64,000 nt of DNA from a virus. The DNA lies in IMG/VR virus record IMGVR_UViG_3300009494_000372. The stretch is one strand, 5' to 3'. Shown piece after piece: positions 1-64,000 of the stretch. Both the position numbers and the translations under genes were made by a program. Below the pieces are notes generated by a model that was not told the origin of the DNA, made no database searches, and saw only the letters and a list, made by a program, of their open reading frames with translations. How positions within the stretch are numbered: position 1 is the stretch's first letter; the number at the start of each line of letters is the position of its first letter.

Positions 1-9495: not shown

Positions 9496-11931
9496 ATGAT
9501 AAAAAGCAATCCTTTCCCCGCAGCAGATCAAGCAGCGATTGAGTGCGCTATCCTGAACGAAATGCGTCCACCATCTGCAAGCAAGATCGGTGACGAATGG
9601 ACGATCGATGGACTGCACTTTGGATCGATGCTCAAACACCGGGCGAGCGATCCCGAGACCTGGAATTACCTCGAAAATGGTGGAAGGATCGGGTTTGAGT
9701 GCAAAGAAATGCGATGGAGCAATGGAACGGTCGTCAAAATCGGTGCAGACGCTTCGGTTGGTGTGATTGACGCAGAATCATCACCGGTATCATTGACTTA
9801 TCCGGACGCTTTCGGTGCAGGAATCGGTATTAAGATCATACAGGACAACTACCGCTGGCAGAAGATTGTTGAGATCGAATCGCTTGCAGCTCTCGGAGAG
9901 ATACCCGCCGATGCAGAGTATCTGGAAATTTCTTTTAAGGTATCTGGTGACTTTGATTTACCAGATGGGGTGATTGACAAGCGTATTCCATTCGGGGAGA
10001 ACAGTTTTATTCAGCATGTCCGGGCGTGGGATTCATCACCAGAGAACCCGGATGCTGAAATTCCAAGTGGCGCATTCGGGGAGGTCAAAGATGGTGTGCT
10101 GACAAAGAGAATTCCTGTTGCGTGGTTGAAGTCTGCGGTGTATCCGGTGCACATTGATACGACGATTACTTACGGTGCTGTGAATGTGTTTAATCCCGCA
10201 ACCACATACGAGAACTCCGTTACCGCTCTTGATGCTACTCACTTCGTTGTAGCGTATAAAGATGTGGGCAATTCAAATCGTGGCACTGCAATAGTCGGTC
10301 TTGTTTCAGGAACGACTATCCGTTCCTACGGTGCTGAGAATGTGTTTAATCCCGCAAACACAGACGATATCTCCATTACCGCTCTTGATGCTACTCACTT
10401 CGTTGTAGCGTATAAAGATGTGGGCAATTCAGATCGTGGCACTGCAATAGTCGGTTTTGTTTCAGGAACGACTATCAGTTCCTACGGTGCTGAGAATGTG
10501 TTTAATTCCGCAGCCACAGACGATTGCGCCGTTACCGCTCTTGATGCTACTCACTTCGTTGTAGCGTATCGAGATACGGGCAATTCGAATTATGGCACTG
10601 CAATAGTCGGTCTTGTTTCAGGAACGGCTATCAGTTCCTACGGTGCTGAGAATGTGTTTAATTCCGCAACCACATACAGGATGTCCGTTACCGCTCTTGA
10701 TGCTACTCACTTCGTTGTAGCGTATCGAGATGTTTCTACTGGAGCTGCAAGAGTCGGTCTTGTTTCAGGAACGACTATCAGTTCCTATGGTGCTGAGAAT
10801 GTGTTTAATCCCACAACAGAATGTATCTCCGTTACCGCTCTTGATGCTACTCACTTCGTTGTAGCGTATCAAGATCAGGACAATTCAGATCGTGGCACTG
10901 CAAGAGTCGGTCTTGTTTCAGGAACGACTATCAGTTCCTACGGTGCTGAGAATGTGTTTAATTCCGCAACCACAGCACATATCTCCGTTACCGCTCTTGA
11001 TGCTACTCACTTCGTTGTAGCGTATAAAGATTATGGCAATTCGAATTATGGCACTGCAATAGCCGGTCTTGTTTTAGGAACGGCTATCAGTTCCTACGGT
11101 GCTGAGACTGTGTTTAATTCCGGAGGCACAGACGATATCTCCATTACCGCTCTTGATGCTACTCGCTTCGCCGTAGCGTATCGAGATTGGGGCGATTCGA
11201 GTTATGGCACTGCAATAGTCGGCACGACTGAGGTAGTAAAAACAGCGAGCACTACGGATGTTTCAGCAGTCGGGACGAAGGTGGATACGGTTGACGGGTT
11301 ACATGACGTCCCGGTGGCTGATGTAGTTGACAACGCACAGATGCGGGACGTCATCGGCAACAAAACAGATGCCGCAGTGACGGCGGTTGGAACTGAGAAC
11401 TCGCTGATAGCATATCAGAAGGGTGTATTGAACCAGATTCCAGCTGTCAGCGACGTCGTGATCTACCCGGTCGCCGAGCACGCCGCAACCACAGAGATCG
11501 CTGATGACGGCACGTCCCCCGCATTCTATGCAGATAACGAGGACTCCGGAGCAGGAGGGTACGTCGAGGGAACGCCGTTTGAGCACTGGGTTGAAGATAT
11601 CGACTTTGAGCAGGAGGGTTCGATCGACGTCATCTCGATATTCGCCGAACTTCGGTGGCAGCACAAGACCTCCGGAGGCACCGCATACAGCAAGGTGCAG
11701 ATGTCCAGAGACGGCGGTTCAAACTGGGTCGATATGACAGACAGCATCGCAGAGACGAATGTTGCGTACCAGGACAAGACACGGGTCGGGGTTGGCAGAT
11801 TCGTCACCACGATCACTGCCGGTGCGAACCAGCTGCAGATGAGACTGGTGAGCTGGGTGACGGCTCCAAATGTCAGCTCAGCTAAGATGAGATCTGATTC
11901 ATACATCAGAATAACATACAGGAAGTCGTGA
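9496..11931 (+). CDS. Large putative receptor-binding/adhesin protein with 7 tandem ~52-aa repeats (beta-propeller-like)
   Basis: Repeated YGAENVFN..VTALDATHFVVAY.D..GTA.VGLVSGT.ISS units. Confidence 0.7.
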   Translation: MIKSNPFPAADQAAIECAILNEMRPPSASKIGDEWTIDGLHFGSMLKHRASDPETWNYLENGGRIGFECKEMRWSNGTVVKIGADASVGVIDAESSPVSLTYPDAFGAGIGIKIIQDNYRWQKIVEIESLAALGEIPADAEYLEISFKVSGDFDLPDGVIDKRIPFGENSFIQHVRAWDSSPENPDAEIPSGAFGEVKDGVLTKRIPVAWLKSAVYPVHIDTTITYGAVNVFNPATTYENSVTALDATHFVVAYKDVGNSNRGTAIVGLVSGTTIRSYGAENVFNPANTDDISITALDATHFVVAYKDVGNSDRGTAIVGFVSGTTISSYGAENVFNSAATDDCAVTALDATHFVVAYRDTGNSNYGTAIVGLVSGTAISSYGAENVFNSATTYRMSVTALDATHFVVAYRDVSTGAARVGLVSGTTISSYGAENVFNPTTECISVTALDATHFVVAYQDQDNSDRGTARVGLVSGTTISSYGAENVFNSATTAHISVTALDATHFVVAYKDYGNSNYGTAIAGLVLGTAISSYGAETVFNSGGTDDISITALDATRFAVAYRDWGDSSYGTAIVGTTEVVKTASTTDVSAVGTKVDTVDGLHDVPVADVVDNAQMRDVIGNKTDAAVTAVGTENSLIAYQKGVLNQIPAVSDVVIYPVAEHAATTEIADDGTSPAFYADNEDSGAGGYVEGTPFEHWVEDIDFEQEGSIDVISIFAELRWQHKTSGGTAYSKVQMSRDGGSNWVDMTDSIAETNVAYQDKTRVGVGRFVTTITAGANQLQMRLVSWVTAPNVSSAKMRSDSYIRITYRKS
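10171..11223 (+). repeat. Seven intragenic tandem repeats of 147-156 bp
   Basis: Unit starts at 10171, 10327, 10483, 10639, 10786, 10939 and 11095. Confidence 0.9.
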
Positions 11932-11935
11932 TAAC

Positions 11936-13120
11936 ATGTCAACAGATTTTCCCCACCGTTCGGATTATGATGTTTTACGCGAGTTCGTGATCGGCGTAGA
12001 GTGGAACCAGAACACAGACACCTGGAGACGGATCGATGAATATGGTACCACCATCGATTATTTCGATGTCAGGGCAACCAAGTTTTATTTCGACAACCAT
12101 CCGGTCTGGGGCAACATGCGAAGATGCACGCTTGCCGATGATGGCACCGTGAATAACTACGGCAGCACTCCTCGCGGTGACGGGCTGACCATGGACGGCA
12201 CGGACGGGCAGGTGATGGTCGAGATCCCGAAGTTCTGGATCAAAGCCGCGAATCCGTCAGCAAACGTTTACCAGCGGTGGATCTCGCCGGTCGCAAAGAC
12301 AGGTTTTGATGTTCATCCGTACTTCAGGCAGCGGGGCGGCGGTGCCGGGAGGGATTATGCCTACTTTGGTGCTTATGAGGCATTCAACGATGGCGGCGCA
12401 CCAAACAAGCTTGAGAGCAAGACCGGCGTTGCGCCTGCAGTGAGCACCACGATCGCCAATTTCAGGACCTATGCTCAAAATCGTAATGTTGGATTGGTGC
12501 AGCGATGGGGCATCACGAGCATCTGGGCACTGTCCGCGATCCAGTCACTGTTCTACATCGAATCCGGGGGTGTGGATTCGCAGTCGTTCGTCGGAATGGG
12601 GAATGTTAATACGGCGGCTAAACAGAACACAGGCGCGAATTCGATCGATACGTACATAGATGCGAATGGCACAGGCAAAGCGAAAGGGGCAAACAGTCAG
12701 GTAGGGATCGCGTACAGGGGCATCGAAAATCTGTGGGGTAACGTATATACTTTCATAGATGGTTACAATTGTCTTGCGAACAATTCAGCATACCGGCTCA
12801 TCAACCGTGAAGGTACAGGAACGTTCCAGGATGAGCTTCTTGCAACCTGCGAAGATTCCACCGCAGCGCCGATTGTGGTAGACGGTTACATCTCGAACAT
12901 CGAGTACGAAGACCTGCTGAAGTATTTGATGATACCAAGTGCCGTAACTGGCTCTTCGATAAGCGACTACTTTTACGCGCACGACACAGACGAACTGAAC
13001 ATCCTGTTGTCCGGCGGCGTTTGGACGCATGGCGGCATGGCGGGGGTCGCCTATCTCGGTTCGTATGACGTTGCGGCGTCTGTCGCTACGTCTCTCGGCG
13101 CGCGCCTTGAGTTTGTGTGA
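11936..13120 (+). CDS. DGR target protein (C-type-lectin-fold-like fibre tip) with C-terminal variable region
   Basis: VEIPKFW, FGAYEA and YRGIENLWGNV motifs; 3' end matches the TR. Confidence 0.88.
   Translation: MSTDFPHRSDYDVLREFVIGVEWNQNTDTWRRIDEYGTTIDYFDVRATKFYFDNHPVWGNMRRCTLADDGTVNNYGSTPRGDGLTMDGTDGQVMVEIPKFWIKAANPSANVYQRWISPVAKTGFDVHPYFRQRGGGAGRDYAYFGAYEAFNDGGAPNKLESKTGVAPAVSTTIANFRTYAQNRNVGLVQRWGITSIWALSAIQSLFYIESGGVDSQSFVGMGNVNTAAKQNTGANSIDTYIDANGTGKAKGANSQVGIAYRGIENLWGNVYTFIDGYNCLANNSAYRLINREGTGTFQDELLATCEDSTAAPIVVDGYISNIEYEDLLKYLMIPSAVTGSSISDYFYAHDTDELNILLSGGVWTHGGMAGVAYLGSYDVAASVATSLGARLEFV
13004..13111 (+). repeat. DGR variable repeat (VR)
   Basis: 108 nt; differs from TR at 26 positions, every one an A in TR. 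Confidence 0.95.
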
Positions 13121-13124
13121 AACC

Positions 13125-13418
13125 ATGAGTGAGTACCCGCGTTTCAGTGATTTTGCGGAAGAAGAAAACCCGTTAGAGGGTGAGAAAAAGAAGCTGGATG
13201 AAATAGTAAACATAGAAATATTAGTAACCGGGTTTAAAATTGGAAAGAGCAAATATAAGGACAAAGACTATCTAACACTGCAATTCGAGAATGGCGATGG
13301 TAAATGTATTGTATTTACCGGTTCGGGAGTGCTGATCAAGCAAACACAAAAATATGAAGATAGAATGCCGTTTTACACAACAATCAAGAAGGTCAATAAT
13401 TACTACACCATGACGTGA
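13125..13418 (+). CDS. Small DGR-associated accessory gene (97 aa), not obviously Avd
   Basis: Lies between VR and TR; pattern LTLQF..IVFTGSGVLIKQ..PFYTTIKK..YYTM looks beta-rich. Confidence 0.7.
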   Translation: MSEYPRFSDFAEEENPLEGEKKKLDEIVNIEILVTGFKIGKSKYKDKDYLTLQFENGDGKCIVFTGSGVLIKQTQKYEDRMPFYTTIKKVNNYYTMT

Positions 13419-13484
13419 AGGATTTTATGTGATGTCAGCTAACATGCATCCGGTTGAAATGTATAACAGTGTGCCTGGTTTTGC

Positions 13485-13592
13485 CTGTTATCCAGCAGCA
13501 ATTGGACGAATAGCGACAAAGCAGGAGTCGCCTATCTCAATTCGAATAACGTTGCGACGAATGTCAATACGAATATCGGCACGCACCTTGAG
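13485..13592 (+). ncRNA. DGR template repeat (TR)
   Basis: Non-coding, AAT/AAC-rich copy of VR just upstream of the RT. Confidence 0.95.
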
Positions 13593-13729
13593 CTCATGAC
13601 TATGGGCTTAGTCCTGAACAGCATTTCAACCTGCACCACAAACGGTCAAACACACAGCAAAATCCGGTAGATGGGTGTCAGTATCATCCGAGAAAGTTCT
13701 CATCTATCGGTAGGGCTTAACTCATTGAT

Positions 13730-14818
13730 ATGAAACGATATGGTAGTTTATTTCAGAAGATAGTTGATCCGGACAACATCAGATTAGCACATAAGAACGC
13801 GAAGAAGGGCAAAAGTCATTATTCCGAAGTGTTGGAGGTTGAAAGAAATCCTGAACAGCATATACGAGAGATCCAGGATATGCTGATTAATAAAACTTTT
13901 ACAACGGCAAAATACAGAACAAAGATCATACACGAACCAAAAACGAGAATCATATATAAACTTCCATACTTTCCGGATCGTATCATCCATCACGCTGTTA
14001 TGAATGTTATCCAGCATATCTGGGATAAAGTGTTCATTTATGACCTCTACTCCGCAATACCGGGCAAAGGATTGCATAAAGGAGTTTTAAAACTCAGACA
14101 TTTTATGAGGGATGATGAAAACACAAGATACTGCTTGAAATTTGACATCAGGAATTTTTATCCTTCTGTCAATCACGATGTTCTTATCGGGTTGGTCAAA
14201 CGAAAAATCAAGTGTAAGGACACATTATGGTTACTCGAAAACATCATCAGAAGTCCGGGAGGCGGTGAAAATATACCAATTGGTAATTATCTTTCTCAAT
14301 ATTTTGGTAACATCTATCTTAACTGGTTTGATCACTGGTTAAAAGAAGAAAAACAGATGAAATACTATATCCGCTATTGTGATGATGGTGTTATATTGCA
14401 TAAGAGCAAAGAAGTGTTAAACAATCTGCTTGAAGAGATTGAAATATATCTCGGGGAGAACTTACAGCTAAAACTCAATCCGAAAACACAGATATTCCCG
14501 GTGGATACCAGAGGAATAGACTTCCTGGGCTACCGGAGCTTCAGGGATTATACATTGTTGAGAAAAAGTTCGGCTACAAGATTCAAACGGAAAATAAGAT
14601 TTATTGAGCGGAACTATGTGAAATTGGAACCACAGTATATTATCAGCTCGGTTATGTCGTGTTGTGGCTGGATAAAATTTTGTGACGGTCACCATCTGCT
14701 AAGAATACACATATTAGAAAATGAAAGCATTCTTGAGATCATTGATGAATCGTCAAAGATATTGAATATCAATAATCCTTTACAAAACTTCACCGCATCG
14801 CCGGCTTCACGTACCTGA
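13730..14818 (+). CDS. DGR reverse transcriptase
   Basis: KFDIRNFY, IPIGNYLSQYFGNIYL, YYIRYCDD and IDFLGY motifs; adjacent TR/VR pair. Confidence 0.95.
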   Translation: MKRYGSLFQKIVDPDNIRLAHKNAKKGKSHYSEVLEVERNPEQHIREIQDMLINKTFTTAKYRTKIIHEPKTRIIYKLPYFPDRIIHHAVMNVIQHIWDKVFIYDLYSAIPGKGLHKGVLKLRHFMRDDENTRYCLKFDIRNFYPSVNHDVLIGLVKRKIKCKDTLWLLENIIRSPGGGENIPIGNYLSQYFGNIYLNWFDHWLKEEKQMKYYIRYCDDGVILHKSKEVLNNLLEEIEIYLGENLQLKLNPKTQIFPVDTRGIDFLGYRSFRDYTLLRKSSATRFKRKIRFIERNYVKLEPQYIISSVMSCCGWIKFCDGHHLLRIHILENESILEIIDESSKILNINNPLQNFTASPASRT

Positions 14819-15302
14819 CCCCCGCCATCGCGAAAACAGTCTGCTCGACCGGCACCGGCACCATCTTCCTGTCGCGAAGCAGCCTGCCTCCTTCCGGCTC
14901 GTAGCCGGCTCTCTTCAGCTTGATGACCAGTGCTCTTGAGAGTCCGGCTGGTCCGGTCCGTAAAGCAAGGATGTATCCCCAGGTCTCAGGAGTCGCCAGT
15001 GAGACCGTCACAGCGATGTTCTCACACACATGAAACGTACACTGCTTCTGACCATCCTTCCCCCCAGTGGTCACGTCATACGCATTCCTGATGTGCCTGA
15101 AGAGCCTGTCCCTGCCTGCAGGCTGCAGCTGCATGAAGACGTCGGGCTGCATGTCCATCTTCGAGATCGCGACCAGATCGATGCTCGAGAGATCCCGGAC
15201 ATTGCCACGTCTGACTGCGCCTGCGATCTCGATCCGCTCACAGTACGGCTCAAGATGCTTGCAGATGCTTGATGCAATCCGTCTGGCTTCTATGATGTTC
15301 AT
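14790..15302 (-). CDS. Minimal DNA polymerase X/beta-like protein with degenerate catalytic motifs
   Basis: IEIAGAVRR..SIDLV (canonical GS.RR..DxD) and LRTGP. Confidence 0.7.
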   Translation of the reverse strand: MNIIEARRIASSICKHLEPYCERIEIAGAVRRGNVRDLSSIDLVAISKMDMQPDVFMQLQPAGRDRLFRHIRNAYDVTTGGKDGQKQCTFHVCENIAVTVSLATPETWGYILALRTGPAGLSRALVIKLKRAGYEPEGGRLLRDRKMVPVPVEQTVFAMAGVRYVKPAMR

Positions 15303-15453
15303 TTTATATATACCATTCCAGGAGAGAAAGAAAGAAAGAGATAAAGATAAAGCTTTCTTTCTTTCTCTCTCTTTCTCTTTCTCTTTCTTTCTCTCTTCTG
15401 GAATGCTATATATTTAAAACTTTCTATTCACAAAAGCCTTCTATCCTGACAGG

Positions 15454-15813
15454 TCACTCAAGCTCATTTTCAGGATCGTTCTTTAATTCATCCGTATTTT
15501 TGACTTTCAGGGGTACTGGAATCTTCATAGTCTCCCTGAGCATCCCCTCATAATCAGCGAGACACAGGACATGATCGTTCAGGAGGAACAGATACTCCCC
15601 GTCGATTAGCTGGCTGATATACTCGTATACGGTTGACGGTCCGATCGCATACTCTGTCGCGAACCTTGCAACGACCTTCTTCCGTTCCCATTCAAGCCCG
15701 TGGGTGTGGACATATCCAAGAAGCCATTTGACCCGCTGCGCCCTTGCACGCCTATTCGAGCTTGCTTCAGTGCTTAAGCTATCCGGGAATTGGTCAAGAT
15801 CGGTCTGTGCCAT
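15454..15813 (-). CDS. Putative winged-helix DNA-binding protein
   Basis: IGPSTVYEYISQLIDGEYL HTH-like segment. Confidence 0.5.
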   Translation of the reverse strand: MAQTDLDQFPDSLSTEASSNRRARAQRVKWLLGYVHTHGLEWERKKVVARFATEYAIGPSTVYEYISQLIDGEYLFLLNDHVLCLADYEGMLRETMKIPVPLKVKNTDELKNDPENELE

Positions 15814-16149
15814 GGTACCCGCCTGTTCTCATACTCACCGCCACGCAGACACGCGAAGTGCCACCGCGAGCGGTGACAACCCCCCGGGAGTAGATCCCGG
15901 GGGAGCAGTGCGAGCTGCAATCATAAATAACAAGTTACCATATATAAATGTTACCAAAACAATATATCACTAAAATACACGATAATATGACATAAAAAGG
16001 TAGACAATAAATAAAGAGCATGTCAGAAAAATATGAAGGCAGCCGCCACTATCGTTTTATCATGGTGAAATGCCACCAAAACATTTATTAGGTATTAGTT
16101 ATACGTCTCATAAGTTACATTTGCGAGGTAACAAGGCGGTGACACGTAG

Positions 16150-17154
16150 ATGGCGTATATGTTAAGCGAGCTTATAGACAAACTCAAACAGTCCCAGAAG
16201 AGTCGTCTTGATGTCGTTTCAGAGCGTTGGTCAGTGGTGACACGCGGCAGGTATGTGATGATCCGGATCGAGGACCTCGGGTCTTACGGTCTTACCGAGC
16301 ACGCCCATGAGCAGTTATCACAGATAATCGATATACCGAAACGTTATTATGACCGTCTCAGGACCGGTAACCCGGACCTTCTCTGCATGAATATCAACAG
16401 GTGGATCGACAAGCCCTGCATGTTCAGGATCCTTGACGACAGGATCATCGCGGTCATGTCAGACAGATACCTGATCATTGACAACTACGACATCCTGATG
16501 TGCGCGCTTGACACCATCAAGAAGATGCATCACCACGGCGTTGAGGTTAGCAGCTGCGAACTGACAGATACAAAGATGTACATCAAGATGCTTCAGCCGT
16601 GCAACACGTTCGAGATCCTTGAGAACGAGAAGATTGTGCCGGGCATCGCGGTGCAGAACAGCGAAGTCGGATCAGGCGCGTTCAGGGCTGACATGTACAT
16701 AGCCATGGAGAAGTACGGCAGCGGCATGATCGGAGAGCAACCGAGACACCGGACCCACAAAGGAAAAAAGATCGATCCCGGGATTGTCAATAACAATGAA
16801 ACAAGGGACGGACCGCTATGGCAGTGGGTCTCTAACCTGATCGACACCGCATTTGACCCGAAACCGCTGAACAGATGGGTCACGATGATCAGGAACAACG
16901 CCGAAACCATCACGGAAAAACCCATCGAGACCGTCGATCAGTTATCTTCTGACTACAGACTATCGGAACAACAAAAGACAAGCACGCTGAACTACTTTTT
17001 GCAGCTCGGAGACCGCACGAAGTTGTCTCTTGCAAAAGCCGTCGCAATGACAGCAAAGGAGTGCGATGATACTGACAACGCAATAGCGCTCGAGCGCATC
17101 GCAGGAAAGATCGCAGCCGAGCCAAACACACTGATGCAGACACCGCTAACGTGA
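16150..17154 (+). CDS. DUF932-like phage/plasmid protein
   Basis: LTEHAHEQL, AVMSDRYLIIDN and VQNSEVGSG motifs. Confidence 0.65.
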   Translation: MAYMLSELIDKLKQSQKSRLDVVSERWSVVTRGRYVMIRIEDLGSYGLTEHAHEQLSQIIDIPKRYYDRLRTGNPDLLCMNINRWIDKPCMFRILDDRIIAVMSDRYLIIDNYDILMCALDTIKKMHHHGVEVSSCELTDTKMYIKMLQPCNTFEILENEKIVPGIAVQNSEVGSGAFRADMYIAMEKYGSGMIGEQPRHRTHKGKKIDPGIVNNNETRDGPLWQWVSNLIDTAFDPKPLNRWVTMIRNNAETITEKPIETVDQLSSDYRLSEQQKTSTLNYFLQLGDRTKLSLAKAVAMTAKECDDTDNAIALERIAGKIAAEPNTLMQTPLT

Positions 17155-17163
17155 GAGGTTATC

Positions 17164-17460
17164 ATGACAGAAGAAACGAAGCCAGAAGAGAAGAAGCCAG
17201 AAGAGAGCAAACCGGAAGAGAGCAAAACGGAAGAGAAAGAACCAAAAAGCGCCGACGAGATGACTGCTGCAGCACGCACATTCATCCAGTACCTGAAAGA
17301 TGAAGGATTCTCGGTGGAAGAAGGGATCTGCGTCCTTGCACTCGCAAGCTCGCTCACACAGACAGAAATGCTGCTGAGTCTGCTCCTTAAGAATGCAAAG
17401 GTCATGGCGATACCGGTACCACCACCGAACGTAATGTTCCGGAAACCAAGCGACAACTGA
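17164..17460 (+). CDS. Hypothetical protein
   Basis: 98-aa ORF downstream of the DUF932-like gene; low-complexity EEK/PEE N-terminus. Confidence 0.5.
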   Translation: MTEETKPEEKKPEESKPEESKTEEKEPKSADEMTAAARTFIQYLKDEGFSVEEGICVLALASSLTQTEMLLSLLLKNAKVMAIPVPPPNVMFRKPSDN

Positions 17461-17796
17461 CCTGCCAGCAAGCTTTTGCCTGCACAAACACTGGGGCGCC
17501 CATCCGGAATACCATCCCCTCAATCGCAAGCAAAAGGCTGATAGCAGGTCAGCTATCGACAATTCATGGGTTATACATGCCAACATGCAGAAAAACCGTT
17601 CGGGTTTGATCCGTTCGGCAAAAACAATGAGCCAAACATCTCAGAGATAAGATTATTCAGGTTATGGAGATGCCCGGAGTGCGGTCTGTGGTACTCGTTA
17701 ATATCATTTCAATCCCGAAACGGTCTGATTATAACACACCCGGGCATGAAACGGTAGTTGCATAACCATATAAGCTTTATTGAGGGCGCAAGTGAC

Positions 17797-18174
17797 ATGG
17801 TGATGATCTCGCATAACGTTCTGCTCGACGAGTTGTTAAACGGCTCAAAAGTGACCACATGGAGACCCGACAACGGGAATCCTGACCAGCTCTGGGCACG
17901 GATGAAGCGGAAGCTCGATGCAGGTGAGCGCATAATTGCAACCCACTACTGGAAGGTCAGGGTGCCAAAGAGACACAAGAGCATTCACTACATCGGTGAA
18001 AGCACTCTGCAGAAGATCGTACCACGAACCGTAGACAGCATCACCGAATACGACGCACTGCTCGACGGGTTTGCAGGCATCGAATACATGAAGCTTGCAC
18101 TCACGATGGAGAACAGGCGGCAGCCACTGCAGAAAAACTACTGGCAGATATTCTATGATCCAAAATGGGCGTAA
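17797..18174 (+). CDS. ASCH/PUA-like domain protein
   Basis: GSKVTTWR and ITEYDALLDGF motifs. Confidence 0.5.
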   Translation: MVMISHNVLLDELLNGSKVTTWRPDNGNPDQLWARMKRKLDAGERIIATHYWKVRVPKRHKSIHYIGESTLQKIVPRTVDSITEYDALLDGFAGIEYMKLALTMENRRQPLQKNYWQIFYDPKWA

Positions 18175-18290
18175 AAGTGATCCGCGTCGTGTTGACATGC
18201 ACCGAAAAATGCATCGCCGCGGATAGGTAACTATATAAGCGCGTGTGTTTAAGAATGCAGCGTTGACATGCATCACAAGGAGTATTTAAC

Positions 18291-18752
18291 ATGGTATTCA
18301 CAGAAATATCGCTCGAAACCATAGGCACAGTTGTTGCGATCATCTGCGGTGTCGGAACGCTTTTCGGTATTCTCATACACTACGAACGTCGGTACACAAG
18401 GCTCGAATGTAAGGTTGATATCATCAAAAGTGATATCAACGATCTGAAACCCCTGAAGGAGATGCTAAATGCATTGATACTGGTATCCAAAAACCCTGCA
18501 ATCGTCGATCTCGCAAAGCACATAACGCCGGAGAACCGCAATCCCTACGATCCTGCCGAAAAGAACCGTCTTCTGGATAAATATCAGAACGAGACAATCA
18601 CTGTGGTTGAGGCTAAGAGTCTGCGAGAAATGCTCAACGAAGATCTGGAGCTGGCAAGAGGTGATGCTGCCGGTGCTCTTGCGGTTGGCGTGCTGCTGGT
18701 TGGGATTAGCACCCTCATCGAACGTCTTCTGAAGAGCAAAACAATTATATAG
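18291..18752 (+). CDS. Hypothetical membrane protein (N- and C-terminal TM segments)
   Basis: Hydrophobic termini with a coiled-coil middle. Confidence 0.55.
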   Translation: MVFTEISLETIGTVVAIICGVGTLFGILIHYERRYTRLECKVDIIKSDINDLKPLKEMLNALILVSKNPAIVDLAKHITPENRNPYDPAEKNRLLDKYQNETITVVEAKSLREMLNEDLELARGDAAGALAVGVLLVGISTLIERLLKSKTII

Positions 18753-18758
18753 TTTGCG

Positions 18759-18846
18759 ATCTTTGAACAGCATGATCTGGGAAGGTCAATCTGCAGTTCA
18801 AGCAGGTGTTATGCGTGGCGCATCAGTCCGGTGCGCCGCTCCGCAC
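18759..18846 (-). ncRNA. tRNA-derived structured element, copy 3
   Basis: GGCGCA/TGCGCC hairpin and CTGC-TTGAACT-GCAG loop; begins 1 nt after the TAG at 18848. Confidence 0.5.
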
Positions 18847-18981
18847 TCTATTTCTCTCTTCTGACGATGATGTGATCCGACGGGCAGCCATGTAGGTTTG
18901 AGACAAAGTGCCTGCAGGTCATGCAGTAGTCCTGCACACCAAGGTGGTCTTTCGCAAACGTCCTGGTCACCCAATCAGATC

Positions 18982-19356
18982 TCATTGTAACGTGTATCTC
19001 TTTCGGTCCTCGAACTCCTGCTTTTTCGCTGTGTTCCAGCTCGATACTATCTGCAGGTAGCCTGTGACGCGGGACATGATGTCTGTTGCGTGGTTCATGC
19101 AGTCGGGGCACATGTAGTGTCCGCAGACCGGGCATCTTTGGGTGCCGCCGGTCGTTCTCTTGCAGATCCCTCTTATCTTTGCGTAGAGGTGCACCGGGCA
19201 TTTTAGGACATCGGAGTTGATGTCTTCCTGTATCTCCTCCCACTCACTCGTCGCTATCATATCCGCTTTCCAGCCCTCACAGACGAAAAGGAACTCGTGT
19301 GGCGGGAGTTGGGTCACATCAGGCGGTGTTTTTTCGGATGGCATGTTGGTAGTCAA
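18982..19356 (-). CDS. Stand-alone NrdD-like C-terminal zinc-ribbon/glycyl-radical domain
   Basis: CPVCG..CPDC..MSRVTGYL..WNTAKKQEFEDRK. Confidence 0.7.
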   Translation of the reverse strand: MTTNMPSEKTPPDVTQLPPHEFLFVCEGWKADMIATSEWEEIQEDINSDVLKCPVHLYAKIRGICKRTTGGTQRCPVCGHYMCPDCMNHATDIMSRVTGYLQIVSSWNTAKKQEFEDRKRYTLQ

Positions 19357-19427
19357 TCAGATCTCATAGGTCGGCTCCAGCCCGGTCTGTTCTATTGCCT
19401 CTTCCGCCAACGGTTTTGCTATGGCGA

Positions 19428-19453
19428 GCGCATTACCGCTCTGCCACCCGGGC
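19428..19453 (-). pseudogene. 5' fragment (acceptor strand plus D arm) of the 5329-5414 tRNA, with a homologous promoter
   Basis: 25/26 nt identical to 5389-5414; upstream GCAACTACC.TTTCAT motif shared; the sequence then diverges. Confidence 0.7.
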
Positions 19454-19494
19454 ATGAAATGGTAGTTGCGTAAGCATCCTTAAATGGTTTGGCA

Positions 19495-19582
19495 CCTTTT
19501 AACGGTATGATCTGGGGATCAACCTGCAATTCAGGTAGGAATCGTGCAGTGGCGCATCAGTCGGGTGCGCCGCTCTGCACCC
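19495..19582 (-). ncRNA. tRNA-derived structured element, copy 2
   Basis: GTGCAG..GGCGCA/TGCGCC..CTGCAC hairpin and CTGAATT loop; just after the TGA of 19591-19965. Confidence 0.5.
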
Positions 19583-19590
19583 AATACTCA

Positions 19591-19965
19591 TCAAACAACC
19601 AGTCCAACGACCGTCTGATCATGCTGCTTCAGCTTCTCAGCAGTTGCTCTCGCCTTCACAAACCTGTGCCACCCATCTGCCACGAACTTGTGCGTGCCGG
19701 TGTTCATAAGCCTGACCAGGTACTCCTCTTCGTTGCTGTCGATGCTCTGGTCAAAATCATAAAAATAATATCCCGGAAGGTTGCTGCTGTCTGCCTCGGT
19801 CATCCGAAGCTCGGTTCGTACCGCACCGAAGGATGATCCATCAAAGAATTTTGAGTCGGACCTGCGCTGGATGATCGTCTTTGGGGATTCTCCAGTGACC
19901 GGTTCCCGGTTGTATGTGATGTTTACGCCGATCCTGACCACATCAGAGACATCGTGCAGCTCCAT
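19591..19965 (-). CDS. Hypothetical protein
   Basis: 124-aa ORF in a tightly packed minus-strand operon. Confidence 0.55.
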   Translation of the reverse strand: MELHDVSDVVRIGVNITYNREPVTGESPKTIIQRRSDSKFFDGSSFGAVRTELRMTEADSSNLPGYYFYDFDQSIDSNEEEYLVRLMNTGTHKFVADGWHRFVKARATAEKLKQHDQTVVGLVV

Positions 19966-19969
19966 CGTC

Positions 19970-20428
19970 TTACCTCAGCGCGTCCCATTCCGTATAGCAG
20001 CGTCCTTCAGGGATCTTGATGTAGCCAACGGCGACGGTTGCCTTGATCGCTGCAACCGTGGTTATCTTCAGGGCTGCATCCACCCACCCGGTCCAGCCGC
20101 CATGAAAATTTGTTGCGATGTTGATCGGTGCATCGTTGGCGTACCCATCGAATATCGGTATGGTGCGAACCCCATCATCAAAGAAGACCGTTAGCCGTGA
20201 GTTGGCTACACGATCTGTCGATATGATCATGTCGGTAAGCACGATCGCGCCATATTTCACCGGTTCTGCTATCGTTTCTGTGCCTGCAGCAACCCTTGTC
20301 ACGGATTTGAACCGTGTCTTGCCCACATAGTGATCGGTCACCGCGAGGGTCGGGTGACCGAAGATATCATCGATTATCTCAAGAGCCTTTCCTGTTGCGG
20401 TATCGATCAGGATTGCTTTCAGTGTCAT
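19970..20428 (-). CDS. Putative beta-rich structural protein
   Basis: 152 aa; abuts its neighbours. Confidence 0.55.
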   Translation of the reverse strand: MTLKAILIDTATGKALEIIDDIFGHPTLAVTDHYVGKTRFKSVTRVAAGTETIAEPVKYGAIVLTDMIISTDRVANSRLTVFFDDGVRTIPIFDGYANDAPINIATNFHGGWTGWVDAALKITTVAAIKATVAVGYIKIPEGRCYTEWDALR

Positions 20429-21001
20429 CTATGCAGGTACGAGGTAGTATCCGTGCATCACTATCGCGAGCTCGCCGGCGTTCTTTGCCTTGATCGCGAT
20501 GATGTCATTCAGCCCGAGGCAGAGCGACTCATCAAACAATATCCTCTCAAAACCGTTGATCTGGTATGTTCCGGCGCAGTCACCGCCTGTGATCCCTGTG
20601 ATCTCGTCTCCGACCTCATCCCATCCGTAGAGATCCACATCAGCGAGCTTGCCTGACCCGAAGTTCTTGTTCACAGGTACGATCGCGGTCTCGTTGGCGA
20701 GTACACCGATGTCCGGGTTCTTCATCACAACGATTTCCATCAATTGGTCTGTCGATATCGTGATCCTCGCCATTATAGCATCATACACGGTTGATGTGTT
20801 CTTCAAAAACATCATGTACCCGCCGGCTGCTGTCACCGTGAGCGTTGGCTTGGCTTCTGTGCCAAGAGATCCCATGTATGCCTGCTGATGCATGCACGAG
20901 GCGAACTGGTGGTATGTGGAGTTTATCCCTCTTGTTGGGATCTGGTTAAGCGAGTTCACCTCTGCTTTATAACCATTTCCTGTTCCGTCTTCAATCATCA
21001 T
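20429..21001 (-). CDS. Putative beta-rich structural protein
   Basis: 190 aa; GGAG-type RBS upstream; operonic. Confidence 0.55.
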   Translation of the reverse strand: MMIEDGTGNGYKAEVNSLNQIPTRGINSTYHQFASCMHQQAYMGSLGTEAKPTLTVTAAGGYMMFLKNTSTVYDAIMARITISTDQLMEIVVMKNPDIGVLANETAIVPVNKNFGSGKLADVDLYGWDEVGDEITGITGGDCAGTYQINGFERILFDESLCLGLNDIIAIKAKNAGELAIVMHGYYLVPA

Positions 21002-21143
21002 CCTGTATCACTCTCCTTTATTTCTTGATCCGTGATCAGTTCGAGCTGTGTGTTGAGCTTCCGCAGTTCCATCAGGATCTGCTGCAGCAGCTCATGATCA
21101 TCATACTGGAATACGTCCTCAGAGATGCTTATGTTTGTGACGC

Positions 21144-21779
21144 TCACGTTAAAACGCTCCATTCACTGTATTCTACCTCTCGCACAACCCTTCTGTCAGC
21201 GACATCAGGATCCGTTATGTCTCTCTGGTATGTTACTCCATCAATAACCTTCTTCATCGATACCAGGTCATCAGCCAAATTGTATCCGAGATGGGTTTCC
21301 GGGGTCAGCCTGTGATCCGGAATATACTCCGGTACCCCGTCCGGATCCTCCGCGAGCGAGATATGAAAGGCAGTCTCCGCCGTGGTCGTGATCTCGATAT
21401 TCGCGAACCCGTGCGCATCGGTCATCCGCGTCCACTCCGGGAAGATGGTTGATGCAAAGAGCAGCGTGCCTTTGCGTGTCAGCCTGATATCGACAGGCTG
21501 GTCCGCATACATCAGAAGGCTGCGGCACGTTTCAATGGCTCTCGCCGCGTAAATGGATTCTTTGGTGCCGTCCGGGAGCGTTACCTTCTTCTGCTTGACA
21601 TGGATCCTGGTTGTCCCGACCGGCAGGATCTTTCGCCCTGTTTGCGGGTAGTTGATGATGAGGGATGGAGGCTCTCGTTCGAGTGGGGGTCCGGGCGGCT
21701 GCCGGACGGGGATGGCTTCCGGGATGGGTGCGGGAGGCTCGACGCCAGGCTGCCATTTCCGTATCGTGATGACTTCCAT
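21144..21779 (-). CDS. Putative structural protein paralogous to the N-terminus of 7495-8307
   Basis: Visible alignment over about 130 aa. Confidence 0.6.
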   Translation of the reverse strand: MEVITIRKWQPGVEPPAPIPEAIPVRQPPGPPLEREPPSLIINYPQTGRKILPVGTTRIHVKQKKVTLPDGTKESIYAARAIETCRSLLMYADQPVDIRLTRKGTLLFASTIFPEWTRMTDAHGFANIEITTTAETAFHISLAEDPDGVPEYIPDHRLTPETHLGYNLADDLVSMKKVIDGVTYQRDITDPDVADRRVVREVEYSEWSVLT

Positions 21780-21879
21780 CGTATGCTATAATGCGGTCAT
21801 CTTTAAGTAATTCTTTTGTGCTGGAAACAACCTTGATAACCCAAAACATTTAAATATATGCTGCACCTAATCGCAGATT

Positions 21880-22119
21880 ATGGGCACAATCACCGTTAAC
21901 CTGAAAGACAACATCGAACAGGATTTCAGGGCAGTTGCCATCGAAACCTTTGGAGCGGGCAAAGGACATCTCGGTAAAGCACTCGCCGAAGCGTTGCAGA
22001 ACTGGGTATACGAACATAAGCAAGAGAGAATAGCCAGAACGGGAAAAGACATAATGAGGCACGGAAGTGTATTTGGAAAACGGTTATACGAACATAGAGA
22101 GGATTTGCATGAACGATGA
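21880..22119 (+). CDS. vapB: Antitoxin (ribbon-helix-helix, VapB-like)
   Basis: MGTITVNL..AEALQNW; overlaps the PIN gene; TTTAAATA box upstream. Confidence 0.7.
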   Translation: MGTITVNLKDNIEQDFRAVAIETFGAGKGHLGKALAEALQNWVYEHKQERIARTGKDIMRHGSVFGKRLYEHREDLHER

Positions 22120-22552
22120 ACTTGTATTAATCGATTCAAATATACTTGTGTACGCTTTTGACAAAAGCGAACCTGAAAAACAAAAGATATGCACAGAACT
22201 ACTCGATGAGTGTTGGAATGGAGCGCGAGAGTTTGCGGTTTCCGTACAGAATCTTTCAGAGTTCTACGTCATCGCGACCAGCAAGATCGAGAACCCGATT
22301 TCGAGAAAAACAGCGAGAATCTTTGTGACATCGGTTGTTCGGTTCAGAAAATGGAATGTGATTAACCTCGATGCAGAGGCGGTTGTGGATGCGATCAAAC
22401 TGAATGAGACTTATGGCATCCATTATTGGGATGCGGTGCTGGCTGCGACAATGAAAAAACATGGGATTTTCTCCATTTACACCGAGGACGGTCATTTTTC
22501 GAGGATTCCGTGGTTGACCGCGATTAACCCAATGGAGCAAACATGCCCTTAG
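22109..22552 (+). CDS. vapC: PIN-domain toxin (VapC-like)
   Basis: LIDSNILVY, QNLSEF, YWDAVLAAT and YTED catalytic motifs. Confidence 0.9.
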   Translation: MNDELVLIDSNILVYAFDKSEPEKQKICTELLDECWNGAREFAVSVQNLSEFYVIATSKIENPISRKTARIFVTSVVRFRKWNVINLDAEAVVDAIKLNETYGIHYWDAVLAATMKKHGIFSIYTEDGHFSRIPWLTAINPMEQTCP

Positions 22553-22667
22553 GACACGCTCAAAAACACAAAATAGAGATAACAGACGTTCTGATGTGGG
22601 GTGGAATCGCCATCATCCTCCTGTGGGCTATCGGCAAATCAGTTGGCTGGATTTAAACGCAGATCCC

Positions 22668-23942
22668 ATGCCCAAAAGAAAAATAGTTAAGTCCGTGAAG
22701 TTCCATCTGCTTCCGATCACAGCCGCTAAACGCGAGCGGCTCGAACGGATTTCCGAGAACTTCAGAGAGATTTACAATGTTGCCGCGGCAAGGCTGCCAT
22801 CCCTGCAGGACACAAGCAAGTTCAAGTCCAGGAATGCGCTCAACCGGCTGCGGATCGAGCTGCACGACATCACTTATGTGAAATCACAGATCGCCCAGGA
22901 AGCGATCGAGTACGCCAGGGCAAACTATGAGGCGATGGCGACACGGAAAGAGAGCATCCGCGCAACGATAAAAGGTCTTGAGCAAGGTCTTGAGGACATC
23001 GGTGATAATCCAAAACGAAAGAGAACGAGGATGAAGCTGGAGCGCAAACTCCGCAGGAACCGGAGGGCGCTACGCACCAGATACCCGACACTCAGGCGTC
23101 ACATCATCAGGATCCACAACCAGTCATGGCGGTTCGATGTGCGGACCAATCGCATATATGTGGTCGTTCCAGGCGAGCGAGTTGGCAGGCGGTACAAGGA
23201 GATATGGCTGCCCCTGAAAGAGAGCGAACACTACAGGTATCTTGTGAACACAACACCAAAATGGGGCGTCGGACAGCTCGACCTGGCGACTGACACATTC
23301 ATCACGTCGATGACCACAACGATCGACGTTGCGGATTACACGCCCGACACGTTCATCGGCGTCGATGTCAGCGGAGAAAACCTCGCAACACTCGTCGTTG
23401 TCAAAGGCGGCAAGGTACTGCAGGTGCAGATGTGGAGCGGACACGAGATCGATCACGTAAGAGCACGTTTCCTTGACTACCGACGCCGGATGCAGAAGGC
23501 TGACAGACTCGATCTCGTGAAGCAGAGCCGGGGACGTGAACAACGATGGATGCATTACACCAACCACGTAACATCCCGCAGGATCGCTGAGATCGCGGTT
23601 AAATACAAGCACCCGTTCGTAGCATTCGAGGAACTGCGCATACCCGCAGACGGACTCAGGTGGAACTCATACCAGCTCAGGCAGATGTCAGAATATAAGA
23701 TCGCAGCACACGGCATCCGCAGCATCACGCTATACGCATCGCGCAAGATCAGGAGCGATACGATATGCAGCGAATGCGGACACAACGAAGCGAACAACCG
23801 GAACGGCGCAACATTCAAATGCCTGAAATGCGGATACAGCGTACATACCGGGGTCAACACAGCCAAGAACCTCGCTAAACGCAGTGAAGAAGTGCTTGCG
23901 AAGGCTGCGAAAAAGAAGAAAGCGAAAGAGGAGAAAGATTAA
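22668..23942 (+). CDS. CRISPR-adjacent Cas12f/TnpB-like effector, predicted nuclease-dead
   Basis: RuvC-I GVDVS, RuvC-II FEEL, CSEC..CLKC; RuvC-III reads HTGVNTAKNL instead of H.D.NAA.NI; 390 nt upstream of the array. Confidence 0.8.
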   Translation: MPKRKIVKSVKFHLLPITAAKRERLERISENFREIYNVAAARLPSLQDTSKFKSRNALNRLRIELHDITYVKSQIAQEAIEYARANYEAMATRKESIRATIKGLEQGLEDIGDNPKRKRTRMKLERKLRRNRRALRTRYPTLRRHIIRIHNQSWRFDVRTNRIYVVVPGERVGRRYKEIWLPLKESEHYRYLVNTTPKWGVGQLDLATDTFITSMTTTIDVADYTPDTFIGVDVSGENLATLVVVKGGKVLQVQMWSGHEIDHVRARFLDYRRRMQKADRLDLVKQSRGREQRWMHYTNHVTSRRIAEIAVKYKHPFVAFEELRIPADGLRWNSYQLRQMSEYKIAAHGIRSITLYASRKIRSDTICSECGHNEANNRNGATFKCLKCGYSVHTGVNTAKNLAKRSEEVLAKAAKKKKAKEEKD

Positions 23943-24332
23943 TATAGGGGCGCATCATCACACTCTACCAATGGTGTCGCAGCTACATGATGCACGCCAG
24001 GGGTGGCGTTACACCGCCCGTGCGGCTGCCGTGCAGTCGCGAGATGCCAGCCTCAGATGACCAGTAATCGGAAGCCTATTGTTGAATCGTGGCTCAGGGC
24101 TGTGATGGGAAAAGATCGCGGTAAAGACGCGGCGCCGGAGAACAATCACTGAAACATACATCTGGTATGCAGACAGGAAAATCGATGGCAAGATTGGCAA
24201 CGCAGATGCCACCCTTCATCTCGCGCTGTGCGCGATTATAAGGGGATACATAACTTCGCGACAAGAAAAGCGACTGTGTGAGAGATACGGTCTACTTCGA
24301 TATTTTGCGCTGAAACGGGGTTTTCGGGTAGT
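23943..24332 (+). ncRNA. Candidate tracrRNA/leader region
   Basis: Non-coding; GTTACACCGC (24008-24017) and TTCGCGAC (24255-24262) are partly complementary to the repeat ends. Confidence 0.35.
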
Positions 24333-25473
24333 GTCGCGGGGCATGTTTCAGAGAGACATGCACTGTAACCTGGCGGCTCGTGAACAAGAGATCGTGCTTG
24401 AGGCTGGTCGCGGGGCATGTTTCAGAGAGACATGCACTGTAACCAGGGCGATGTGAGTCTATACGAACCGATCTATTGTCGCGGGGCATGTTTCAGAGAG
24501 ACATGCACTGTAACATCAGAAATCATCGATACCTGAAAAGCAGCAGGTAGAGGTCGCGGGGCATGTTTCAGAGGGACATGCACTGTAACTATAGTGCAAA
24601 GTTTGATTCCAAAACAGATTTGGATGGTGTCGCGGGGCATGTTTCAGAGAGACATGCACTGTAACGATTGAATGACCTATGCAGATGAAGCTCCCAAGGG
24701 TCGCGGGGCATGTTTCAGAGAGACATGCACTGTAACACAGGGCACACGGGTCAAACATAAGCGATACGCATTGTCGCGGGGCATGTTTCAGAGAGACATG
24801 CACTGTAACTTGTGACAAAATCGATTAGAATGTTATTTTAGCATAGTCGCGGGGCATGTTTCAGAGAGACATGCACTGTAACCTCTGCACTGCTTGCGGT
24901 TATGCGTTCCTCCAATCCGGGTCGCGGGGCATGTTTCAGAGAGACATGCGCTGTAACGAACGCCAGTGAGCTGTATATGGCTCCCGGGTGACGTCGCGGG
25001 GCATGTTTCAGAGAGACATGCACTGTAACTGCCTGCATATTCTGATTTGGTTGGATACATCGCCGAGTCGCGGGGCATGTTTCAGAGGGACATGCGCTGT
25101 AACGTTAAAGGCTATCGATAAAACAGCTCCTGCAACGTAATGTCGCGGGGCATGTTTCAGATAGACATGCGCTGTAACGGCGGAGTCATGATCAGGCGTT
25201 GATGATCATCCATCTCAAGTCGCTGGCATGTTTCAGAGGGACATGCACTGTAACTTCCCAGGTTTATTTCATGCATGGTTTTTCACATAGGGTCGCGGGG
25301 CATGTTTCAGAGAGACATGCGCTGTAACTATGCGATCACACAGAATTAAATGCAATTGGAATCTGGGTAGCGGGGCATGTTTCAGAGAGACATGCACTGT
25401 AACTCTACAATGATCTCATTACCCTTGTGACGTATAGTCGCGGGGCATGTTTCAGAGGGACATGCGATGTAAC
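24333..25473 (+). CRISPR. CRISPR array: 16 repeats of 37 nt (GTCGCGGGGCATGTTTCAGAGAGACATGCACTGTAAC), 15 spacers of 33-40 nt
   Basis: Repeats at 24333, 24407, 24478, 24553, 24629, 24700, 24773, 24846, 24921, 24993, 25067, 25142, 25219, 25292, 25367 and 25437; degeneracy increases rightwards; partial repeat at 25492-25503. Confidence 0.97.
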
Positions 25474-25892
25474 GATAACTTACAGATGGATATGCGCTGT
25501 AACCATGGGGACGGTATCTGGAATCCGGGTGGATTATTGGTGAAAATCGAGGAAGATTATGAACATAATGGATAATGGCAGGGTTGATGCGATATTAGGC
25601 AGGTTGCAAGAGCAACTCGATAAGGATCCCAAAGAGCTCGAGCTGGTGCTCGACATCATTGAGGAGGTAATCTAAGTGAAATTCACGCCACCACAGACCC
25701 TCAAGCCAGAGGATGTACCGGACGTTTTCGGTGGTGATGAATTCACCATCAACGTATCAAAGGTCAAAGACTCGTTCACGGATTTCCTGAACATGGCAGA
25801 GTTCCTGAAAACAACTACCCTGACCTGCAAGACATGCAGCGAATTCCCATGCCACCGCAGCCAGGATCCGGACCAGAAGATCGGGTTCTGCT

Positions 25893-26243
25893 ATGAGGTG
25901 GAATCGGATGAGTAAGACAACCATTCCGAAATACTCATACGTGATCATAGTTGCACAGTTTGTTATTGGGGCTGCCACTATTGTGTTTCTAATTCTCGAC
26001 GAGTTCAGACTCTGGGCGTACCTGTACACGCTGTTCATACTAATAACTGGCATACAATTCTACCGGCTCCGGCGGGCACGCAATCATCTGGAGCGGGAGT
26101 ATATACTACAGATCCGGAATGCAATTGCAGAATATCAGAATAGGGAGCTGACCCTACACGAGTCACAACCCACTATAGAAGATGATCTTGAAGGTCTGCG
26201 AGAGGATATTAAGAGACATAGGCTGGCGAAAGATGATGTTTGA
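25893..26243 (+). CDS. Small two-TM membrane protein
   Basis: Two hydrophobic helices followed by a coiled coil. Confidence 0.45.
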   Translation: MRWNRMSKTTIPKYSYVIIVAQFVIGAATIVFLILDEFRLWAYLYTLFILITGIQFYRLRRARNHLEREYILQIRNAIAEYQNRELTLHESQPTIEDDLEGLREDIKRHRLAKDDV

Positions 26244-26262
26244 CTGGAAAATCGTGATCGCT

Positions 26263-27589
26263 TGCCTGCGATGTGTCGATATGCATCTAAAAAAGACACA
26301 ATCACCGCAGGCGAAAGGTTTTTAACCTTATTGATTAAAAAGATTATTGTCGATATGCAGGAAATAGTCAGAGCGTATAAGGCAGAGTTAAAGCTCAACA
26401 ACAAGCAGACCACCGATTGCACAAACCACATCAACGCGGCTCGGTTCGCGTGGAATTGGGGTCTGGCACGCCGGATTGAAGCATACAAAGAGCAGGGCGT
26501 ATCGTTGAATGCCATAAGTCTGCACAGAGAGCTTAACAGTCTCAAAAAAACAGAGCTGTCATGGCTGTACGGCGTCAGTAAATGCGCACCACAAGAAGCG
26601 TTGAGAGACCTGGATAAGGCATACACTAACTTTTTCGATCATAGAGCAAGATACCCACGATTTAAAACGAAAAAAGGGAAGCGAAGTAAACGAACATTCC
26701 GTTTAACCGGTGCTATTAAAGTATTCACAGATTCTATTCAGTTGCCACGTCTCGGGCGATTGCGACTGAAAGAGCGTGATTATCTACCATCCGACAAACA
26801 CATCCTATCGGCAACCGTATCCGAGACAGCAGGACACTGGTTTGTCTCAGTACAGGTGAAAGAGGCTGTTGAATTTCCATCTAACAACGGAGAGATCGCT
26901 GGAGTCGATTTAGGGATCAAGACGATGGCTTACGTTTCAGATGGCACAACCTTCGAGAGTCCGAAAGCATTGAAACGATATGAGCGGAAACTAAAACGTG
27001 CTCAACGAAAAGTTTCAAGGAGAGTGAAAGGTAGCAACAACCGGATAAAAGCCGTAAAAGAATTGCAAAGAATCCACAAACGGATAAGAGACATTAGAAC
27101 AGATGCTATCCACAAAACAACGAACCATCTGGCAAAAACCAAGTCAGTAATAGTGCTCGAAGACCTTAACGTAAAAGGGATGATGAAAAATCATTGTCTC
27201 GCAAAAGTGATAGCAGACGTCGGGCTGTATGAATTTCGCAGGCAGATGGAATACAAGTGTCCGCTATACGGGTCAGAATTGGTCTTCGCTGATCGATTCT
27301 TCCCATCAAGTAAGATGTGTTCGCGGTGCGGACACATCAAAACAGACCTCACACTGTCACAACGGACGTTTATCTGCGATGAATGCGGATTCATGATAGA
27401 CAGAGATCACAATGCAAGTCTTAACTTGAGACAGGTGGCTGTCAGTTTGACGGACACCTTAAAAACGCCTGTTGGAGAAGGAAGCTCTGGCTTGCTCGAT
27501 ATTGGAGCAAGTGAAACTTTCTTTGATGAATCAGGAAATAAACACTATTTGGGTATAGGTGTCCTGAATGGTTAAGTTTTATATAACGG
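26263..27589 (+). mobile_element. Non-autonomous tnpB-only IS element, copy 2
   Basis: Near-duplicate of 3721-5047; ends in ...ATAACGG. Confidence 0.75.
26355..27575 (+). CDS. tnpB: TnpB RNA-guided endonuclease, RuvC intact
   Basis: GVDLG, VLEDL and DRDHNAS. Confidence 0.92.
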   Translation: MQEIVRAYKAELKLNNKQTTDCTNHINAARFAWNWGLARRIEAYKEQGVSLNAISLHRELNSLKKTELSWLYGVSKCAPQEALRDLDKAYTNFFDHRARYPRFKTKKGKRSKRTFRLTGAIKVFTDSIQLPRLGRLRLKERDYLPSDKHILSATVSETAGHWFVSVQVKEAVEFPSNNGEIAGVDLGIKTMAYVSDGTTFESPKALKRYERKLKRAQRKVSRRVKGSNNRIKAVKELQRIHKRIRDIRTDAIHKTTNHLAKTKSVIVLEDLNVKGMMKNHCLAKVIADVGLYEFRRQMEYKCPLYGSELVFADRFFPSSKMCSRCGHIKTDLTLSQRTFICDECGFMIDRDHNASLNLRQVAVSLTDTLKTPVGEGSSGLLDIGASETFFDESGNKHYLGIGVLNG

Positions 27590-28130
27590 ACTGCCTGATC
27601 ACGCACGAGAAATGCACCGAAGCCGACTGCCCGGTGCTGTACCGGCACGCTAATATCCTATAACCACCCACAAGGACCTGCGCCAGATACTGGTGTGCAT
27701 CACTGGCGACACCCGGAGAACCCGCCGCCATGTGGGCTCCGGGATCGCCAAAATCAGACCGTTGCGGGATTGAAACTGCGCAAATCACGATACTTCGACT
27801 ATAGAAGTATGGCGACACCCGGAGCCTACCTCCGTGGAGGCTACCTCCGTGGAGGCTCCGGCTTGCCACATAAGTACTAAATTAGTATTAATTAGTAATG
27901 ATTAGTAGATGCGTAAGCCAACACATCTTTACTTAAAATTGGGATCCCAATCTAAGTCAACGCATCTTTACTTACAGCGGATGTGCAAAAACGATAGCGG
28001 TTAACATTTTGCTGGCGTCGGCAAAATGCTGAGGAGTGCAATACACTCCGCCCACATCCTCACTCTACTGCGAGAGGACGTGGAGCAAGCCAGACATGAC
28101 GCAGATCAATCAGGTAAAAAAATAGAAGGA
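27590..28130. other. Non-coding repeat-rich region, candidate replication origin
   Basis: TGGCGACACCCGGAG x2, CTACCTCCGTGGAGG x2 in tandem, AT-rich TTAGTA repeats and AAC(A/G)CATCTTT(T)ACTTA x2; next to the MCM-like gene. Confidence 0.35.
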
Positions 28131-28267
28131 TAACCTCCGGTTATCCCTCTTCAGCATCCAGCTTATCAAGATATTCCTCAAATAGTCTGTTTACGACCTC
28201 TGCAATGTTAACTTCCTTTGTTATTGCACGGTTGTACAGTTTGATTCTTATGTTTATCCCTGGCATA

Positions 28268-29236
28268 TTATTCCTCCAGTATTTTCTCAAGTAGTTCCAT
28301 CTTCCCATTATTCAGTTCCGGATGCTTTAGCCGGATCGCACGCAGCATATCCGTCGGATAGACATTCCTGTGATGCAGTTTCGCAAGCGTAATAGCAATC
28401 CGGATCATTGACTCCTCGTCCCGGATGCTGCCGGTGGATTCTGTCAACACCAGATACATCTCCATCAGCTTTACCATCACAACCCGGGTGCCGTCACTAA
28501 TGCCCGGTTCAAAGTCACTGATCCAGCGTAGATAGTTTCGCAGGTTTATGCCGTCGTATCCCTCTTTCGGTCGGTACCAGTTCATGACCCTTGAGCGCAT
28601 GATCTCACGCTTGAAGTCATGATCCGGTTTCAAGACCTCAAACTTGAAGTCAAACCGATCCATCAGTTCCGGAGCGAACTTTGACGTCTCGTTCGCACAC
28701 GCTATGCACCGAACCCTTGCATCAATCACCGTATGCGTCTTCCCGACATCGATATGTATCTTACCCTCTTCCAGAGCCTCCAGAAGTCCCTGAAGCGATT
28801 TCTGATCGAACTTGTCCAATTCATCGAGGCAACAGACACTATCGTTCGCTTTCGGCAATGCACCGAGTGTAATTTCGTTCCCGGACGCATCCGCCGTCAG
28901 ACCGACTCTCGATGACCTCATCGATGCACCAACCGCACCCTGCTTGAACACGAGCCAGTCCGTGATCATCGTCTTCGCCGTCCCTGGGTCTCCAAACATC
29001 AGGACATGAATCCTGCCGCGGTCCCCGTGCCGGTCGCCATGTGATGCGAGGGCGAGCACAACAGCACGCTTCACATCATCCATGCCCGTAATTTTGGGAT
29101 TGATCGATGGATACCAGTATTCGAGCATGTCCTCGGTCTCGCATAGTTCCTTGAACTCCTGTTCCAACCCGGCATCGATGCCGCCAAGTTCAGCCGCTTC
29201 GAGCGATTCTATAAAGCCATCACCTGTTTCTGACAT
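28268..29236 (-). CDS. mcm: MCM-family AAA+ helicase lacking the N-terminal domain
   Basis: GDPGTAKT Walker A, CLDELDK Walker B, IACAN sensor and LMDRFD arginine finger. Confidence 0.85.
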   Translation of the reverse strand: MSETGDGFIESLEAAELGGIDAGLEQEFKELCETEDMLEYWYPSINPKITGMDDVKRAVVLALASHGDRHGDRGRIHVLMFGDPGTAKTMITDWLVFKQGAVGASMRSSRVGLTADASGNEITLGALPKANDSVCCLDELDKFDQKSLQGLLEALEEGKIHIDVGKTHTVIDARVRCIACANETSKFAPELMDRFDFKFEVLKPDHDFKREIMRSRVMNWYRPKEGYDGINLRNYLRWISDFEPGISDGTRVVMVKLMEMYLVLTESTGSIRDEESMIRIAITLAKLHHRNVYPTDMLRAIRLKHPELNNGKMELLEKILEE

Positions 29237-29462
29237 ATCTGATCACCTTCCCTGTCGCGTAGTCTTATGTTTATAGTCATACCCTCCGGATTTTATATCT
29301 GATTGCGTAGCCTTTACAGAGTTAACAGTCATTTTGCCTGAAATGACATCTGCAAAACCGCATTCATGCACTACAGCCATCGCAAAATTACGGTCTTTAG
29401 CACCTAACGCTCTCCAAAACGCGTATGTGATACGCAGTCTCTTTATCCTACCGATCTGCATA

Positions 29463-29666
29463 TCAGATCACCTTCAGACTTTTGAGAACCAGCGCATAGA
29501 CTCCAGCCGCGAATGCCGACACTACACCTAAAGTAAGGCATGTCAACAGGCTGTTGGGGTCGTGCCGGTATATCGTTACTCCTGCGACGAATGATGCCAC
29601 GCTGTTGCATAGAATAAACGCGAGAAGAGCCCTATCCACAAATTTCCAGACCTGCATACCGATCAC
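29463..29666 (-). CDS. Small membrane protein
   Basis: Two hydrophobic segments. Confidence 0.4.
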   Translation of the reverse strand: MIGMQVWKFVDRALLAFILCNSVASFVAGVTIYRHDPNSLLTCLTLGVVSAFAAGVYALVLKSLKVI

Positions 29667-29899
29667 CTCATGTACGTCCGATCACCGAAACCATCATCCA
29701 TAACGTCGCGATTGATGGTCGTCGTTTGCACCTCTGCGATCTCGGCGTATTCAGTCCAATACTCCGGAAACGCCTCTTCGATGCGATCCCTGTTGAGCTG
29801 ATCAGCAATGCGCAATGCCTGACCGAGACACTGCACGAAATGACCGCCATACTGGATCATCGCTGCCGCAACCGCCTGCGCTTCATCATAGCTTGTCAT
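29663..29899 (-). CDS. Small protein, tandem paralog of 29896-30078
   Basis: GGHFVQCLGQAL..DRIEEAFPEYW vs GTIFVRCLGEAL..QRIKEAFPELW. Confidence 0.55.
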   Translation of the reverse strand: MTSYDEAQAVAAAMIQYGGHFVQCLGQALRIADQLNRDRIEEAFPEYWTEYAEIAEVQTTTINRDVMDDGFGDRTYMR

Positions 29900-30078
29900 G
29901 GCTCTGTCTCCATCGCTTTCCTCAGATTCACCTTCCAAAGTTCCGGAAACGCCTCTTTGATACGCTGCCTGTCATCATGATCAGCAACGTACAATGCCTC
30001 GCCCAAACAACGCACAAAAATAGTGCCACGCTCCGCCATCGTTTTCGCGACTAAATGCGCTTCTTCATATTCGTTCAT
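29896..30078 (-). CDS. Small protein, tandem paralog of 29663-29899
   Basis: Alignment given for 29663-29899. Confidence 0.55.
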   Translation of the reverse strand: MNEYEEAHLVAKTMAERGTIFVRCLGEALYVADHDDRQRIKEAFPELWKVNLRKAMETEP

Positions 30079-30746
30079 GCCTCAACCCTCATGTTCCGGA
30101 TTGATTCCAGCAGCTCGGCACCATCAGTCTTTTTGCCGCCTCCGGATGCAGCCTTCTGTAGCTCGTTGATCGCGAGTCGCATGTCACCATCGCAGCTCCG
30201 TGAAATATCCTCAATCTCGCCGTTCAGGTCAAGACCCTCGCATTCTGCGATGTACTCAAGTCGCTTCCGGATCGCATCAGAACCGATCTTCTCGAACTCC
30301 AGGACTACGCACCGGCTCCGGATCGGCTTGCTGAAGATGTCGTTGTTCGCCGAAAGGATGAACCGCGTCGAACCGCGTTCCTCCAGTGGCTTCCGGAGCA
30401 TGTTCTGCGCCTGCGTTGTGAGTCCATCGGATTCATCCAGGAAGATGATCTTCACTTTCGTGAACATCGGCTGGTGTGCCGTACTTTTGATCACGTCCCG
30501 GATCGTATCGACACCTCTCTCATTCGATGCGTTGTACTCTGTGAAGTTCGTCTCAAAGAACTCTTTGAGCAATTCCTTCCCGATTATGTACGCGACGGTC
30601 GTCTTCCCGGTGCCCGGCTCTCCGATCATCCTGATGTTCGGGATGTCATGGTCTCGCTCGATCATGCCCTTTACCGTGGTCACGATCTCATCCTGACCGA
30701 CCACATCATCAAAAGCCTGCGGTCTATACTTTTCAGTCCACATCAT
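30075..30746 (-). CDS. rfcS: Replication factor C small subunit-like clamp loader (short)
   Basis: WTEKYRP, GEPGTGKTT, YNASNERG, FLDESD, IRSRC and GDMRLAINELQ. Confidence 0.9.
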   Translation of the reverse strand: MMWTEKYRPQAFDDVVGQDEIVTTVKGMIERDHDIPNIRMIGEPGTGKTTVAYIIGKELLKEFFETNFTEYNASNERGVDTIRDVIKSTAHQPMFTKVKIIFLDESDGLTTQAQNMLRKPLEERGSTRFILSANNDIFSKPIRSRCVVLEFEKIGSDAIRKRLEYIAECEGLDLNGEIEDISRSCDGDMRLAINELQKAASGGGKKTDGAELLESIRNMRVEA

Positions 30747-31182
30747 GCTCTTTCACCACCATCGTTGCTTGTAACGCTTCGATGAATCGCTCAACATCTT
30801 CTTTTGTGTAGAATCCAACGTGTGCAGTGACGCCTTCAACAACGTCATTCACTATCAAGTAAGGCATACGAACCCCTACCTGTTCTGCTACCTTGATAGA
30901 TCCACCATAGCATGTATTGATTTCTATCATCGCCTCACGCCTCCGTTTGCCTCACTCCTAACGCATCACTCATCGCCTCAAGTTCACGCATCAGTTCACG
31001 AAATTCAGGGTTGAATCGCTCTGCCTTGCCACCCTTCAGCCATGACTCAATCCGCCCCTTATGGTTCTTAACAGCCCATAGCACATACTCCATCTCTGCA
31101 AGGTATGTCTTGATGCTGTAACAATCCTTCTGCCGCACCTGCTCGGCTTTAAAGACGCGTTCAATGGTAGGCATCAGTGTCT

Positions 31183-31866
31183 TCATGGTTCTTTCGCCTC
31201 CGATTTATCGAGGTTTTCACCAACCCATGTCAAAAAATCGCCGCCGTGGATGTGTAATTTCCAATAATCGTACCATTTTGACAACGATCTTGTTTCGTTC
31301 AGGCTCTTGCTGTGATACAGTCTACCAGCGAACTCCGCACAACTTTGTATCTCCTCGTCGGTGGGGAGTCTGCCCTTCGTGTGCATCGTTATTTCACGCA
31401 GATGATCTTCGGACAACCAAAACCCCATACGTGCGAGTAGATCGACATCCCGTGTCTTTATCGTGTGTTGTTCCGGATTGTCCTGATACTGTATCAGTGT
31501 CCTGTTAAACTCGTCAGTGTAGAGCCATGCGAGACTGTGCCCCTCATCACTGTCCAGCGCAGCCAAACACTGGATGAACAGCAGTCGTTCAAGCAGATCA
31601 TCCTTAAAATAGTCGATAACCCGCTCATAGAACTTAATGAGTGCCTCTCGCCTCACAGACATGTCATGCAGTGTCTGTATCGTGCGTTGTTCAGGGATAG
31701 TCCCTCCGGTCTCGGCTGCGGCTGTGATATATCGCCTCGCGTTCACCAGTGCAATATGCACCGCCGATAATTCCGGCACATCCACCAGTATGGCAATATC
31801 ATCTGTGAGTAGCTTCCCAATGTTATCAAGGTCAACAAAGACCCCTTCTACACTTCCTCCTACCAT
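31183..31866 (-). CDS. Hypothetical protein
   Basis: 227-aa ORF in the minus-strand early-gene array. Confidence 0.5.
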   Translation of the reverse strand: MVGGSVEGVFVDLDNIGKLLTDDIAILVDVPELSAVHIALVNARRYITAAAETGGTIPEQRTIQTLHDMSVRREALIKFYERVIDYFKDDLLERLLFIQCLAALDSDEGHSLAWLYTDEFNRTLIQYQDNPEQHTIKTRDVDLLARMGFWLSEDHLREITMHTKGRLPTDEEIQSCAEFAGRLYHSKSLNETRSLSKWYDYWKLHIHGGDFLTWVGENLDKSEAKEP

Positions 31867-32107
31867 AGTTACTCACCTGCCTCCACAAACTCCTTTTTCA
31901 AACCCTGCATCCACCGTTCGGCAGAGGTCGCCTGCTCTCCCTGCGCCTCCACAACCTTCTGGTACTCCGTGATTGCGCCATCAAACGCGTCCCTTATCTC
32001 AACCTCAGTTAGATGATTTGCCTTAAGCATGTCCTGAAGGAATGTCGCCTCCAGGGATGTTGCCTCACGGGATACCCGCTCAACGTATGTGACCTCATCT
32101 CCTGTTG

Positions 32108-32566
32108 TCATGCTCCTTTCACCGCCTCCCGGATCGCTGTCTCCATGATCTCCTGCCATCCCTCAAGACCTGCCGCAACCATCTTTTTCACGCGGTCCAT
32201 CTGCTCATCAGTGAGTGGCTCCTCCAGTTCCATGCTGTGTGCCATGATCTGTGCGTCCTCCTCGGTCAATGCGAAGAGTGTTGCATCATAGCTCGCTCGG
32301 TCAAGGTTCATGCACGTCCAGTACTTGAATGGGGTGCCGTCCGCCATCTCGTGCCAGAACTGTCGCCATTCCTCCAGGGGTCGCGTCACGCTGAGTCCCC
32401 GGTGACGATATAACACGCTCTTATATTCCGCGTACCATCCGGCATTCCGTGATGCCGCGTCAAATGCATCGAGGCATTCTTTCCCGCCGACGTAATGACC
32501 CGCGTTGATCATCGCGTCCTCGAATGCAGATTGAAGTTCCGTCCTGTGCTTGTTTGTGTCTTCCAT
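32108..32566 (-). CDS. Hypothetical protein
   Basis: 152-aa ORF, operonic. Confidence 0.5.
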   Translation of the reverse strand: MEDTNKHRTELQSAFEDAMINAGHYVGGKECLDAFDAASRNAGWYAEYKSVLYRHRGLSVTRPLEEWRQFWHEMADGTPFKYWTCMNLDRASYDATLFALTEEDAQIMAHSMELEEPLTDEQMDRVKKMVAAGLEGWQEIMETAIREAVKGA

Positions 32567-32610
32567 GTTCTCGCCTGCCTAAAGTTGTGATTGTAACCCT
32601 CCGGTTACAA

Positions 32611-32868
32611 TCAAACATTTACGATCTTGTGCCTGTGCCATCGCTTCACGTACTCGATGTAGTCTGCCGGATCATCCGACACATCCGCGTCCTCATAAGG
32701 TTTGAACGGATGAACCCTGCAAGGTTTCCGCTCCCATGAGAACTCATAAGTTCCGTCGCGGTGCTCATGTACCTTCCAAAGTCGAAATACATGATACAAC
32801 CCGCTCGGTTTTAGAATGATCTTAACCAGTTCCTGAAAACTGTCGTACACAAACACGGGATCGCTCAT
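32611..32868 (-). CDS. Small protein paralogous to the C-terminus of 33673-34437
   Basis: KPYEDADV.DDPA...VKRW..HKI motif shared. Confidence 0.55.
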   Translation of the reverse strand: MSDPVFVYDSFQELVKIILKPSGLYHVFRLWKVHEHRDGTYEFSWERKPCRVHPFKPYEDADVSDDPADYIEYVKRWHRHKIVNV

Positions 32869-32959
32869 ACTGCTGCCTCCGGTCTATCCATATTCTCGCC
32901 TCATACAACGATTTGCCCCGCACGGCTGCCGCCATGCAGGTTTACAAAAGAAGATAGGG

Positions 32960-33673
32960 CTATTCCGCATGATTCATGAATTTAAACGCGTGGTCTGCCA
33001 TCAGTCCCATCATAAAGACATAATCGGTCATGTACATGTTGATCTTCGCAAGTTTCACGATGTCGCCGTTAATGTCAATCCCATAGAGATTCCGCCCGTA
33101 CTGCGATGACGCGATCCACCCGTGCTTTTTGTGTATCACACACCTTGCAGCGATCAGCATAACACCAGTGCCGCAGCAAGGATCAAGGATTGCACCCTCT
33201 GGCTCCGGATTAAGCATACTCGCCATCATGTGCGCCACATGAAACGGTGTAAAGAACTCACCGCCCTTCCCGGAACTGACATGATTCATGTAGAAATCCC
33301 CCAAAGGATCGCCATAATTCCCGTCGATAAAGAATGCCATCAACTCGCCGAACATCTGGCTATAACCCGTTAATTTCTCGCGTTTCATCCCCTTGATGAG
33401 TGACATATAATCATCCTCTCGCTGTTCGAGCACCGCAAGGATCACGTCCGCAAACTCGTAAATCTTCGCGTTCATGTGGTAGATCTTATCCCATATTTCC
33501 CCCATCCGGCTGCCCACCTGTGCCGCCAATCCCGGATTAGGCTTTGCTATGAAGTCCTCAATAATCCGCGGCTCGGCTGCCGCGGTCTCCTTCAAGACCG
33601 CGGTCGCCGTCTCAACCTTCTGCATGAACCCGTTAAGGGTGGTCTGTGCCGCGTCCGGTGATTTACGTCGCAT
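32960..33673 (-). CDS. N6-adenine methyltransferase-like (HsdM-type) protein lacking an NPPY/F motif
   Basis: GEFFTP, ILDPCCGTG and YGIDI present; no motif IV before the stop. Confidence 0.7.
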   Translation of the reverse strand: MRRKSPDAAQTTLNGFMQKVETATAVLKETAAAEPRIIEDFIAKPNPGLAAQVGSRMGEIWDKIYHMNAKIYEFADVILAVLEQREDDYMSLIKGMKREKLTGYSQMFGELMAFFIDGNYGDPLGDFYMNHVSSGKGGEFFTPFHVAHMMASMLNPEPEGAILDPCCGTGVMLIAARCVIHKKHGWIASSQYGRNLYGIDINGDIVKLAKINMYMTDYVFMMGLMADHAFKFMNHAE

Positions 33674-34437
33674 CAGAAAATCCGTATCTTATGCGGTGTC
33701 CATCGCTTCACATTAGCGAAAAAGACCGCGGGATCATCTGTAACATCCGCGTCCTCATAGGGTTTATAGTCCCATGACGCGTGCGCTCGATCCTCAAAGG
33801 TAAACTCATACTCTGATTCAACAACCCTCGCGTCCTTAAGTCGATACGCGAGATATTCGTCGCCGTCCTCTACGATCTTATACAGTTCATGATCTACACC
33901 ATCAAACACATAGACCGGCTTCGCGGTGTCCTCTGTGTGCTCGTCGATGAACTCCTGCCATATCTCGGCAAAGTTGCTTACTTCCCTGACAGATGTGTCC
34001 TTATGCTCGTCTGCGAAGTCCTCTGCGTCCAGTTCATCTTCATACGATTCGATTACTTCGCCCTGCTTTGTGACCACTTCAAACCTGACTTCGTACCGGT
34101 CTTTGAGGTAGTCGTAAAGTTCCTCTACCTGCTCCGCAACATCGTTAATGTATGACTGCATGGCACACGCGGACATCATGCCGCGAATGCCTGACCGACC
34201 TATCCACATGCTTGAGTCGGTCTCCTCATTCGTGCAGAACTCTAAAACGTCCGCGGCTTCCTGTAACGAATAGTCGCGGTCCGCGATATGATAGCTTATA
34301 TCGTCGCACCCGTTACCGCCGCGAAAACTGGCAAATTCAAAGTCGTCTTCAATCGCTTCTTTAACGTCGTTTTTGTAGTATCGCAGATACTCAAACGCGT
34401 CGCTTTCCACTTCATCCAAATAGTCCTCTTTCATCAT
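33673..34437 (-). CDS. Acidic hypothetical protein
   Basis: 254-aa D/E-rich ORF. Confidence 0.5.
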   Translation of the reverse strand: MMKEDYLDEVESDAFEYLRYYKNDVKEAIEDDFEFASFRGGNGCDDISYHIADRDYSLQEAADVLEFCTNEETDSSMWIGRSGIRGMMSACAMQSYINDVAEQVEELYDYLKDRYEVRFEVVTKQGEVIESYEDELDAEDFADEHKDTSVREVSNFAEIWQEFIDEHTEDTAKPVYVFDGVDHELYKIVEDGDEYLAYRLKDARVVESEYEFTFEDRAHASWDYKPYEDADVTDDPAVFFANVKRWTPHKIRIF

Positions 34438-34868
34438 TCGATCACTTCTCCAGCTTCTTTCAATGCCTGCAACCGGTCGAAGTCAACACCGTACCGGCAC
34501 ATATCCGCAAATATCTTTGCCTCATTCACGAATGCGCCGCCGCGTTCCGATATACCGCCACCCTTCGCAAACCACGCGTCCGGCACATCATCAAGTTGCA
34601 CGTCTCGCAGTCGTTCAAACTGTTCTGCGCTTATCGAGTCCTCGATCTCATTAAGAACCGTGATAAAGACACCCTCGATAAAAGTAGCAAACGACCACTG
34701 CATCCCCGGATTCGCGTCGATGTGTACCTTTGCCATCTCGATTACGCCGCGACCGTGAACGTCACAAAACCGGAATATCTCGGGGATGTCGCTTTCACGA
34801 CCCCCCAATATCTCGGATAAGATCGCTTTGGCATAAGTCAAATCCCTGATTACACTGCATTCGTACAT
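34434..34868 (-). CDS. Hypothetical protein
   Basis: Overlapping stop/start junctions with neighbours. Confidence 0.5.
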   Translation of the reverse strand: MYECSVIRDLTYAKAILSEILGGRESDIPEIFRFCDVHGRGVIEMAKVHIDANPGMQWSFATFIEGVFITVLNEIEDSISAEQFERLRDVQLDDVPDAWFAKGGGISERGGAFVNEAKIFADMCRYGVDFDRLQALKEAGEVIE

Positions 34869-35197
34869 CAGTACTCCTCCGCGAGCAAGAACGTAACCGC
34901 ATACTGCGTGCCCACTTTGCGCCCTACGTTCTCCGAAAGAAATTCTTTGCTGCCGTAGTCGTCAAGTTTGGCATATACCTTTGTCTCAAGTGTCGGATAT
35001 GCGACATGAAGGGTTTTGCCGCCGTCCTCAAGTTCGGTCTTTTCCTGTTTCGGATCGAATACGATAAAGTCCGGATTCTCCGGTTTTATCGCTGCCATCC
35101 CTTTTGAGATTATATCCCATAGAATCCCTTCAGGTAAACTATTGAATCCCTGAGTTACAACCATGAAATAGCCTGTTACCTTCGTTTTTACTGCCAT
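34868..35197 (-). CDS. Hypothetical protein
   Basis: Operonic; C-terminal TFLLAEEY resembles a DUF3768/DUF960-type ending. Confidence 0.45.
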   Translation of the reverse strand: MAVKTKVTGYFMVVTQGFNSLPEGILWDIISKGMAAIKPENPDFIVFDPKQEKTELEDGGKTLHVAYPTLETKVYAKLDDYGSKEFLSENVGRKVGTQYAVTFLLAEEY

Positions 35198-35641
35198 CTA
35201 ATCACCTATTTCCATATCAAAACCATACTTTTCTGCGCAATATTCAGAGCAAAACCGTTCATCCGGATAATCTTCAAGTCTAAACACCTTATCCGGATCG
35301 AATAGCTTACTTTCGCACCAATCACACGCGGGCATATCCTCATATTCTTTGGCTGCCCACGCGGTCAATTCCTCATCGGTTGAGGGATCGAACGGCATGG
35401 TCATGCCACACGTACAACCGTAACCTATCCCGATCTTTGCATCAGGTTCGTCGCGTTTCCACGCGTCGCGGATTTTCACCGCGGTCCTCACTGCCTCGCG
35501 GGGATCGAAAAACTCGCGTCCTTCATCCTCATATTTCTCGACCAACATATCAGGGTTCACGTAGTCCCGCCCACCGGTCGATATTTCGATCATAAAGCCA
35601 CTGCTATCAAACTGTAACTGCCGCGTCAATAGGTAGCCCAT
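35198..35641 (-). CDS. Hypothetical protein with C-terminal zinc finger
   Basis: CDWC..FCSEYC. Confidence 0.5.
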   Translation of the reverse strand: MGYLLTRQLQFDSSGFMIEISTGGRDYVNPDMLVEKYEDEGREFFDPREAVRTAVKIRDAWKRDEPDAKIGIGYGCTCGMTMPFDPSTDEELTAWAAKEYEDMPACDWCESKLFDPDKVFRLEDYPDERFCSEYCAEKYGFDMEIGD

Positions 35642-36587
35642 AGTATCACATCCCTAATTCGATTGAATCTTTCGCGGATGCCCGTGCAATGTCCTGATAA
35701 TACGATTCAGGTATCTCGCACATCCCAACCGCCGCGGGGTCTATATCCTTGCCCCTCCAATCAATCGCGTACTCAATCGCGTCCCCAATCGTCACGTTCT
35801 CGCCCGTAATGTGCCCAATGAGATCAAGTCCCATCCATATCTGATATTTACGCTCCATAGCATCACCGCCAAAAATAAACGCGGGGCATTAAAGCCCCAA
35901 CTTATCAAGGATCGCGTCCGGATCCTCACTGGTAAAGATGTTGTGCTCTATGTCTGTGAACCGGTCGTTTTCGGTGCGACCTTCGGGTTTAACACCCTTG
36001 CAGCATTCGCACCCTTTGCCGGATAGTAACCGCTCGCGTTCTCGCACGGTCATATCGTGATTCACATAGTAGGTTTCGTATGGTTCGCCGCAAATCAGGC
36101 ATTTAATATCATCACCCATAAGATCACCATTCAACCTTTACGCTAATCTTATCTGGTACACCGTCGGTTAATATGTGTTTCTTTAGGTATATCGTGCCTA
36201 TTTTCGTTACATCGCCGTCTTCACGGTACTGGTGTGTTCCCTTCGTCTCTTTCGCGTGCGTAAATGTACATTCGATTGTTGCCATCTTCTCACATCCGTG
36301 CATGGTGCGCATGGTGCGCATGATGCGCACGATTCTAACTGATTCGATAGGTTATAAATCCCGCGTTTATAAAAAATTTTTGACAAAAATAAAAATTTTC
36401 AAAAAAAATTCAAAAGAAGGCTTTAGAATGCTCCGTTGACCATGCAGAAATTTTCAGTCAAAAACGATAGCAGGCGGCTGTTTGTGATACCGCTTCCATG
36501 CCAAGTAAACGTTATTTTTTTTTTAAAAAATAGTGGCTACTGTTGCCGTTTTTTTTTTATTTTTTTAAAAAAATTTATGCATGGTGT

Positions 36588-36809
36588 GCATAAATTATTT
36601 TTGCCCCTAAAATTGCGCTGTCACATTAAGCAATCGAAGATCATAAAATACAGTGATCGTTAAATAAGGGGGGGATAGTCCGGTGACCGGATTGTGACTG
36701 CGCATAAATTATTTTCACTCCTAAAAATGAACGGTCACTCTAACTAATTAAAGACCATAAAACACAGTGATCGCTAAATAAGGGTGGGATAGTCCGGTGA
36801 CCGGATTGT
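36588..36809. repeat. Two imperfect 114-bp tandem units, each with palindrome TCCGGT-G-ACCGGA
   Basis: Palindromes at 36679-36691 and 36793-36805; preceded by poly-A/T tracts. Confidence 0.8.
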
Positions 36810-36828
36810 AATAATAAAGGTTGGGTGA

Positions 36829-36913
36829 TGCGGGGGGCGGGATTTGAACCCGCGAACTCCTACGAGAATGGGCTCTAAACCCATCGCCTTTGACCGGTCT
36901 GGGCGACCCCCGC
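36829..36913 (-). tRNA. tRNA-Leu(TAG)
   Basis: GCGGGGG/CCCCCGC acceptor, A73, ATGGG-TTTAGAG-CCCAT arm, long variable arm, TTCAAAT loop. Confidence 0.92.
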
Positions 36914-36964
36914 ACATACGGTTAGTTTATATGGATTTGGAATGATGGTGTAACACAATAGGAT

Positions 36965-37037
36965 GGGCTTGTAGATCAGCTGGTAGATCGCCGTCATGGC
37001 ATGTCGGAGGCACTGGGTTCAAGTCCCAGCAAGTCCA
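36965..37037 (+). tRNA. tRNA-Ala(GGC); candidate attachment site
   Basis: GGGCTTG/CAAGTCC acceptor with G3:U70, GGC anticodon, CTGGG-TTCAAGT-CCCAG; ends 10 nt from the integrase stop. Confidence 0.88.
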
Positions 37038-37047
37038 TTAACACAGA

Positions 37048-38886
37048 TCACACCAGACTCTTCATATATTTATCGGGTATTCCCGTAGTCGGGTATTCTT
37101 TATCAAATACCCTTCGTGCTATTTCTGCTGGAGTGAACTTTCCATGGATGCTCTCTGGCAGGTCTACATACTGCCAATCAGTATCTTTGTAGTGCTTTTT
37201 AATGGTTGAAGCCAGATCACCTGTAAGCTCTTCAACAAGCGTGTTACTCTCAAGACACGCCCACACAAGAGATGCCAAACTTTTCCTGAACTTTTTAGAT
37301 GATACTGGTACTCCATCCGTGAATTTACCCAATCGGAGTATATGCGTGGCAAGAATGCCTTTATCGAGTGTTAAGTATCCGGATTCTTCGTCAAGTTCAA
37401 GTTCATGCCTTGTAAATATGCCACTGCCAGCAACATACTCTTTAGGATCGGGTTCATAATCCCTGATATACGCATCGATGTCCTCTGCAAGGTGATCTGA
37501 TATGTATGTGGTGTCTGGAGCCCCCTTTCCACCAACTTTCTTACCTTTTACATATCTCCATTTAATCATTCTCGGTTTAGTTTTTGGGAAGTCCATCCAT
37601 CGTAACCATACAACGTTTGCCGGACGTGCCCCAGATTCTCTTATTATCCTTAAAAGAATGAATATACCTCTCTTATACTGCTCTTTAAGCGGTGCACTTA
37701 AAACAGAACGGTATATCGGTATTATTTCGTCTGTTTCGATAAGAAGTTCCTTTCTGTCAGTCATCATTAATTTATACGGTATAATTTCGGCTTCTTCTTC
37801 TATAATAGTGACACCTGCAAGGGGATTTTTAACGACACCATCTGCGTCAGGCGGGAAATTACCCCCTTCGGTGAACCACTTGAAGAAGGTTGATATGGTG
37901 TTCAGATTACCCACAACCGTGGTTCTGCTCACAGGTTGGGGTCTTGCTGGCATTAGTTCCTCTGCGGTCTTTCTATCCCTATTATGCCGAGCCATGTTAA
38001 GCCTCAGATCACGCCTATACTCCTTCGGGTTCTTTTCGTAATATTCACGCTTTTTGGCATACCTGTACTGTTTAAATGCAAAATCAGCCGCCAAAAACGT
38101 ATCGCCATAATTGCGCAGTTCCATCGGTCCAAAATACCTTATATCTATCTCGTTAGTTTCGATATACTGCAAAAATGGCTCCAGTTCTCTGTAATAGTCA
38201 GTAGTGGTGTTAGCCATCGCCGACAATTTGGTTTTTTCGCCTTTAAGTTCTTCAACTGTCCTGTATCCAACGTAATCACCACTTCTGATAAGAGCATCAA
38301 CCCATCCCAACCTACCCTCAAGCAAATATACCTTTTTATTAGCCCTTTTGCTGCGTTCCATGATTCTAAGCTCAACATCTGTCAGCGTCCCGGTCATATC
38401 GTCTGGTAGTTCAATATCCCCCGGATCGGTCGCAGTGGCTTTTTTAACCCGATCAGTTATATCAGAACAGCGTTTAATCACTTTCGATCTTACAGCCGCA
38501 TCCGGTTTTATCACGTCACATGCCCGGTATGCAGTTATACACATAAACGATTTTAATCTCTGCAGTCCTCCAACAGTTTTAACCCCATAAATAATTTTAA
38601 GTTCTTTTTCACGAGCCCGAAGATTGACATAGCTCCACGCAAAATCCCTGATCATATCGTATGTTAGCGGTACGCCGCTTGGCAACCTCATTTCTCTGAA
38701 ATCACCAATAGCAACCGGGACAGTGACAGGAGTAACAGCCGGCACAGCTTCAGCAGGTCGCCCAACCAGGATAGCCTCCCTTAGTATTGCTTTTTTCTCC
38801 TCAATGGTGATGTCTCCCGCCGCGATTGCAGCATCAGCTCTCTTGGTAATCTCCCTAATATAATCTCCGTCAACAACGCTATTCAT
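37048..38886 (-). CDS. int: Tyrosine recombinase/integrase
   Basis: ESGAR.ANV (R), KKFRKSLA (HxxR-like) and LTGD..STIKKHY (Y); adjacent to a tRNA. Confidence 0.75.
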   Translation of the reverse strand: MNSVVDGDYIREITKRADAAIAAGDITIEEKKAILREAILVGRPAEAVPAVTPVTVPVAIGDFREMRLPSGVPLTYDMIRDFAWSYVNLRAREKELKIIYGVKTVGGLQRLKSFMCITAYRACDVIKPDAAVRSKVIKRCSDITDRVKKATATDPGDIELPDDMTGTLTDVELRIMERSKRANKKVYLLEGRLGWVDALIRSGDYVGYRTVEELKGEKTKLSAMANTTTDYYRELEPFLQYIETNEIDIRYFGPMELRNYGDTFLAADFAFKQYRYAKKREYYEKNPKEYRRDLRLNMARHNRDRKTAEELMPARPQPVSRTTVVGNLNTISTFFKWFTEGGNFPPDADGVVKNPLAGVTIIEEEAEIIPYKLMMTDRKELLIETDEIIPIYRSVLSAPLKEQYKRGIFILLRIIRESGARPANVVWLRWMDFPKTKPRMIKWRYVKGKKVGGKGAPDTTYISDHLAEDIDAYIRDYEPDPKEYVAGSGIFTRHELELDEESGYLTLDKGILATHILRLGKFTDGVPVSSKKFRKSLASLVWACLESNTLVEELTGDLASTIKKHYKDTDWQYVDLPESIHGKFTPAEIARRVFDKEYPTTGIPDKYMKSLV

Positions 38887-49273: not shown

Positions 49274-49855
49274 GCGACCGGTGTTGCAGCACCGGGTGTT
49301 TCATACATCGCAAATAGTATATGGTAAACACCCTTATATCTTATGCTGTCATTGTTTTATGTGGATGGGCGCTCCGCAATCCCCGGGAAGGAGTGCCATG
49401 GACCAGCAGGAGCAGATCATTGATCTTGAGCAGCGTATCAGGAAGCTTGAGACTGTGGTTTCTATCGATCGTTTCAAGGCAGAGCAGGAAAAGACTCACA
49501 GGCAGAATGAACGCGACCGTGTTGCTGCTGATCGGCTCACGGTCCGGATGAAACGCGACGGCGATGTGGTTGTGCTTGCCGAGTACATCAAGGATGCGGT
49601 CAAGTTCAATAATCTGGTTAAGAAGGGCATCATCGAGAAGATCCGCGGGAAGTGGGTCGTCCATCCCGGGATTGCGGAACAGAATGGGTATCTCGTGCTG
49701 GAGGTAACATAGATGGAAAAGAAATGCACCACGGTAACCTGCCCCGAATGCGGGCACACATTTGAAGCGTGTTTCATTGATTATGGGTCGGGGAAGCTTG
49801 ACTGGTTTCCAGAGTGCCCGATGTGCAAAGCAAGGTTCCCGGTTTCCAGGTGAAA

Positions 49856-50851
49856 CGCATGGATATTATCGTGCCGGTAGCACACTATGAACCGCTATCA
49901 GTGGTTAAAAAATCTTTTGATTGCATATCGCTGCTTGAAAACGGGGGTATGGATGTTCGTGTCACCTATGTTCTCGATCTCAAGGAGGGAGATGACGACC
50001 GCCTGCAATTCCTTGGGAAGATGCCGGTCACAGTGATCGCACGCACAGACAACCGGGGGCGGCGTGCCGGTGCCGTCAACGACGCTCTTGATGTGCATAA
50101 ATCCGAAGTGGAACCTGATTATGTCGCACTCTTTGATGTGGACAGTCGCCCGGACCGAGATTTCATTGTCAAGTGTGCGGACCTGCTGCAGTCAAATAAG
50201 AACACGATCATCGCAAGTGGCGCACGTTTCATCACGAACGAGGATGAAAATATCATAACAAAGACTGTTGCCGCAGAATATTGCTTCTTTTCTGATGTAT
50301 ACCGGCTGTTCGAGAGATTTGGTGGGTTTAACCAGTTCAACGGTATGATCGGCGTTTTGAATATCCGGCTCATGAGGGATTATCAATTGGATCATCTGGA
50401 CGAGTCGGCGTCGTGTGAGGATCTCGATTTCACCCAAAAAGCATATCTTGCAGGTTTTGTCGGAGGTTTCACCGCAAACACAATGGTTGGAGAGCAGGCA
50501 CCATCCACCATCAGAGATCTGTTCAACCAGCGGGTCAGATGGCTGTCAGGCGCATATCAGGGGCTTTCCACACACCTGACATCGTTTGCTGCATCTGAGA
50601 TCTCCATGTTAAAGAAACTGGCATGGTTCCTTGCACTATCCCTGCCATTCGTAGCGTTCCTCGCCACACCGATTGTGCCGCTGTACGGTGTGCGTTTATG
50701 TGCAAAATATGGTTTCTGCCGTGCTGCCATCAGTACACTCGGGTTGATCGGTCATGTCTGGCTAATCACGCTATGTGGAGCTGTTGTGCTGGCAAAACAG
50801 GTGTTCGGCGGGCATGTTGAATGGAAAGAATCGGGAAGGAGTGATGTTTAA
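49856..50851 (+). CDS. GT2 processive glycosyltransferase (cellulose-synthase-like)
   Basis: RAGAVN, FDVDS, CEDLD and QRVRW (QxxRW) motifs; C-terminal TM segments. Confidence 0.88.
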   Translation, partial: RMDIIVPVAHYEPLSVVKKSFDCISLLENGGMDVRVTYVLDLKEGDDDRLQFLGKMPVTVIARTDNRGRRAGAVNDALDVHKSEVEPDYVALFDVDSRPDRDFIVKCADLLQSNKNTIIASGARFITNEDENIITKTVAAEYCFFSDVYRLFERFGGFNQFNGMIGVLNIRLMRDYQLDHLDESASCEDLDFTQKAYLAGFVGGFTANTMVGEQAPSTIRDLFNQRVRWLSGAYQGLSTHLTSFAASEISMLKKLAWFLALSLPFVAFLATPIVPLYGVRLCAKYGFCRAAISTLGLIGHVWLITLCGAVVLAKQVFGGHVEWKESGRSDV

Positions 50852-50904
50852 AATATGGTGTGTAGGGGGCGCAGAAATCCTCGCATTTTAATGCGGGGAG
50901 GATG

Positions 50905-51297
50905 TCAATCGATTAGCTCTTCTGCAAGCCGCCTCGCGGTGGTCTCGACACACCTCTCGTATTCGGGTGTGCCAGGCTCTGCTCCGAACAGTTTCTCGCA
51001 CGTGCTGGCAGCCGTTGCCCTGCCCCAGTCGCTCTCCGCGATTGCCTCGATGCGATCTTCCCGGGTGAGTTCAAATTTTGCAATATCCACGACCTCACGC
51101 GGGGCAGACACCAACACCCCATCAGTCTCAACGGGTATTTTTATTCCAACGATGCCACAGTATTCGCTTAACGTTTCCGCAGCAGCTTTGATCGCTGACC
51201 AGCAAGTTTTCACTTCTTCAGGCAATACGGGTTTGCCGGACATTTTCCCAAAAGCTTCCCGTTCTTCTTCGGTCATCTCTAAGAATTTTCCATCCAT
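50905..51297 (-). CDS. Small Cys-pair helical protein, paralog A
   Basis: Close paralog of 51741-52133. Confidence 0.6.
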   Translation of the reverse strand: MDGKFLEMTEEEREAFGKMSGKPVLPEEVKTCWSAIKAAAETLSEYCGIVGIKIPVETDGVLVSAPREVVDIAKFELTREDRIEAIAESDWGRATAASTCEKLFGAEPGTPEYERCVETTARRLAEELID

Positions 51298-51303
51298 CTT
51301 TAA

Positions 51304-51717
51304 TCACTCCGGATACCGTACTATACTGACTCTGTGTTTATGGTCCGGTCTACTTGCTTGAATCACCTGTTCAATGTTTTCCACACGTCCCTCATTAGCA
51401 TCGAAAGTGACATACATTGGTGGGTTTAAATTGCCTATCTCTATTTTTTTAGCTTCAGGATACACATCGAAATAGCTGTCAGGCATAAACAAACCAACAG
51501 TGCATCCCAGCTTACCACCGTCAACTGTTTCCACAGTTGTGGATAACAGTACCTGGTAGACAAACTCTCTTCTCTCTGATATGTAGGTAGTAATCAATCC
51601 GTTTGAGTACTTCACGTCAATGATAAAATATTCAACTCCCTGACGTTCACTATACTCCCCGTCCGTCGTTTCGGCAAATCTTTTTAGCGCCGAGATCACC
51701 TGATTAATATATATCAT
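51304..51717 (-). CDS. Hypothetical protein between the two paralogs
   Basis: 137 aa; lower GC than its flanks. Confidence 0.5.
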   Translation of the reverse strand: MIYINQVISALKRFAETTDGEYSERQGVEYFIIDVKYSNGLITTYISERREFVYQVLLSTTVETVDGGKLGCTVGLFMPDSYFDVYPEAKKIEIGNLNPPMYVTFDANEGRVENIEQVIQASRPDHKHRVSIVRYPE

Positions 51718-51740
51718 TCACATCATCTCTGTGACCGTTC

Positions 51741-52133
51741 TCAGGTTACCATCCCCACCGCAAGCCGCCTCGCGGTGGTCTCGACACACCTCTCGTATTC
51801 GGATGTGCCAGGCTCTGCTCCGAACAGTTTCTCGCACATGCCGGAAGACGTGTTTCTGCCCCAGTCGCTCTCCATGATTGCGGTGATGCGCTCTTCCCGG
51901 GTGAGCTCGGGGTTGGAGCGTGCGATCTCCATGATCTCTGGCGGTGCGGCTACAGACACCCCCCCGGTCTCGATGGGTGTGACCATACCTATGCCGCCAC
52001 AGTATTCACCTAACGTTTCCGCAGCTGCTTTGATCGCGGACCAGCAAGTTTTCACCTCTTCAGGCAATACGGGTTCGTCTGGCGACGGTTTTTCAGACTC
52101 TTTAAGCGCCTCCAGAAAATCATCTTCTGGCAT
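51741..52133 (-). CDS. Small Cys-pair helical protein, paralog B
   Basis: PVLPEEVKTCWSAIKAAAETL..CEKLFGAEPGT.EYERCVETTARRLA shared with paralog A. Confidence 0.6.
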   Translation of the reverse strand: MPEDDFLEALKESEKPSPDEPVLPEEVKTCWSAIKAAAETLGEYCGGIGMVTPIETGGVSVAAPPEIMEIARSNPELTREERITAIMESDWGRNTSSGMCEKLFGAEPGTSEYERCVETTARRLAVGMVT

Positions 52134-52257
52134 GGTGGTATCTATGGTACCGCCGCCTCAAAAACGTTTTGTACGACAAACGCGGACATCCCCTTATAAA
52201 CCCGATTCCCAAATGAATAACAACTGACATTTAACAGCAACGGAGGTGAAAAAGACT

Positions 52258-52446
52258 ATGGCAGACCAGGCATCAGCAAAGAAGGTTTACAGGTTCAAGG
52301 TGTGCGAAGAGTACCTTAAACTGAAGGGTAAAGATGCAGCCGGATGCGACAAGGCATTCGACAACCTGATCACGAACATGACAGCGGGATACAGGGCACT
52401 TGCACCAGGAGAACGCATCGGCATCGGGGCACCATATTGGGTTTGA
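52258..52446 (+). CDS. Micro-protein copy 1 (62 aa)
   Basis: MADQASAKKVYRFKVCEEYLKL..; own TATA box and RBS. Confidence 0.7.
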   Translation: MADQASAKKVYRFKVCEEYLKLKGKDAAGCDKAFDNLITNMTAGYRALAPGERIGIGAPYWV

Positions 52447-52540
52447 GGTTTTTGCCCGACAAACGCGGACACACCTTTATAAACCCGATTCCCAAAGGGA
52501 TAATAACTGACATTAAACAGCAACGGAGGTGAAAAAGACC

Positions 52541-52690
52541 ATGGCAGACCAGGCATCAGCAAAGAAGGTTTACAGGTTCAAGGTGTGTGAAGAGTACCTT
52601 AAACTGACGGGCAAAGAGGCAGACGGATGCGACAAGGCATTCGACAGACTGATCACCAACATGACGGCGGGATACAAGGCACTTGCGTAG
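52541..52690 (+). CDS. Micro-protein copy 2 (49 aa)
   Basis: Same start motif; stop TAG. Confidence 0.7.
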   Translation: MADQASAKKVYRFKVCEEYLKLTGKEADGCDKAFDRLITNMTAGYKALA

Positions 52691-52808
52691 GCAAGACCTT
52701 TTCTCCCGGTTTCTTCTTTTTGTCCGACAAACGCGGACACACCTTTATAAACCCGATTCCTAAAGGGATAATAACTGACATTAAACAGCAACGGAGGTGA
52801 AAAAGACC

Positions 52809-52958
52809 ATGGCAGACCAGGCATCAGCAAAGAAGGTTTACAGGTTCAAGGTGTGTGAAGAGTACCTTAAACTGACGGGCAAAGAGGCAGACGGATGCGA
52901 CAAGGCATTCGACAGACTGATCACGAACATGACAGCGGGATACAAGGCACTTGCGTAA
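52809..52958 (+). CDS. Micro-protein copy 3 (49 aa)
   Basis: Same protein as copy 2 with synonymous changes; stop TAA. Confidence 0.7.
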   Translation: MADQASAKKVYRFKVCEEYLKLTGKEADGCDKAFDRLITNMTAGYKALA

Positions 52959-53070
52959 GCAAGACCTTTTTCCCATTTCTTCTTTTTTCCATTTACGAAA
53001 AAGTATATCGTCAGCCATACCTCCAGCCCGAAGGGTAGTTTTTACTCGATTTTTTGTGAAAAAATCGTTT

Positions 53071-53340
53071 TTAATCGACGACATCTGCCGTGATATCATC
53101 CCATGAACGATCGTCGATTTCAGTTTCGGGTTCAGGTTCGAGCATCACCTTTTCATAAGCTGCACGGTAGTTCGTCCTGAATGTGTCGAAATTTCCCCTT
53201 AAGAGGGCTTTTGCGACTGGTATGCCGCCGTCGCCGAGTTTCAGGATATTGTTGATTGCCTGGATACACACGTCCCTATCGATACCGTCACATGCGCCGT
53301 TTGCGACCAGTTTTTCCACGAGTATGTTTACGCCCATCAT
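53071..53340 (-). CDS. Small hypothetical protein
   Basis: Operonic with 53337-54302. Confidence 0.5.
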   Translation of the reverse strand: MMGVNILVEKLVANGACDGIDRDVCIQAINNILKLGDGGIPVAKALLRGNFDTFRTNYRAAYEKVMLEPEPETEIDDRSWDDITADVVD

Positions 53341-54302
53341 TCTATTAACGCCCTCTCGATTTCTTTGCTGATCTCTTCTGCCCTACCTGCAATTCCCATA
53401 ACTACGTCCAGCCGTCTGGCAGCTTCAATCGCGGCTGGTCGCAGGATACTGTAGCCCTGCAGCGAAAGAAGTTTGGCTGCCATGGCTGTGTAATAAGACA
53501 TCAGTTTTGCAGTCTTATCCTCAAACGCTTCCCTGAATATATAAGATATGATGGTCACCAGCTCTGGCAGTGCCCGTCCATGAAAGTAGATTGCGAAGAT
53601 CTCAACAGCATCCGTTATGGGTTTGATGCGACCCAGAGTGATACCGACACCAATCGGGACGAAGACCGCAATATCAATGTCCCATGGCTCTTCAGTCGGG
53701 TCTATCGGGTGTCTGAGCGCTTCGATTTCTTTTCTCGGTATTTTTGCTGCCAGCTCTTCTCTTGCTTCGATGACCGCCGCCTTCAGCTTCTGACGCTCTT
53801 TGGCAAGTTCCAGAAGCGTTTTTCGCTCTTCATCCGTTATCGATTCGACCAGTTCTTTCTTTTGGTCAGGAGATAGGTTCTCGAAGAGATTCATGTATTC
53901 TTCAAGTGTTTTTATGGATGGTTTGGTGGCGACGATCTTACGCAGTTCATCGAATTTCGCCCACTCTTCTTTCGATAGCCCTTTTTTAACCGGCGGTTCT
54001 TCCTCCACCACGACTATCTTCTTTTTAACCGGCGGTTCTTCCGCTTTCTTCTTTTTTTCTTCGGCTTCTGCCTTTACACGCTCATATTCTTTGTTATATC
54101 GTTCAATGAAGGTGTCGTAATCCTTGCCCAATTTTTCTTTCACATCGGTAAGCCCGGCTTCCCCTTTCTCGCCGAGATATATTATCGCCTCACGGCATTT
54201 TTTATCATGAAGACCCTTGCAGATGCCCTCCCATGGACCGCTTGTTTTTCTTCCGGCGCCCTTCACGAGTTTCTTACAGGTCGTCTTCTTAAGTTCGCTC
54301 AT
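53337..54302 (-). CDS. Lys/Glu-rich coiled-coil protein
   Basis: 321 aa; internal EEPPVKK duplication. Confidence 0.55.
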   Translation of the reverse strand: MSELKKTTCKKLVKGAGRKTSGPWEGICKGLHDKKCREAIIYLGEKGEAGLTDVKEKLGKDYDTFIERYNKEYERVKAEAEEKKKKAEEPPVKKKIVVVEEEPPVKKGLSKEEWAKFDELRKIVATKPSIKTLEEYMNLFENLSPDQKKELVESITDEERKTLLELAKERQKLKAAVIEAREELAAKIPRKEIEALRHPIDPTEEPWDIDIAVFVPIGVGITLGRIKPITDAVEIFAIYFHGRALPELVTIISYIFREAFEDKTAKLMSYYTAMAAKLLSLQGYSILRPAAIEAARRLDVVMGIAGRAEEISKEIERALIE

Positions 54303-54818
54303 CGATTAACCCCCTGCGCAGCTCATTAACAATCTCAGCGGTCTTCTTACGGTCGATGTTCTTTATTTCGTCGAGCGTGAGATCCAGCTCGACGTGATTC
54401 GGTTTATTCTTTGGATCCATTTGCACCTTTCATCAGTAGTTCTGACAGCTTTTCGATATCCACCGCATCAGATCCGAGAGACGTCCACCAGAAATTCAGG
54501 ACAAACCTGATCGCCTCACCATCAGAGGACAGTTTAAACCCATCTCGCACCTTGTCGATGATGTGCTGGTCCTCATCAGACACTCTCAGACACTTCTTGT
54601 GGATTAGAGCTGCCATACATATCCTGTTTTCATGTTCTCGATGTTGTTTACGATCGGGGAAACAGCCAGCTCGGGACATTTCCGGTATTTCTCGAACTTG
54701 CTTAACAGGTTTCGATAATACTTAAGCCCGCTTTGCACCTGTTTCTCTGTTAGCCCCTTCTGTGTCAGCAGTTCTTCGAGTGTTCGCTCGTTCTCGCTTT
54801 TAGCGGTTCTAACCGTGA

Positions 54819-55271
54819 TCAACCGACCACCTCAAGTTCTTTCAGATACGCAGTATACAGCAGGTCCTTAAGATCGTTTTTTTCGAGCCAGTCTTTTGCC
54901 GTTTCGTATTTCTCTGTCCCGCTATCGCTCTCGTCAAACATCTTGATGTAGTACATGCACTCAAGCTGTTTTTTCGGGCTGTCAGGTGCATATTCGTTCG
55001 CAACCCACTCGGCTATCGCCTGGCACCTGCTGCATGAGAACGTTATGACCCGCTTACCGAACTCAAGGTATGCTTGCTTACTTGACTCTGACGATTCGGT
55101 GGGTGGGGCTGCCTCAGAATCCGTTTCCACATCATCTTCGGTGATTCGGTCCAGAACGAACTCTCGCAGCGGGTCGTGGAACGTGATGTCTTCGCCAAAC
55201 AGGTCCCTCGCGAGTTTCCTGGCAGGCTCACTCAGTAACCCTAACGGATCGAATATCGGAAGTTTGAGCAT
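54819..55271 (-). CDS. Hypothetical protein
   Basis: 150-aa ORF. Confidence 0.5.
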   Translation of the reverse strand: MLKLPIFDPLGLLSEPARKLARDLFGEDITFHDPLREFVLDRITEDDVETDSEAAPPTESSESSKQAYLEFGKRVITFSCSRCQAIAEWVANEYAPDSPKKQLECMYYIKMFDESDSGTEKYETAKDWLEKNDLKDLLYTAYLKELEVVG

Positions 55272-55340
55272 TTTTCACCACCTCTGCACTTTTCAATGTT
55301 GATTATCTGGTAGGCAATATCTTAAGTATCTTTCCCGCAA

Positions 55341-56717
55341 TCAGATCAACCGCACCGGCGGACCCATCGGCACGTATAGTTTTTCACGGTTTTGTATGAG
55401 GTACTCGTTAAGATCAAAGATCGCATCGGCATAAGGATATGCTACTAATAACCGCGGCTCGAATTCTGTACCCATTGCAAAGTACCGCAAAATAGTTAAA
55501 GCGTGTCCGTCTTCGTACCAAAAAGAACCCTTAATGAACTGTTTTACGTGATCAGAAGGTGACAATGGAAGTCCACGAAAAAGATATTCTTCCTTGATCC
55601 TGCCTGCATCGAGCATTTCCCTGGCAACATCCACAGCAATCTCATACGAAGCTTTGAAGTGACCAAACATCTTCTTAATCTTCGATACAGCCATATCGGA
55701 TTCTTCAGTACCTTGCGACATTAAAAAACATTGCATGAACCCGGTTTCCGGGGACACGACACATGAAAATAGGTGTCTTGACAGCAAGGACATTCCTATA
55801 TCGGGTATGGATAGCATAGTAACTCCTGATGGGTGTGTGTGGATGCTGCCGATCTCCTGTGTTATATCAATATGCCGGGCTGGATCGTAGAAGGCGATCG
55901 AGCATTTATCACCTATGCACGTTTCACTGATGGTGCATCCCTCATCCTTTCCCCTGAAGAAACGTGCACCGACCTCGACGCCAGACGCCTTCGACTGCTC
56001 CATGATATCTACAAGAGCATCATGGTGTCTGTCGATACACCTCTGTGCAATACCCCTGGCAGCGTCCACATTGATTTTTAGCTGGATTTCTTCTTTGATA
56101 TCGTCAACAGACCGAGGAAGCTTTTCGAATACGATATGAGAAATATAGGTCCCCTCACACGTCCCATCAGATCTTTCTTTGGTCGGCAGCCAGATGAAAC
56201 CCTTTCGTGTGCGAGTGTATCTCCTGGTAGCTGTGACCAGTGAGATCTGGAGATCCCCAGCTATATGTTTATCATGTATTTTCCGTATGCCCGACTGGGC
56301 TAATCTGAATAATTTATAGCCGGTGTGAATACGGGATTCTTTTTTGTTTCTGTATATTCCGCGAGACACGTAATCTGACAATATGTCGTCGATTGCAACC
56401 TGATCTCCGATTTTCGCTCTGCGTCTACCATATATACTGTATAAAGTCCGGAGGAACAAGGTCTCATCGAAGGGTTGTTCGATTTCATCCCGCCATTTCT
56501 TCAGCATCGCGGCAACTTCAGACGCTATAAGGTCAGTTTCGCCCAGTTTCGTGTCCTCCGGACCCCAAAACAAGGCAACTCGCTCCATATCAGCATCAAC
56601 CACCATTGTGTATAATGAAACGTGCATCCGAGGATAATCTACGTTCAACGTGTATCCTAATCGATGCATTTCTTTTTTGATATTCGCTCCAAAGATCGAT
56701 ATGTATTTCTCGGTCAT
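55341..56717 (-). CDS. Two-domain protein: N-domain paralogous to 58669-59301 plus JAB/MPN-like metalloprotease domain
   Basis: EIGSIHTHPSG..LSIPD (HxH..S..D). Confidence 0.65.
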   Translation of the reverse strand: MTEKYISIFGANIKKEMHRLGYTLNVDYPRMHVSLYTMVVDADMERVALFWGPEDTKLGETDLIASEVAAMLKKWRDEIEQPFDETLFLRTLYSIYGRRRAKIGDQVAIDDILSDYVSRGIYRNKKESRIHTGYKLFRLAQSGIRKIHDKHIAGDLQISLVTATRRYTRTRKGFIWLPTKERSDGTCEGTYISHIVFEKLPRSVDDIKEEIQLKINVDAARGIAQRCIDRHHDALVDIMEQSKASGVEVGARFFRGKDEGCTISETCIGDKCSIAFYDPARHIDITQEIGSIHTHPSGVTMLSIPDIGMSLLSRHLFSCVVSPETGFMQCFLMSQGTEESDMAVSKIKKMFGHFKASYEIAVDVAREMLDAGRIKEEYLFRGLPLSPSDHVKQFIKGSFWYEDGHALTILRYFAMGTEFEPRLLVAYPYADAIFDLNEYLIQNREKLYVPMGPPVRLI

Positions 56718-56725
56718 TCAGCAAT

Positions 56726-57646
56726 TCAACTCTCTGGCACACAATATGATAAGTATCTTTCCAGCACCGCCCGGTCATCGAAATCGCCGAGCACCTCGAT
56801 TCCTCTCTGCACCTCGATCCGGAGCCTGTTGTTCAGTGTGTCAAGCAGCTCGTAAAGCCTGAATAACTGTTTCACCTGTGATATTTTGCTGAAATCCGGC
56901 TCGCATTTGGCGATGTCGCCGCCCCACTCCTTCATGATCTCGTCTATCTTCATGCCGCGGAGCAGGAGGAACTCGGTTCCGGTTATGGTGTCCGGCTCTT
57001 TTTTGTATGTGACGACGTTTATGAAATCATCGATATCATCCTTGATCTGGAACGCCCGTCCCAGGTGCAGCCCGAACTTCGCCATCGTCTCGACATCATC
57101 ATCCCGGGCGTTCGCCGCCATTGCACCGAACCTGGCTGCCAGTGCGAACAGTGCACCTGTTTTTTTATCGATGATGAGCTCATATAATCGGGTTGCCGGG
57201 AGATCTCTCGCGATCTCCTTTAACACACCAAAACACATCTCCCTCTGCGTCTCAGACACAGCGGTGACATATTCCTGACCATAAGGTGCCACCATGGAGT
57301 ACGGGACTGATAACCCGCTTATTATCTCAAGGAATGCTGTCGAGAAGCCTTTGAGCGTGTATAGCGATGGTTTCCCCCGGCGCATCTCATCCTGGTCGAT
57401 GATGTCGTCGGCAGCCAGCGTTAGCGAGTGCACAACCTCCACGGTACATGCGAGATCCAGGGCTTTCGTTTTCTGCTCTGCTGTTGACTCATCGCCGGTC
57501 AACATGTCGCACACCATGCAGGTCAGGATCCCGCGCAGTTTCTTGCCGCCGCGGGTGATTGCGTAAAGTTCGGGTGATGTTGTTTCCTTCAGCCGATCAT
57601 CGATGCGTTGGCGTGCTTCCGGGATGTATCCTATGAGGTCGATCAT
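56726..57646 (-). CDS. Polyprenyl diphosphate (GGPP-type) synthase
   Basis: GGKKLRG, DDIIDQDEMRRGKP, KKTGALF and FQIKDD. Confidence 0.9.
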   Translation of the reverse strand: MIDLIGYIPEARQRIDDRLKETTSPELYAITRGGKKLRGILTCMVCDMLTGDESTAEQKTKALDLACTVEVVHSLTLAADDIIDQDEMRRGKPSLYTLKGFSTAFLEIISGLSVPYSMVAPYGQEYVTAVSETQREMCFGVLKEIARDLPATRLYELIIDKKTGALFALAARFGAMAANARDDDVETMAKFGLHLGRAFQIKDDIDDFINVVTYKKEPDTITGTEFLLLRGMKIDEIMKEWGGDIAKCEPDFSKISQVKQLFRLYELLDTLNNRLRIEVQRGIEVLGDFDDRAVLERYLSYCVPES

Positions 57647-58668
57647 ATAAGTCTCGCCCCAACCAGTCTCAGCGCCCGTATTATCTGCCTTGTTCCGGGA
57701 TACAGCCCGAACCACCGGTCATTCTTATAAAGGCAGATCAGGTCACGCAGGTTTAGCCGTCTTCCGGAGATCAGTTTCTTTACGATCTCGGTTTCACGGT
57801 CCATGAACGCAAACTCCTTCATCACGGCTGCCTCGTAGTGCCGGAACCGGTGGTCTTCACCGATGTGCTTGGCGAGCAGCCTGGCGCAGGTAATTGCAGG
57901 CAGAATTCCGGCACCACTGTGTGGGCTGACTGCACCGATGCTCTCGCCCACGCCCACGATATTTCGCCACGCGATTGGCTGGCAGTATGCTGGTGTGAGC
58001 AGCCTTATTTTAGATTCTTCGCCTTTGCAGACTTGTTCTTTACCCGAGACTCCTGCGTATCGCATAGCCTTCCATGTCTCTCCGGGTGCCGACTTTCCCA
58101 GGGAGGGTATACTGATGTTCTCCCATTTCATCGCACCCTGCCCGATATGCACAAAACCGTTATCGAGCGGGAATACCCATGCGTAGCCGACCGATTTGCT
58201 CGGGAACATGGATATCCGGAGATCTTCCGTGTCAGTCCTGTAGAGTGCCTGCCTGCACATAATCTTCAGATCGCCGGGAATCCCGGGCAGGAGCGCCCGT
58301 TTCTCCCCGGTCGCATCGACAATAAGGTCATAGTCATTGGACGGCGATAAAACGAACCCGATCCGGATGTTGTCGCTGCTGCACATCTGCTCAAGGAATG
58401 CCGGCTTATCGAACGTGCACAGGCTGCACCTGATCCTGTCGCCATCCAGGTTCAGCTCGCTGAAATTCCGGTAAATCTTCACAGGTACCTGCAGCTGCCC
58501 ACACGCTTCCCTTAACTTGGTTTGCTCCACCCCCCATGCACATGGGTGGATGCCGCACCGGTTCCCTTGCTTGATGTCAAAGATCTCGACATCGTGACGG
58601 TCCTGAAGCTCAAGGAATCTCCAGAGGGCTCTTCCTGCAATTCCTGCGCCTACAATCGCTATTCGCAA
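57643..58668 (-). CDS. Geranylgeranyl-reductase-like FAD oxidoreductase
   Basis: IVGAGIAG, VDATG, GYAWVFP and VGESIGAVSPHSGAGI. Confidence 0.8.
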   Translation of the reverse strand: MRIAIVGAGIAGRALWRFLELQDRHDVEIFDIKQGNRCGIHPCAWGVEQTKLREACGQLQVPVKIYRNFSELNLDGDRIRCSLCTFDKPAFLEQMCSSDNIRIGFVLSPSNDYDLIVDATGEKRALLPGIPGDLKIMCRQALYRTDTEDLRISMFPSKSVGYAWVFPLDNGFVHIGQGAMKWENISIPSLGKSAPGETWKAMRYAGVSGKEQVCKGEESKIRLLTPAYCQPIAWRNIVGVGESIGAVSPHSGAGILPAITCARLLAKHIGEDHRFRHYEAAVMKEFAFMDRETEIVKKLISGRRLNLRDLICLYKNDRWFGLYPGTRQIIRALRLVGARLI

Positions 58669-59301
58669 TCAGACACCTCCATCAACCCTTTTCAGTATTT
58701 CTTCCTTGAAATCAGAAACAGACCGAAGAATTTTCCTGAATTTGACATGTGAAATATACGTCCCACCACCTCTTTCGTCGGTCGGCACCCAGATAAAATC
58801 CTTTCGTCGGCGAGTGTATGCTCGTGTAGCCACGATCAATGATAGCTGAAGATCGTCGATTTCCCGTTTTTTCAACCGGAATAAGTCATAGCTAACGTGA
58901 ATACGGGCGTCTTTTTTGGTTTTGTATATCTTACGGGATGCATATTCGGACAATATGTCATCGATTGCAACCGGATCTCCGATTTTCGCAGCAAACGTGG
59001 TATATACGCCGTACAAAGTCTGCAAAAACAATTCATCATCGATGGGGCGTTTGATTTCATCCTGCCATGTCTTCAGCATCGCCACAACCTCAGACGCCAC
59101 AGTGCCGCATCCGCCCAATTTCTCTTGCTGTGGACCGTACCATAATGTAGCTTTACCTCCGTCAAAATCAGTCTCGATTGTGTAGAGTGAAACTTTTAGC
59201 AGAGGGTAGTGCCCTCCCAACGTAAGTCCCAATTGCTCCAGTTCTTTTTCGAGATTCTTTCCAAAGGTTGTTCTATCTTCAAATTGCAGGTTATCATTCA
59301 T
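58669..59301 (-). CDS. Stand-alone paralog of the N-domain of 55341-56717
   Basis: VSLYT..FL.TLY..IGD.VAIDDILS.Y..LVTATR.YTR.RK..W.PT shared. Confidence 0.65.
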   Translation of the reverse strand: MNDNLQFEDRTTFGKNLEKELEQLGLTLGGHYPLLKVSLYTIETDFDGGKATLWYGPQQEKLGGCGTVASEVVAMLKTWQDEIKRPIDDELFLQTLYGVYTTFAAKIGDPVAIDDILSEYASRKIYKTKKDARIHVSYDLFRLKKREIDDLQLSLIVATRAYTRRRKDFIWVPTDERGGGTYISHVKFRKILRSVSDFKEEILKRVDGGV

Positions 59302-59577
59302 TTCTTGCTGCCTCCGACTTTGAATCTATGTCCCCTGAACGCCTTCTGCCATCGCATCGGGATGTGTGTCGCAACCATAACCGGCGGCGGGGGCGCAACG
59401 TGGATCGGCGGCAGTTCAGAACACGGCGGCTGCCATGACCACAATCGCTGTAGCTCATCTTTGAGGTGGGTCATCGTGTCGGATGACAGCCAGTTTACCA
59501 TTGACATCCAGTCAGCCTTTGAACTTGAATCTGTCATTTCGCCAGCTCCGTGAGCCGTTCTTTAATGATATCTTCTT

Positions 59578-60345
59578 TCATCGAAATCGCCTCAGTTGAA
59601 CCTCGTTTCCATCAATCGTTATGTACGTGTTGTGGATTCGCTCGTTACGACACCATGACCCGCAGTTTACATGATTCTCAGATTCCACTATGCACGGGAT
59701 GTGGGTATGTCCGCAAACAAGCACCTCGCCACTCATGGTTGCGGTACCCATTTCCGAGGGTGCTAATGTATCATGTAGCTGAATCGACCCGCGCTCTTCC
59801 GGAGGTTTTAGCATCACCTCTATCTCTCTTTTCGTCTTCCGCTGCCGCAGCCATTCAGCAGGGTATGCCAGCGGACTGAGCCACCTTGAGTACACGTCCC
59901 AGACCCGATCAGCTAACCGCCCATACCTGTCACTCGTGTGGCAGAGTGCATCAAAGTACACAGAGGACTGATCAGGATCGATCTCCCAGCCGTGGATGAA
60001 GGTGTAGTTTGTGTCATCTTCCGTAAGATCGAGCTTCGTTGTGAAGTTGAACCTATTCGGGAAGATCTTCAGGTGCCGCACACTGTAGTCGTGGTTGCCT
60101 GCGATGTAGTGGACATTCACCCCGCCCTTCTGCATGGCGATCATCTTTGCTATGATGTCCGAGTTTTCAAGGGTTACGCCAACCATGTCGCGTCGCCACA
60201 TATCGAGAAGGTCACCACAGATCACGAAGTCGGTCACCTCTTCCCGGACAGCAGCCCAGTCAAGAAACCGGCTGAATGCGGCTCGGTCGCAATGTTGATA
60301 TCCCAAGTGTATGTCGCTGACTGCGAGGATCAAAGCTACCTCCAC
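59578..60345 (-). CDS. Calcineurin-like metallophosphoesterase (LpxH-like)
   Basis: SDIHLG, GDLLD, GNHD, IHG and GHTH. Confidence 0.88.
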   Translation of the reverse strand: MEVALILAVSDIHLGYQHCDRAAFSRFLDWAAVREEVTDFVICGDLLDMWRRDMVGVTLENSDIIAKMIAMQKGGVNVHYIAGNHDYSVRHLKIFPNRFNFTTKLDLTEDDTNYTFIHGWEIDPDQSSVYFDALCHTSDRYGRLADRVWDVYSRWLSPLAYPAEWLRQRKTKREIEVMLKPPEERGSIQLHDTLAPSEMGTATMSGEVLVCGHTHIPCIVESENHVNCGSWCRNERIHNTYITIDGNEVQLRRFR

Positions 60346-60638
60346 GGTCTGATCTTCGGCGGACCGTCCGGGTAGTACTCGGCGTACACCTTCGGAACGA
60401 GCATTTTCGCGGTCGGGAATCCCATGTGCGACATGACCCGCCGTATCAGGTTATCTATCTCGTGGTTCCCCCATTCCGGGTGTTCTCCTTTGCGAAACTT
60501 GCACAGAGCCTCGATGAACAGCCGTGCCTCGTGCAACTCAGCCGGTATGAGAATATCTTTACTTGGTATGTGAATATCTTTCGTGACTTCCTCCCCGCTC
60601 TGAAGGAGCGAGGCTTCCGCTTCATAGAGGTTGCTCAT
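60336..60638 (-). CDS. Small protein, paralog of 62802-62999
   Basis: EID...R.MSH.G.P.AK..VP..YA..YP.GPPK shared. Confidence 0.55.
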   Translation of the reverse strand: MSNLYEAEASLLQSGEEVTKDIHIPSKDILIPAELHEARLFIEALCKFRKGEHPEWGNHEIDNLIRRVMSHMGFPTAKMLVPKVYAEYYPDGPPKIRPWR

Positions 60639-61747
60639 GCAACCGTCTCCGCTGGCTTAAAATCCCCACAGTCCGTGGGTATATATCTATTCTCGATGTT
60701 GATTGCGGCGTTGTGATCCCTGCCAATCGTGTTGCCGCACGCAGAGCACTCGTATGTCCTCTGCGATAGTGGCATCGGCTGGATATTGCCGCAAACACAA
60801 CATTCCTGACTTGTGCGTCTCGGATTAACCAGTCCAACGACACCACCAGCGTATTCTGCTTTGTAGGTCGTAAAATTGATTAACATTCCCCAAGAAGCAT
60901 CGTGAATTGATCTTGCAAGATGATGGTTCTGCACCATGTTTTTGATCTGCAAGTCCTCAAATACAATTTGATCGTAAGTATCCGCAAGTATCCGGCTCGC
61001 TTTGTGCATGTAGTCATTCCGGACGTTCCTGATCTTCCGGTGGATTCGGGCAACCTTCAGTTTCTGTTTCTTCCAGTTGTTCGAGCCCTTCTGCTTACGC
61101 GATAAGTCTTTCTGCGCTTTCCTTAGCTTTGAGTCGTACTTATCGAGGGGCTTGGGATTCTCGATCTCCGTACCATCGGATAAGGTCGCAAGCGTAGTAA
61201 TTCCAACATCCACACCAACAGAGGTTAGAATCTCCTTTGGCTCCGGATCCGGCAGTTCCACGCTGAAGGATGCATACCACTGATCTGCATCCCGCTTGAT
61301 CGTGCAGGTCTTGACATTCCCTTCGATCTCTCGATTCAGGAAGATTCTTATCGCCCCGATCTTCGAGAGATGAAGTTTACCATCTTCGATCTTATATCCG
61401 GTTCCGTAAGGGTCTGGATACGTGAATGAGTCGTAGCGATCCCTACCCTGAAACCGCGGGTATCCCGGCTTATTCCCATTCTTAACACGTCTGAAAAAGT
61501 TTTTGAAAGAGGTATCTACGCGGCGTAGAACGTTCTGAAGGATGTGGGCGTACACCCCGTGGTAGTCTGTATACTTTAGCCATCTCACCTGATCGTAATA
61601 CGATAACCCACAATGACAGTCCTCATAAGCTATTTTGCGGTCGTGTAATGAGTCGTTGTACAATTTCCGGCACACAGAGAGCACATACAGTAATAATATG
61701 TTTTGCTTTCGGGTGGGGTATATCCGGTATTTAAACGTCTTACGCAT
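60635..61747 (-). CDS. tnpB: IS200/IS605-family TnpB, RuvC intact; no tnpA
   Basis: MRKTFKYRIYP, GVDVG, VFEDL, TSQECC and GRDHNAAIN. Confidence 0.92.
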   Translation of the reverse strand: MRKTFKYRIYPTRKQNILLLYVLSVCRKLYNDSLHDRKIAYEDCHCGLSYYDQVRWLKYTDYHGVYAHILQNVLRRVDTSFKNFFRRVKNGNKPGYPRFQGRDRYDSFTYPDPYGTGYKIEDGKLHLSKIGAIRIFLNREIEGNVKTCTIKRDADQWYASFSVELPDPEPKEILTSVGVDVGITTLATLSDGTEIENPKPLDKYDSKLRKAQKDLSRKQKGSNNWKKQKLKVARIHRKIRNVRNDYMHKASRILADTYDQIVFEDLQIKNMVQNHHLARSIHDASWGMLINFTTYKAEYAGGVVGLVNPRRTSQECCVCGNIQPMPLSQRTYECSACGNTIGRDHNAAINIENRYIPTDCGDFKPAETVA

Positions 61748-61908
61748 GTTACCGATAAACTCTTTAACCAGAGTGTATATATGGTTTGTGCTTGCTCGCG
61801 GCGATGCGTTTTTTGCGCATGTTACCAACGCCGCTGGCAAGCAAAACGTTTTTACGCCTTCTTTTTGTGTGTACATGATTACCCATCCCTATTATTTACA
61901 ACTTTAAA

Positions 61909-62805
61909 CTACATAATAATCGCTATCGCTGACGCACCCCCGTAGACAAATGCTGCATACATACCGCTCTTCCACATCTTGAAGCTGTGTTGGGCGTGGT
62001 ACACGAGCATGGCGAAAAGGACGGCAGTGCATACGCAGGCGATGACGGTCGGTCCGAACACCGGCAGACCGCAGCTCTCATCACCAACCGTGAGCAGCGC
62101 GATACCAAGTACGGGATACAGAATTCCAACAGCGGTTGCGTTGATCGGACCCATGTAGACCGGCGTTGTGTTCTTCCCTGCTTCCTTGTCAGCCTCATAA
62201 TCGATCATGGACTGGAACAGGAACCATGCCGCACTGAACAGCCCGAACGATGCGCCCATGAACAGCCCGAGCAGTGTTACCTGCGACACAAGGATGTACT
62301 GCACGCCAGCCACGGCGACGATTGTTGATGGCAGTAGCATCGTGAGTTCAGGGAACGGGTGGTATGCGAGTTTGAGCGGGGGGAGGTTGTACTGCAGTGA
62401 CATGATTAACCCGAACATGGTAAATGCCAGTACAATGATCCCGGTTTCAATAGCCAGCCACCACGTAAATAATGCGAACATGACAAGGCATAATATATAA
62501 AGACAGATCACGTCCCGATGCGTCAGTTCGCCAAGAAGAAGGGTATGGTACATGCGGGATTTGCGGCTGCCCTGCTCCATTGCACGCTTATCCACATCGA
62601 TATCGATGAGGTTGTTCAGGATGTTCGACTTGAACAACAGGCACAAAATCACACCAGCTCCGGGAATCATGTTCCACCATGCAATCGGCTTGCCTGTCGC
62701 AACTGCGCAGGCTATGCCGAGCATCATGACCGGGACCACGAAGGCTACCGTGATCTCGATGCGTGCGGATTTGTAGATTCCGGCGAGTTTGGTTTTTGCT
62801 GTCAC
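61909..62805 (-). CDS. UbiA-family prenyltransferase (MenA-like)
   Basis: NNLIDIDVD and SMIDYEADKEAGKNTT; multiple TM segments. Confidence 0.85.
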   Translation of the reverse strand: MTAKTKLAGIYKSARIEITVAFVVPVMMLGIACAVATGKPIAWWNMIPGAGVILCLLFKSNILNNLIDIDVDKRAMEQGSRKSRMYHTLLLGELTHRDVICLYILCLVMFALFTWWLAIETGIIVLAFTMFGLIMSLQYNLPPLKLAYHPFPELTMLLPSTIVAVAGVQYILVSQVTLLGLFMGASFGLFSAAWFLFQSMIDYEADKEAGKNTTPVYMGPINATAVGILYPVLGIALLTVGDESCGLPVFGPTVIACVCTAVLFAMLVYHAQHSFKMWKSGMYAAFVYGGASAIAIIM

Positions 62806-62999
62806 TTAACACCGTAATCAGCAGTTACTTTCGGCGGTCCTTCCGGATAGCAAACCGCGTATGCCTCCGGAACGATCCGCTTTGCGTCAGGCAGACCGAC
62901 ATGCGACATAATGTTGCGCATCATCTTATCGATCTCTCCTTCGCTCCATGTGTGCTTGTCGAGGTTCTCACGCAGCATCATCTGACCCTCGATGACCAT
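62802..62999 (-). CDS. Small protein, paralog of 60336-60638
   Basis: Motif given for 60336-60638. Confidence 0.55.
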   Translation of the reverse strand: MVIEGQMMLRENLDKHTWSEGEIDKMMRNIMSHVGLPDAKRIVPEAYAVCYPEGPPKVTADYGVK

Positions 63000-63088
63000 C
63001 CGGCATTCATAGTCCCTTGCGCAAGGAGACCCCGCTACTTGTAGCGGGGAGGAATTGCGCCTCCATAAAGCTTATATAGTTGCGTGAC

Positions 63089-64000
63089 ATGGTTCTCGTT
63101 GGTGAGACCTTGAAGACTGTATTGATCAACTGTTTGCCATTAACCAGCAAGAAACAGCAGATACGCGATAGTTTCTTTAAAGAATATCTCCGCGTTCTGA
63201 ATGTCACGCTTAAATCATTACCTGATGCCAAATCTTCAAACGATTTGCACCACCTAACATATTCCAACATTCGCGAAACCTCCTTTTTGCCTTCTGATAT
63301 TGTTCAAGAAGCCCGGAAGGATGTCTGGGCTAAACGTAAGACTGTTAAGAACGGATTTAAACGGTGTTCTATCCGGCTTAACAAGAGATGGTTCAGGTTT
63401 TTTACCACTGATCGGGCGACTCCATGTTTTAAGGTCACCTACGCTCCGTACAAGACCTTTACTATCCCTATAGCACTTGACGGGGGTTATGATCGATTTA
63501 ATCAGTTCCTTGACGATGGTTGGGCTATTAAAACCATTTCCCTTCTCGATAGTAAAATTGCGGTCTCCATCGACAAAGATTTCAACGCTCCTGATAACAT
63601 CAGCAGGTACGTTGTCGGTGTTGATGTTGGTTCGACCACTCTCGCCGCGGTAACTGTCTTTGACACCCTCAAAAACCGTGTTGTCAAACAGCTTTACTTG
63701 GGTAGAGATGTTGCCATCAGGCAACGCAGAGTTGCGGATCGACGTGCTTTGCTCCGGAGCAAGGCTGACAAAGGGTCTGATCAAGCGAAGAAGAGTCTTA
63801 AACGGCTTGCTAACAAACAATTCAACTTTGTCAAGACCCGCAGCGGTCAAATTGCTAAAGAAATCGTGGAACTTGCGGTTGAATACCATGCAACCGTCGC
63901 CATCGAGAAACTTACTATCCGGGGCAGGAAACACCAATTTAACAGGTCTGCTAACCGGAAGATAAACACGATTCCATACGCACAGCTCAGAGACTTTCTT
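63089..64000 (+). CDS. tnpB: TnpB/Cas12f-like protein, truncated by the window end (absent from the ORF track)
   Basis: Open frame from ATG 63089: SDIVQEA, VVGVDVGSTT, VAIEKL and TIPYAQLRDFL; CTTATATA box upstream. Confidence 0.85.
   Translation, partial: MVLVGETLKTVLINCLPLTSKKQQIRDSFFKEYLRVLNVTLKSLPDAKSSNDLHHLTYSNIRETSFLPSDIVQEARKDVWAKRKTVKNGFKRCSIRLNKRWFRFFTTDRATPCFKVTYAPYKTFTIPIALDGGYDRFNQFLDDGWAIKTISLLDSKIAVSIDKDFNAPDNISRYVVGVDVGSTTLAAVTVFDTLKNRVVKQLYLGRDVAIRQRRVADRRALLRSKADKGSDQAKKSLKRLANKQFNFVKTRSGQIAKEIVELAVEYHATVAIEKLTIRGRKHQFNRSANRKINTIPYAQLRDFL

Follow-up and report, generated by a model that had tools for sequence, protein, structure and literature searches.

The DNA analysed here (the window, 64,000 nucleotides of IMG/VR virus record IMGVR_UViG_3300009494_000372) contained a genuine and complete diversity-generating retroelement (DGR) cassette, extending over positions 11936-14818 of the + strand, from the start of the target gene to the stop codon of the reverse transcriptase (RT) gene. 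The best overall explanation, which we hold with high confidence, is a complete and recently active DGR on an archaea-associated element, with the tip of a tail-fibre-like protein as the part that is rewritten. All components lay on a single strand: first the target gene, with the variable repeat (VR) at its 3' end, then the gene for the OB-fold accessory, the template repeat (TR), a structured spacer and finally the RT gene. A preceding interpretation of the same DNA (the sequence-only reading) had called a complete DGR with these coordinates, which were right. Its completeness was borne out by the RT, for which the best match in the PDB was the Bordetella phage bRT (8UB7, E = 1.6e-42), with group II RTs matching at 1e-17 or weaker. 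The same reading had taken the cassette as standard, which did not hold for the accessory gene, as its product is not Avd.

The VR (13003..13111, + strand) and the non-coding TR (13484..13592, + strand) aligned without gaps over 108 nt (13004-13111 against 13485-13592), and the perfect register ran one base further in the 5' direction (13003/13484). Changes were found at 26 of the 34 TR adenines (16 to G, 5 to T, and 5 to C), while 0 of 74-75 non-A positions differed, so that alignment reproduced the previously reported adenine-only differences between gap-free repeats. When the TR was slid along both strands of the 64-kb window and the 75 non-A positions were scored, there were 0 mismatches at the VR and at the TR itself, and the next best place had 37. 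The VR/TR match is therefore far beyond chance, and the window contained one VR. The VR constituted the last 36 codons of the target gene. By codon position (1/2/3), the TR adenines were distributed as 17/13/4, with seven AAT codons and one AAC codon. The theoretical diversity was 10^20.5 DNA variants and 10^18.2 protein variants, and a stop could arise from the AAA codon only.

The proportion of substituted adenines (76%) had been regarded as very heavy, and attributed to a highly error-prone RT or to repeated rounds of mutagenesis. It was ordinary among 32 distinct related DGRs, in which the fraction spanned 0.44-0.85 with a median of about 0.67, and it fell within the values of the window's own RT clade (0.60-0.85). 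Random base choice opposite A already yields 0.75 substituted, and the observed value is thus no sign of an unusual enzyme. Nor can repeated rounds explain it, because every retrohoming event starts from an invariant TR that is copied anew, so that changes cannot pile up. Several of the VR changes corresponded to probably selected scaffold residues, such as AGC to GGC, and CAC to CGC, the latter invariant in 32 homologues.

The target gene (P0001; 11936..13120, + strand) encodes a tail-fibre-like protein of 394 aa that matched the PHROG family phrog_5302 'tail protein' (E = 1.2e-56). In BFVD, the target matched 32 models of tail fibres or tail-collar fibres (best E = 1.5e-17, TMq 0.68), and some homologues of the target carried Mtd_N (PF18454). 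The only solved structure to match was TaqVP, a DGR variable protein of Thermus aquaticus (PDB 5VF4), which resembled the target both by profile (E = 1.7e-8) and by fold, being the sole Foldseek match of the target model in the PDB (E = 1.7e-4). The two proteins differ in that identity was 17% and the TM score about 0.35, and in that TaqVP is cellular and not a tail fibre. As the VR segment of the model (residues 341-394) was poorly predicted, with a pLDDT below 40 that makes the modelled tip unreliable, the lectin fold of the tip is putatively assigned by homology to TaqVP. DGR variable proteins of the C-type-lectin/FGE type use this fold to present their VR-encoded residues on a binding surface. 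Among close homologues of the target (65-88% identity), differences were almost confined to the last 33 residues, i.e., the VR-encoded tail. The DGR acts on the tip of a tail-fibre-like protein, in agreement with the initial proposal that a receptor-binding tip is diversified.

The 3' end of the VR was GC-rich and IMH-like (13092..13111, + strand), and contained a palindrome, CTCTCGGCGCG/CGCGCCTTGAG, that was absent from the TR. Two A-to-G changes, at 13100 and 13104, turned TR GGCACGCACC into VR GGCGCGCGCC. The GC-rich segment (CGGCGCGCGCCTTGAG in the VR and CGGCACGCACCTTGAG in the TR) is a candidate IMH/IMH* with putative function and putative exact boundary. Similarity between the TR and the VR stopped at GAG (13111/13592), after which the flanks diverged. 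The invariant Arg codon at 13103-13105, of which 13104 is the differing base, could reflect either selection or the IMH boundary. No GC-rich hairpin was found 3' of the VR, the DNA fold of 13085-13180 having a z-score of +1.18 relative to shuffles. An inverted repeat downstream of the VR is common in DGRs, although not universal.

The RT gene (P0003; 13730..14818, + strand) encodes a protein of 362 aa with matches to RVT_1 (E = 4e-20) and phrog_1423 (E = 1.7e-122). The YCDD motif, noted from the start, was present at residues 216-219, together with IGNYLSQ at 184-190, consistent with the [I/V/L]GxxxSQ signature of DGR RTs, and with the motif-A aspartate D139. Residues R73 and I184 aligned with R74 and I181 of bRT (PMC7826257). 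The clade of this RT was sister to a locus of Methanogenium cariaci JCM 10550 (support 99/95), and a search of IMG/VR yielded no close relative of it.

Comparison of eight relatives revealed a conserved RNA architecture around the TR. The TR was enclosed by an 11-bp duplex, the 5' strand of which (GGUUGAAAUGU; 13452..13462, + strand) pairs with 13621-13631 in the spacer. In the eight relatives, 85 of 88 cells of this duplex were paired, compared to 22-37 of 88 in slid controls, and compensatory changes occurred in 6 of the 11 pairs. The spacer between the TR and the RT gene (13593..13729, + strand) was itself predicted by RNAalifold to be structured, with 24 pairs, nine of them with compensatory changes; 98.4% of its cells were paired versus 32-46% when slid, and the covariation score was reached by 0 of 500 shuffles. 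On the + strand, a stem-loop (13592-13607) directly followed the TR. The other elements of this spacer RNA were an invariant GAACAG motif at 13616-13621, the 3' half of the duplex around the TR (13621-13631), a hairpin formed by 13669-13678 and 13696-13705, and a long-range helix in which 13610-13616 pairs with 13711-13717. These structures correspond to the 'cPRT Stop' duplex, and to the stem-loop after the TR, that have been reported in the Bordetella phage and in 207 further DGRs (bioRxiv 10.1101/2023.10.23.563531).

By analogy with the Bordetella phage, the cassette would be transcribed, and pairing of the TR 5' flank with the spacer over 11 bp would keep the TR RNA in a loop. Acting with the SSB-like accessory protein instead of Avd, the RT would then prime inside the spacer, the invariant GAACAG beside the duplex being the likely priming site. 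The RT would copy the TR into cDNA, putting a near-random base opposite every adenine, and the cDNA would replace the VR, with the GC-rich VR end as the 3' limit. The outcome would be a rewriting of the last 36 codons of the tail-fibre-like protein, of putative C-type-lectin type, and thereby an altered binding of the particle or element.

Comparison with run X1, the likely source run, supported the view that the DGR is active or was so recently. DNA of the window also occurred in Logan contigs of SRR12687604. A 13,234-nt contig of X1 (depth 25) covered positions 11936-14818 (2,883 nt) with nine differences, all nine of which lay within the VR (13007-13085), and eight at TR-adenine sites; all 2,774 non-VR positions were identical. 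The chance of all nine differences landing in the VR is about 1e-13. This comparison was made at the contig level. Recent activity had been suggested beforehand, with mapping of metagenomic reads for A-specific polymorphism in the VR proposed as the check; the X1 contig provides a second VR allele on otherwise identical DNA. The two alleles agreed at 26 of the 34 A-site bases. Two independent full events should share fewer, and selection, partial conversion or mixing of assembly graph paths may contribute to the excess. VR/TR chimerism was rejected as the source of the X1 variant, as only two of the nine changes were towards the TR base and no long exact words were common to the VR and the TR. 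Small shares of the stretch seen in cold-seep, vent and brine runs belonged to relatives at 80-95% identity and not to the present element. In run X4, contigs around the VR were short, a hint of assembly breaks that falls short of proof.

The same data bear on whether the DGR is a fossil, in which the VR/TR differences are old and retrohoming has ceased. Such a history is very unlikely given that the window and the X1 contig carry different VR alleles but agree at all 2,774 non-VR positions, eight of the nine differences being at TR-A sites. It is also opposed by three intact ORFs with their catalytic residues kept, by an RNA structure maintained through compensatory changes, and by 75 non-A positions free of any mismatch. 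What speaks for it is the missing canonical hairpin after the VR and two sister elements in which consensus VRs were the same between samples (L085 and L086, from two samples whose consecutive ids suggest a single project, and L082 and L083).

The accessory gene (P0002; 13125..13418, + strand) sets this cassette apart. Its 97-aa product had zero matches in Pfam, PHROG and NCBIfam, and its AF2 model (pLDDT 83) was a beta-barrel with one main helix, in a beta1-3, helix, beta4-5 topology that fits the OB folds of the phi29 SSB family (PF17427), bacterial SSB/PriB and domain II of RuvBL2, the OB fold being a five-stranded barrel in which a helix separates strands 3 and 4. Fold comparison of the model (VIA) gave a Z of 7.5 to RuvBL2 DII and of 5-6.7 to SSB/PriB, values below 8 being moderate, and in the ESM Atlas the model matched (TM 0.74) a cluster in which 44% of the members carried Phi29_Phage_SSB (PF17427). 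The protein differs from these ssDNA-binding OB folds in having no sequence-family match, a conserved N-terminal RFSDF motif, and a position always beside or fused to a DGR RT; nucleic-acid binding is putative. Avd is a basic protein of about 128 aa, a four-helix bundle that forms a pentameric barrel. An identification of the accessory protein as Avd was rejected, as the protein was modelled as an OB-fold barrel rather than a four-helix bundle, has a pI of 5.5 (family mean 7.4) and lacks any Pfam match.

The accessory family was large, with 1,121 representatives after clustering at 50% identity, and its ESM Atlas members were mostly viral. Its linkage to DGR RTs was strict, a DGR RT adjoining it in 25 of 27 genome loci. 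It occurred beside DGR RTs in two gene orders, and natural RT-accessory fusions were found. Prediction of an RT-accessory complex gave a score of 0.00, which weighs neither way. Known DGR accessories listed by Wu et al. (2018) are only Avd, HRDC, MSL and CH1, and we found no description of an OB-fold DGR accessory in the literature, which is not proof of novelty. On balance, we give an even chance to the proposal that the SSB-like OB fold represents an undescribed and widespread class of DGR accessory acting in the role of Avd, keeping either the TR RNA/primer or the cDNA in place for the RT, and marking an Avd-independent branch in archaeal viruses, phages and many bacteria, including ANMV-1.

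Among characterized systems, the DGR of Bordetella phage BPP-1 (mtd-VR, avd, TR, brt) shared with the window the order of target with 3' VR, accessory, TR and RT, as well as adenine-only differences, a GC-rich VR end and, as predicted for the window, a lectin-type receptor-binding tail target. The BPP-1 RT belonged to the same clade as that of the window, with IGxxxSQ, YxDD and the R74/I181 equivalents in common, and both systems had the stem-loop after the TR and the duplex in which the spacer pairs with the 5' flank of the TR. They differed in the accessory, which is the basic four-helix-bundle pentamer Avd in BPP-1 and an acidic 97-aa OB fold here, in the hairpin after the VR, present in BPP-1 only, and in the archaeal setting of the window. 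Moreover, bRT-Avd misincorporates at about 52% per event (PMC7826257), compared to 76% of A sites differing in the window, and A to T is the commonest change for bRT, whereas A to G dominated here.

Similar in setting is the DGR of ANMV-1 (KP703175; Paul et al., 2015; PMC4372165), a putative archaeal virus from methane-seep sediment. This DGR has 114-bp repeats and lies beside tail-fibre genes. ANMV-1 encoded a homologue of the accessory protein with 55% identity, although its RT was only 33% identical to that of the window, its target could not be aligned by BLASTP, and its accessory gene followed the RT gene instead of lying between the VR and the TR. In nanoarchaeal DGRs, Avd-like ORFs were chosen by size and charge (PMC4372165). 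The M. cariaci JCM 10550 locus (L091), sister to the window's RT clade, had the same VR-accessory-TR-RT order and target family. Methanosarcinales virus vir525 (BK063673) shared the accessory family, and its RT was 48.6% identical to that of the window, but it placed the accessory gene after the RT gene, and its RT fell in a different clade. The M. cariaci locus and vir525 are no more than distantly related to the window, with accessory identities of 53-54%.

The carrier, a marine-sediment element of about 85 kb, is reasonably supported as archaea-associated and probably represents a head-tailed virus infecting a methane-cycling archaeon. It had been called an archaeal virus outright; the archaeal part of that assignment drew support from an archaeal-type MCM, from the RT sister relationship to the M. 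cariaci locus and from one relative in a MAG assigned to Methanomicrobia, while the viral part is plausible only, as none of the ORFs tested was recognised as a capsid, portal or terminase gene. A bacterial host, with the archaeal-looking genes as cargo or a binning coincidence, is unlikely. Labels of the MAGs holding relatives disagreed; close relatives were binned with Chloroflexota, Zixibacteria and Desulfofervidus, and one relative came from the bin named Methanomicrobia archaeon. Related RTs and members of the accessory family are frequent in bacteria, and the best phage match of the RT was from a Psychrobacillus phage (50% identity). Nevertheless, bins of mobile elements are unreliable, as illustrated by the vir525 RT, which is also found in a 'Saccharibacteria' bin, and the sister of the RT clade is a locus from the genome of an isolated methanogen. 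The MCM and the RFC-type clamp loader are of archaeal/eukaryotic type, with the MCM matching solely archaeal viruses in the phage set.

A more serious alternative to the probable head-tailed virus, though still the less probable of the two, is a plasmid-like or integrative archaeal element, in which the DGR is real and the target would serve the element or cell as a surface adhesin. Comparison of about 50 ORFs with Pfam, PHROGs, NCBIfam and PDB sequences recognised no gene for a capsid, portal or terminase, and neither did a search of 7.8 kb upstream (L119); such profiles often miss archaeal virus proteins because these are too divergent, and about 13 kb of the 84.7-kb contig lay outside the search. 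The protein encoded at 8304-9488 had no match in the phage set. Cell-like cargo (a nonulosonic-acid-type sugar cluster, a glycosyltransferase, a polyprenyl synthase, a papain-like protease and TnpBs), a large integrase-like gene next to tRNAs and, as a weak lead, a CARDB/Ig-like protein upstream of the fibre cluster (6549-7436, scored as CARDB-like at 0.89 by a language model) would all suit a non-viral element. A viral carrier is favored by the similarity of the target to a PHROG tail family and to 32 models of phage tail fibres, by the largely viral accessory family, and by DGR relatives in the recognised archaeal viruses ANMV-1, vir525 and MetMV. In addition, head-tailed viruses of ANME-1 with genomes of 70-80 kb and an 'enzymatic arm' have been described (PMC9894754).

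DGRs have been known in archaeal viruses since ANMV-1 (2015), and the cassette itself is therefore one more well-documented and demonstrably active member. Its carrier lineage comprises elements of 85-91 kb from seep, vent and sediment metagenomes. To our knowledge, the bRT-Avd pair is the sole source of biochemical and structural data on DGR reverse transcription. Here, the RNA architecture around the TR is canonical, yet the protein partner is an SSB-like OB fold unrelated to Avd. If this accessory is essential, it would provide a second route to adenine-mutagenic reverse transcription, through a smaller and possibly monomeric protein, with a bearing on the evolution of DGRs and on engineered DGR mutagenesis systems.

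Comparison of the variable repeat (VR, 13004-13111) with the template repeat (TR, 13485-13592) and analysis of the adjoining genes revealed that the cassette at 11936-14818 is a real, complete diversity-generating retroelement (DGR), the core of which belongs to a known type. Its four parts are all on the plus strand and are separated by short gaps, namely a target gene whose ORF carries the VR (11936-13120), a 97-aa accessory ORF (13125-13418), the TR, and the reverse transcriptase (RT) gene (13730-14818). The repeats aligned without gaps in a register that continued one base 5', and realignment reproduced the counts of the sequence-only reading, with 26 of the 34 TR adenines replaced in the VR (16 G, 5 T, and 5 C) and no differences elsewhere. 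When the 75 non-A TR positions were scored along both strands of the 64-kb window, there were no mismatches at the VR and the TR and 37 at the next best place; hence, chance does not account for the pair, and no second VR is present in the window. The TR adenines fell at first (17), second (13), and third (4) codon positions, a stop codon was reachable from only one TR codon (AAA), and the theoretical repertoire was ~10^18 proteins. A search for a DNA hairpin downstream of the VR found none; a palindrome was present within the VR 3' end and absent from the TR.

The RT matched RVT_1 and phrog_1423, and its closest solved relative was the Bordetella phage enzyme, bRT (PDB 8UB7, E 1.6e-42), with group II intron RTs far behind. 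It retained D139, the DGR signature IGNYLSQ and, as reported earlier, the YCDD motif (residues 216-219). Residues R73 and I184 aligned with R74 and I181 of bRT, both of which have a demonstrated role in promoting mutagenesis at adenines (PMC7826257).

The DGR RNA was analyzed by aligning eight related loci that share one gene order (the window, L088, L085, L082, L084, L028, L041, and L012). An 11-bp duplex paired the TR 5' flank (13452-13462) with the spacer (13621-13631), thereby enclosing the TR; 85 of 88 cells were paired, with compensatory changes in six pairs, vs. 22-37 of 88 in slid controls. The spacer itself had 24 consensus pairs, nine with compensatory changes, and was 98.4% paired vs. 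32-46% when slid, with a covariation score reached by no shuffle. The duplex and stem-loop match the 'cPRT Stop' duplex and post-TR stem-loop of the Bordetella bRT-Avd-RNA structure, features predicted for 207 other DGRs (bioRxiv 10.1101/2023.10.23.563531). An invariant GAACAG lies immediately 5' of the spacer-side duplex strand, at the position corresponding to the priming adenosine of the Bordetella RNA, and priming may occur there in the window's RNA. Separately, in three sister elements, an insertion of 230-280 nt separates the accessory gene from the conserved TR 5' flank (L085:1196-1500, L086:1173-1450, and L088:1630-1890), which is lacking from the window at the corresponding site (13433/13434). 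Its ends form hairpins (GACCCCGC..GCGGGG), L085 and L086 differ by a 30-nt indel within it despite identical VRs, and it resembles a small mobile element of the non-autonomous type.

A public marine-sediment run, in which 96% of sampled words were present, is probably the source sample. One of its contigs (13,234 nt) spanned all 2,883 nt of the cassette with nine differences, all within 13007-13085, eight of them at TR-adenine positions and two changing towards the TR base. The variant was in frame, with V to C, H to N, M to K, Y to F, S to C, and A to S at positions also variable among target homologues, plus one Leu to Val. As the differences are confined to the VR, there are two VR alleles on otherwise identical DNA; this is the A-site polymorphism that the sequence-only reading had proposed to seek in metagenomes, seen here between contigs, which carry no frequencies. 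The DGR is thus recently active, as had been suggested. The alleles had 26 of 34 A-site bases in common, above expectation for two independent events, and selection, partial conversion, or mixing of assembly-graph paths may contribute to this excess. The consensus VRs of two sister elements were unchanged between samples.

The mutation load of the window is ordinary. TR/VR pairs were located in 35 related loci (32 distinct), where the substituted fraction of TR adenines was 0.44-0.85 (median near 0.67), and 0.60-0.85 in the window's own RT clade. If bases were inserted at random opposite A, the fraction would be 0.75, so the 76% once described as very heavy is neither outside the related loci nor far from random. 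Repeated rounds, the other explanation offered, are not additive, because each retrohoming event is copied anew from an unchanged TR; the fraction is set by the rate per event together with selection, the latter visible in several sites that always reach one residue (AGC to GGC twice, CAC to CGC). At four-fold synonymous third-position TR adenines in the window and homologous sites of 31 related loci (the frame being doubtful in L082), the VR had G at 51 of 77 sites, C and T at 10 each, and A at 6, for example GCG GGG vs. TR GCA GGA at 13040-13047, while A was retained in 301 of 830 cases at codon positions 1 and 2. These sites, few and homologous across loci, hint at either high, G-biased raw misincorporation or selection at the DNA level. 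The family may exceed the per-adenine rate of bRT-Avd, which misincorporates at ~52% of adenines (PMC7826257).

The target matched no Pfam family, but PHROG tail family 5302 (E 1e-56). A profile built from 32 homologues had a sole match, TaqVP, the Thermus DGR variable protein (PDB 5VF4; E 1.7e-8), again the single PDB match of the AF2 model, which also matched 32 viral tail or tail-collar fiber models (best E 1.5e-17); the VR-encoded tail was poorly modeled. Among homologues at 65-88% identity, differences were concentrated in the last 33 residues, around the constant scaffold xWTxGGxAGVAxLxSxxVAAxVxAxxGARLEFV. At 13103-13105, the TR codon CAC is CGC in the VR, and this Arg was invariant in 32 of 32 aligned homologues, while a site 4 nt upstream varied (Ala, Ser, Thr); the Arg marks either strong selection or the 3' limit of information transfer.

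The carrier contig was 84,755 bp, with sister contigs of 84-91 kb. In the phage set its MCM matched archaeal viruses only, and the RT clade was sister (99/95 support) to a locus of the isolate methanogen Methanogenium cariaci; relatives occurred in cold-seep and vent metagenomes. The window also encodes an RFC-type clamp loader, four tRNAs, TnpBs, and cargo genes. Scans of about 50 ORFs and of 7.8 kb upstream of the window recognized no gene for a capsid, portal, or terminase. Of the earlier label 'complete archaeal-virus DGR', 'complete' holds; given the archaeal markers and no recognized virion gene, an archaeal carrier is likely, and a virus is no more than plausible. Head-tailed ANME-1 viruses of 70-80 kb have a cargo-rich arm, and DGRs are not mentioned in the study describing them (PMC9894754). 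A nonulosonic-acid-type sugar cluster extends across the upstream 7.8 kb (L119) and window 1-3717, with NeuB, CMP-sugar synthase, two MptE-like proteins, a radical SAM enzyme, UDP-GlcNAc 2-epimerase, and DegT aminotransferase. A 612-aa protein (37048-38886, minus strand), whose match to an integrase is weak (phrog_1, E 2.8e-5), is encoded next to tRNA-Leu (36827-36914) and tRNA-Ala (36964-37038), and may form an integration module with them. The RT on a contig binned as Candidatus Saccharibacteria (L098) was nearly identical to the RT of Methanosarcinales virus vir525, indicating that MAG labels are unreliable for these elements.

The accessory protein had no match in Pfam, PHROGs, or NCBIfam. 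AF2 with 30 homologues gave a confident OB fold (pLDDT 83), resembling RuvBL2 domain II (Z 7.5) and SSB and PriB (Z 5-6.7), and matched an ESM Atlas cluster (TM 0.74) of which 44% carry Phi29_Phage_SSB (PF17427). Its acidity (pI 5.5) sets it apart from Avd, the Bordetella phage accessory. By family profile, it adjoined a DGR RT in 13 first-set loci and 25 of 27 species-genome loci, both exceptions being at contig ends, in two orders, VR-accessory-TR-RT and VR-TR-RT-accessory. The family (1,121 representatives at 50% identity) occurred in bacteria of many phyla, M. cariaci, Methanoculleus, Woesearchaeota, vir525, and ANMV-1. In ANMV-1 (KP703175), the ORF directly after the RT (6001-6297), annotated as a hypothetical protein, was 55% identical to the window's accessory, while the RTs were only 33% identical. 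Natural fusions of a DGR-type RT (RVT_1) with a C-terminal OB-fold accessory domain were found in at least four representatives (P0362, P0395, P0464, and P0418) and an ESM Atlas cluster of 55 members. The accessory classes given by Wu et al. (2018) are Avd, HRDC, MSL, and CH1, and our literature search found no description of an OB-fold DGR accessory. The SSB-like protein found instead of Avd is the feature that separates this DGR from the textbook system, and such accessories are widespread and seem not to have been described before.

Follow-up and report, generated by a model that had tools for sequence, protein, structure and literature searches.

The window analysed here, a 64,000-nt stretch that is part of a source contig of 84.8 kb, carries a DGR, a Cas12f-like CRISPR system, a TIGR-Tas system and TnpB genes. 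All of these modules are genuine. Individually they are of known kinds; their combination on one stretch of DNA is rare. With moderate confidence, the window can be read as part of a single mobile element, large and mosaic in make-up, of an uncultured microbe from a marine seep. We infer an archaeal host as probable and no more, because JAYELH010000043.1, an NCBI contig from another sample, sits in a bin classified as Chloroflexota.

In this arrangement, a conserved backbone of ~33 kb (window ~11.9-44.8 kb) would carry the DGR and the Cas12f-like CRISPR system. The TIGR array and its nuclease-less TasA would form a variable accessory module at the right edge of the backbone. The TnpB genes would be separate from both, three of them in insertion sequences whose presence or position varies among relatives, and the fourth a distant TnpB/Cas12-like gene.

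The first-pass annotation had named a DGR, a dead-Cas12 CRISPR system and TIGR-TasA, and each has been verified. Its phrase "three independent RNA-templated systems" suits the DGR, but the CRISPR and TIGR systems are RNA-guided and not RNA-templated.

The DGR

11936-13120, plus strand: DGR target gene, tail-protein-like (phrog_5302 tail protein, E 1e-56; VR/TR alignment)
13003-13111, plus strand: VR, within the DGR target gene (VR/TR alignment)
13125-13418, plus strand: 97-aa ORF in the position of a DGR accessory gene, between target and TR (called in two independent assemblies)
13484-13592, plus strand: DGR template region TR (alignment to VR)
13730-14818, plus strand: DGR reverse transcriptase (RVT_1, E 4e-20; YCDD and IGxxxSQ motifs in the translation)

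Between VR and TR, 26 of the 109 positions are different, all 26 of them at TR adenines (26 of 34 A). Codon positions 1 or 2 account for 22 of these differences. The target gene has an orthologue of 84% amino acid identity in locus L084. The DGR looks complete, and would rewrite the C-terminus of a tail-fibre-like protein.

By description, this resembles the DGR of the archaeal virus ANMV-1 (Paul et al. 2015, PMC4372165). Both have adenine-specific VR/TR differences, a tail-fibre-like target with a C-terminal VR, and a marine subsurface methane-seep setting as source. The window differs in that virion genes were not found near its DGR, and in that the putative accessory gene, the 97-aa ORF, has no match in a Pfam search.

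The Cas12f-like CRISPR system

22668-23942, plus strand: Cas12f-like effector, 424 aa, with D-E-G replacing the RuvC D-E-D (TNB domain, PDB profile search, alignment, tree)
23943-24332, plus strand: structured non-coding RNA gene, ~390 nt, between effector and array (conservation, predicted pairing)
24333-25510, plus strand: CRISPR array, 16 good 37-nt repeats and one degenerate end repeat; spacers of 33-39 nt

The sole Pfam match of the effector is Cas12f1-like_TNB, and its best matches in a PDB profile search are the Cas12f structures 8hr5, 8j12, 7wju and 9nzq. It keeps the RuvC-I D and the RuvC-II E, but RuvC-III reads HTGVN where relatives have HADVN. In the alignment, this motif is HTGVN or HASVN in 14 of 14 close homologues, and HADVN in all 12 of the more distant homologues that reach it.

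The 14 proteins with Gly or Ser for the RuvC-III Asp form a monophyletic dead clade in the tree (support 100/100). It branches from within a set of RuvC-intact relatives, which have CRISPR mini-arrays as well; those of the sisters hold 2-4 repeats, upstream and on the opposite strand. Within the dead clade, dN/dS is 0.12-0.26, which is purifying selection. The third RuvC carboxylate appears to have been lost once, after which the clade was probably maintained under purifying selection.

Cas12 and TnpB enzymes that lose this third carboxylate can no longer cleave DNA. It is nevertheless conceivable, if improbable, that the effector is still an active nuclease and the system an ordinary cutting type V system, by way of another acidic residue, a rearranged site, or an activity restricted to RNA or crRNA processing. 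The RuvC-I Asp and RuvC-II Glu are after all invariant in the family (D233 and E321), and PMC10691335 discusses altered RuvC sites that are possibly still active. Against this, Gly or Ser is fixed clade-wide while sister clades keep HADVNAAINIA, and in the alignment HTGVNTAKN contains no nearby Asp or Glu that could act as a replacement.

The ~390-nt RNA gene is preceded by a TTAATATA box. It has 80% column identity over four loci and 96 predicted pairs, 14 of which have compensatory changes. A homologous stretch adjoins the arrays of RuvC-intact relatives. This RNA is probably a tracrRNA-like scaffold plus leader.

Arrays with homologous repeats adjoin each dead-clade gene for which downstream sequence is covered (L084, L086, L087/L088 and the window). 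Relatives whose effectors are 73-87% identical have zero spacers in common, which means that the arrays turn over. No cas1, cas2 or cas4 was seen near the locus among neighbour-gene Pfam matches and in scans of 15 window ORFs (11.9-36 kb). The system would then consist of the effector, the structured scaffold RNA and 16-17 repeats, and lack adaptation genes.

Type V-F (Cas12f) is the closest description: a small effector with a split RuvC and a zinc-ribbon TNB domain, a long structured RNA adjoining the array, and 37-nt repeats. The window system departs from it in the clade-wide RuvC-III change, in having no cas1/cas2/cas4 seen nearby, and in being carried on a mini-MCM element from seep sediments.

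The TIGR array and Tas

44936-46640, minus strand: dual-repeat TIGR array, 46 full 36-nt units
46608-47573, minus strand: Tas, TasA type, Nop-only (PDB 9mty (TasR) E 1e-21, and TasH; Foldseek)

Read in the sense of Tas, the array has the edge repeat TGCGAGCCA, a TGAACCACA-like loop repeat, and 9-nt spacers. The edge repeat is identical in L110, which has 69-70 units.

The best Foldseek matches of Tas are TasR and TasH, with E from 3e-9 to 8e-6. Its Nop domain is preceded by 52 residues, compared to ~140 including RuvC in TasR, and a RuvC or HNH domain is absent in every member of its own family. The Y/H processing dyad is kept, with Y273 and H280 invariant. An alpha/beta subdomain of ~60-65 aa is inserted in the Nop domain, roughly at residues 172-236. 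This Tas clade was not found in 185,579 species genomes.

These features agree with TIGR-TasA (Faure et al. 2025; Xu et al. 2026 preprint): 36-nt units with two 9-nt spacers and a loop repeat, an edge repeat that starts with TG and ends in CCA, a Nop-only protein with the Y/H dyad and a fold as in TasR and TasH, and an array that starts within the last codons of tas. The window array is however long, as 5-15 units are typical. The insert in the Nop domain is a further difference, as is the sharing of an element with a CRISPR system and a DGR. TasA has been reported as an RNA-guided transcriptional repressor in reporter assays (preprint 10.64898/2026.09.09.750476).

Judged from the proteins' sequences, the proposal that both guide-array effectors lack a working nuclease is supported: neither is predicted to have a complete one, with the RuvC-III Asp lost across one clade and Tas reduced to a Nop-only form.

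The TnpB genes

3721-5045, plus strand: IS-type TnpB insertion, with its ORF at 3660/3813-5033 (Pfam HTH_OrfB_IS605, OrfB_IS605, TNB)
26262/26355-27575, plus strand: second copy of the IS-type TnpB (HTH, OrfB_IS605, TNB), missing from the collinear NCBI contig
60635-61876, minus strand: third IS-type TnpB, ~31% identical to the other two
63080/63089-64000, plus strand, leaving the window: divergent TnpB/Cas12-like gene, 419 aa to ~64348 via a Logan contig

Four TnpB genes had been listed, at 3813, 26355, 60635 and 63089. Three of them have the canonical set of HTH, OrfB_IS605 and TNB domains, and their D-E-D is intact. The fourth is a divergent TnpB/Cas12-like protein and no sibling of these three; no CRISPR array was seen beside it. 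The first gene lies inside a glycan-synthesis cluster and outside the range 11936-64000 that was annotated. A Logan contig breaks at 3755.

The first two copies share 91% amino acid identity, and the third has an 87% orthologue in scaffold_73, at a different site. In their domains, their repeated copies and their sites that vary between relatives, the three genes resemble IS200/IS605-type insertion sequences that carry TnpB only; no tnpA was seen with them.

It had also been suggested that these in-house TnpBs were raw material for the CRISPR effector. The data do not support this. Local identity between the IS-type TnpBs and the effector is ~20-33%, and in the tree they occupy separate long branches. 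The nearest RuvC-intact kin of the effector are CRISPR-associated orthologues on sibling elements.

Backbone and cargo

28141-36134, minus strand: replication and modification module (Pfam; collinear in L084/L093 and L086)
28268-29236, minus strand: mini-MCM (Pfam)
30075-30746, minus strand: RFC-like AAA+ (Pfam)
32960-33673, minus strand: N6 DNA methylase (Pfam)
36340-36810, no strand: AT-rich stretch holding A/T runs and two copies of a 114-nt repeat; the gene blocks on either side diverge
36827-37038: tRNA-Leu(TAG) on the minus strand and tRNA-Ala(GGC) on the plus strand, both missing from the collinear NCBI contig
39496-40263, plus strand: 255-aa backbone gene with a near-match to spacer 1 at 39649-39685
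44575-44820, no strand: conserved non-coding stretch at the right edge of the backbone, directly before the TIGR array (three-locus alignment)
47704-47777, minus strand: tRNA-Met, at the same place in scaffold_73
47786-49273, minus strand: papain-like protease with a discoidin domain (Pfam)

The MCM resembles those of archaeal tailed viruses, and the element would replicate with it. The AT-rich stretch at 36340-36810 is a candidate replication origin; similar ATTTTTTTTAAA repeats are found in L090/L091. Orthologues of the 255-aa gene are present in L093 (67%), L110 (74%) and L090/L091 (29-35%).

The papain-like protease is recurrent cargo of the element family, with orthologues between the CRISPR blocks in L087 (71%) and adjoining Tas in L110 (76%). 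In the window, the tRNA-Met, the protease and isoprenoid genes follow TIGR-Tas, and they accompany it in a second assembly.

No capsid, portal or terminase genes were found, and neither were element ends, att sites, an integrase or a circular junction. A 612-aa protein beside the tRNAs has a weak integrase match (PHROG, E 3e-5); Pfam and PDB searches gave no match for it. Internal mosaicism is suggested by two features: a tRNA 5' fragment with copies at 17.7 and 19.4 kb, and the stretch at 18.3-22.5 kb, which is variable.

One element or neighbours

JAYELH010000043.1 is collinear with 11.9-44.8 kb of the window, including the DGR, the Cas12f-like CRISPR system and the mini-MCM replicon. Nucleotide identity is 66-92%, with most segments at 75-88%. 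A cold-seep contig, ZHAN22-2 scaffold_73, matches the window in collinear order over 39.5-58.7 kb, at 78-94%, and includes TIGR, Tas, tRNA-Met and the protease. In the more distant LASO19-1 scaffold_137, Tas (48% identity) and the dead effector (73%) are 11.4 kb apart.

It is very improbable that the contig is a chimeric assembly of unrelated elements. Metagenome assemblies do commonly break or misjoin at repeats such as insertion sequences and arrays, and 5.05-11.1 kb and 58.7-60.9 kb are without independent support. But independent Logan contigs, together with the NCBI contig and an ENA scaffold from other samples, jointly cover 11.1-58.7 kb in unchanged order, and L083 and L112 extend the window at both ends. 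In the best-covering run, Logan contigs bridge 33.6-45.4 kb with zero differences. Read depth is even, at 21-26 across 30-50 kb.

A more serious contender, although doubtful, is that the window belongs to a host chromosome, as one of its variable regions. Only the backbone would then be an integrated element, and TIGR-TasA with tRNA-Met, the protease, the isoprenoid genes and the glycan cluster would be host genes or separate islands, making the modules neighbours. JAYELH010000043.1 is without TIGR-Tas: its homology ends at ~44820, and the contig goes on with PAS and response-regulator genes exactly where the TIGR array begins in the other two loci. This would allow TIGR-Tas and all to its right to be no part of the backbone. 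Cell-like genes are also present in the flanks, namely a nonulosonic-acid glycan cluster of at least 13 kb, a polyprenyl synthase, UbiA, an Mrp-type ATPase and four tRNAs. The even depth and the shared composition (tetranucleotide signatures of flank and core correlate at 0.77-0.89), which favour linkage of the modules, fit an integrated element equally well.

Several observations nonetheless favour a single element. In scaffold_137, Tas and the dead effector lie amid small element-type genes, and in L087 the protease is within the CRISPR locus. The window has no att repeat of tRNA-Leu, tRNA-Ala or tRNA-Met, and an integrase is not confirmed. Like Tas, the polyprenyl synthase has no close relative in the 185,579 species genomes. 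As a lead only, the NeuC-like epimerase clusters with mostly viral groups.

The description as one element therefore stands in so far as independent contigs link the backbone and TIGR-Tas; it is weakened by the one relative without TIGR-Tas, and by the ends not having been found. The nesting that had been envisaged does apply to the TnpB insertion sequences, which are separate, polymorphic insertions. In IMG/VR, 80 Tas loci were surveyed, and a DGR RT or TnpB/Cas12 lay within 10 kb of none of them.

Guide targets and proposed function

Spacer 1 matches the element's own 255-aa gene at 39649-39685 in 32 of 37 positions, as a variant allele of it. Of the five mismatches, four fall among spacer positions 1-7. 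Translated in frame, the spacer gives LAAREQEIVLEA, and the element's own gene LSSREQGIVLEA at this place. By this reading frame, the spacer looks derived from a variant allele of the backbone gene.

Among 64 spacers from four long arrays and 5 from two mini-arrays, spacer 1 is the only one with a target in the retrieved DNA. For TIGR no targets were found, as dual-spacer matches were not above control. The suggested interference among related elements thus gains weak support from one spacer, with no other CRISPR target and no TIGR target to add to it.

Alternatively, the two binding-only systems might chiefly regulate genes of the element or the host, for example in copy number, lysogeny or host takeover, and not be weapons against rival elements. 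Precedents are the TldR proteins and dCas12f-sigma systems: nuclease-dead TnpB or Cas12f descendants retained as RNA-guided DNA binders, and known as transcription regulators (PMC10705468, PMC12259090). The sole spacer match is in the element's own gene, and in RuvC-intact relatives a homologue of this 255-aa gene directly adjoins the effector gene. We consider this rather unlikely, given the mismatches, of which most are at the start of the spacer, and the different allele, which looks taken from a sibling element. Further self-targets were not found. TldR and dCas12f-sigma systems work with one fixed guide, or with a small number of omega-RNA units, and adjoin regulatory partners, whereas the window has a long CRISPR array with turnover, and a sigma-factor partner was not seen. 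An immunity-like role is a better fit for 16-26 spacers and 46-70 tigRNA units with complete turnover among close relatives.

In function, the CRISPR system is probably akin to type V-M (Cas12m) and type IV plasmid CRISPR, as element-borne silencing by binding. PMC12045711 and PMC10691335 describe such silencing without cutting, aimed at other mobile elements. The effector itself is not a member of type V-M: it is Cas12f-like and much smaller, and its Cas12m match is weak.

For the single mosaic element, we infer the following mode of action. Each effector would take up guides encoded in its array, and would bind the DNA that matches them but leave it uncut. Such guide-directed binding may block transcription or replication, with sibling elements that share the host as the most likely targets.

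Rarity and novelty

DGR, TIGR-Tas and a Cas12f-like CRISPR system are rarely found together. None of 80 IMG/VR Tas loci has a DGR RT, TnpB/Cas12 or MCM within 10 kb, and none of 80 viral DGR-target loci has Tas or this Cas12f-like protein within the same distance. Single-protein scans of IMG/VR with Tas, with the Cas12f-like effector and with the MCM returned no relatives, and the Tas clade was not found in 185,579 species genomes scanned with the Tas alignment. Relatives are present in runs of four studies, on marine sediment and cold seeps. Papers on the ANME-1 virome and ANME-1 hotspots mention none of these modules.

Nuclease-altered Cas12f branches, binding-only Cas12m and TldR have already been described. 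The same is true of TIGR-TasA and its repressor activity (PMC12045711; preprint 10.64898/2026.09.09.750476), and DGRs of archaeal viruses are also known (PMC4372165). Each module being of a described kind, none is new in itself; the setting is, as one element family brings them together, which is rare, and shows Cas12f-like proteins in a clear series from intact to dead.

The Cas12f-like effector and its array

The first-pass annotation held that neither of the two array effectors has an obvious working nuclease. This stands and is well supported by sequence: the Cas12f-like effector belongs to a clade with a D-E-Gly/Ser RuvC, and Tas appears to be Nop-only. The CRISPR parts of the window are:

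22668-23942: Cas12f-like effector, 424 aa, with a Cas12f1-like TNB domain (PF07282)
directly 3' of the effector gene: structured non-coding stretch of ~390 nt, 80% conserved across four loci
CRISPR array: 16 good 37-nt repeats and a degenerate end repeat

The best PDB matches of the effector-family profile are solved Cas12f structures (E 1e-25 to 1e-28). The family has 34 members among 5.8 billion clustered proteins, and across its alignment the RuvC-I Asp (D233) and RuvC-II Glu (E321) are invariant. RuvC-III reads HTGVN or HASVN in all 14 proteins at >=67% identity to the window effector, the third RuvC position being Gly, or Ser in two of these members. Of the more remote members, 12 extend as far as this motif, and there it reads HADVN, HADLN or similar. 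The complete D-E-D triad is absent from the window effector.

The tree places the 14 dead-type proteins in a single clade (support 100/100) nested within the intact ones, which points to a single loss of the RuvC-III carboxylate. Within this clade dN/dS is 0.12-0.26, so its proteins are maintained and not decaying.

The ~390-nt RNA is predicted to fold with 96 pairs, 14 of which show compensatory changes among only four sequences. Within this candidate scaffold RNA there is an anti-repeat match of 11/12 at 24146-24157.

Arrays with homologous repeats adjoin effector genes in the window, in L084 (part of NCBI contig JAYELH010000043.1), in L086, on a sibling-element scaffold (L087/L088) and at L090-L092, L096 and L100. 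The loci with RuvC-intact relatives (L090 9400-9975, L091, L092, L096, L100) have the same candidate scaffold RNA gene and mini-arrays of 2-4 repeats, detected by scaffold-RNA alignment and a looser repeat pattern. A repeat search allowing at most 9-10 mismatches had made these relatives seem array-less, a result which the alignment and looser pattern overturned. Mini-arrays lie upstream of the effector gene on the opposite strand; dead-clade arrays lie downstream of it and have 7-26 repeats. Since the intact relatives also have the RNA gene and mini-arrays, the whole Cas12f-like family is CRISPR-associated. This differs from TldR, which uses a single omega-RNA guide and no CRISPR array, whereas the window system has an array of 16-17 repeats.

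Two observations concern related loci. On the sibling element (L087 5969-9396, and L088) a papain-like protease gene sits between two CRISPR blocks of 8 and 13 repeats. At 17704-17730 the window has a lone copy of a CRISPR repeat that in L095 (10515-10869) forms an array with a 66-nt period; a RuvC-intact relative of the effector is also encoded in L095. The lone copy may be a solitary host-type repeat, and hence a lead to the host.

The TIGR array and Tas

tas: minus strand, 321 aa, Nop-only TasA-type protein
TIGR array, starting within the last codons of tas: 46 full 36-nt units, spacers 9 nt, edge repeat TGCGAGCCA, loop repeat TGAACCACA-like (Tas sense)

In the published definition (PMC12045711), a TIGR array consists of dual-repeat units of 36 nt, each holding box D (TG), box C (CCA) and two ~9-nt spacers. 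The window array fits this definition; its loop repeat ends in CA, not CCA, in register.

Tas matches TasR chain 9mty at E 1e-21 (phmmer), and TasH is also matched. Residues 53-171 and 237-281 of Tas align with residues 142-261 and 269-313 of 9mty, and 52 residues precede the Nop domain in Tas against ~140 in TasR. Because the aligned stretch starts at 9mty residue 142, Tas is without the N-terminal RuvC region of TasR. An AlphaFold model of Tas (pLDDT 76, pTM 0.72) has TasR and TasH as its top 11 PDB matches in Foldseek, followed by IS621. No nuclease family match was found in Tas, and an N-terminal nuclease domain occurs in 0 of 31 Tas-family members. Tas bears an inserted subdomain of ~60-65 aa.

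Both Y273 and H280 are unchanged across 22 sequences, in a loop (265-284) past the last Nop helix. They fit the Y/H dyad with which dual-repeat Tas proteins process pre-tigRNA. In reporter assays TasA proteins repressed transcription (preprint 10.64898/2026.09.09.750476).

One Tas subclade (P0054-P0063, for example L107 10001-11071) has an AbrB/SpoVT-like N-terminal extension of ~50 aa, with PF04014 on P0062. It probably joins a DNA-binding part to a Tas that has no nuclease.

A non-coding stretch of ~250 nt (44575-44820) immediately precedes the TIGR array and is conserved in ZHAN22-2 scaffold_73. It also occurs in the NCBI contig, where the TIGR array is missing, and another run has contig breaks at 44575 and 44663. 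The stretch could be a leader of the array or an element-edge site.

TnpB genes

The window has three canonical TnpBs and a divergent 419-aa TnpB/Cas12-like gene that runs off its end. The canonical ones have HTH, OrfB_IS605 and TNB domains with an intact D-E-D; the fourth scores 27 bits, below the OrfB cut-off of 30.5, and no array was found adjoining it. Two of the insertion-sequence (IS) TnpBs are siblings with 91% amino-acid identity, and the third is ~31% identical to both. Their mobility is seen in the repeated copies and in insertion sites that vary between relatives: the collinear NCBI contig is without the copy at 26262, and the orthologue of the copy at 60635 sits at another site in scaffold_73.

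It had been proposed that these in-house TnpBs were raw material for the CRISPR effector. The comparison does not support this. The match between IS TnpBs and effector is confined to the TNB domain (33% over 69 aa), and very long branches separate them in the tree. The fourth gene is 22% identical to the effector over 330 aa, again on a very long branch. The nearest RuvC-intact relatives of the effector are instead CRISPR-associated orthologues on sibling elements, at 56% identity.

A 49-nt piece of a DegT aminotransferase gene (3313-3361) is repeated at 5046-5094 (92%), on the far side of a TnpB insertion. The IS therefore adjoins a second, broken DegT copy.

The DGR

11936-13120: DGR target gene, phage tail-protein family phrog_5302 (E 1e-56)
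13003-13111: VR, inside the target gene
after the target gene and before TR: 97-aa ORF
13484-13592: TR
13730-14818: RT, RVT_1 (E 4e-20), motifs YCDD and IGxxxSQ

Judged by its sequence, the window DGR has what appears to be a textbook layout. VR and TR differ at 26 of 109 positions, and all 26 are TR adenines, so that 26 of 34 adenines are changed; 22 of the 26 differences fall on codon positions 1 or 2. VR ends 9 nt ahead of the stop codon of the target gene, and the RT starts 138 nt past TR. This tail protein often adjoins an RT, as in 30 of 80 relatives. The 97-aa ORF, placed where a DGR accessory gene is expected, has no family match.

Directly upstream of the target gene, an 838-aa ORF contains a 156-nt tandem repeat in 6.8 copies (10171-11222). 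The unit equals 52 codons, and an independent Logan contig breaks inside the repeat.

One element or several

Three other assemblies bear on whether the modules belong together. JAYELH010000043.1 is a 26.5 kb contig from another sample, collinear with the window from 11.9 to 44.8 kb. Shared with the window are the DGR, the effector (87% aa), the array, the mini-MCM module, the gene that CRISPR spacer 1 matches and a CxxCxxCC protein; the TnpB at 26262 and two of the window's tRNAs are missing from it. Its homology with the window ends at window position ~44.82 kb, where PAS and response-regulator genes follow. This end is the exact start point of the TIGR array in the window and scaffold_73.

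ZHAN22-2 scaffold_73 (87 kb, ENA) follows the window's order over 39.5-58.7 kb, with 78-94% nucleotide identity. It shares the backbone arm, Tas (88%), tRNA-Met, protease and isoprenoid genes, and differs from the window by two gene-sized indels. Its TIGR array has 69-70 units with the same edge repeat as that of the window. The more distant LASO19-1 scaffold_137 has Tas (48%) with a TIGR-like repeat region and a dead effector (73%), 11.4 kb apart.

The first-pass annotation named a chimeric contig as what would undo its reading of the window as one element. Independent assemblies are collinear, Logan contigs of the run that best covers the stretch span 33.6-45.4 kb with zero differences, depth is even (21-26 over 30-50 kb) and the contig is uniform in composition. 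A chimeric join is therefore very improbable between 11 and 59 kb.

Within this element family, modules appear to be inherited jointly. DGR and dead effector share two loci, as do TIGR and the backbone arm, and Tas and dead effector. All three of DGR, dead effector and TIGR are found together in the window only. The idea of one element holds to the extent that modules co-occur across independent assemblies. It does not hold in full, given that no ends were found, that one relative is without TIGR-Tas, and that the TnpB insertion sequences are separate nested insertions. The latter is the case also if the window is a chromosomal island whose modules are separate neighbours.

Such an island is a less likely reading. 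The flanks are cell-like, with a nonulosonic-acid glycan cluster on the left and an Mrp-type ATPase on the right, which counts against a clean single element. The same goes for att copies of tRNA-Leu, tRNA-Ala and tRNA-Met, of which none were found in the window. On Logan contig L112 (window -7775 to 3755) the glycan cluster reaches 7.8 kb left and includes NeuB, a radical-SAM protein and two MptE-like proteins. On L083 (window 60935 to 67134) the Mrp/NUBPL-type ATPase lies beyond the right end. The window and these extensions stop short of the contig ends. On balance we lean towards one large mosaic element.

PHROG, Pfam and NCBIfam scans of ~40 proteins of unknown function turned up no capsid, portal, terminase or confirmed integrase, which also counts against a clean single element. 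For the NeuC-like epimerase, the closest Atlas clusters are 80-87% viral. A polyprenyl synthase scan of the genome collection gave no match, and a 612-aa protein has no PDB relative. The gene past the window end has a Pfam family named ParA and was considered as plasmid evidence; being of Mrp/NUBPL type, it was dropped.

Targets and array turnover

The leader-proximal spacer (spacer 1) has a 32/37 match at 39649-39685, within a 255-aa backbone gene. Of its five mismatches, four fall in the first seven spacer positions. Read in frame, the spacer gives LAAREQEIVLEA, where the element's own gene has LSSREQGIVLEA; it looks as if the spacer was taken from a sibling allele. No target for the other CRISPR spacers of the window and its relatives turned up in ~250-300 kb of related DNA or among GenBank phages.

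TIGR spacer pairs were searched in both arrangements with gaps of 0-2. At 2 mismatches there were 8 matches, where controls with shuffled partners gave 1-6; at <=1 mismatch there were none. The TIGR pairs are thus not above controls.

Relatives with 73-87% identical effectors have no spacers in common, and the window and scaffold_73 share 3 of 46 TIGR units. With hardly anything shared, both arrays must turn over.

At L090 and L091, the gene directly downstream of the RuvC-intact effector is a homologue of the gene matched by spacer 1.

tRNAs and other repeats

The window is ~50% G+C and has four tRNA genes. The one at 5328-5414 is 87 nt long with a GAA (Phe) anticodon according to ARAGORN. 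A tRNA of this length should have a long extra arm, which tRNA-Phe usually does not. Inside the element there are copies, at 78-91% identity, of a block that combines the first 26 nt of this tRNA, the region upstream of it and a GGCGCA..TGCGCC hairpin (window 5389-5590, 17737-17769, 18817-18856 and 19428-19590; L084 6805-6842). The hairpin copies come directly after stop codons of minus-strand genes. The copies may be remnants of past integration, or else terminator and promoter cassettes in shared use.

At 52157-52970 there are three tandem units of ~268 nt, 85-97% identical, and a small ORF and a TTTATAAA box occur in each. A stretch related to these units is present in scaffold_73.

Host and meaning

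We infer an archaeal host from a mini-MCM like those of archaeal tailed viruses, an RFC-like ATPase and TATA-like boxes. The NCBI contig is labelled Chloroflexota, which conflicts with this. Binning of mobile elements is unreliable.

It is conceivable, as a tentative proposal, that one line of seep archaeal elements switched to binding-only warfare, in which two unrelated programmable DNA binders silence sibling elements with no DNA damage. A CRISPR-associated Cas12f-like effector would have lost its third RuvC carboxylate once. The array would have moved downstream of the gene and grown from 2-4 to 7-26 repeats, and some of these elements would have gained a long TIGR-TasA array. Guides would still be acquired, by an element without adaptation genes of its own.

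The elements form a natural series within one uncultured seep-element family: nuclease-competent systems with mini-arrays, a dead sister clade with long arrays that turn over, and carriers of TIGR-TasA. Both proteins could also find use as small programmable DNA binders. The series makes guide gain without own adaptation genes testable. It does the same for the role in nature of nuclease-less TasA and dead type V systems, with compact proteins of 321 and 424 aa.

Follow-up and report, generated by a model that had tools for sequence, protein, structure and literature searches.

How did a CRISPR array come to stand beside a Cas12f-like protein that lacks one of the three catalytic residues, and what does such a protein do to the DNA that its guides recognize? 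These questions are raised by a locus within a window of 64 kb, the whole stretch of DNA analysed here, which is part of an 84.8-kb contig. The answer favored, with somewhat better than even confidence, is that the protein binds DNA under RNA guidance and serves the element in competing with others, with an action like that of Cas12m and an independent origin. Blocking of competitors by binding is the most likely role because the catalytic Asp has been lost, selection on the protein has been kept, the system has a scaffold RNA of its own, and the most recent of its guides is matched by a core gene in rival sister elements.

The effector, its scaffold RNA and the array

The effector gene (Table 1) lies in an open frame that spans 22596-23942. 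Its homologues begin with MPKRK or MTKRK at the position of the ATG at 22668, giving a protein of 424 residues. In the AF2 model (mean pLDDT 85.6), the protein is predicted to have the Cas12f fold: its best PDB matches by Foldseek are AsCas12f, SpCas12f, and OsCas12f (E about 1e-18, TM about 0.6), and Cas12f structures rank above TnpB, dCas12f, and Cas12m. This agrees with a preliminary description of the locus, which had derived the effector from Cas12f or TnpB. TNB (PF07282, residues 335-402) is the sole Pfam domain found; PF01385 (OrfB_IS605) and PF12323 (HTH) are not matched. Against the NCBIfam model guided_TnpB, the effector scores 70 bits, below the cutoff of 100, and against CRISPR_Cas12f2 it scores 53.3 bits (cutoff 450) over the C-terminal half only. 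In contrast, three true TnpBs in the window carry all three Pfam domains, and the one compared with guided_TnpB scores 328 bits.

Two of the catalytic residues noted in the preliminary description, the RuvC-I Asp and the RuvC-II Glu, are indeed present as Asp233 and Glu321. Cys367, 370, 385, and 388 of the zinc finger, together with Arg378, are nearly invariant in the family alignment. At the third position, Gly395 aligns (phmmer) with the Asp of the motif a-D-y-N-A-A-r-N-I in the solved structures of AsCas12f and OsCas12f. Neither the TNB domain nor the RuvC-III helix is truncated; the Asp alone is replaced. The lid, which had been described as short, is indeed about 5 residues shorter than that of AsCas12f. 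However, it has the same length in the sister clade whose Asp is intact, and thus its shortness says nothing about inactivation.

The effector belongs to a clade (clade A) in which the RuvC-III position is Gly or Ser in 19 of 19 proteins; the 33 other relatives examined all have Asp. Since the 19 proteins come from independent samples and the Gly codon varies synonymously among loci (GGG, GGA, GGT), Gly395 is not a read error, as had been argued before. Clade A is monophyletic (support 100/100), bearing out the earlier view of a distinct lineage. It is nested inside clade B, whose Asp-intact members are CRISPR-linked too, which indicates that the RuvC-III Asp was lost once. Clade A is under purifying selection, with dN/dS of 0.10-0.26 overall and 0.09-0.35 in the RuvC/TNB half. 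An analysis of clade-specific residues found no acidic residue gained near the active site in clade A. Basic residues, Lys400 and Arg359, appear there instead, and the replacement residue itself varies (Gly or Ser).

Downstream of the effector gene lies a conserved structured RNA. A profile search finds a copy of this scaffold before every array in 13 array-holding loci, which represent both clades (E 5e-99 to 4e-59 for full copies). The start of a further copy is present at the cut end of L004, and the duplicated units in L001 and L002 likewise carry a scaffold before the array. Double-sided compensatory changes are present in 31 of the 75 consensus pairs, whereas column-shuffled alignments have 6 on average and 13 at most. 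For the consensus energy, -73 kcal/mol compares with -20 +/- 4 kcal/mol. In both clades, each of the 9 scaffold copies examined is preceded, at a distance of 14-22 nt, by a TATA-like box equivalent to that of the window, and this sequence is probably the promoter of the scaffold RNA.

A hairpin loop ties the scaffold to the repeat. In clade A, the loop is GUUACA and the repeat ends in UGUAAC, while in clade B (L005, L010) the loop is GUUGCA and the repeat ends in UGCAAC, a compensatory change. Because the loop covaries with the 3' end of the repeat, the scaffold can be viewed as a tracrRNA-like RNA tied to this effector. A search for a long repeat:anti-repeat duplex yielded a single weak and inconsistent 10-bp candidate. 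For the window, L008, and L002, the best duplex formed by this tentative second anti-repeat falls at one and the same alignment column, and the L002 pairing includes one compensatory change. The candidate misfits L001 and competes with internal hairpins. As predicted from sequence, then, the pairing of repeat and scaffold is a 6-bp loop contact.

Table 1. Positions of the features of the locus, numbered within the 64-kb window
Feature	Position	Strand	Basis
Effector gene, Cas12f-like 424-aa protein of the RuvC-III Gly/Ser clade	22668..23942	+	AF2 model, Foldseek, Pfam
RuvC-I Asp233 codon (GAT), in GVDVSG	23364..23366	+	invariant in 34/34 family proteins
RuvC-II Glu321 codon (GAG), in VAFEEL	23628..23630	+	invariant in 34/34 family proteins
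TNB zinc finger CxxC...CxxC, including conserved Arg378	23766..23831	+	family alignment
Gly395 codon (GGG) at the RuvC-III Asp position	23850..23852	+	alignment to solved Cas12f
TATA-like box (TTAATATA) overlapping the effector stop codon; putative scaffold-RNA promoter	23939..23946	+	conserved position
Conserved structured scaffold RNA, tracrRNA-like, ~300 nt	23961..24260	+	profile search and covariation
Hairpin loop GUUACA, with complementarity to the six 3'-terminal repeat nucleotides (UGUAAC)	24008..24013	+	covariation between clades
Tentative second anti-repeat (GCCCGUGCGGC), potentially pairing with nucleotides 1-10 of the repeat	24016..24026	+	duplex search
Leader between scaffold and first repeat	24261..24332	+	partly conserved in five loci
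CRISPR array, 16 repeats of 37 nt, 15 spacers of 33-39 nt	24333..25473	+	Hamming-distance scan of repeats
Spacer 1, leader-proximal	24370..24406	+	matches to window and sister elements
Truncated, degenerate terminal (17th) repeat, abutting the array	25474..25503	+	repeat comparison
The element's own near-protospacer of spacer 1, 5' flank GTTA	39649..39685	+	5 mismatches

The array follows, and the 16 repeats and internal hairpin reported earlier are both recovered. One of the repeats carries a 1-nt deletion. The hairpin, GCATGTTTC-AGA-GAGACATGC, has a stem of 9 bp, one of them a G.U pair, and is kept in related loci. Repeat copies close to the scaffold are perfect and those far from it degenerate, so the leader end is on the scaffold side. 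Parsing of the arrays by a Hamming-distance scan extracted 66 spacers. The clade A arrays hold 6-27 repeats in the five elements read, one array being cut by a contig end, and no spacer of the window array is shared with those of L001, L002, L008, and L009. A k-mer finder also marked a periodic region at 44.9-46.6 kb in the window; it is not a CRISPR array of this repeat family.

The element that carries this module comes from marine sediment and has archaeal-type genes, MCM and an RFC-like protein, as well as TATA boxes. It had been called an archaeal virus. That name is not borne out: no capsid or terminase was recognized among the window ORFs, and the recognized hallmarks of an element are limited to an integrase-like ORF, MCM, and the RFC-like protein. 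No other cas gene was found in the window or in the portions covered of 14 related loci, and none is found in the roughly 8 kb added to the window by a collinear sibling Logan assembly (L013); a second sibling assembly, L012, is not collinear with it. PADLOC, run on 80 window ORFs, gave matches to standalone RT and methyltransferase models among the matches listed, and nothing on the 68 ORFs left after removal of annotated ones. A match to "Cas1_IIIb" is the RT domain of the standalone RT, covering positions 41-291 of the 617 in the model, its RT part. With no adaptation gene found by PADLOC, the earlier statement that the window has no cas1, cas2, or cas4 holds.

The preliminary description had also assumed that adaptation machinery of the host supplies the spacers. 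Two scans of 185,579 species-representative genomes with the repeat core pattern and the scaffold motif gave no match, and Cas1 was seen nowhere in the window or the related loci, findings that leave this assumption unsupported. Searches of viral contigs with the effector protein and with the repeat core pattern were negative, as was a search of viral and metagenome contigs with the scaffold motif.

Cutting, binding and RNA processing

Loss of cleavage is suggested by the replacement of the RuvC-III Asp. Within the binder reading, a refinement has been considered in which the remaining Asp/Glu pair is kept for pre-crRNA processing, after the model of Cas12c and Cas12m, while the protein otherwise acts as a binder. 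We regard it as possible, though doubtful. It would account for the invariance of both residues and for the needs of long multi-spacer arrays, which have to be processed in a window where PADLOC found no Cas6. The RuvC site does process RNA in Cas12c, Cas12j, and Cas12m, which speaks for this refinement. However, all three of these proteins are known to keep the full catalytic triad, which speaks against it.

An unlikely alternative, although one of some substance, is that the effector still cuts, whether by two-residue catalysis, as a nickase, or with a rearranged site, and that the locus is an ordinary cleaving mini type V system. The predicted loss of cleavage rests on one residue, and Asp233, Glu321, and Arg378 are still invariant. 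So is the zinc finger, and the RuvC/TNB half is under the purifying selection described above. In some Cas12a orthologues, mutation of the third Asp lowers activity without abolishing it. The census of Altae-Tran et al. cautions that altered RuvC-III sites can still be active and argues that conserved RuvC-III alterations can retain activity. In clade A, however, the replacement drifts between Gly and Ser rather than being a conserved alternative catalytic residue, and no clade-specific acidic residue has arisen. Furthermore, the equivalent Asp mutation inactivates both Cas12f and TnpB in published mutants.

Spacer 1 and the elements it matches

Spacer 1 matches window positions 39656-39685 at 29 of 30 bases (E 4e-10). 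Over the full near-protospacer, the mismatches fall at spacer positions 3, 4, 6, 7, and 20, four of them within the seven PAM-proximal bases. The homologous gene has 3 mismatches to the spacer in L014 and 4 in L015, and the 5' flank of the target is GTTA in all copies. A fuller match, aligned from spacer base 1, is found in cold-seep metagenome contigs from another study, where it is preceded by sequence homologous to the target gene. The target lies in ORF 39496-40263 (+), which has no Pfam domain. Apart from the window copy, this ORF has 43 homologues, of which two are encoded on the same contigs as the L001 and L008 effectors, and it is a conserved core gene of the sister elements. Thus, spacer 1 is aimed at a core gene of sister elements and has seed mismatches to the element's own copy. 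The earlier proposal that the system is directed at competing elements gains support from at least this one spacer, the only one of 66 with an identified target, a target known to within 3 mismatches in readable DNA. The target gene is the first of a long rightward operon, and the crRNA would pair with its template strand. The template strand is where dCas12a blocks elongation best.

In the mechanism proposed for the binder, a self-contained, Cas1-less type V-like CRISPR module resides on an archaeal extrachromosomal element. The promoter at the end of the effector gene would drive synthesis of the ~300-nt scaffold RNA and then of the downstream array. By pairing of the scaffold loop with the last six repeat bases, scaffold and crRNA would load the Cas12f-like protein, and the complex would recognize DNA with a T-rich motif on its 5' side, which is GTTA in the single example available. 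With Gly in place of the third catalytic Asp, the complex is predicted to stay bound and not to cut. Once bound, it would keep incoming sister elements from being transcribed or replicated and so act as a kind of superinfection exclusion. A PAM of the GTTA type and silencing as the outcome are, like the route of spacer acquisition, inferred.

The same target permits another interpretation, namely self-regulation, in which spacer 1 would tune an operon of the element that carries it, much as TldR and dCas12f act on host genes. The one target found within the window is, after all, a core gene of the element itself, with which a long operon begins. This is nevertheless improbable: the own copy is the worst of the three readable matches, with four mismatches in the first seven bases, and the complete turnover of arrays between close relatives is unlike the behavior of fixed regulatory guides.

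It is similarly hard to credit that the bound complex serves to recruit a partner (the PIN nuclease, an integrase, or a replication factor), as in Cas12k or dCas12f-sigmaE. The effector's neighbors are a small ORF and a PIN-domain gene upstream and the scaffold and array downstream. The PIN gene lies directly upstream of the effector in the window, L001, and L009, which would suit such a partner. Yet a different gene occupies this position in L002 and L008, no partner is conserved across the clade, and the PIN gene overlaps the small ORF in the manner of a VapBC addiction pair.

Finally, the idea that the array serves a different Cas system, encoded by the host or on another part of the element, with the effector a bystander TnpB relative, could appeal to the lack of adaptation genes in view and to the extent of that view, the 64-kb window plus about 8 kb of the roughly 20 kb of the 84.8-kb contig beyond it, but it is very improbable given that effector, scaffold, and array occur together in the 13 array-holding loci in two gene orders, that the scaffold loop covaries with the repeat end, that the repeat and scaffold patterns are absent from the 185,579 genomes and, as tested, from viral and metagenome collections, and that the intact TnpB at 26262 has no counterpart at that position in sister loci.

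If the binder reading is correct, RNA-guided silencing without cutting has evolved again, in archaeal mobile elements, by a single residue change, and the cutting ancestor type is still alive beside the Gly/Ser clade with the same guide scaffold. Such a pair of clades would be suited to asking what else changes when a Cas12 nuclease becomes a binder, how self and near-self are discriminated, here through seed mismatches, and by what route an array can lengthen in the absence of Cas1. At 424 residues and with its scaffold defined, the protein would also be a candidate compact, natural dCas12 for gene regulation, and in ecological terms the system would point to RNA-guided warfare between the elements of sediment archaea that cycle methane. 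A bolder version can be offered only tentatively: this would be the first archaeal class 2 system that binds rather than cuts and excludes sister elements in methane-seep archaea, its cutting sister clade would share the scaffold and so make up, with clade A, a natural pair showing a nuclease before and after its change into a repressor, and spacers would be taken up without Cas1-Cas2, through a host system that looks incompatible or by an unknown integration route.

Comparison with known systems

The best whole-length structural match is to type V-F Cas12f (AsCas12f, SpCas12f1, OsCas12f, Un1Cas12f; TM about 0.6). The two share a similar size, the TNB zinc finger, a repeat whose last bases are AAC, a T-rich flank on the 5' side, and an array accompanied by a long structured RNA, which in the window system is a putative helper. 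Unlike Cas12f, the window effector has Gly for the RuvC-III Asp, leaving the Asp-Glu-Asp triad incomplete; identity is only about 15-18%; the module resides on an archaeal element and has no cas1, cas2, or cas4; and a predicted 6-bp loop-repeat contact stands in place of the long repeat:anti-repeat duplex. The effector differs from TnpB of IS200/IS605 in falling below the guided_TnpB cutoff and in lacking the OrfB_IS605 and HTH domains. With TldR, it has in common a derivation from TnpB, a loss of RuvC function, and RNA-guided binding, as predicted here. However, TldR uses one fixed omega-RNA-type guide against a host promoter, without a CRISPR array, whereas clade A has arrays. Cas12k (type V-K CAST) is embedded in a Tn7-like transposon with tnsB, tnsC, and tniQ; Tns and TniQ were not matched when the 30 larger window ORFs were scanned individually against Pfam, or in the Pfam tables of the related loci.

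Cas12f-derived proteins with an inactivated RuvC have been reported by Hoffmann et al. 2026 (PMC13472631); some lie near arrays, with covarying RNAs upstream. In these dCas12f proteins, which are from Bacteroidota, a C-terminal truncation removes part of RuvC, and they are found mostly with sigmaE/HTH genes and single guides against host promoters (PMC13472631). The window effector, in contrast to dCas12f-sigmaE, is full length with a point replacement and has no sigma or HTH partner, its arrays are long and turn over fast, and its target belongs to a rival element. In the fold search, the effector matches active Cas12f better than it does the solved structure of dCas12f (9n9c).

TnpB-linked arrays on circular, unclassified Methanoperedens elements from wetland soil were described by Shi et al. 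2023 (bioRxiv 10.1101/2023.08.02.551345). By description, those elements resemble the present one: they are about 85-93 kb, lack viral or plasmid hallmarks, and carry a small TnpB/Cas12f-like gene, but no Cas1, beside an array whose spacers differ among members of the population and are directed at other elements. Also by description, their effector has a conserved active site and is expected to cleave, which fits clade B and not the Gly/Ser clade. Unlike the window system, they are described without a scaffold RNA, and the habitat of the window type is marine sediment and cold seeps. Altae-Tran et al. 2023 had defined candidate subtypes V-U6 to V-U45, 40 named branches, and noted archaeal V-U variants and altered catalytic sites. 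Of the earlier suggestion that the system is possibly new, then, the distinct lineage stands, while the concept was anticipated by the work of Shi et al. and Hoffmann et al., by Cas12m, and by V-U6 to V-U45. Its novelty is lower because the Methanoperedens TnpB-linked arrays, the bacterial dCas12f, and these V-U subtypes came first.

Cas12m (type V-M) is the closest functional analogue, being borne on mobile elements without adaptation genes, guided by an array, and, like the effector as predicted here, a binder that suppresses competing elements without cutting; the sequence evidence from the window agrees with such an action. It is no relative. Cas12m2 ranks 32nd in the fold search (E 2e-8, TM 0.40), and the Cas12m2 structures, at that rank and lower, give TM 0.37-0.43. 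Cas12m is larger (chains of about 520-590 residues), is bacterial, and to our knowledge uses no tracrRNA. What the two would have in common is their action: Cas12m is a plasmid-borne, non-cleaving effector that blocks transcription (PMC11013384; PMC11656645).

The effector and its RuvC-III position

The reading frame of the effector is open over 22596-23942, and its homologues begin at the ATG at 22668, giving the 424-residue protein of the preliminary description. The sole domain recognised by Pfam is the Cas12f1-like TNB domain. Against the NCBIfam general RNA-guided TnpB model (cutoff 100 bits), the effector scores 70 bits, in contrast to 328 bits for the intact TnpB encoded at 26262. An AlphaFold2 model built from the family alignment, a check suggested in the same description, is confident (mean pLDDT 85.6) and of Cas12f type: among solved structures it matches active Cas12f enzymes best (E about 1e-18, TM about 0.6), with TnpB, solved dCas12f, Cas12g, Cas12m, and Cas12k ranking lower. 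As had been read from the sequence, the RuvC-I and RuvC-II residues are kept (Asp233 and Glu321) and the RuvC-III Asp is replaced. A phmmer comparison of the C-terminal third with solved structures aligns Gly395 to the RuvC-III-motif Asp of AsCas12f and OsCas12f.

A search of 5.8 billion proteins yields 33 relatives of the effector, every one metagenomic, and among 1.8 billion representatives, searched exhaustively without a profile, only 7 clusters fall below 1e-30 before the hits merge with the general TnpB superfamily. In the alignment, the RuvC-III position is Gly or Ser in the nearest 19 proteins, which share 67-93% identity with the window's effector. All other relatives examined have Asp: 7 of the CRISPR-linked clade B, 7 of the further clade C, 18 more distant representatives, and the window's own TnpB at 26262, the one copy checked. 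A maximum-likelihood tree unites the Gly/Ser proteins in a single clade (clade A), with 100/100 support and a long stem, so phylogeny bears out the earlier proposal of a distinct lineage. This clade branches from within Asp-intact clade B, and the Ser proteins in turn branch from within the Gly group; on this topology, Asp was lost once, to Gly, and Gly later gave way to Ser. The Gly codon varies synonymously across loci (GGG, GGA, and GGT). Pairwise dN/dS among five clade A members is 0.10-0.26 for the whole gene and 0.09-0.35 for the RuvC/TNB half; the proteins are functional, and their genes are not in decay.

A rearranged active site of the kind reported by Altae-Tran et al. is counted against, because a clade-specific residue comparison finds no acidic residue newly fixed in the Gly/Ser clade. 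The clade does gain Lys400 and a three-residue insertion bearing Arg359 beside the active site. The lid, previously remarked on as short, is indeed about 5 residues shorter than that of AsCas12f, but this is not a sign of inactivation, since the lid of Asp-intact clade B is of equal length. Loss of cleavage and silencing by the effector are predictions.

The array and its scaffold RNA

The 16-repeat array described after the effector gene is confirmed, with spacers of 33-39 nt. Related loci were found by exact-protein look-ups. Clade A loci L001, L002 (with L003), L008, and L009 hold arrays of the same repeat family, all downstream of the effector gene; L004 is a third copy of the L002 element, and its stretch stops just short of the array. 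In clade B, loci L005-L007 and L010 have mini-arrays with 2-5 related repeats, which lie on the opposite strand and upstream of the gene. The array most probably belongs to the clade A/B effector. In the stretches read, elements hold 2-5 repeats in Asp-intact clade B versus 6-27 in the Gly/Ser clade, which, in this small sample, may mean that arrays grew longer once Asp had been lost. L001 and L002 have two arrays each, and those of L001 carry repeat variants differing in hairpin loop and stem. These paired units and variants suggest that scaffold-plus-array units have been duplicated or exchanged between elements.

The gene-to-array interval, roughly 390 nt, is conserved above the level of the protein. 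A profile made from it finds exactly one copy before each array at all array-holding loci (E 5e-99 to 4e-59); this holds for both arrays of L001, both of L002, and the inverted clade B units. With clade B included, RNAalifold gives the scaffold RNA, a structured tracrRNA-like RNA within this interval, 75 pairs, 31 of which are kept by two-sided changes; column-shuffled alignments give a mean of 6 such pairs and a maximum of 13. The consensus energy is -73 kcal/mol, versus -20 +/- 4 after shuffling. A scaffold hairpin loop reads GUUACA in all clade A loci and GUUGCA in both clade B lineages, and the 3' end of the repeat reads UGUAAC and UGCAAC, respectively. Loop and repeat would thus form a 6-bp contact kept by compensatory change, tying scaffold, repeat, and effector together as one unit. 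The contact is reminiscent of the guide-proximal pseudoknot in omega-RNAs and in the guide RNAs of Cas12f. A longer anti-repeat was sought in the scaffold, and none was convincing.

Three observations agree that the array is probably transcribed from the scaffold side, on the + strand: the repeats become more degenerate with growing distance from the scaffold, every scaffold copy is preceded, at 14-22 nt, by a TATA-like box, and the single protospacer has a T-rich 5' flank.

The reported absence of cas1, cas2, and cas4 from the window stands in PADLOC scans of its 80 ORFs, in which the named matches are standalone RT and methyltransferase models. A "Cas1_IIIb" match covers the RT module of the RT-Cas1 model (positions 41-291 of 617), not Cas1. 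The 68 ORFs remaining after removal of the annotated ones give no PADLOC match, and Cas families are absent from the gene tables of every related locus and of two sibling assemblies. This view of cas genes covers, of the 84.8-kb contig, the window and about 8 kb of the about 20 kb beyond. The repeat core pattern and scaffold motif have no match in 185,579 species-representative genomes.

Spacers and their target

Elements with effectors 73-87% identical to the window's have no spacer in common in their arrays. In what is probably the source sample, assembly breaks off at the first repeat, and a form without two of the repeat-spacer units is also present. Together, these features indicate spacer turnover.

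The arrays yielded 66 spacers, and a target was found for one: spacer 1 of the window, at the leader-proximal end. Within ORF 39496-40263 of the element itself, this spacer has a match of 29 in 30 bases, and counting all 37 nt brings the mismatches to five (positions 3, 4, 6, 7, and 20). This ORF is a core gene with 43 homologues beyond the window's copy, including some on the contigs carrying the L001 and L008 effectors. The site differs from the spacer at 3 positions in sister element L014 and at 4 in L015, so the idea that spacers are aimed at competing elements holds for this one spacer. The 5' flank is GAGTTA in all copies of the site. Contigs of a cold-seep metagenome, from a different study, align with spacer 1 starting at its first base, and the 30 nt preceding the match are identical at 25 positions to sequence upstream of the window's own site, so a sister element there carries a closer protospacer. 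Translated in frame, spacer 1 encodes a variant of the target gene's peptide. Such closer matches and the in-frame variant show that it was derived from a sister element. Mismatches in the predicted PAM-proximal seed of a type V effector would protect the element's own copy.

The dipeptide under the seed varies (SS, TS, TA, and VA in homologues; AA in the spacer), and the surrounding residues and the GTTA flank are conserved among homologues. Either escape from targeting or mere low constraint could account for this variation. The target gene is the first of a long rightward operon; the targeted site is 150-190 nt into the gene, and the crRNA would pair with the template strand.

The element and its relation to known systems

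The element was earlier assigned to an archaeal virus, a reading that is not supported: no capsid or terminase is recognised, and replication genes are of archaeal type (MCM and an RFC-like ATPase), so it is called an archaeal extrachromosomal element. It also carries an integrase-like ORF, a methyltransferase, four tRNAs, a standalone RT, and three intact TnpB insertion sequences. DNA runs with parts of the locus come from marine sediment, cold seep, and brine. The replication module is conserved in L001, L008, L014, and L015, and the RT is syntenic in L008. The TnpB at 26262 lies just past the array and is missing there in L001, L002, and L008; thus, it is an independent IS insertion. Of five clade A loci, three have a VapBC-like pair immediately before the effector gene, L002 has another small pair there, and L008 lacks one. 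The 36-nt-period region was rejected as a CRISPR array of the effector's repeat family, and the adjoining ORF has a weak Pfam Transposase_20 match (E 1e-3) and nothing else.

Features of the window and of related loci (window positions unless a locus is named)
Feature	Position	Strand	Details
CRISPR array	24333-25473	+	16 repeats of 37 nt, one with a 1-nt deletion; truncated remnant repeat besides
Two complete scaffold-plus-array units per locus	L001 4666-7267; L002 5603-9396		
Clade B mini-array regions	L005 9381-9691; L010 about 1290-1410		
Two codons under spacer 1 seed	39649-39655; L014 6178-6184; L015 10154-10160		
VapBC-like pair	21880-22552; L001 2589-3261; L009 4700-5360	+ (window)	small ORF overlapping PIN-domain gene
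Archaeal-type replication module	28268-33673	-	MCM helicase, RFC-like AAA+ ATPase, N6 DNA methyltransferase
Full-length TnpB genes	3660-5033; 26262-27575; 60635-61876	+; +; -	each with all three Pfam domains
Standalone reverse transcriptase	13730-14818	+	362 aa; PADLOC RT, 7e-39; without Cas1 domain
36-nt-period region	44917-46650		about 45 units; next to 321-aa ORF 46608-47573 (-)
Nonulosonic-acid-type sugar biosynthesis cluster	1-3700; L013 (sibling assembly) 2215-11493		NeuB, CMP-sugar transferase, epimerases, DegT aminotransferase, radical SAM, MptE-like

The locus proves real and coherent, and systems of its kind are already known. Its nearest functional analogue is Cas12m, which is non-cutting, borne on mobile elements, and used in inter-element competition, but which is not a relative, ranking lower in the fold search. 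The bacterial dCas12f proteins of Hoffmann et al. (PMC13472631), some of them near arrays, have lost activity through C-terminal truncation, and most are coupled to sigma factors. Shi et al. (10.1101/2023.08.02.551345) describe Methanoperedens elements with TnpB-linked arrays that vary within a population and target other elements; the active site is intact, and no scaffold RNA is reported. Compared by description only, those elements are of the same size and style as the window's, and their system matches clade B more closely than it does the Gly/Ser clade. The 40 unnamed candidate subtypes of Altae-Tran et al. include archaeal ones and ones whose catalytic sites are altered, and the effector family may be one of the 40. 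The locus is an independent, archaeal, single-residue variant; its sister clade is unusually informative, and one of its spacers is documented as directed against rival elements.
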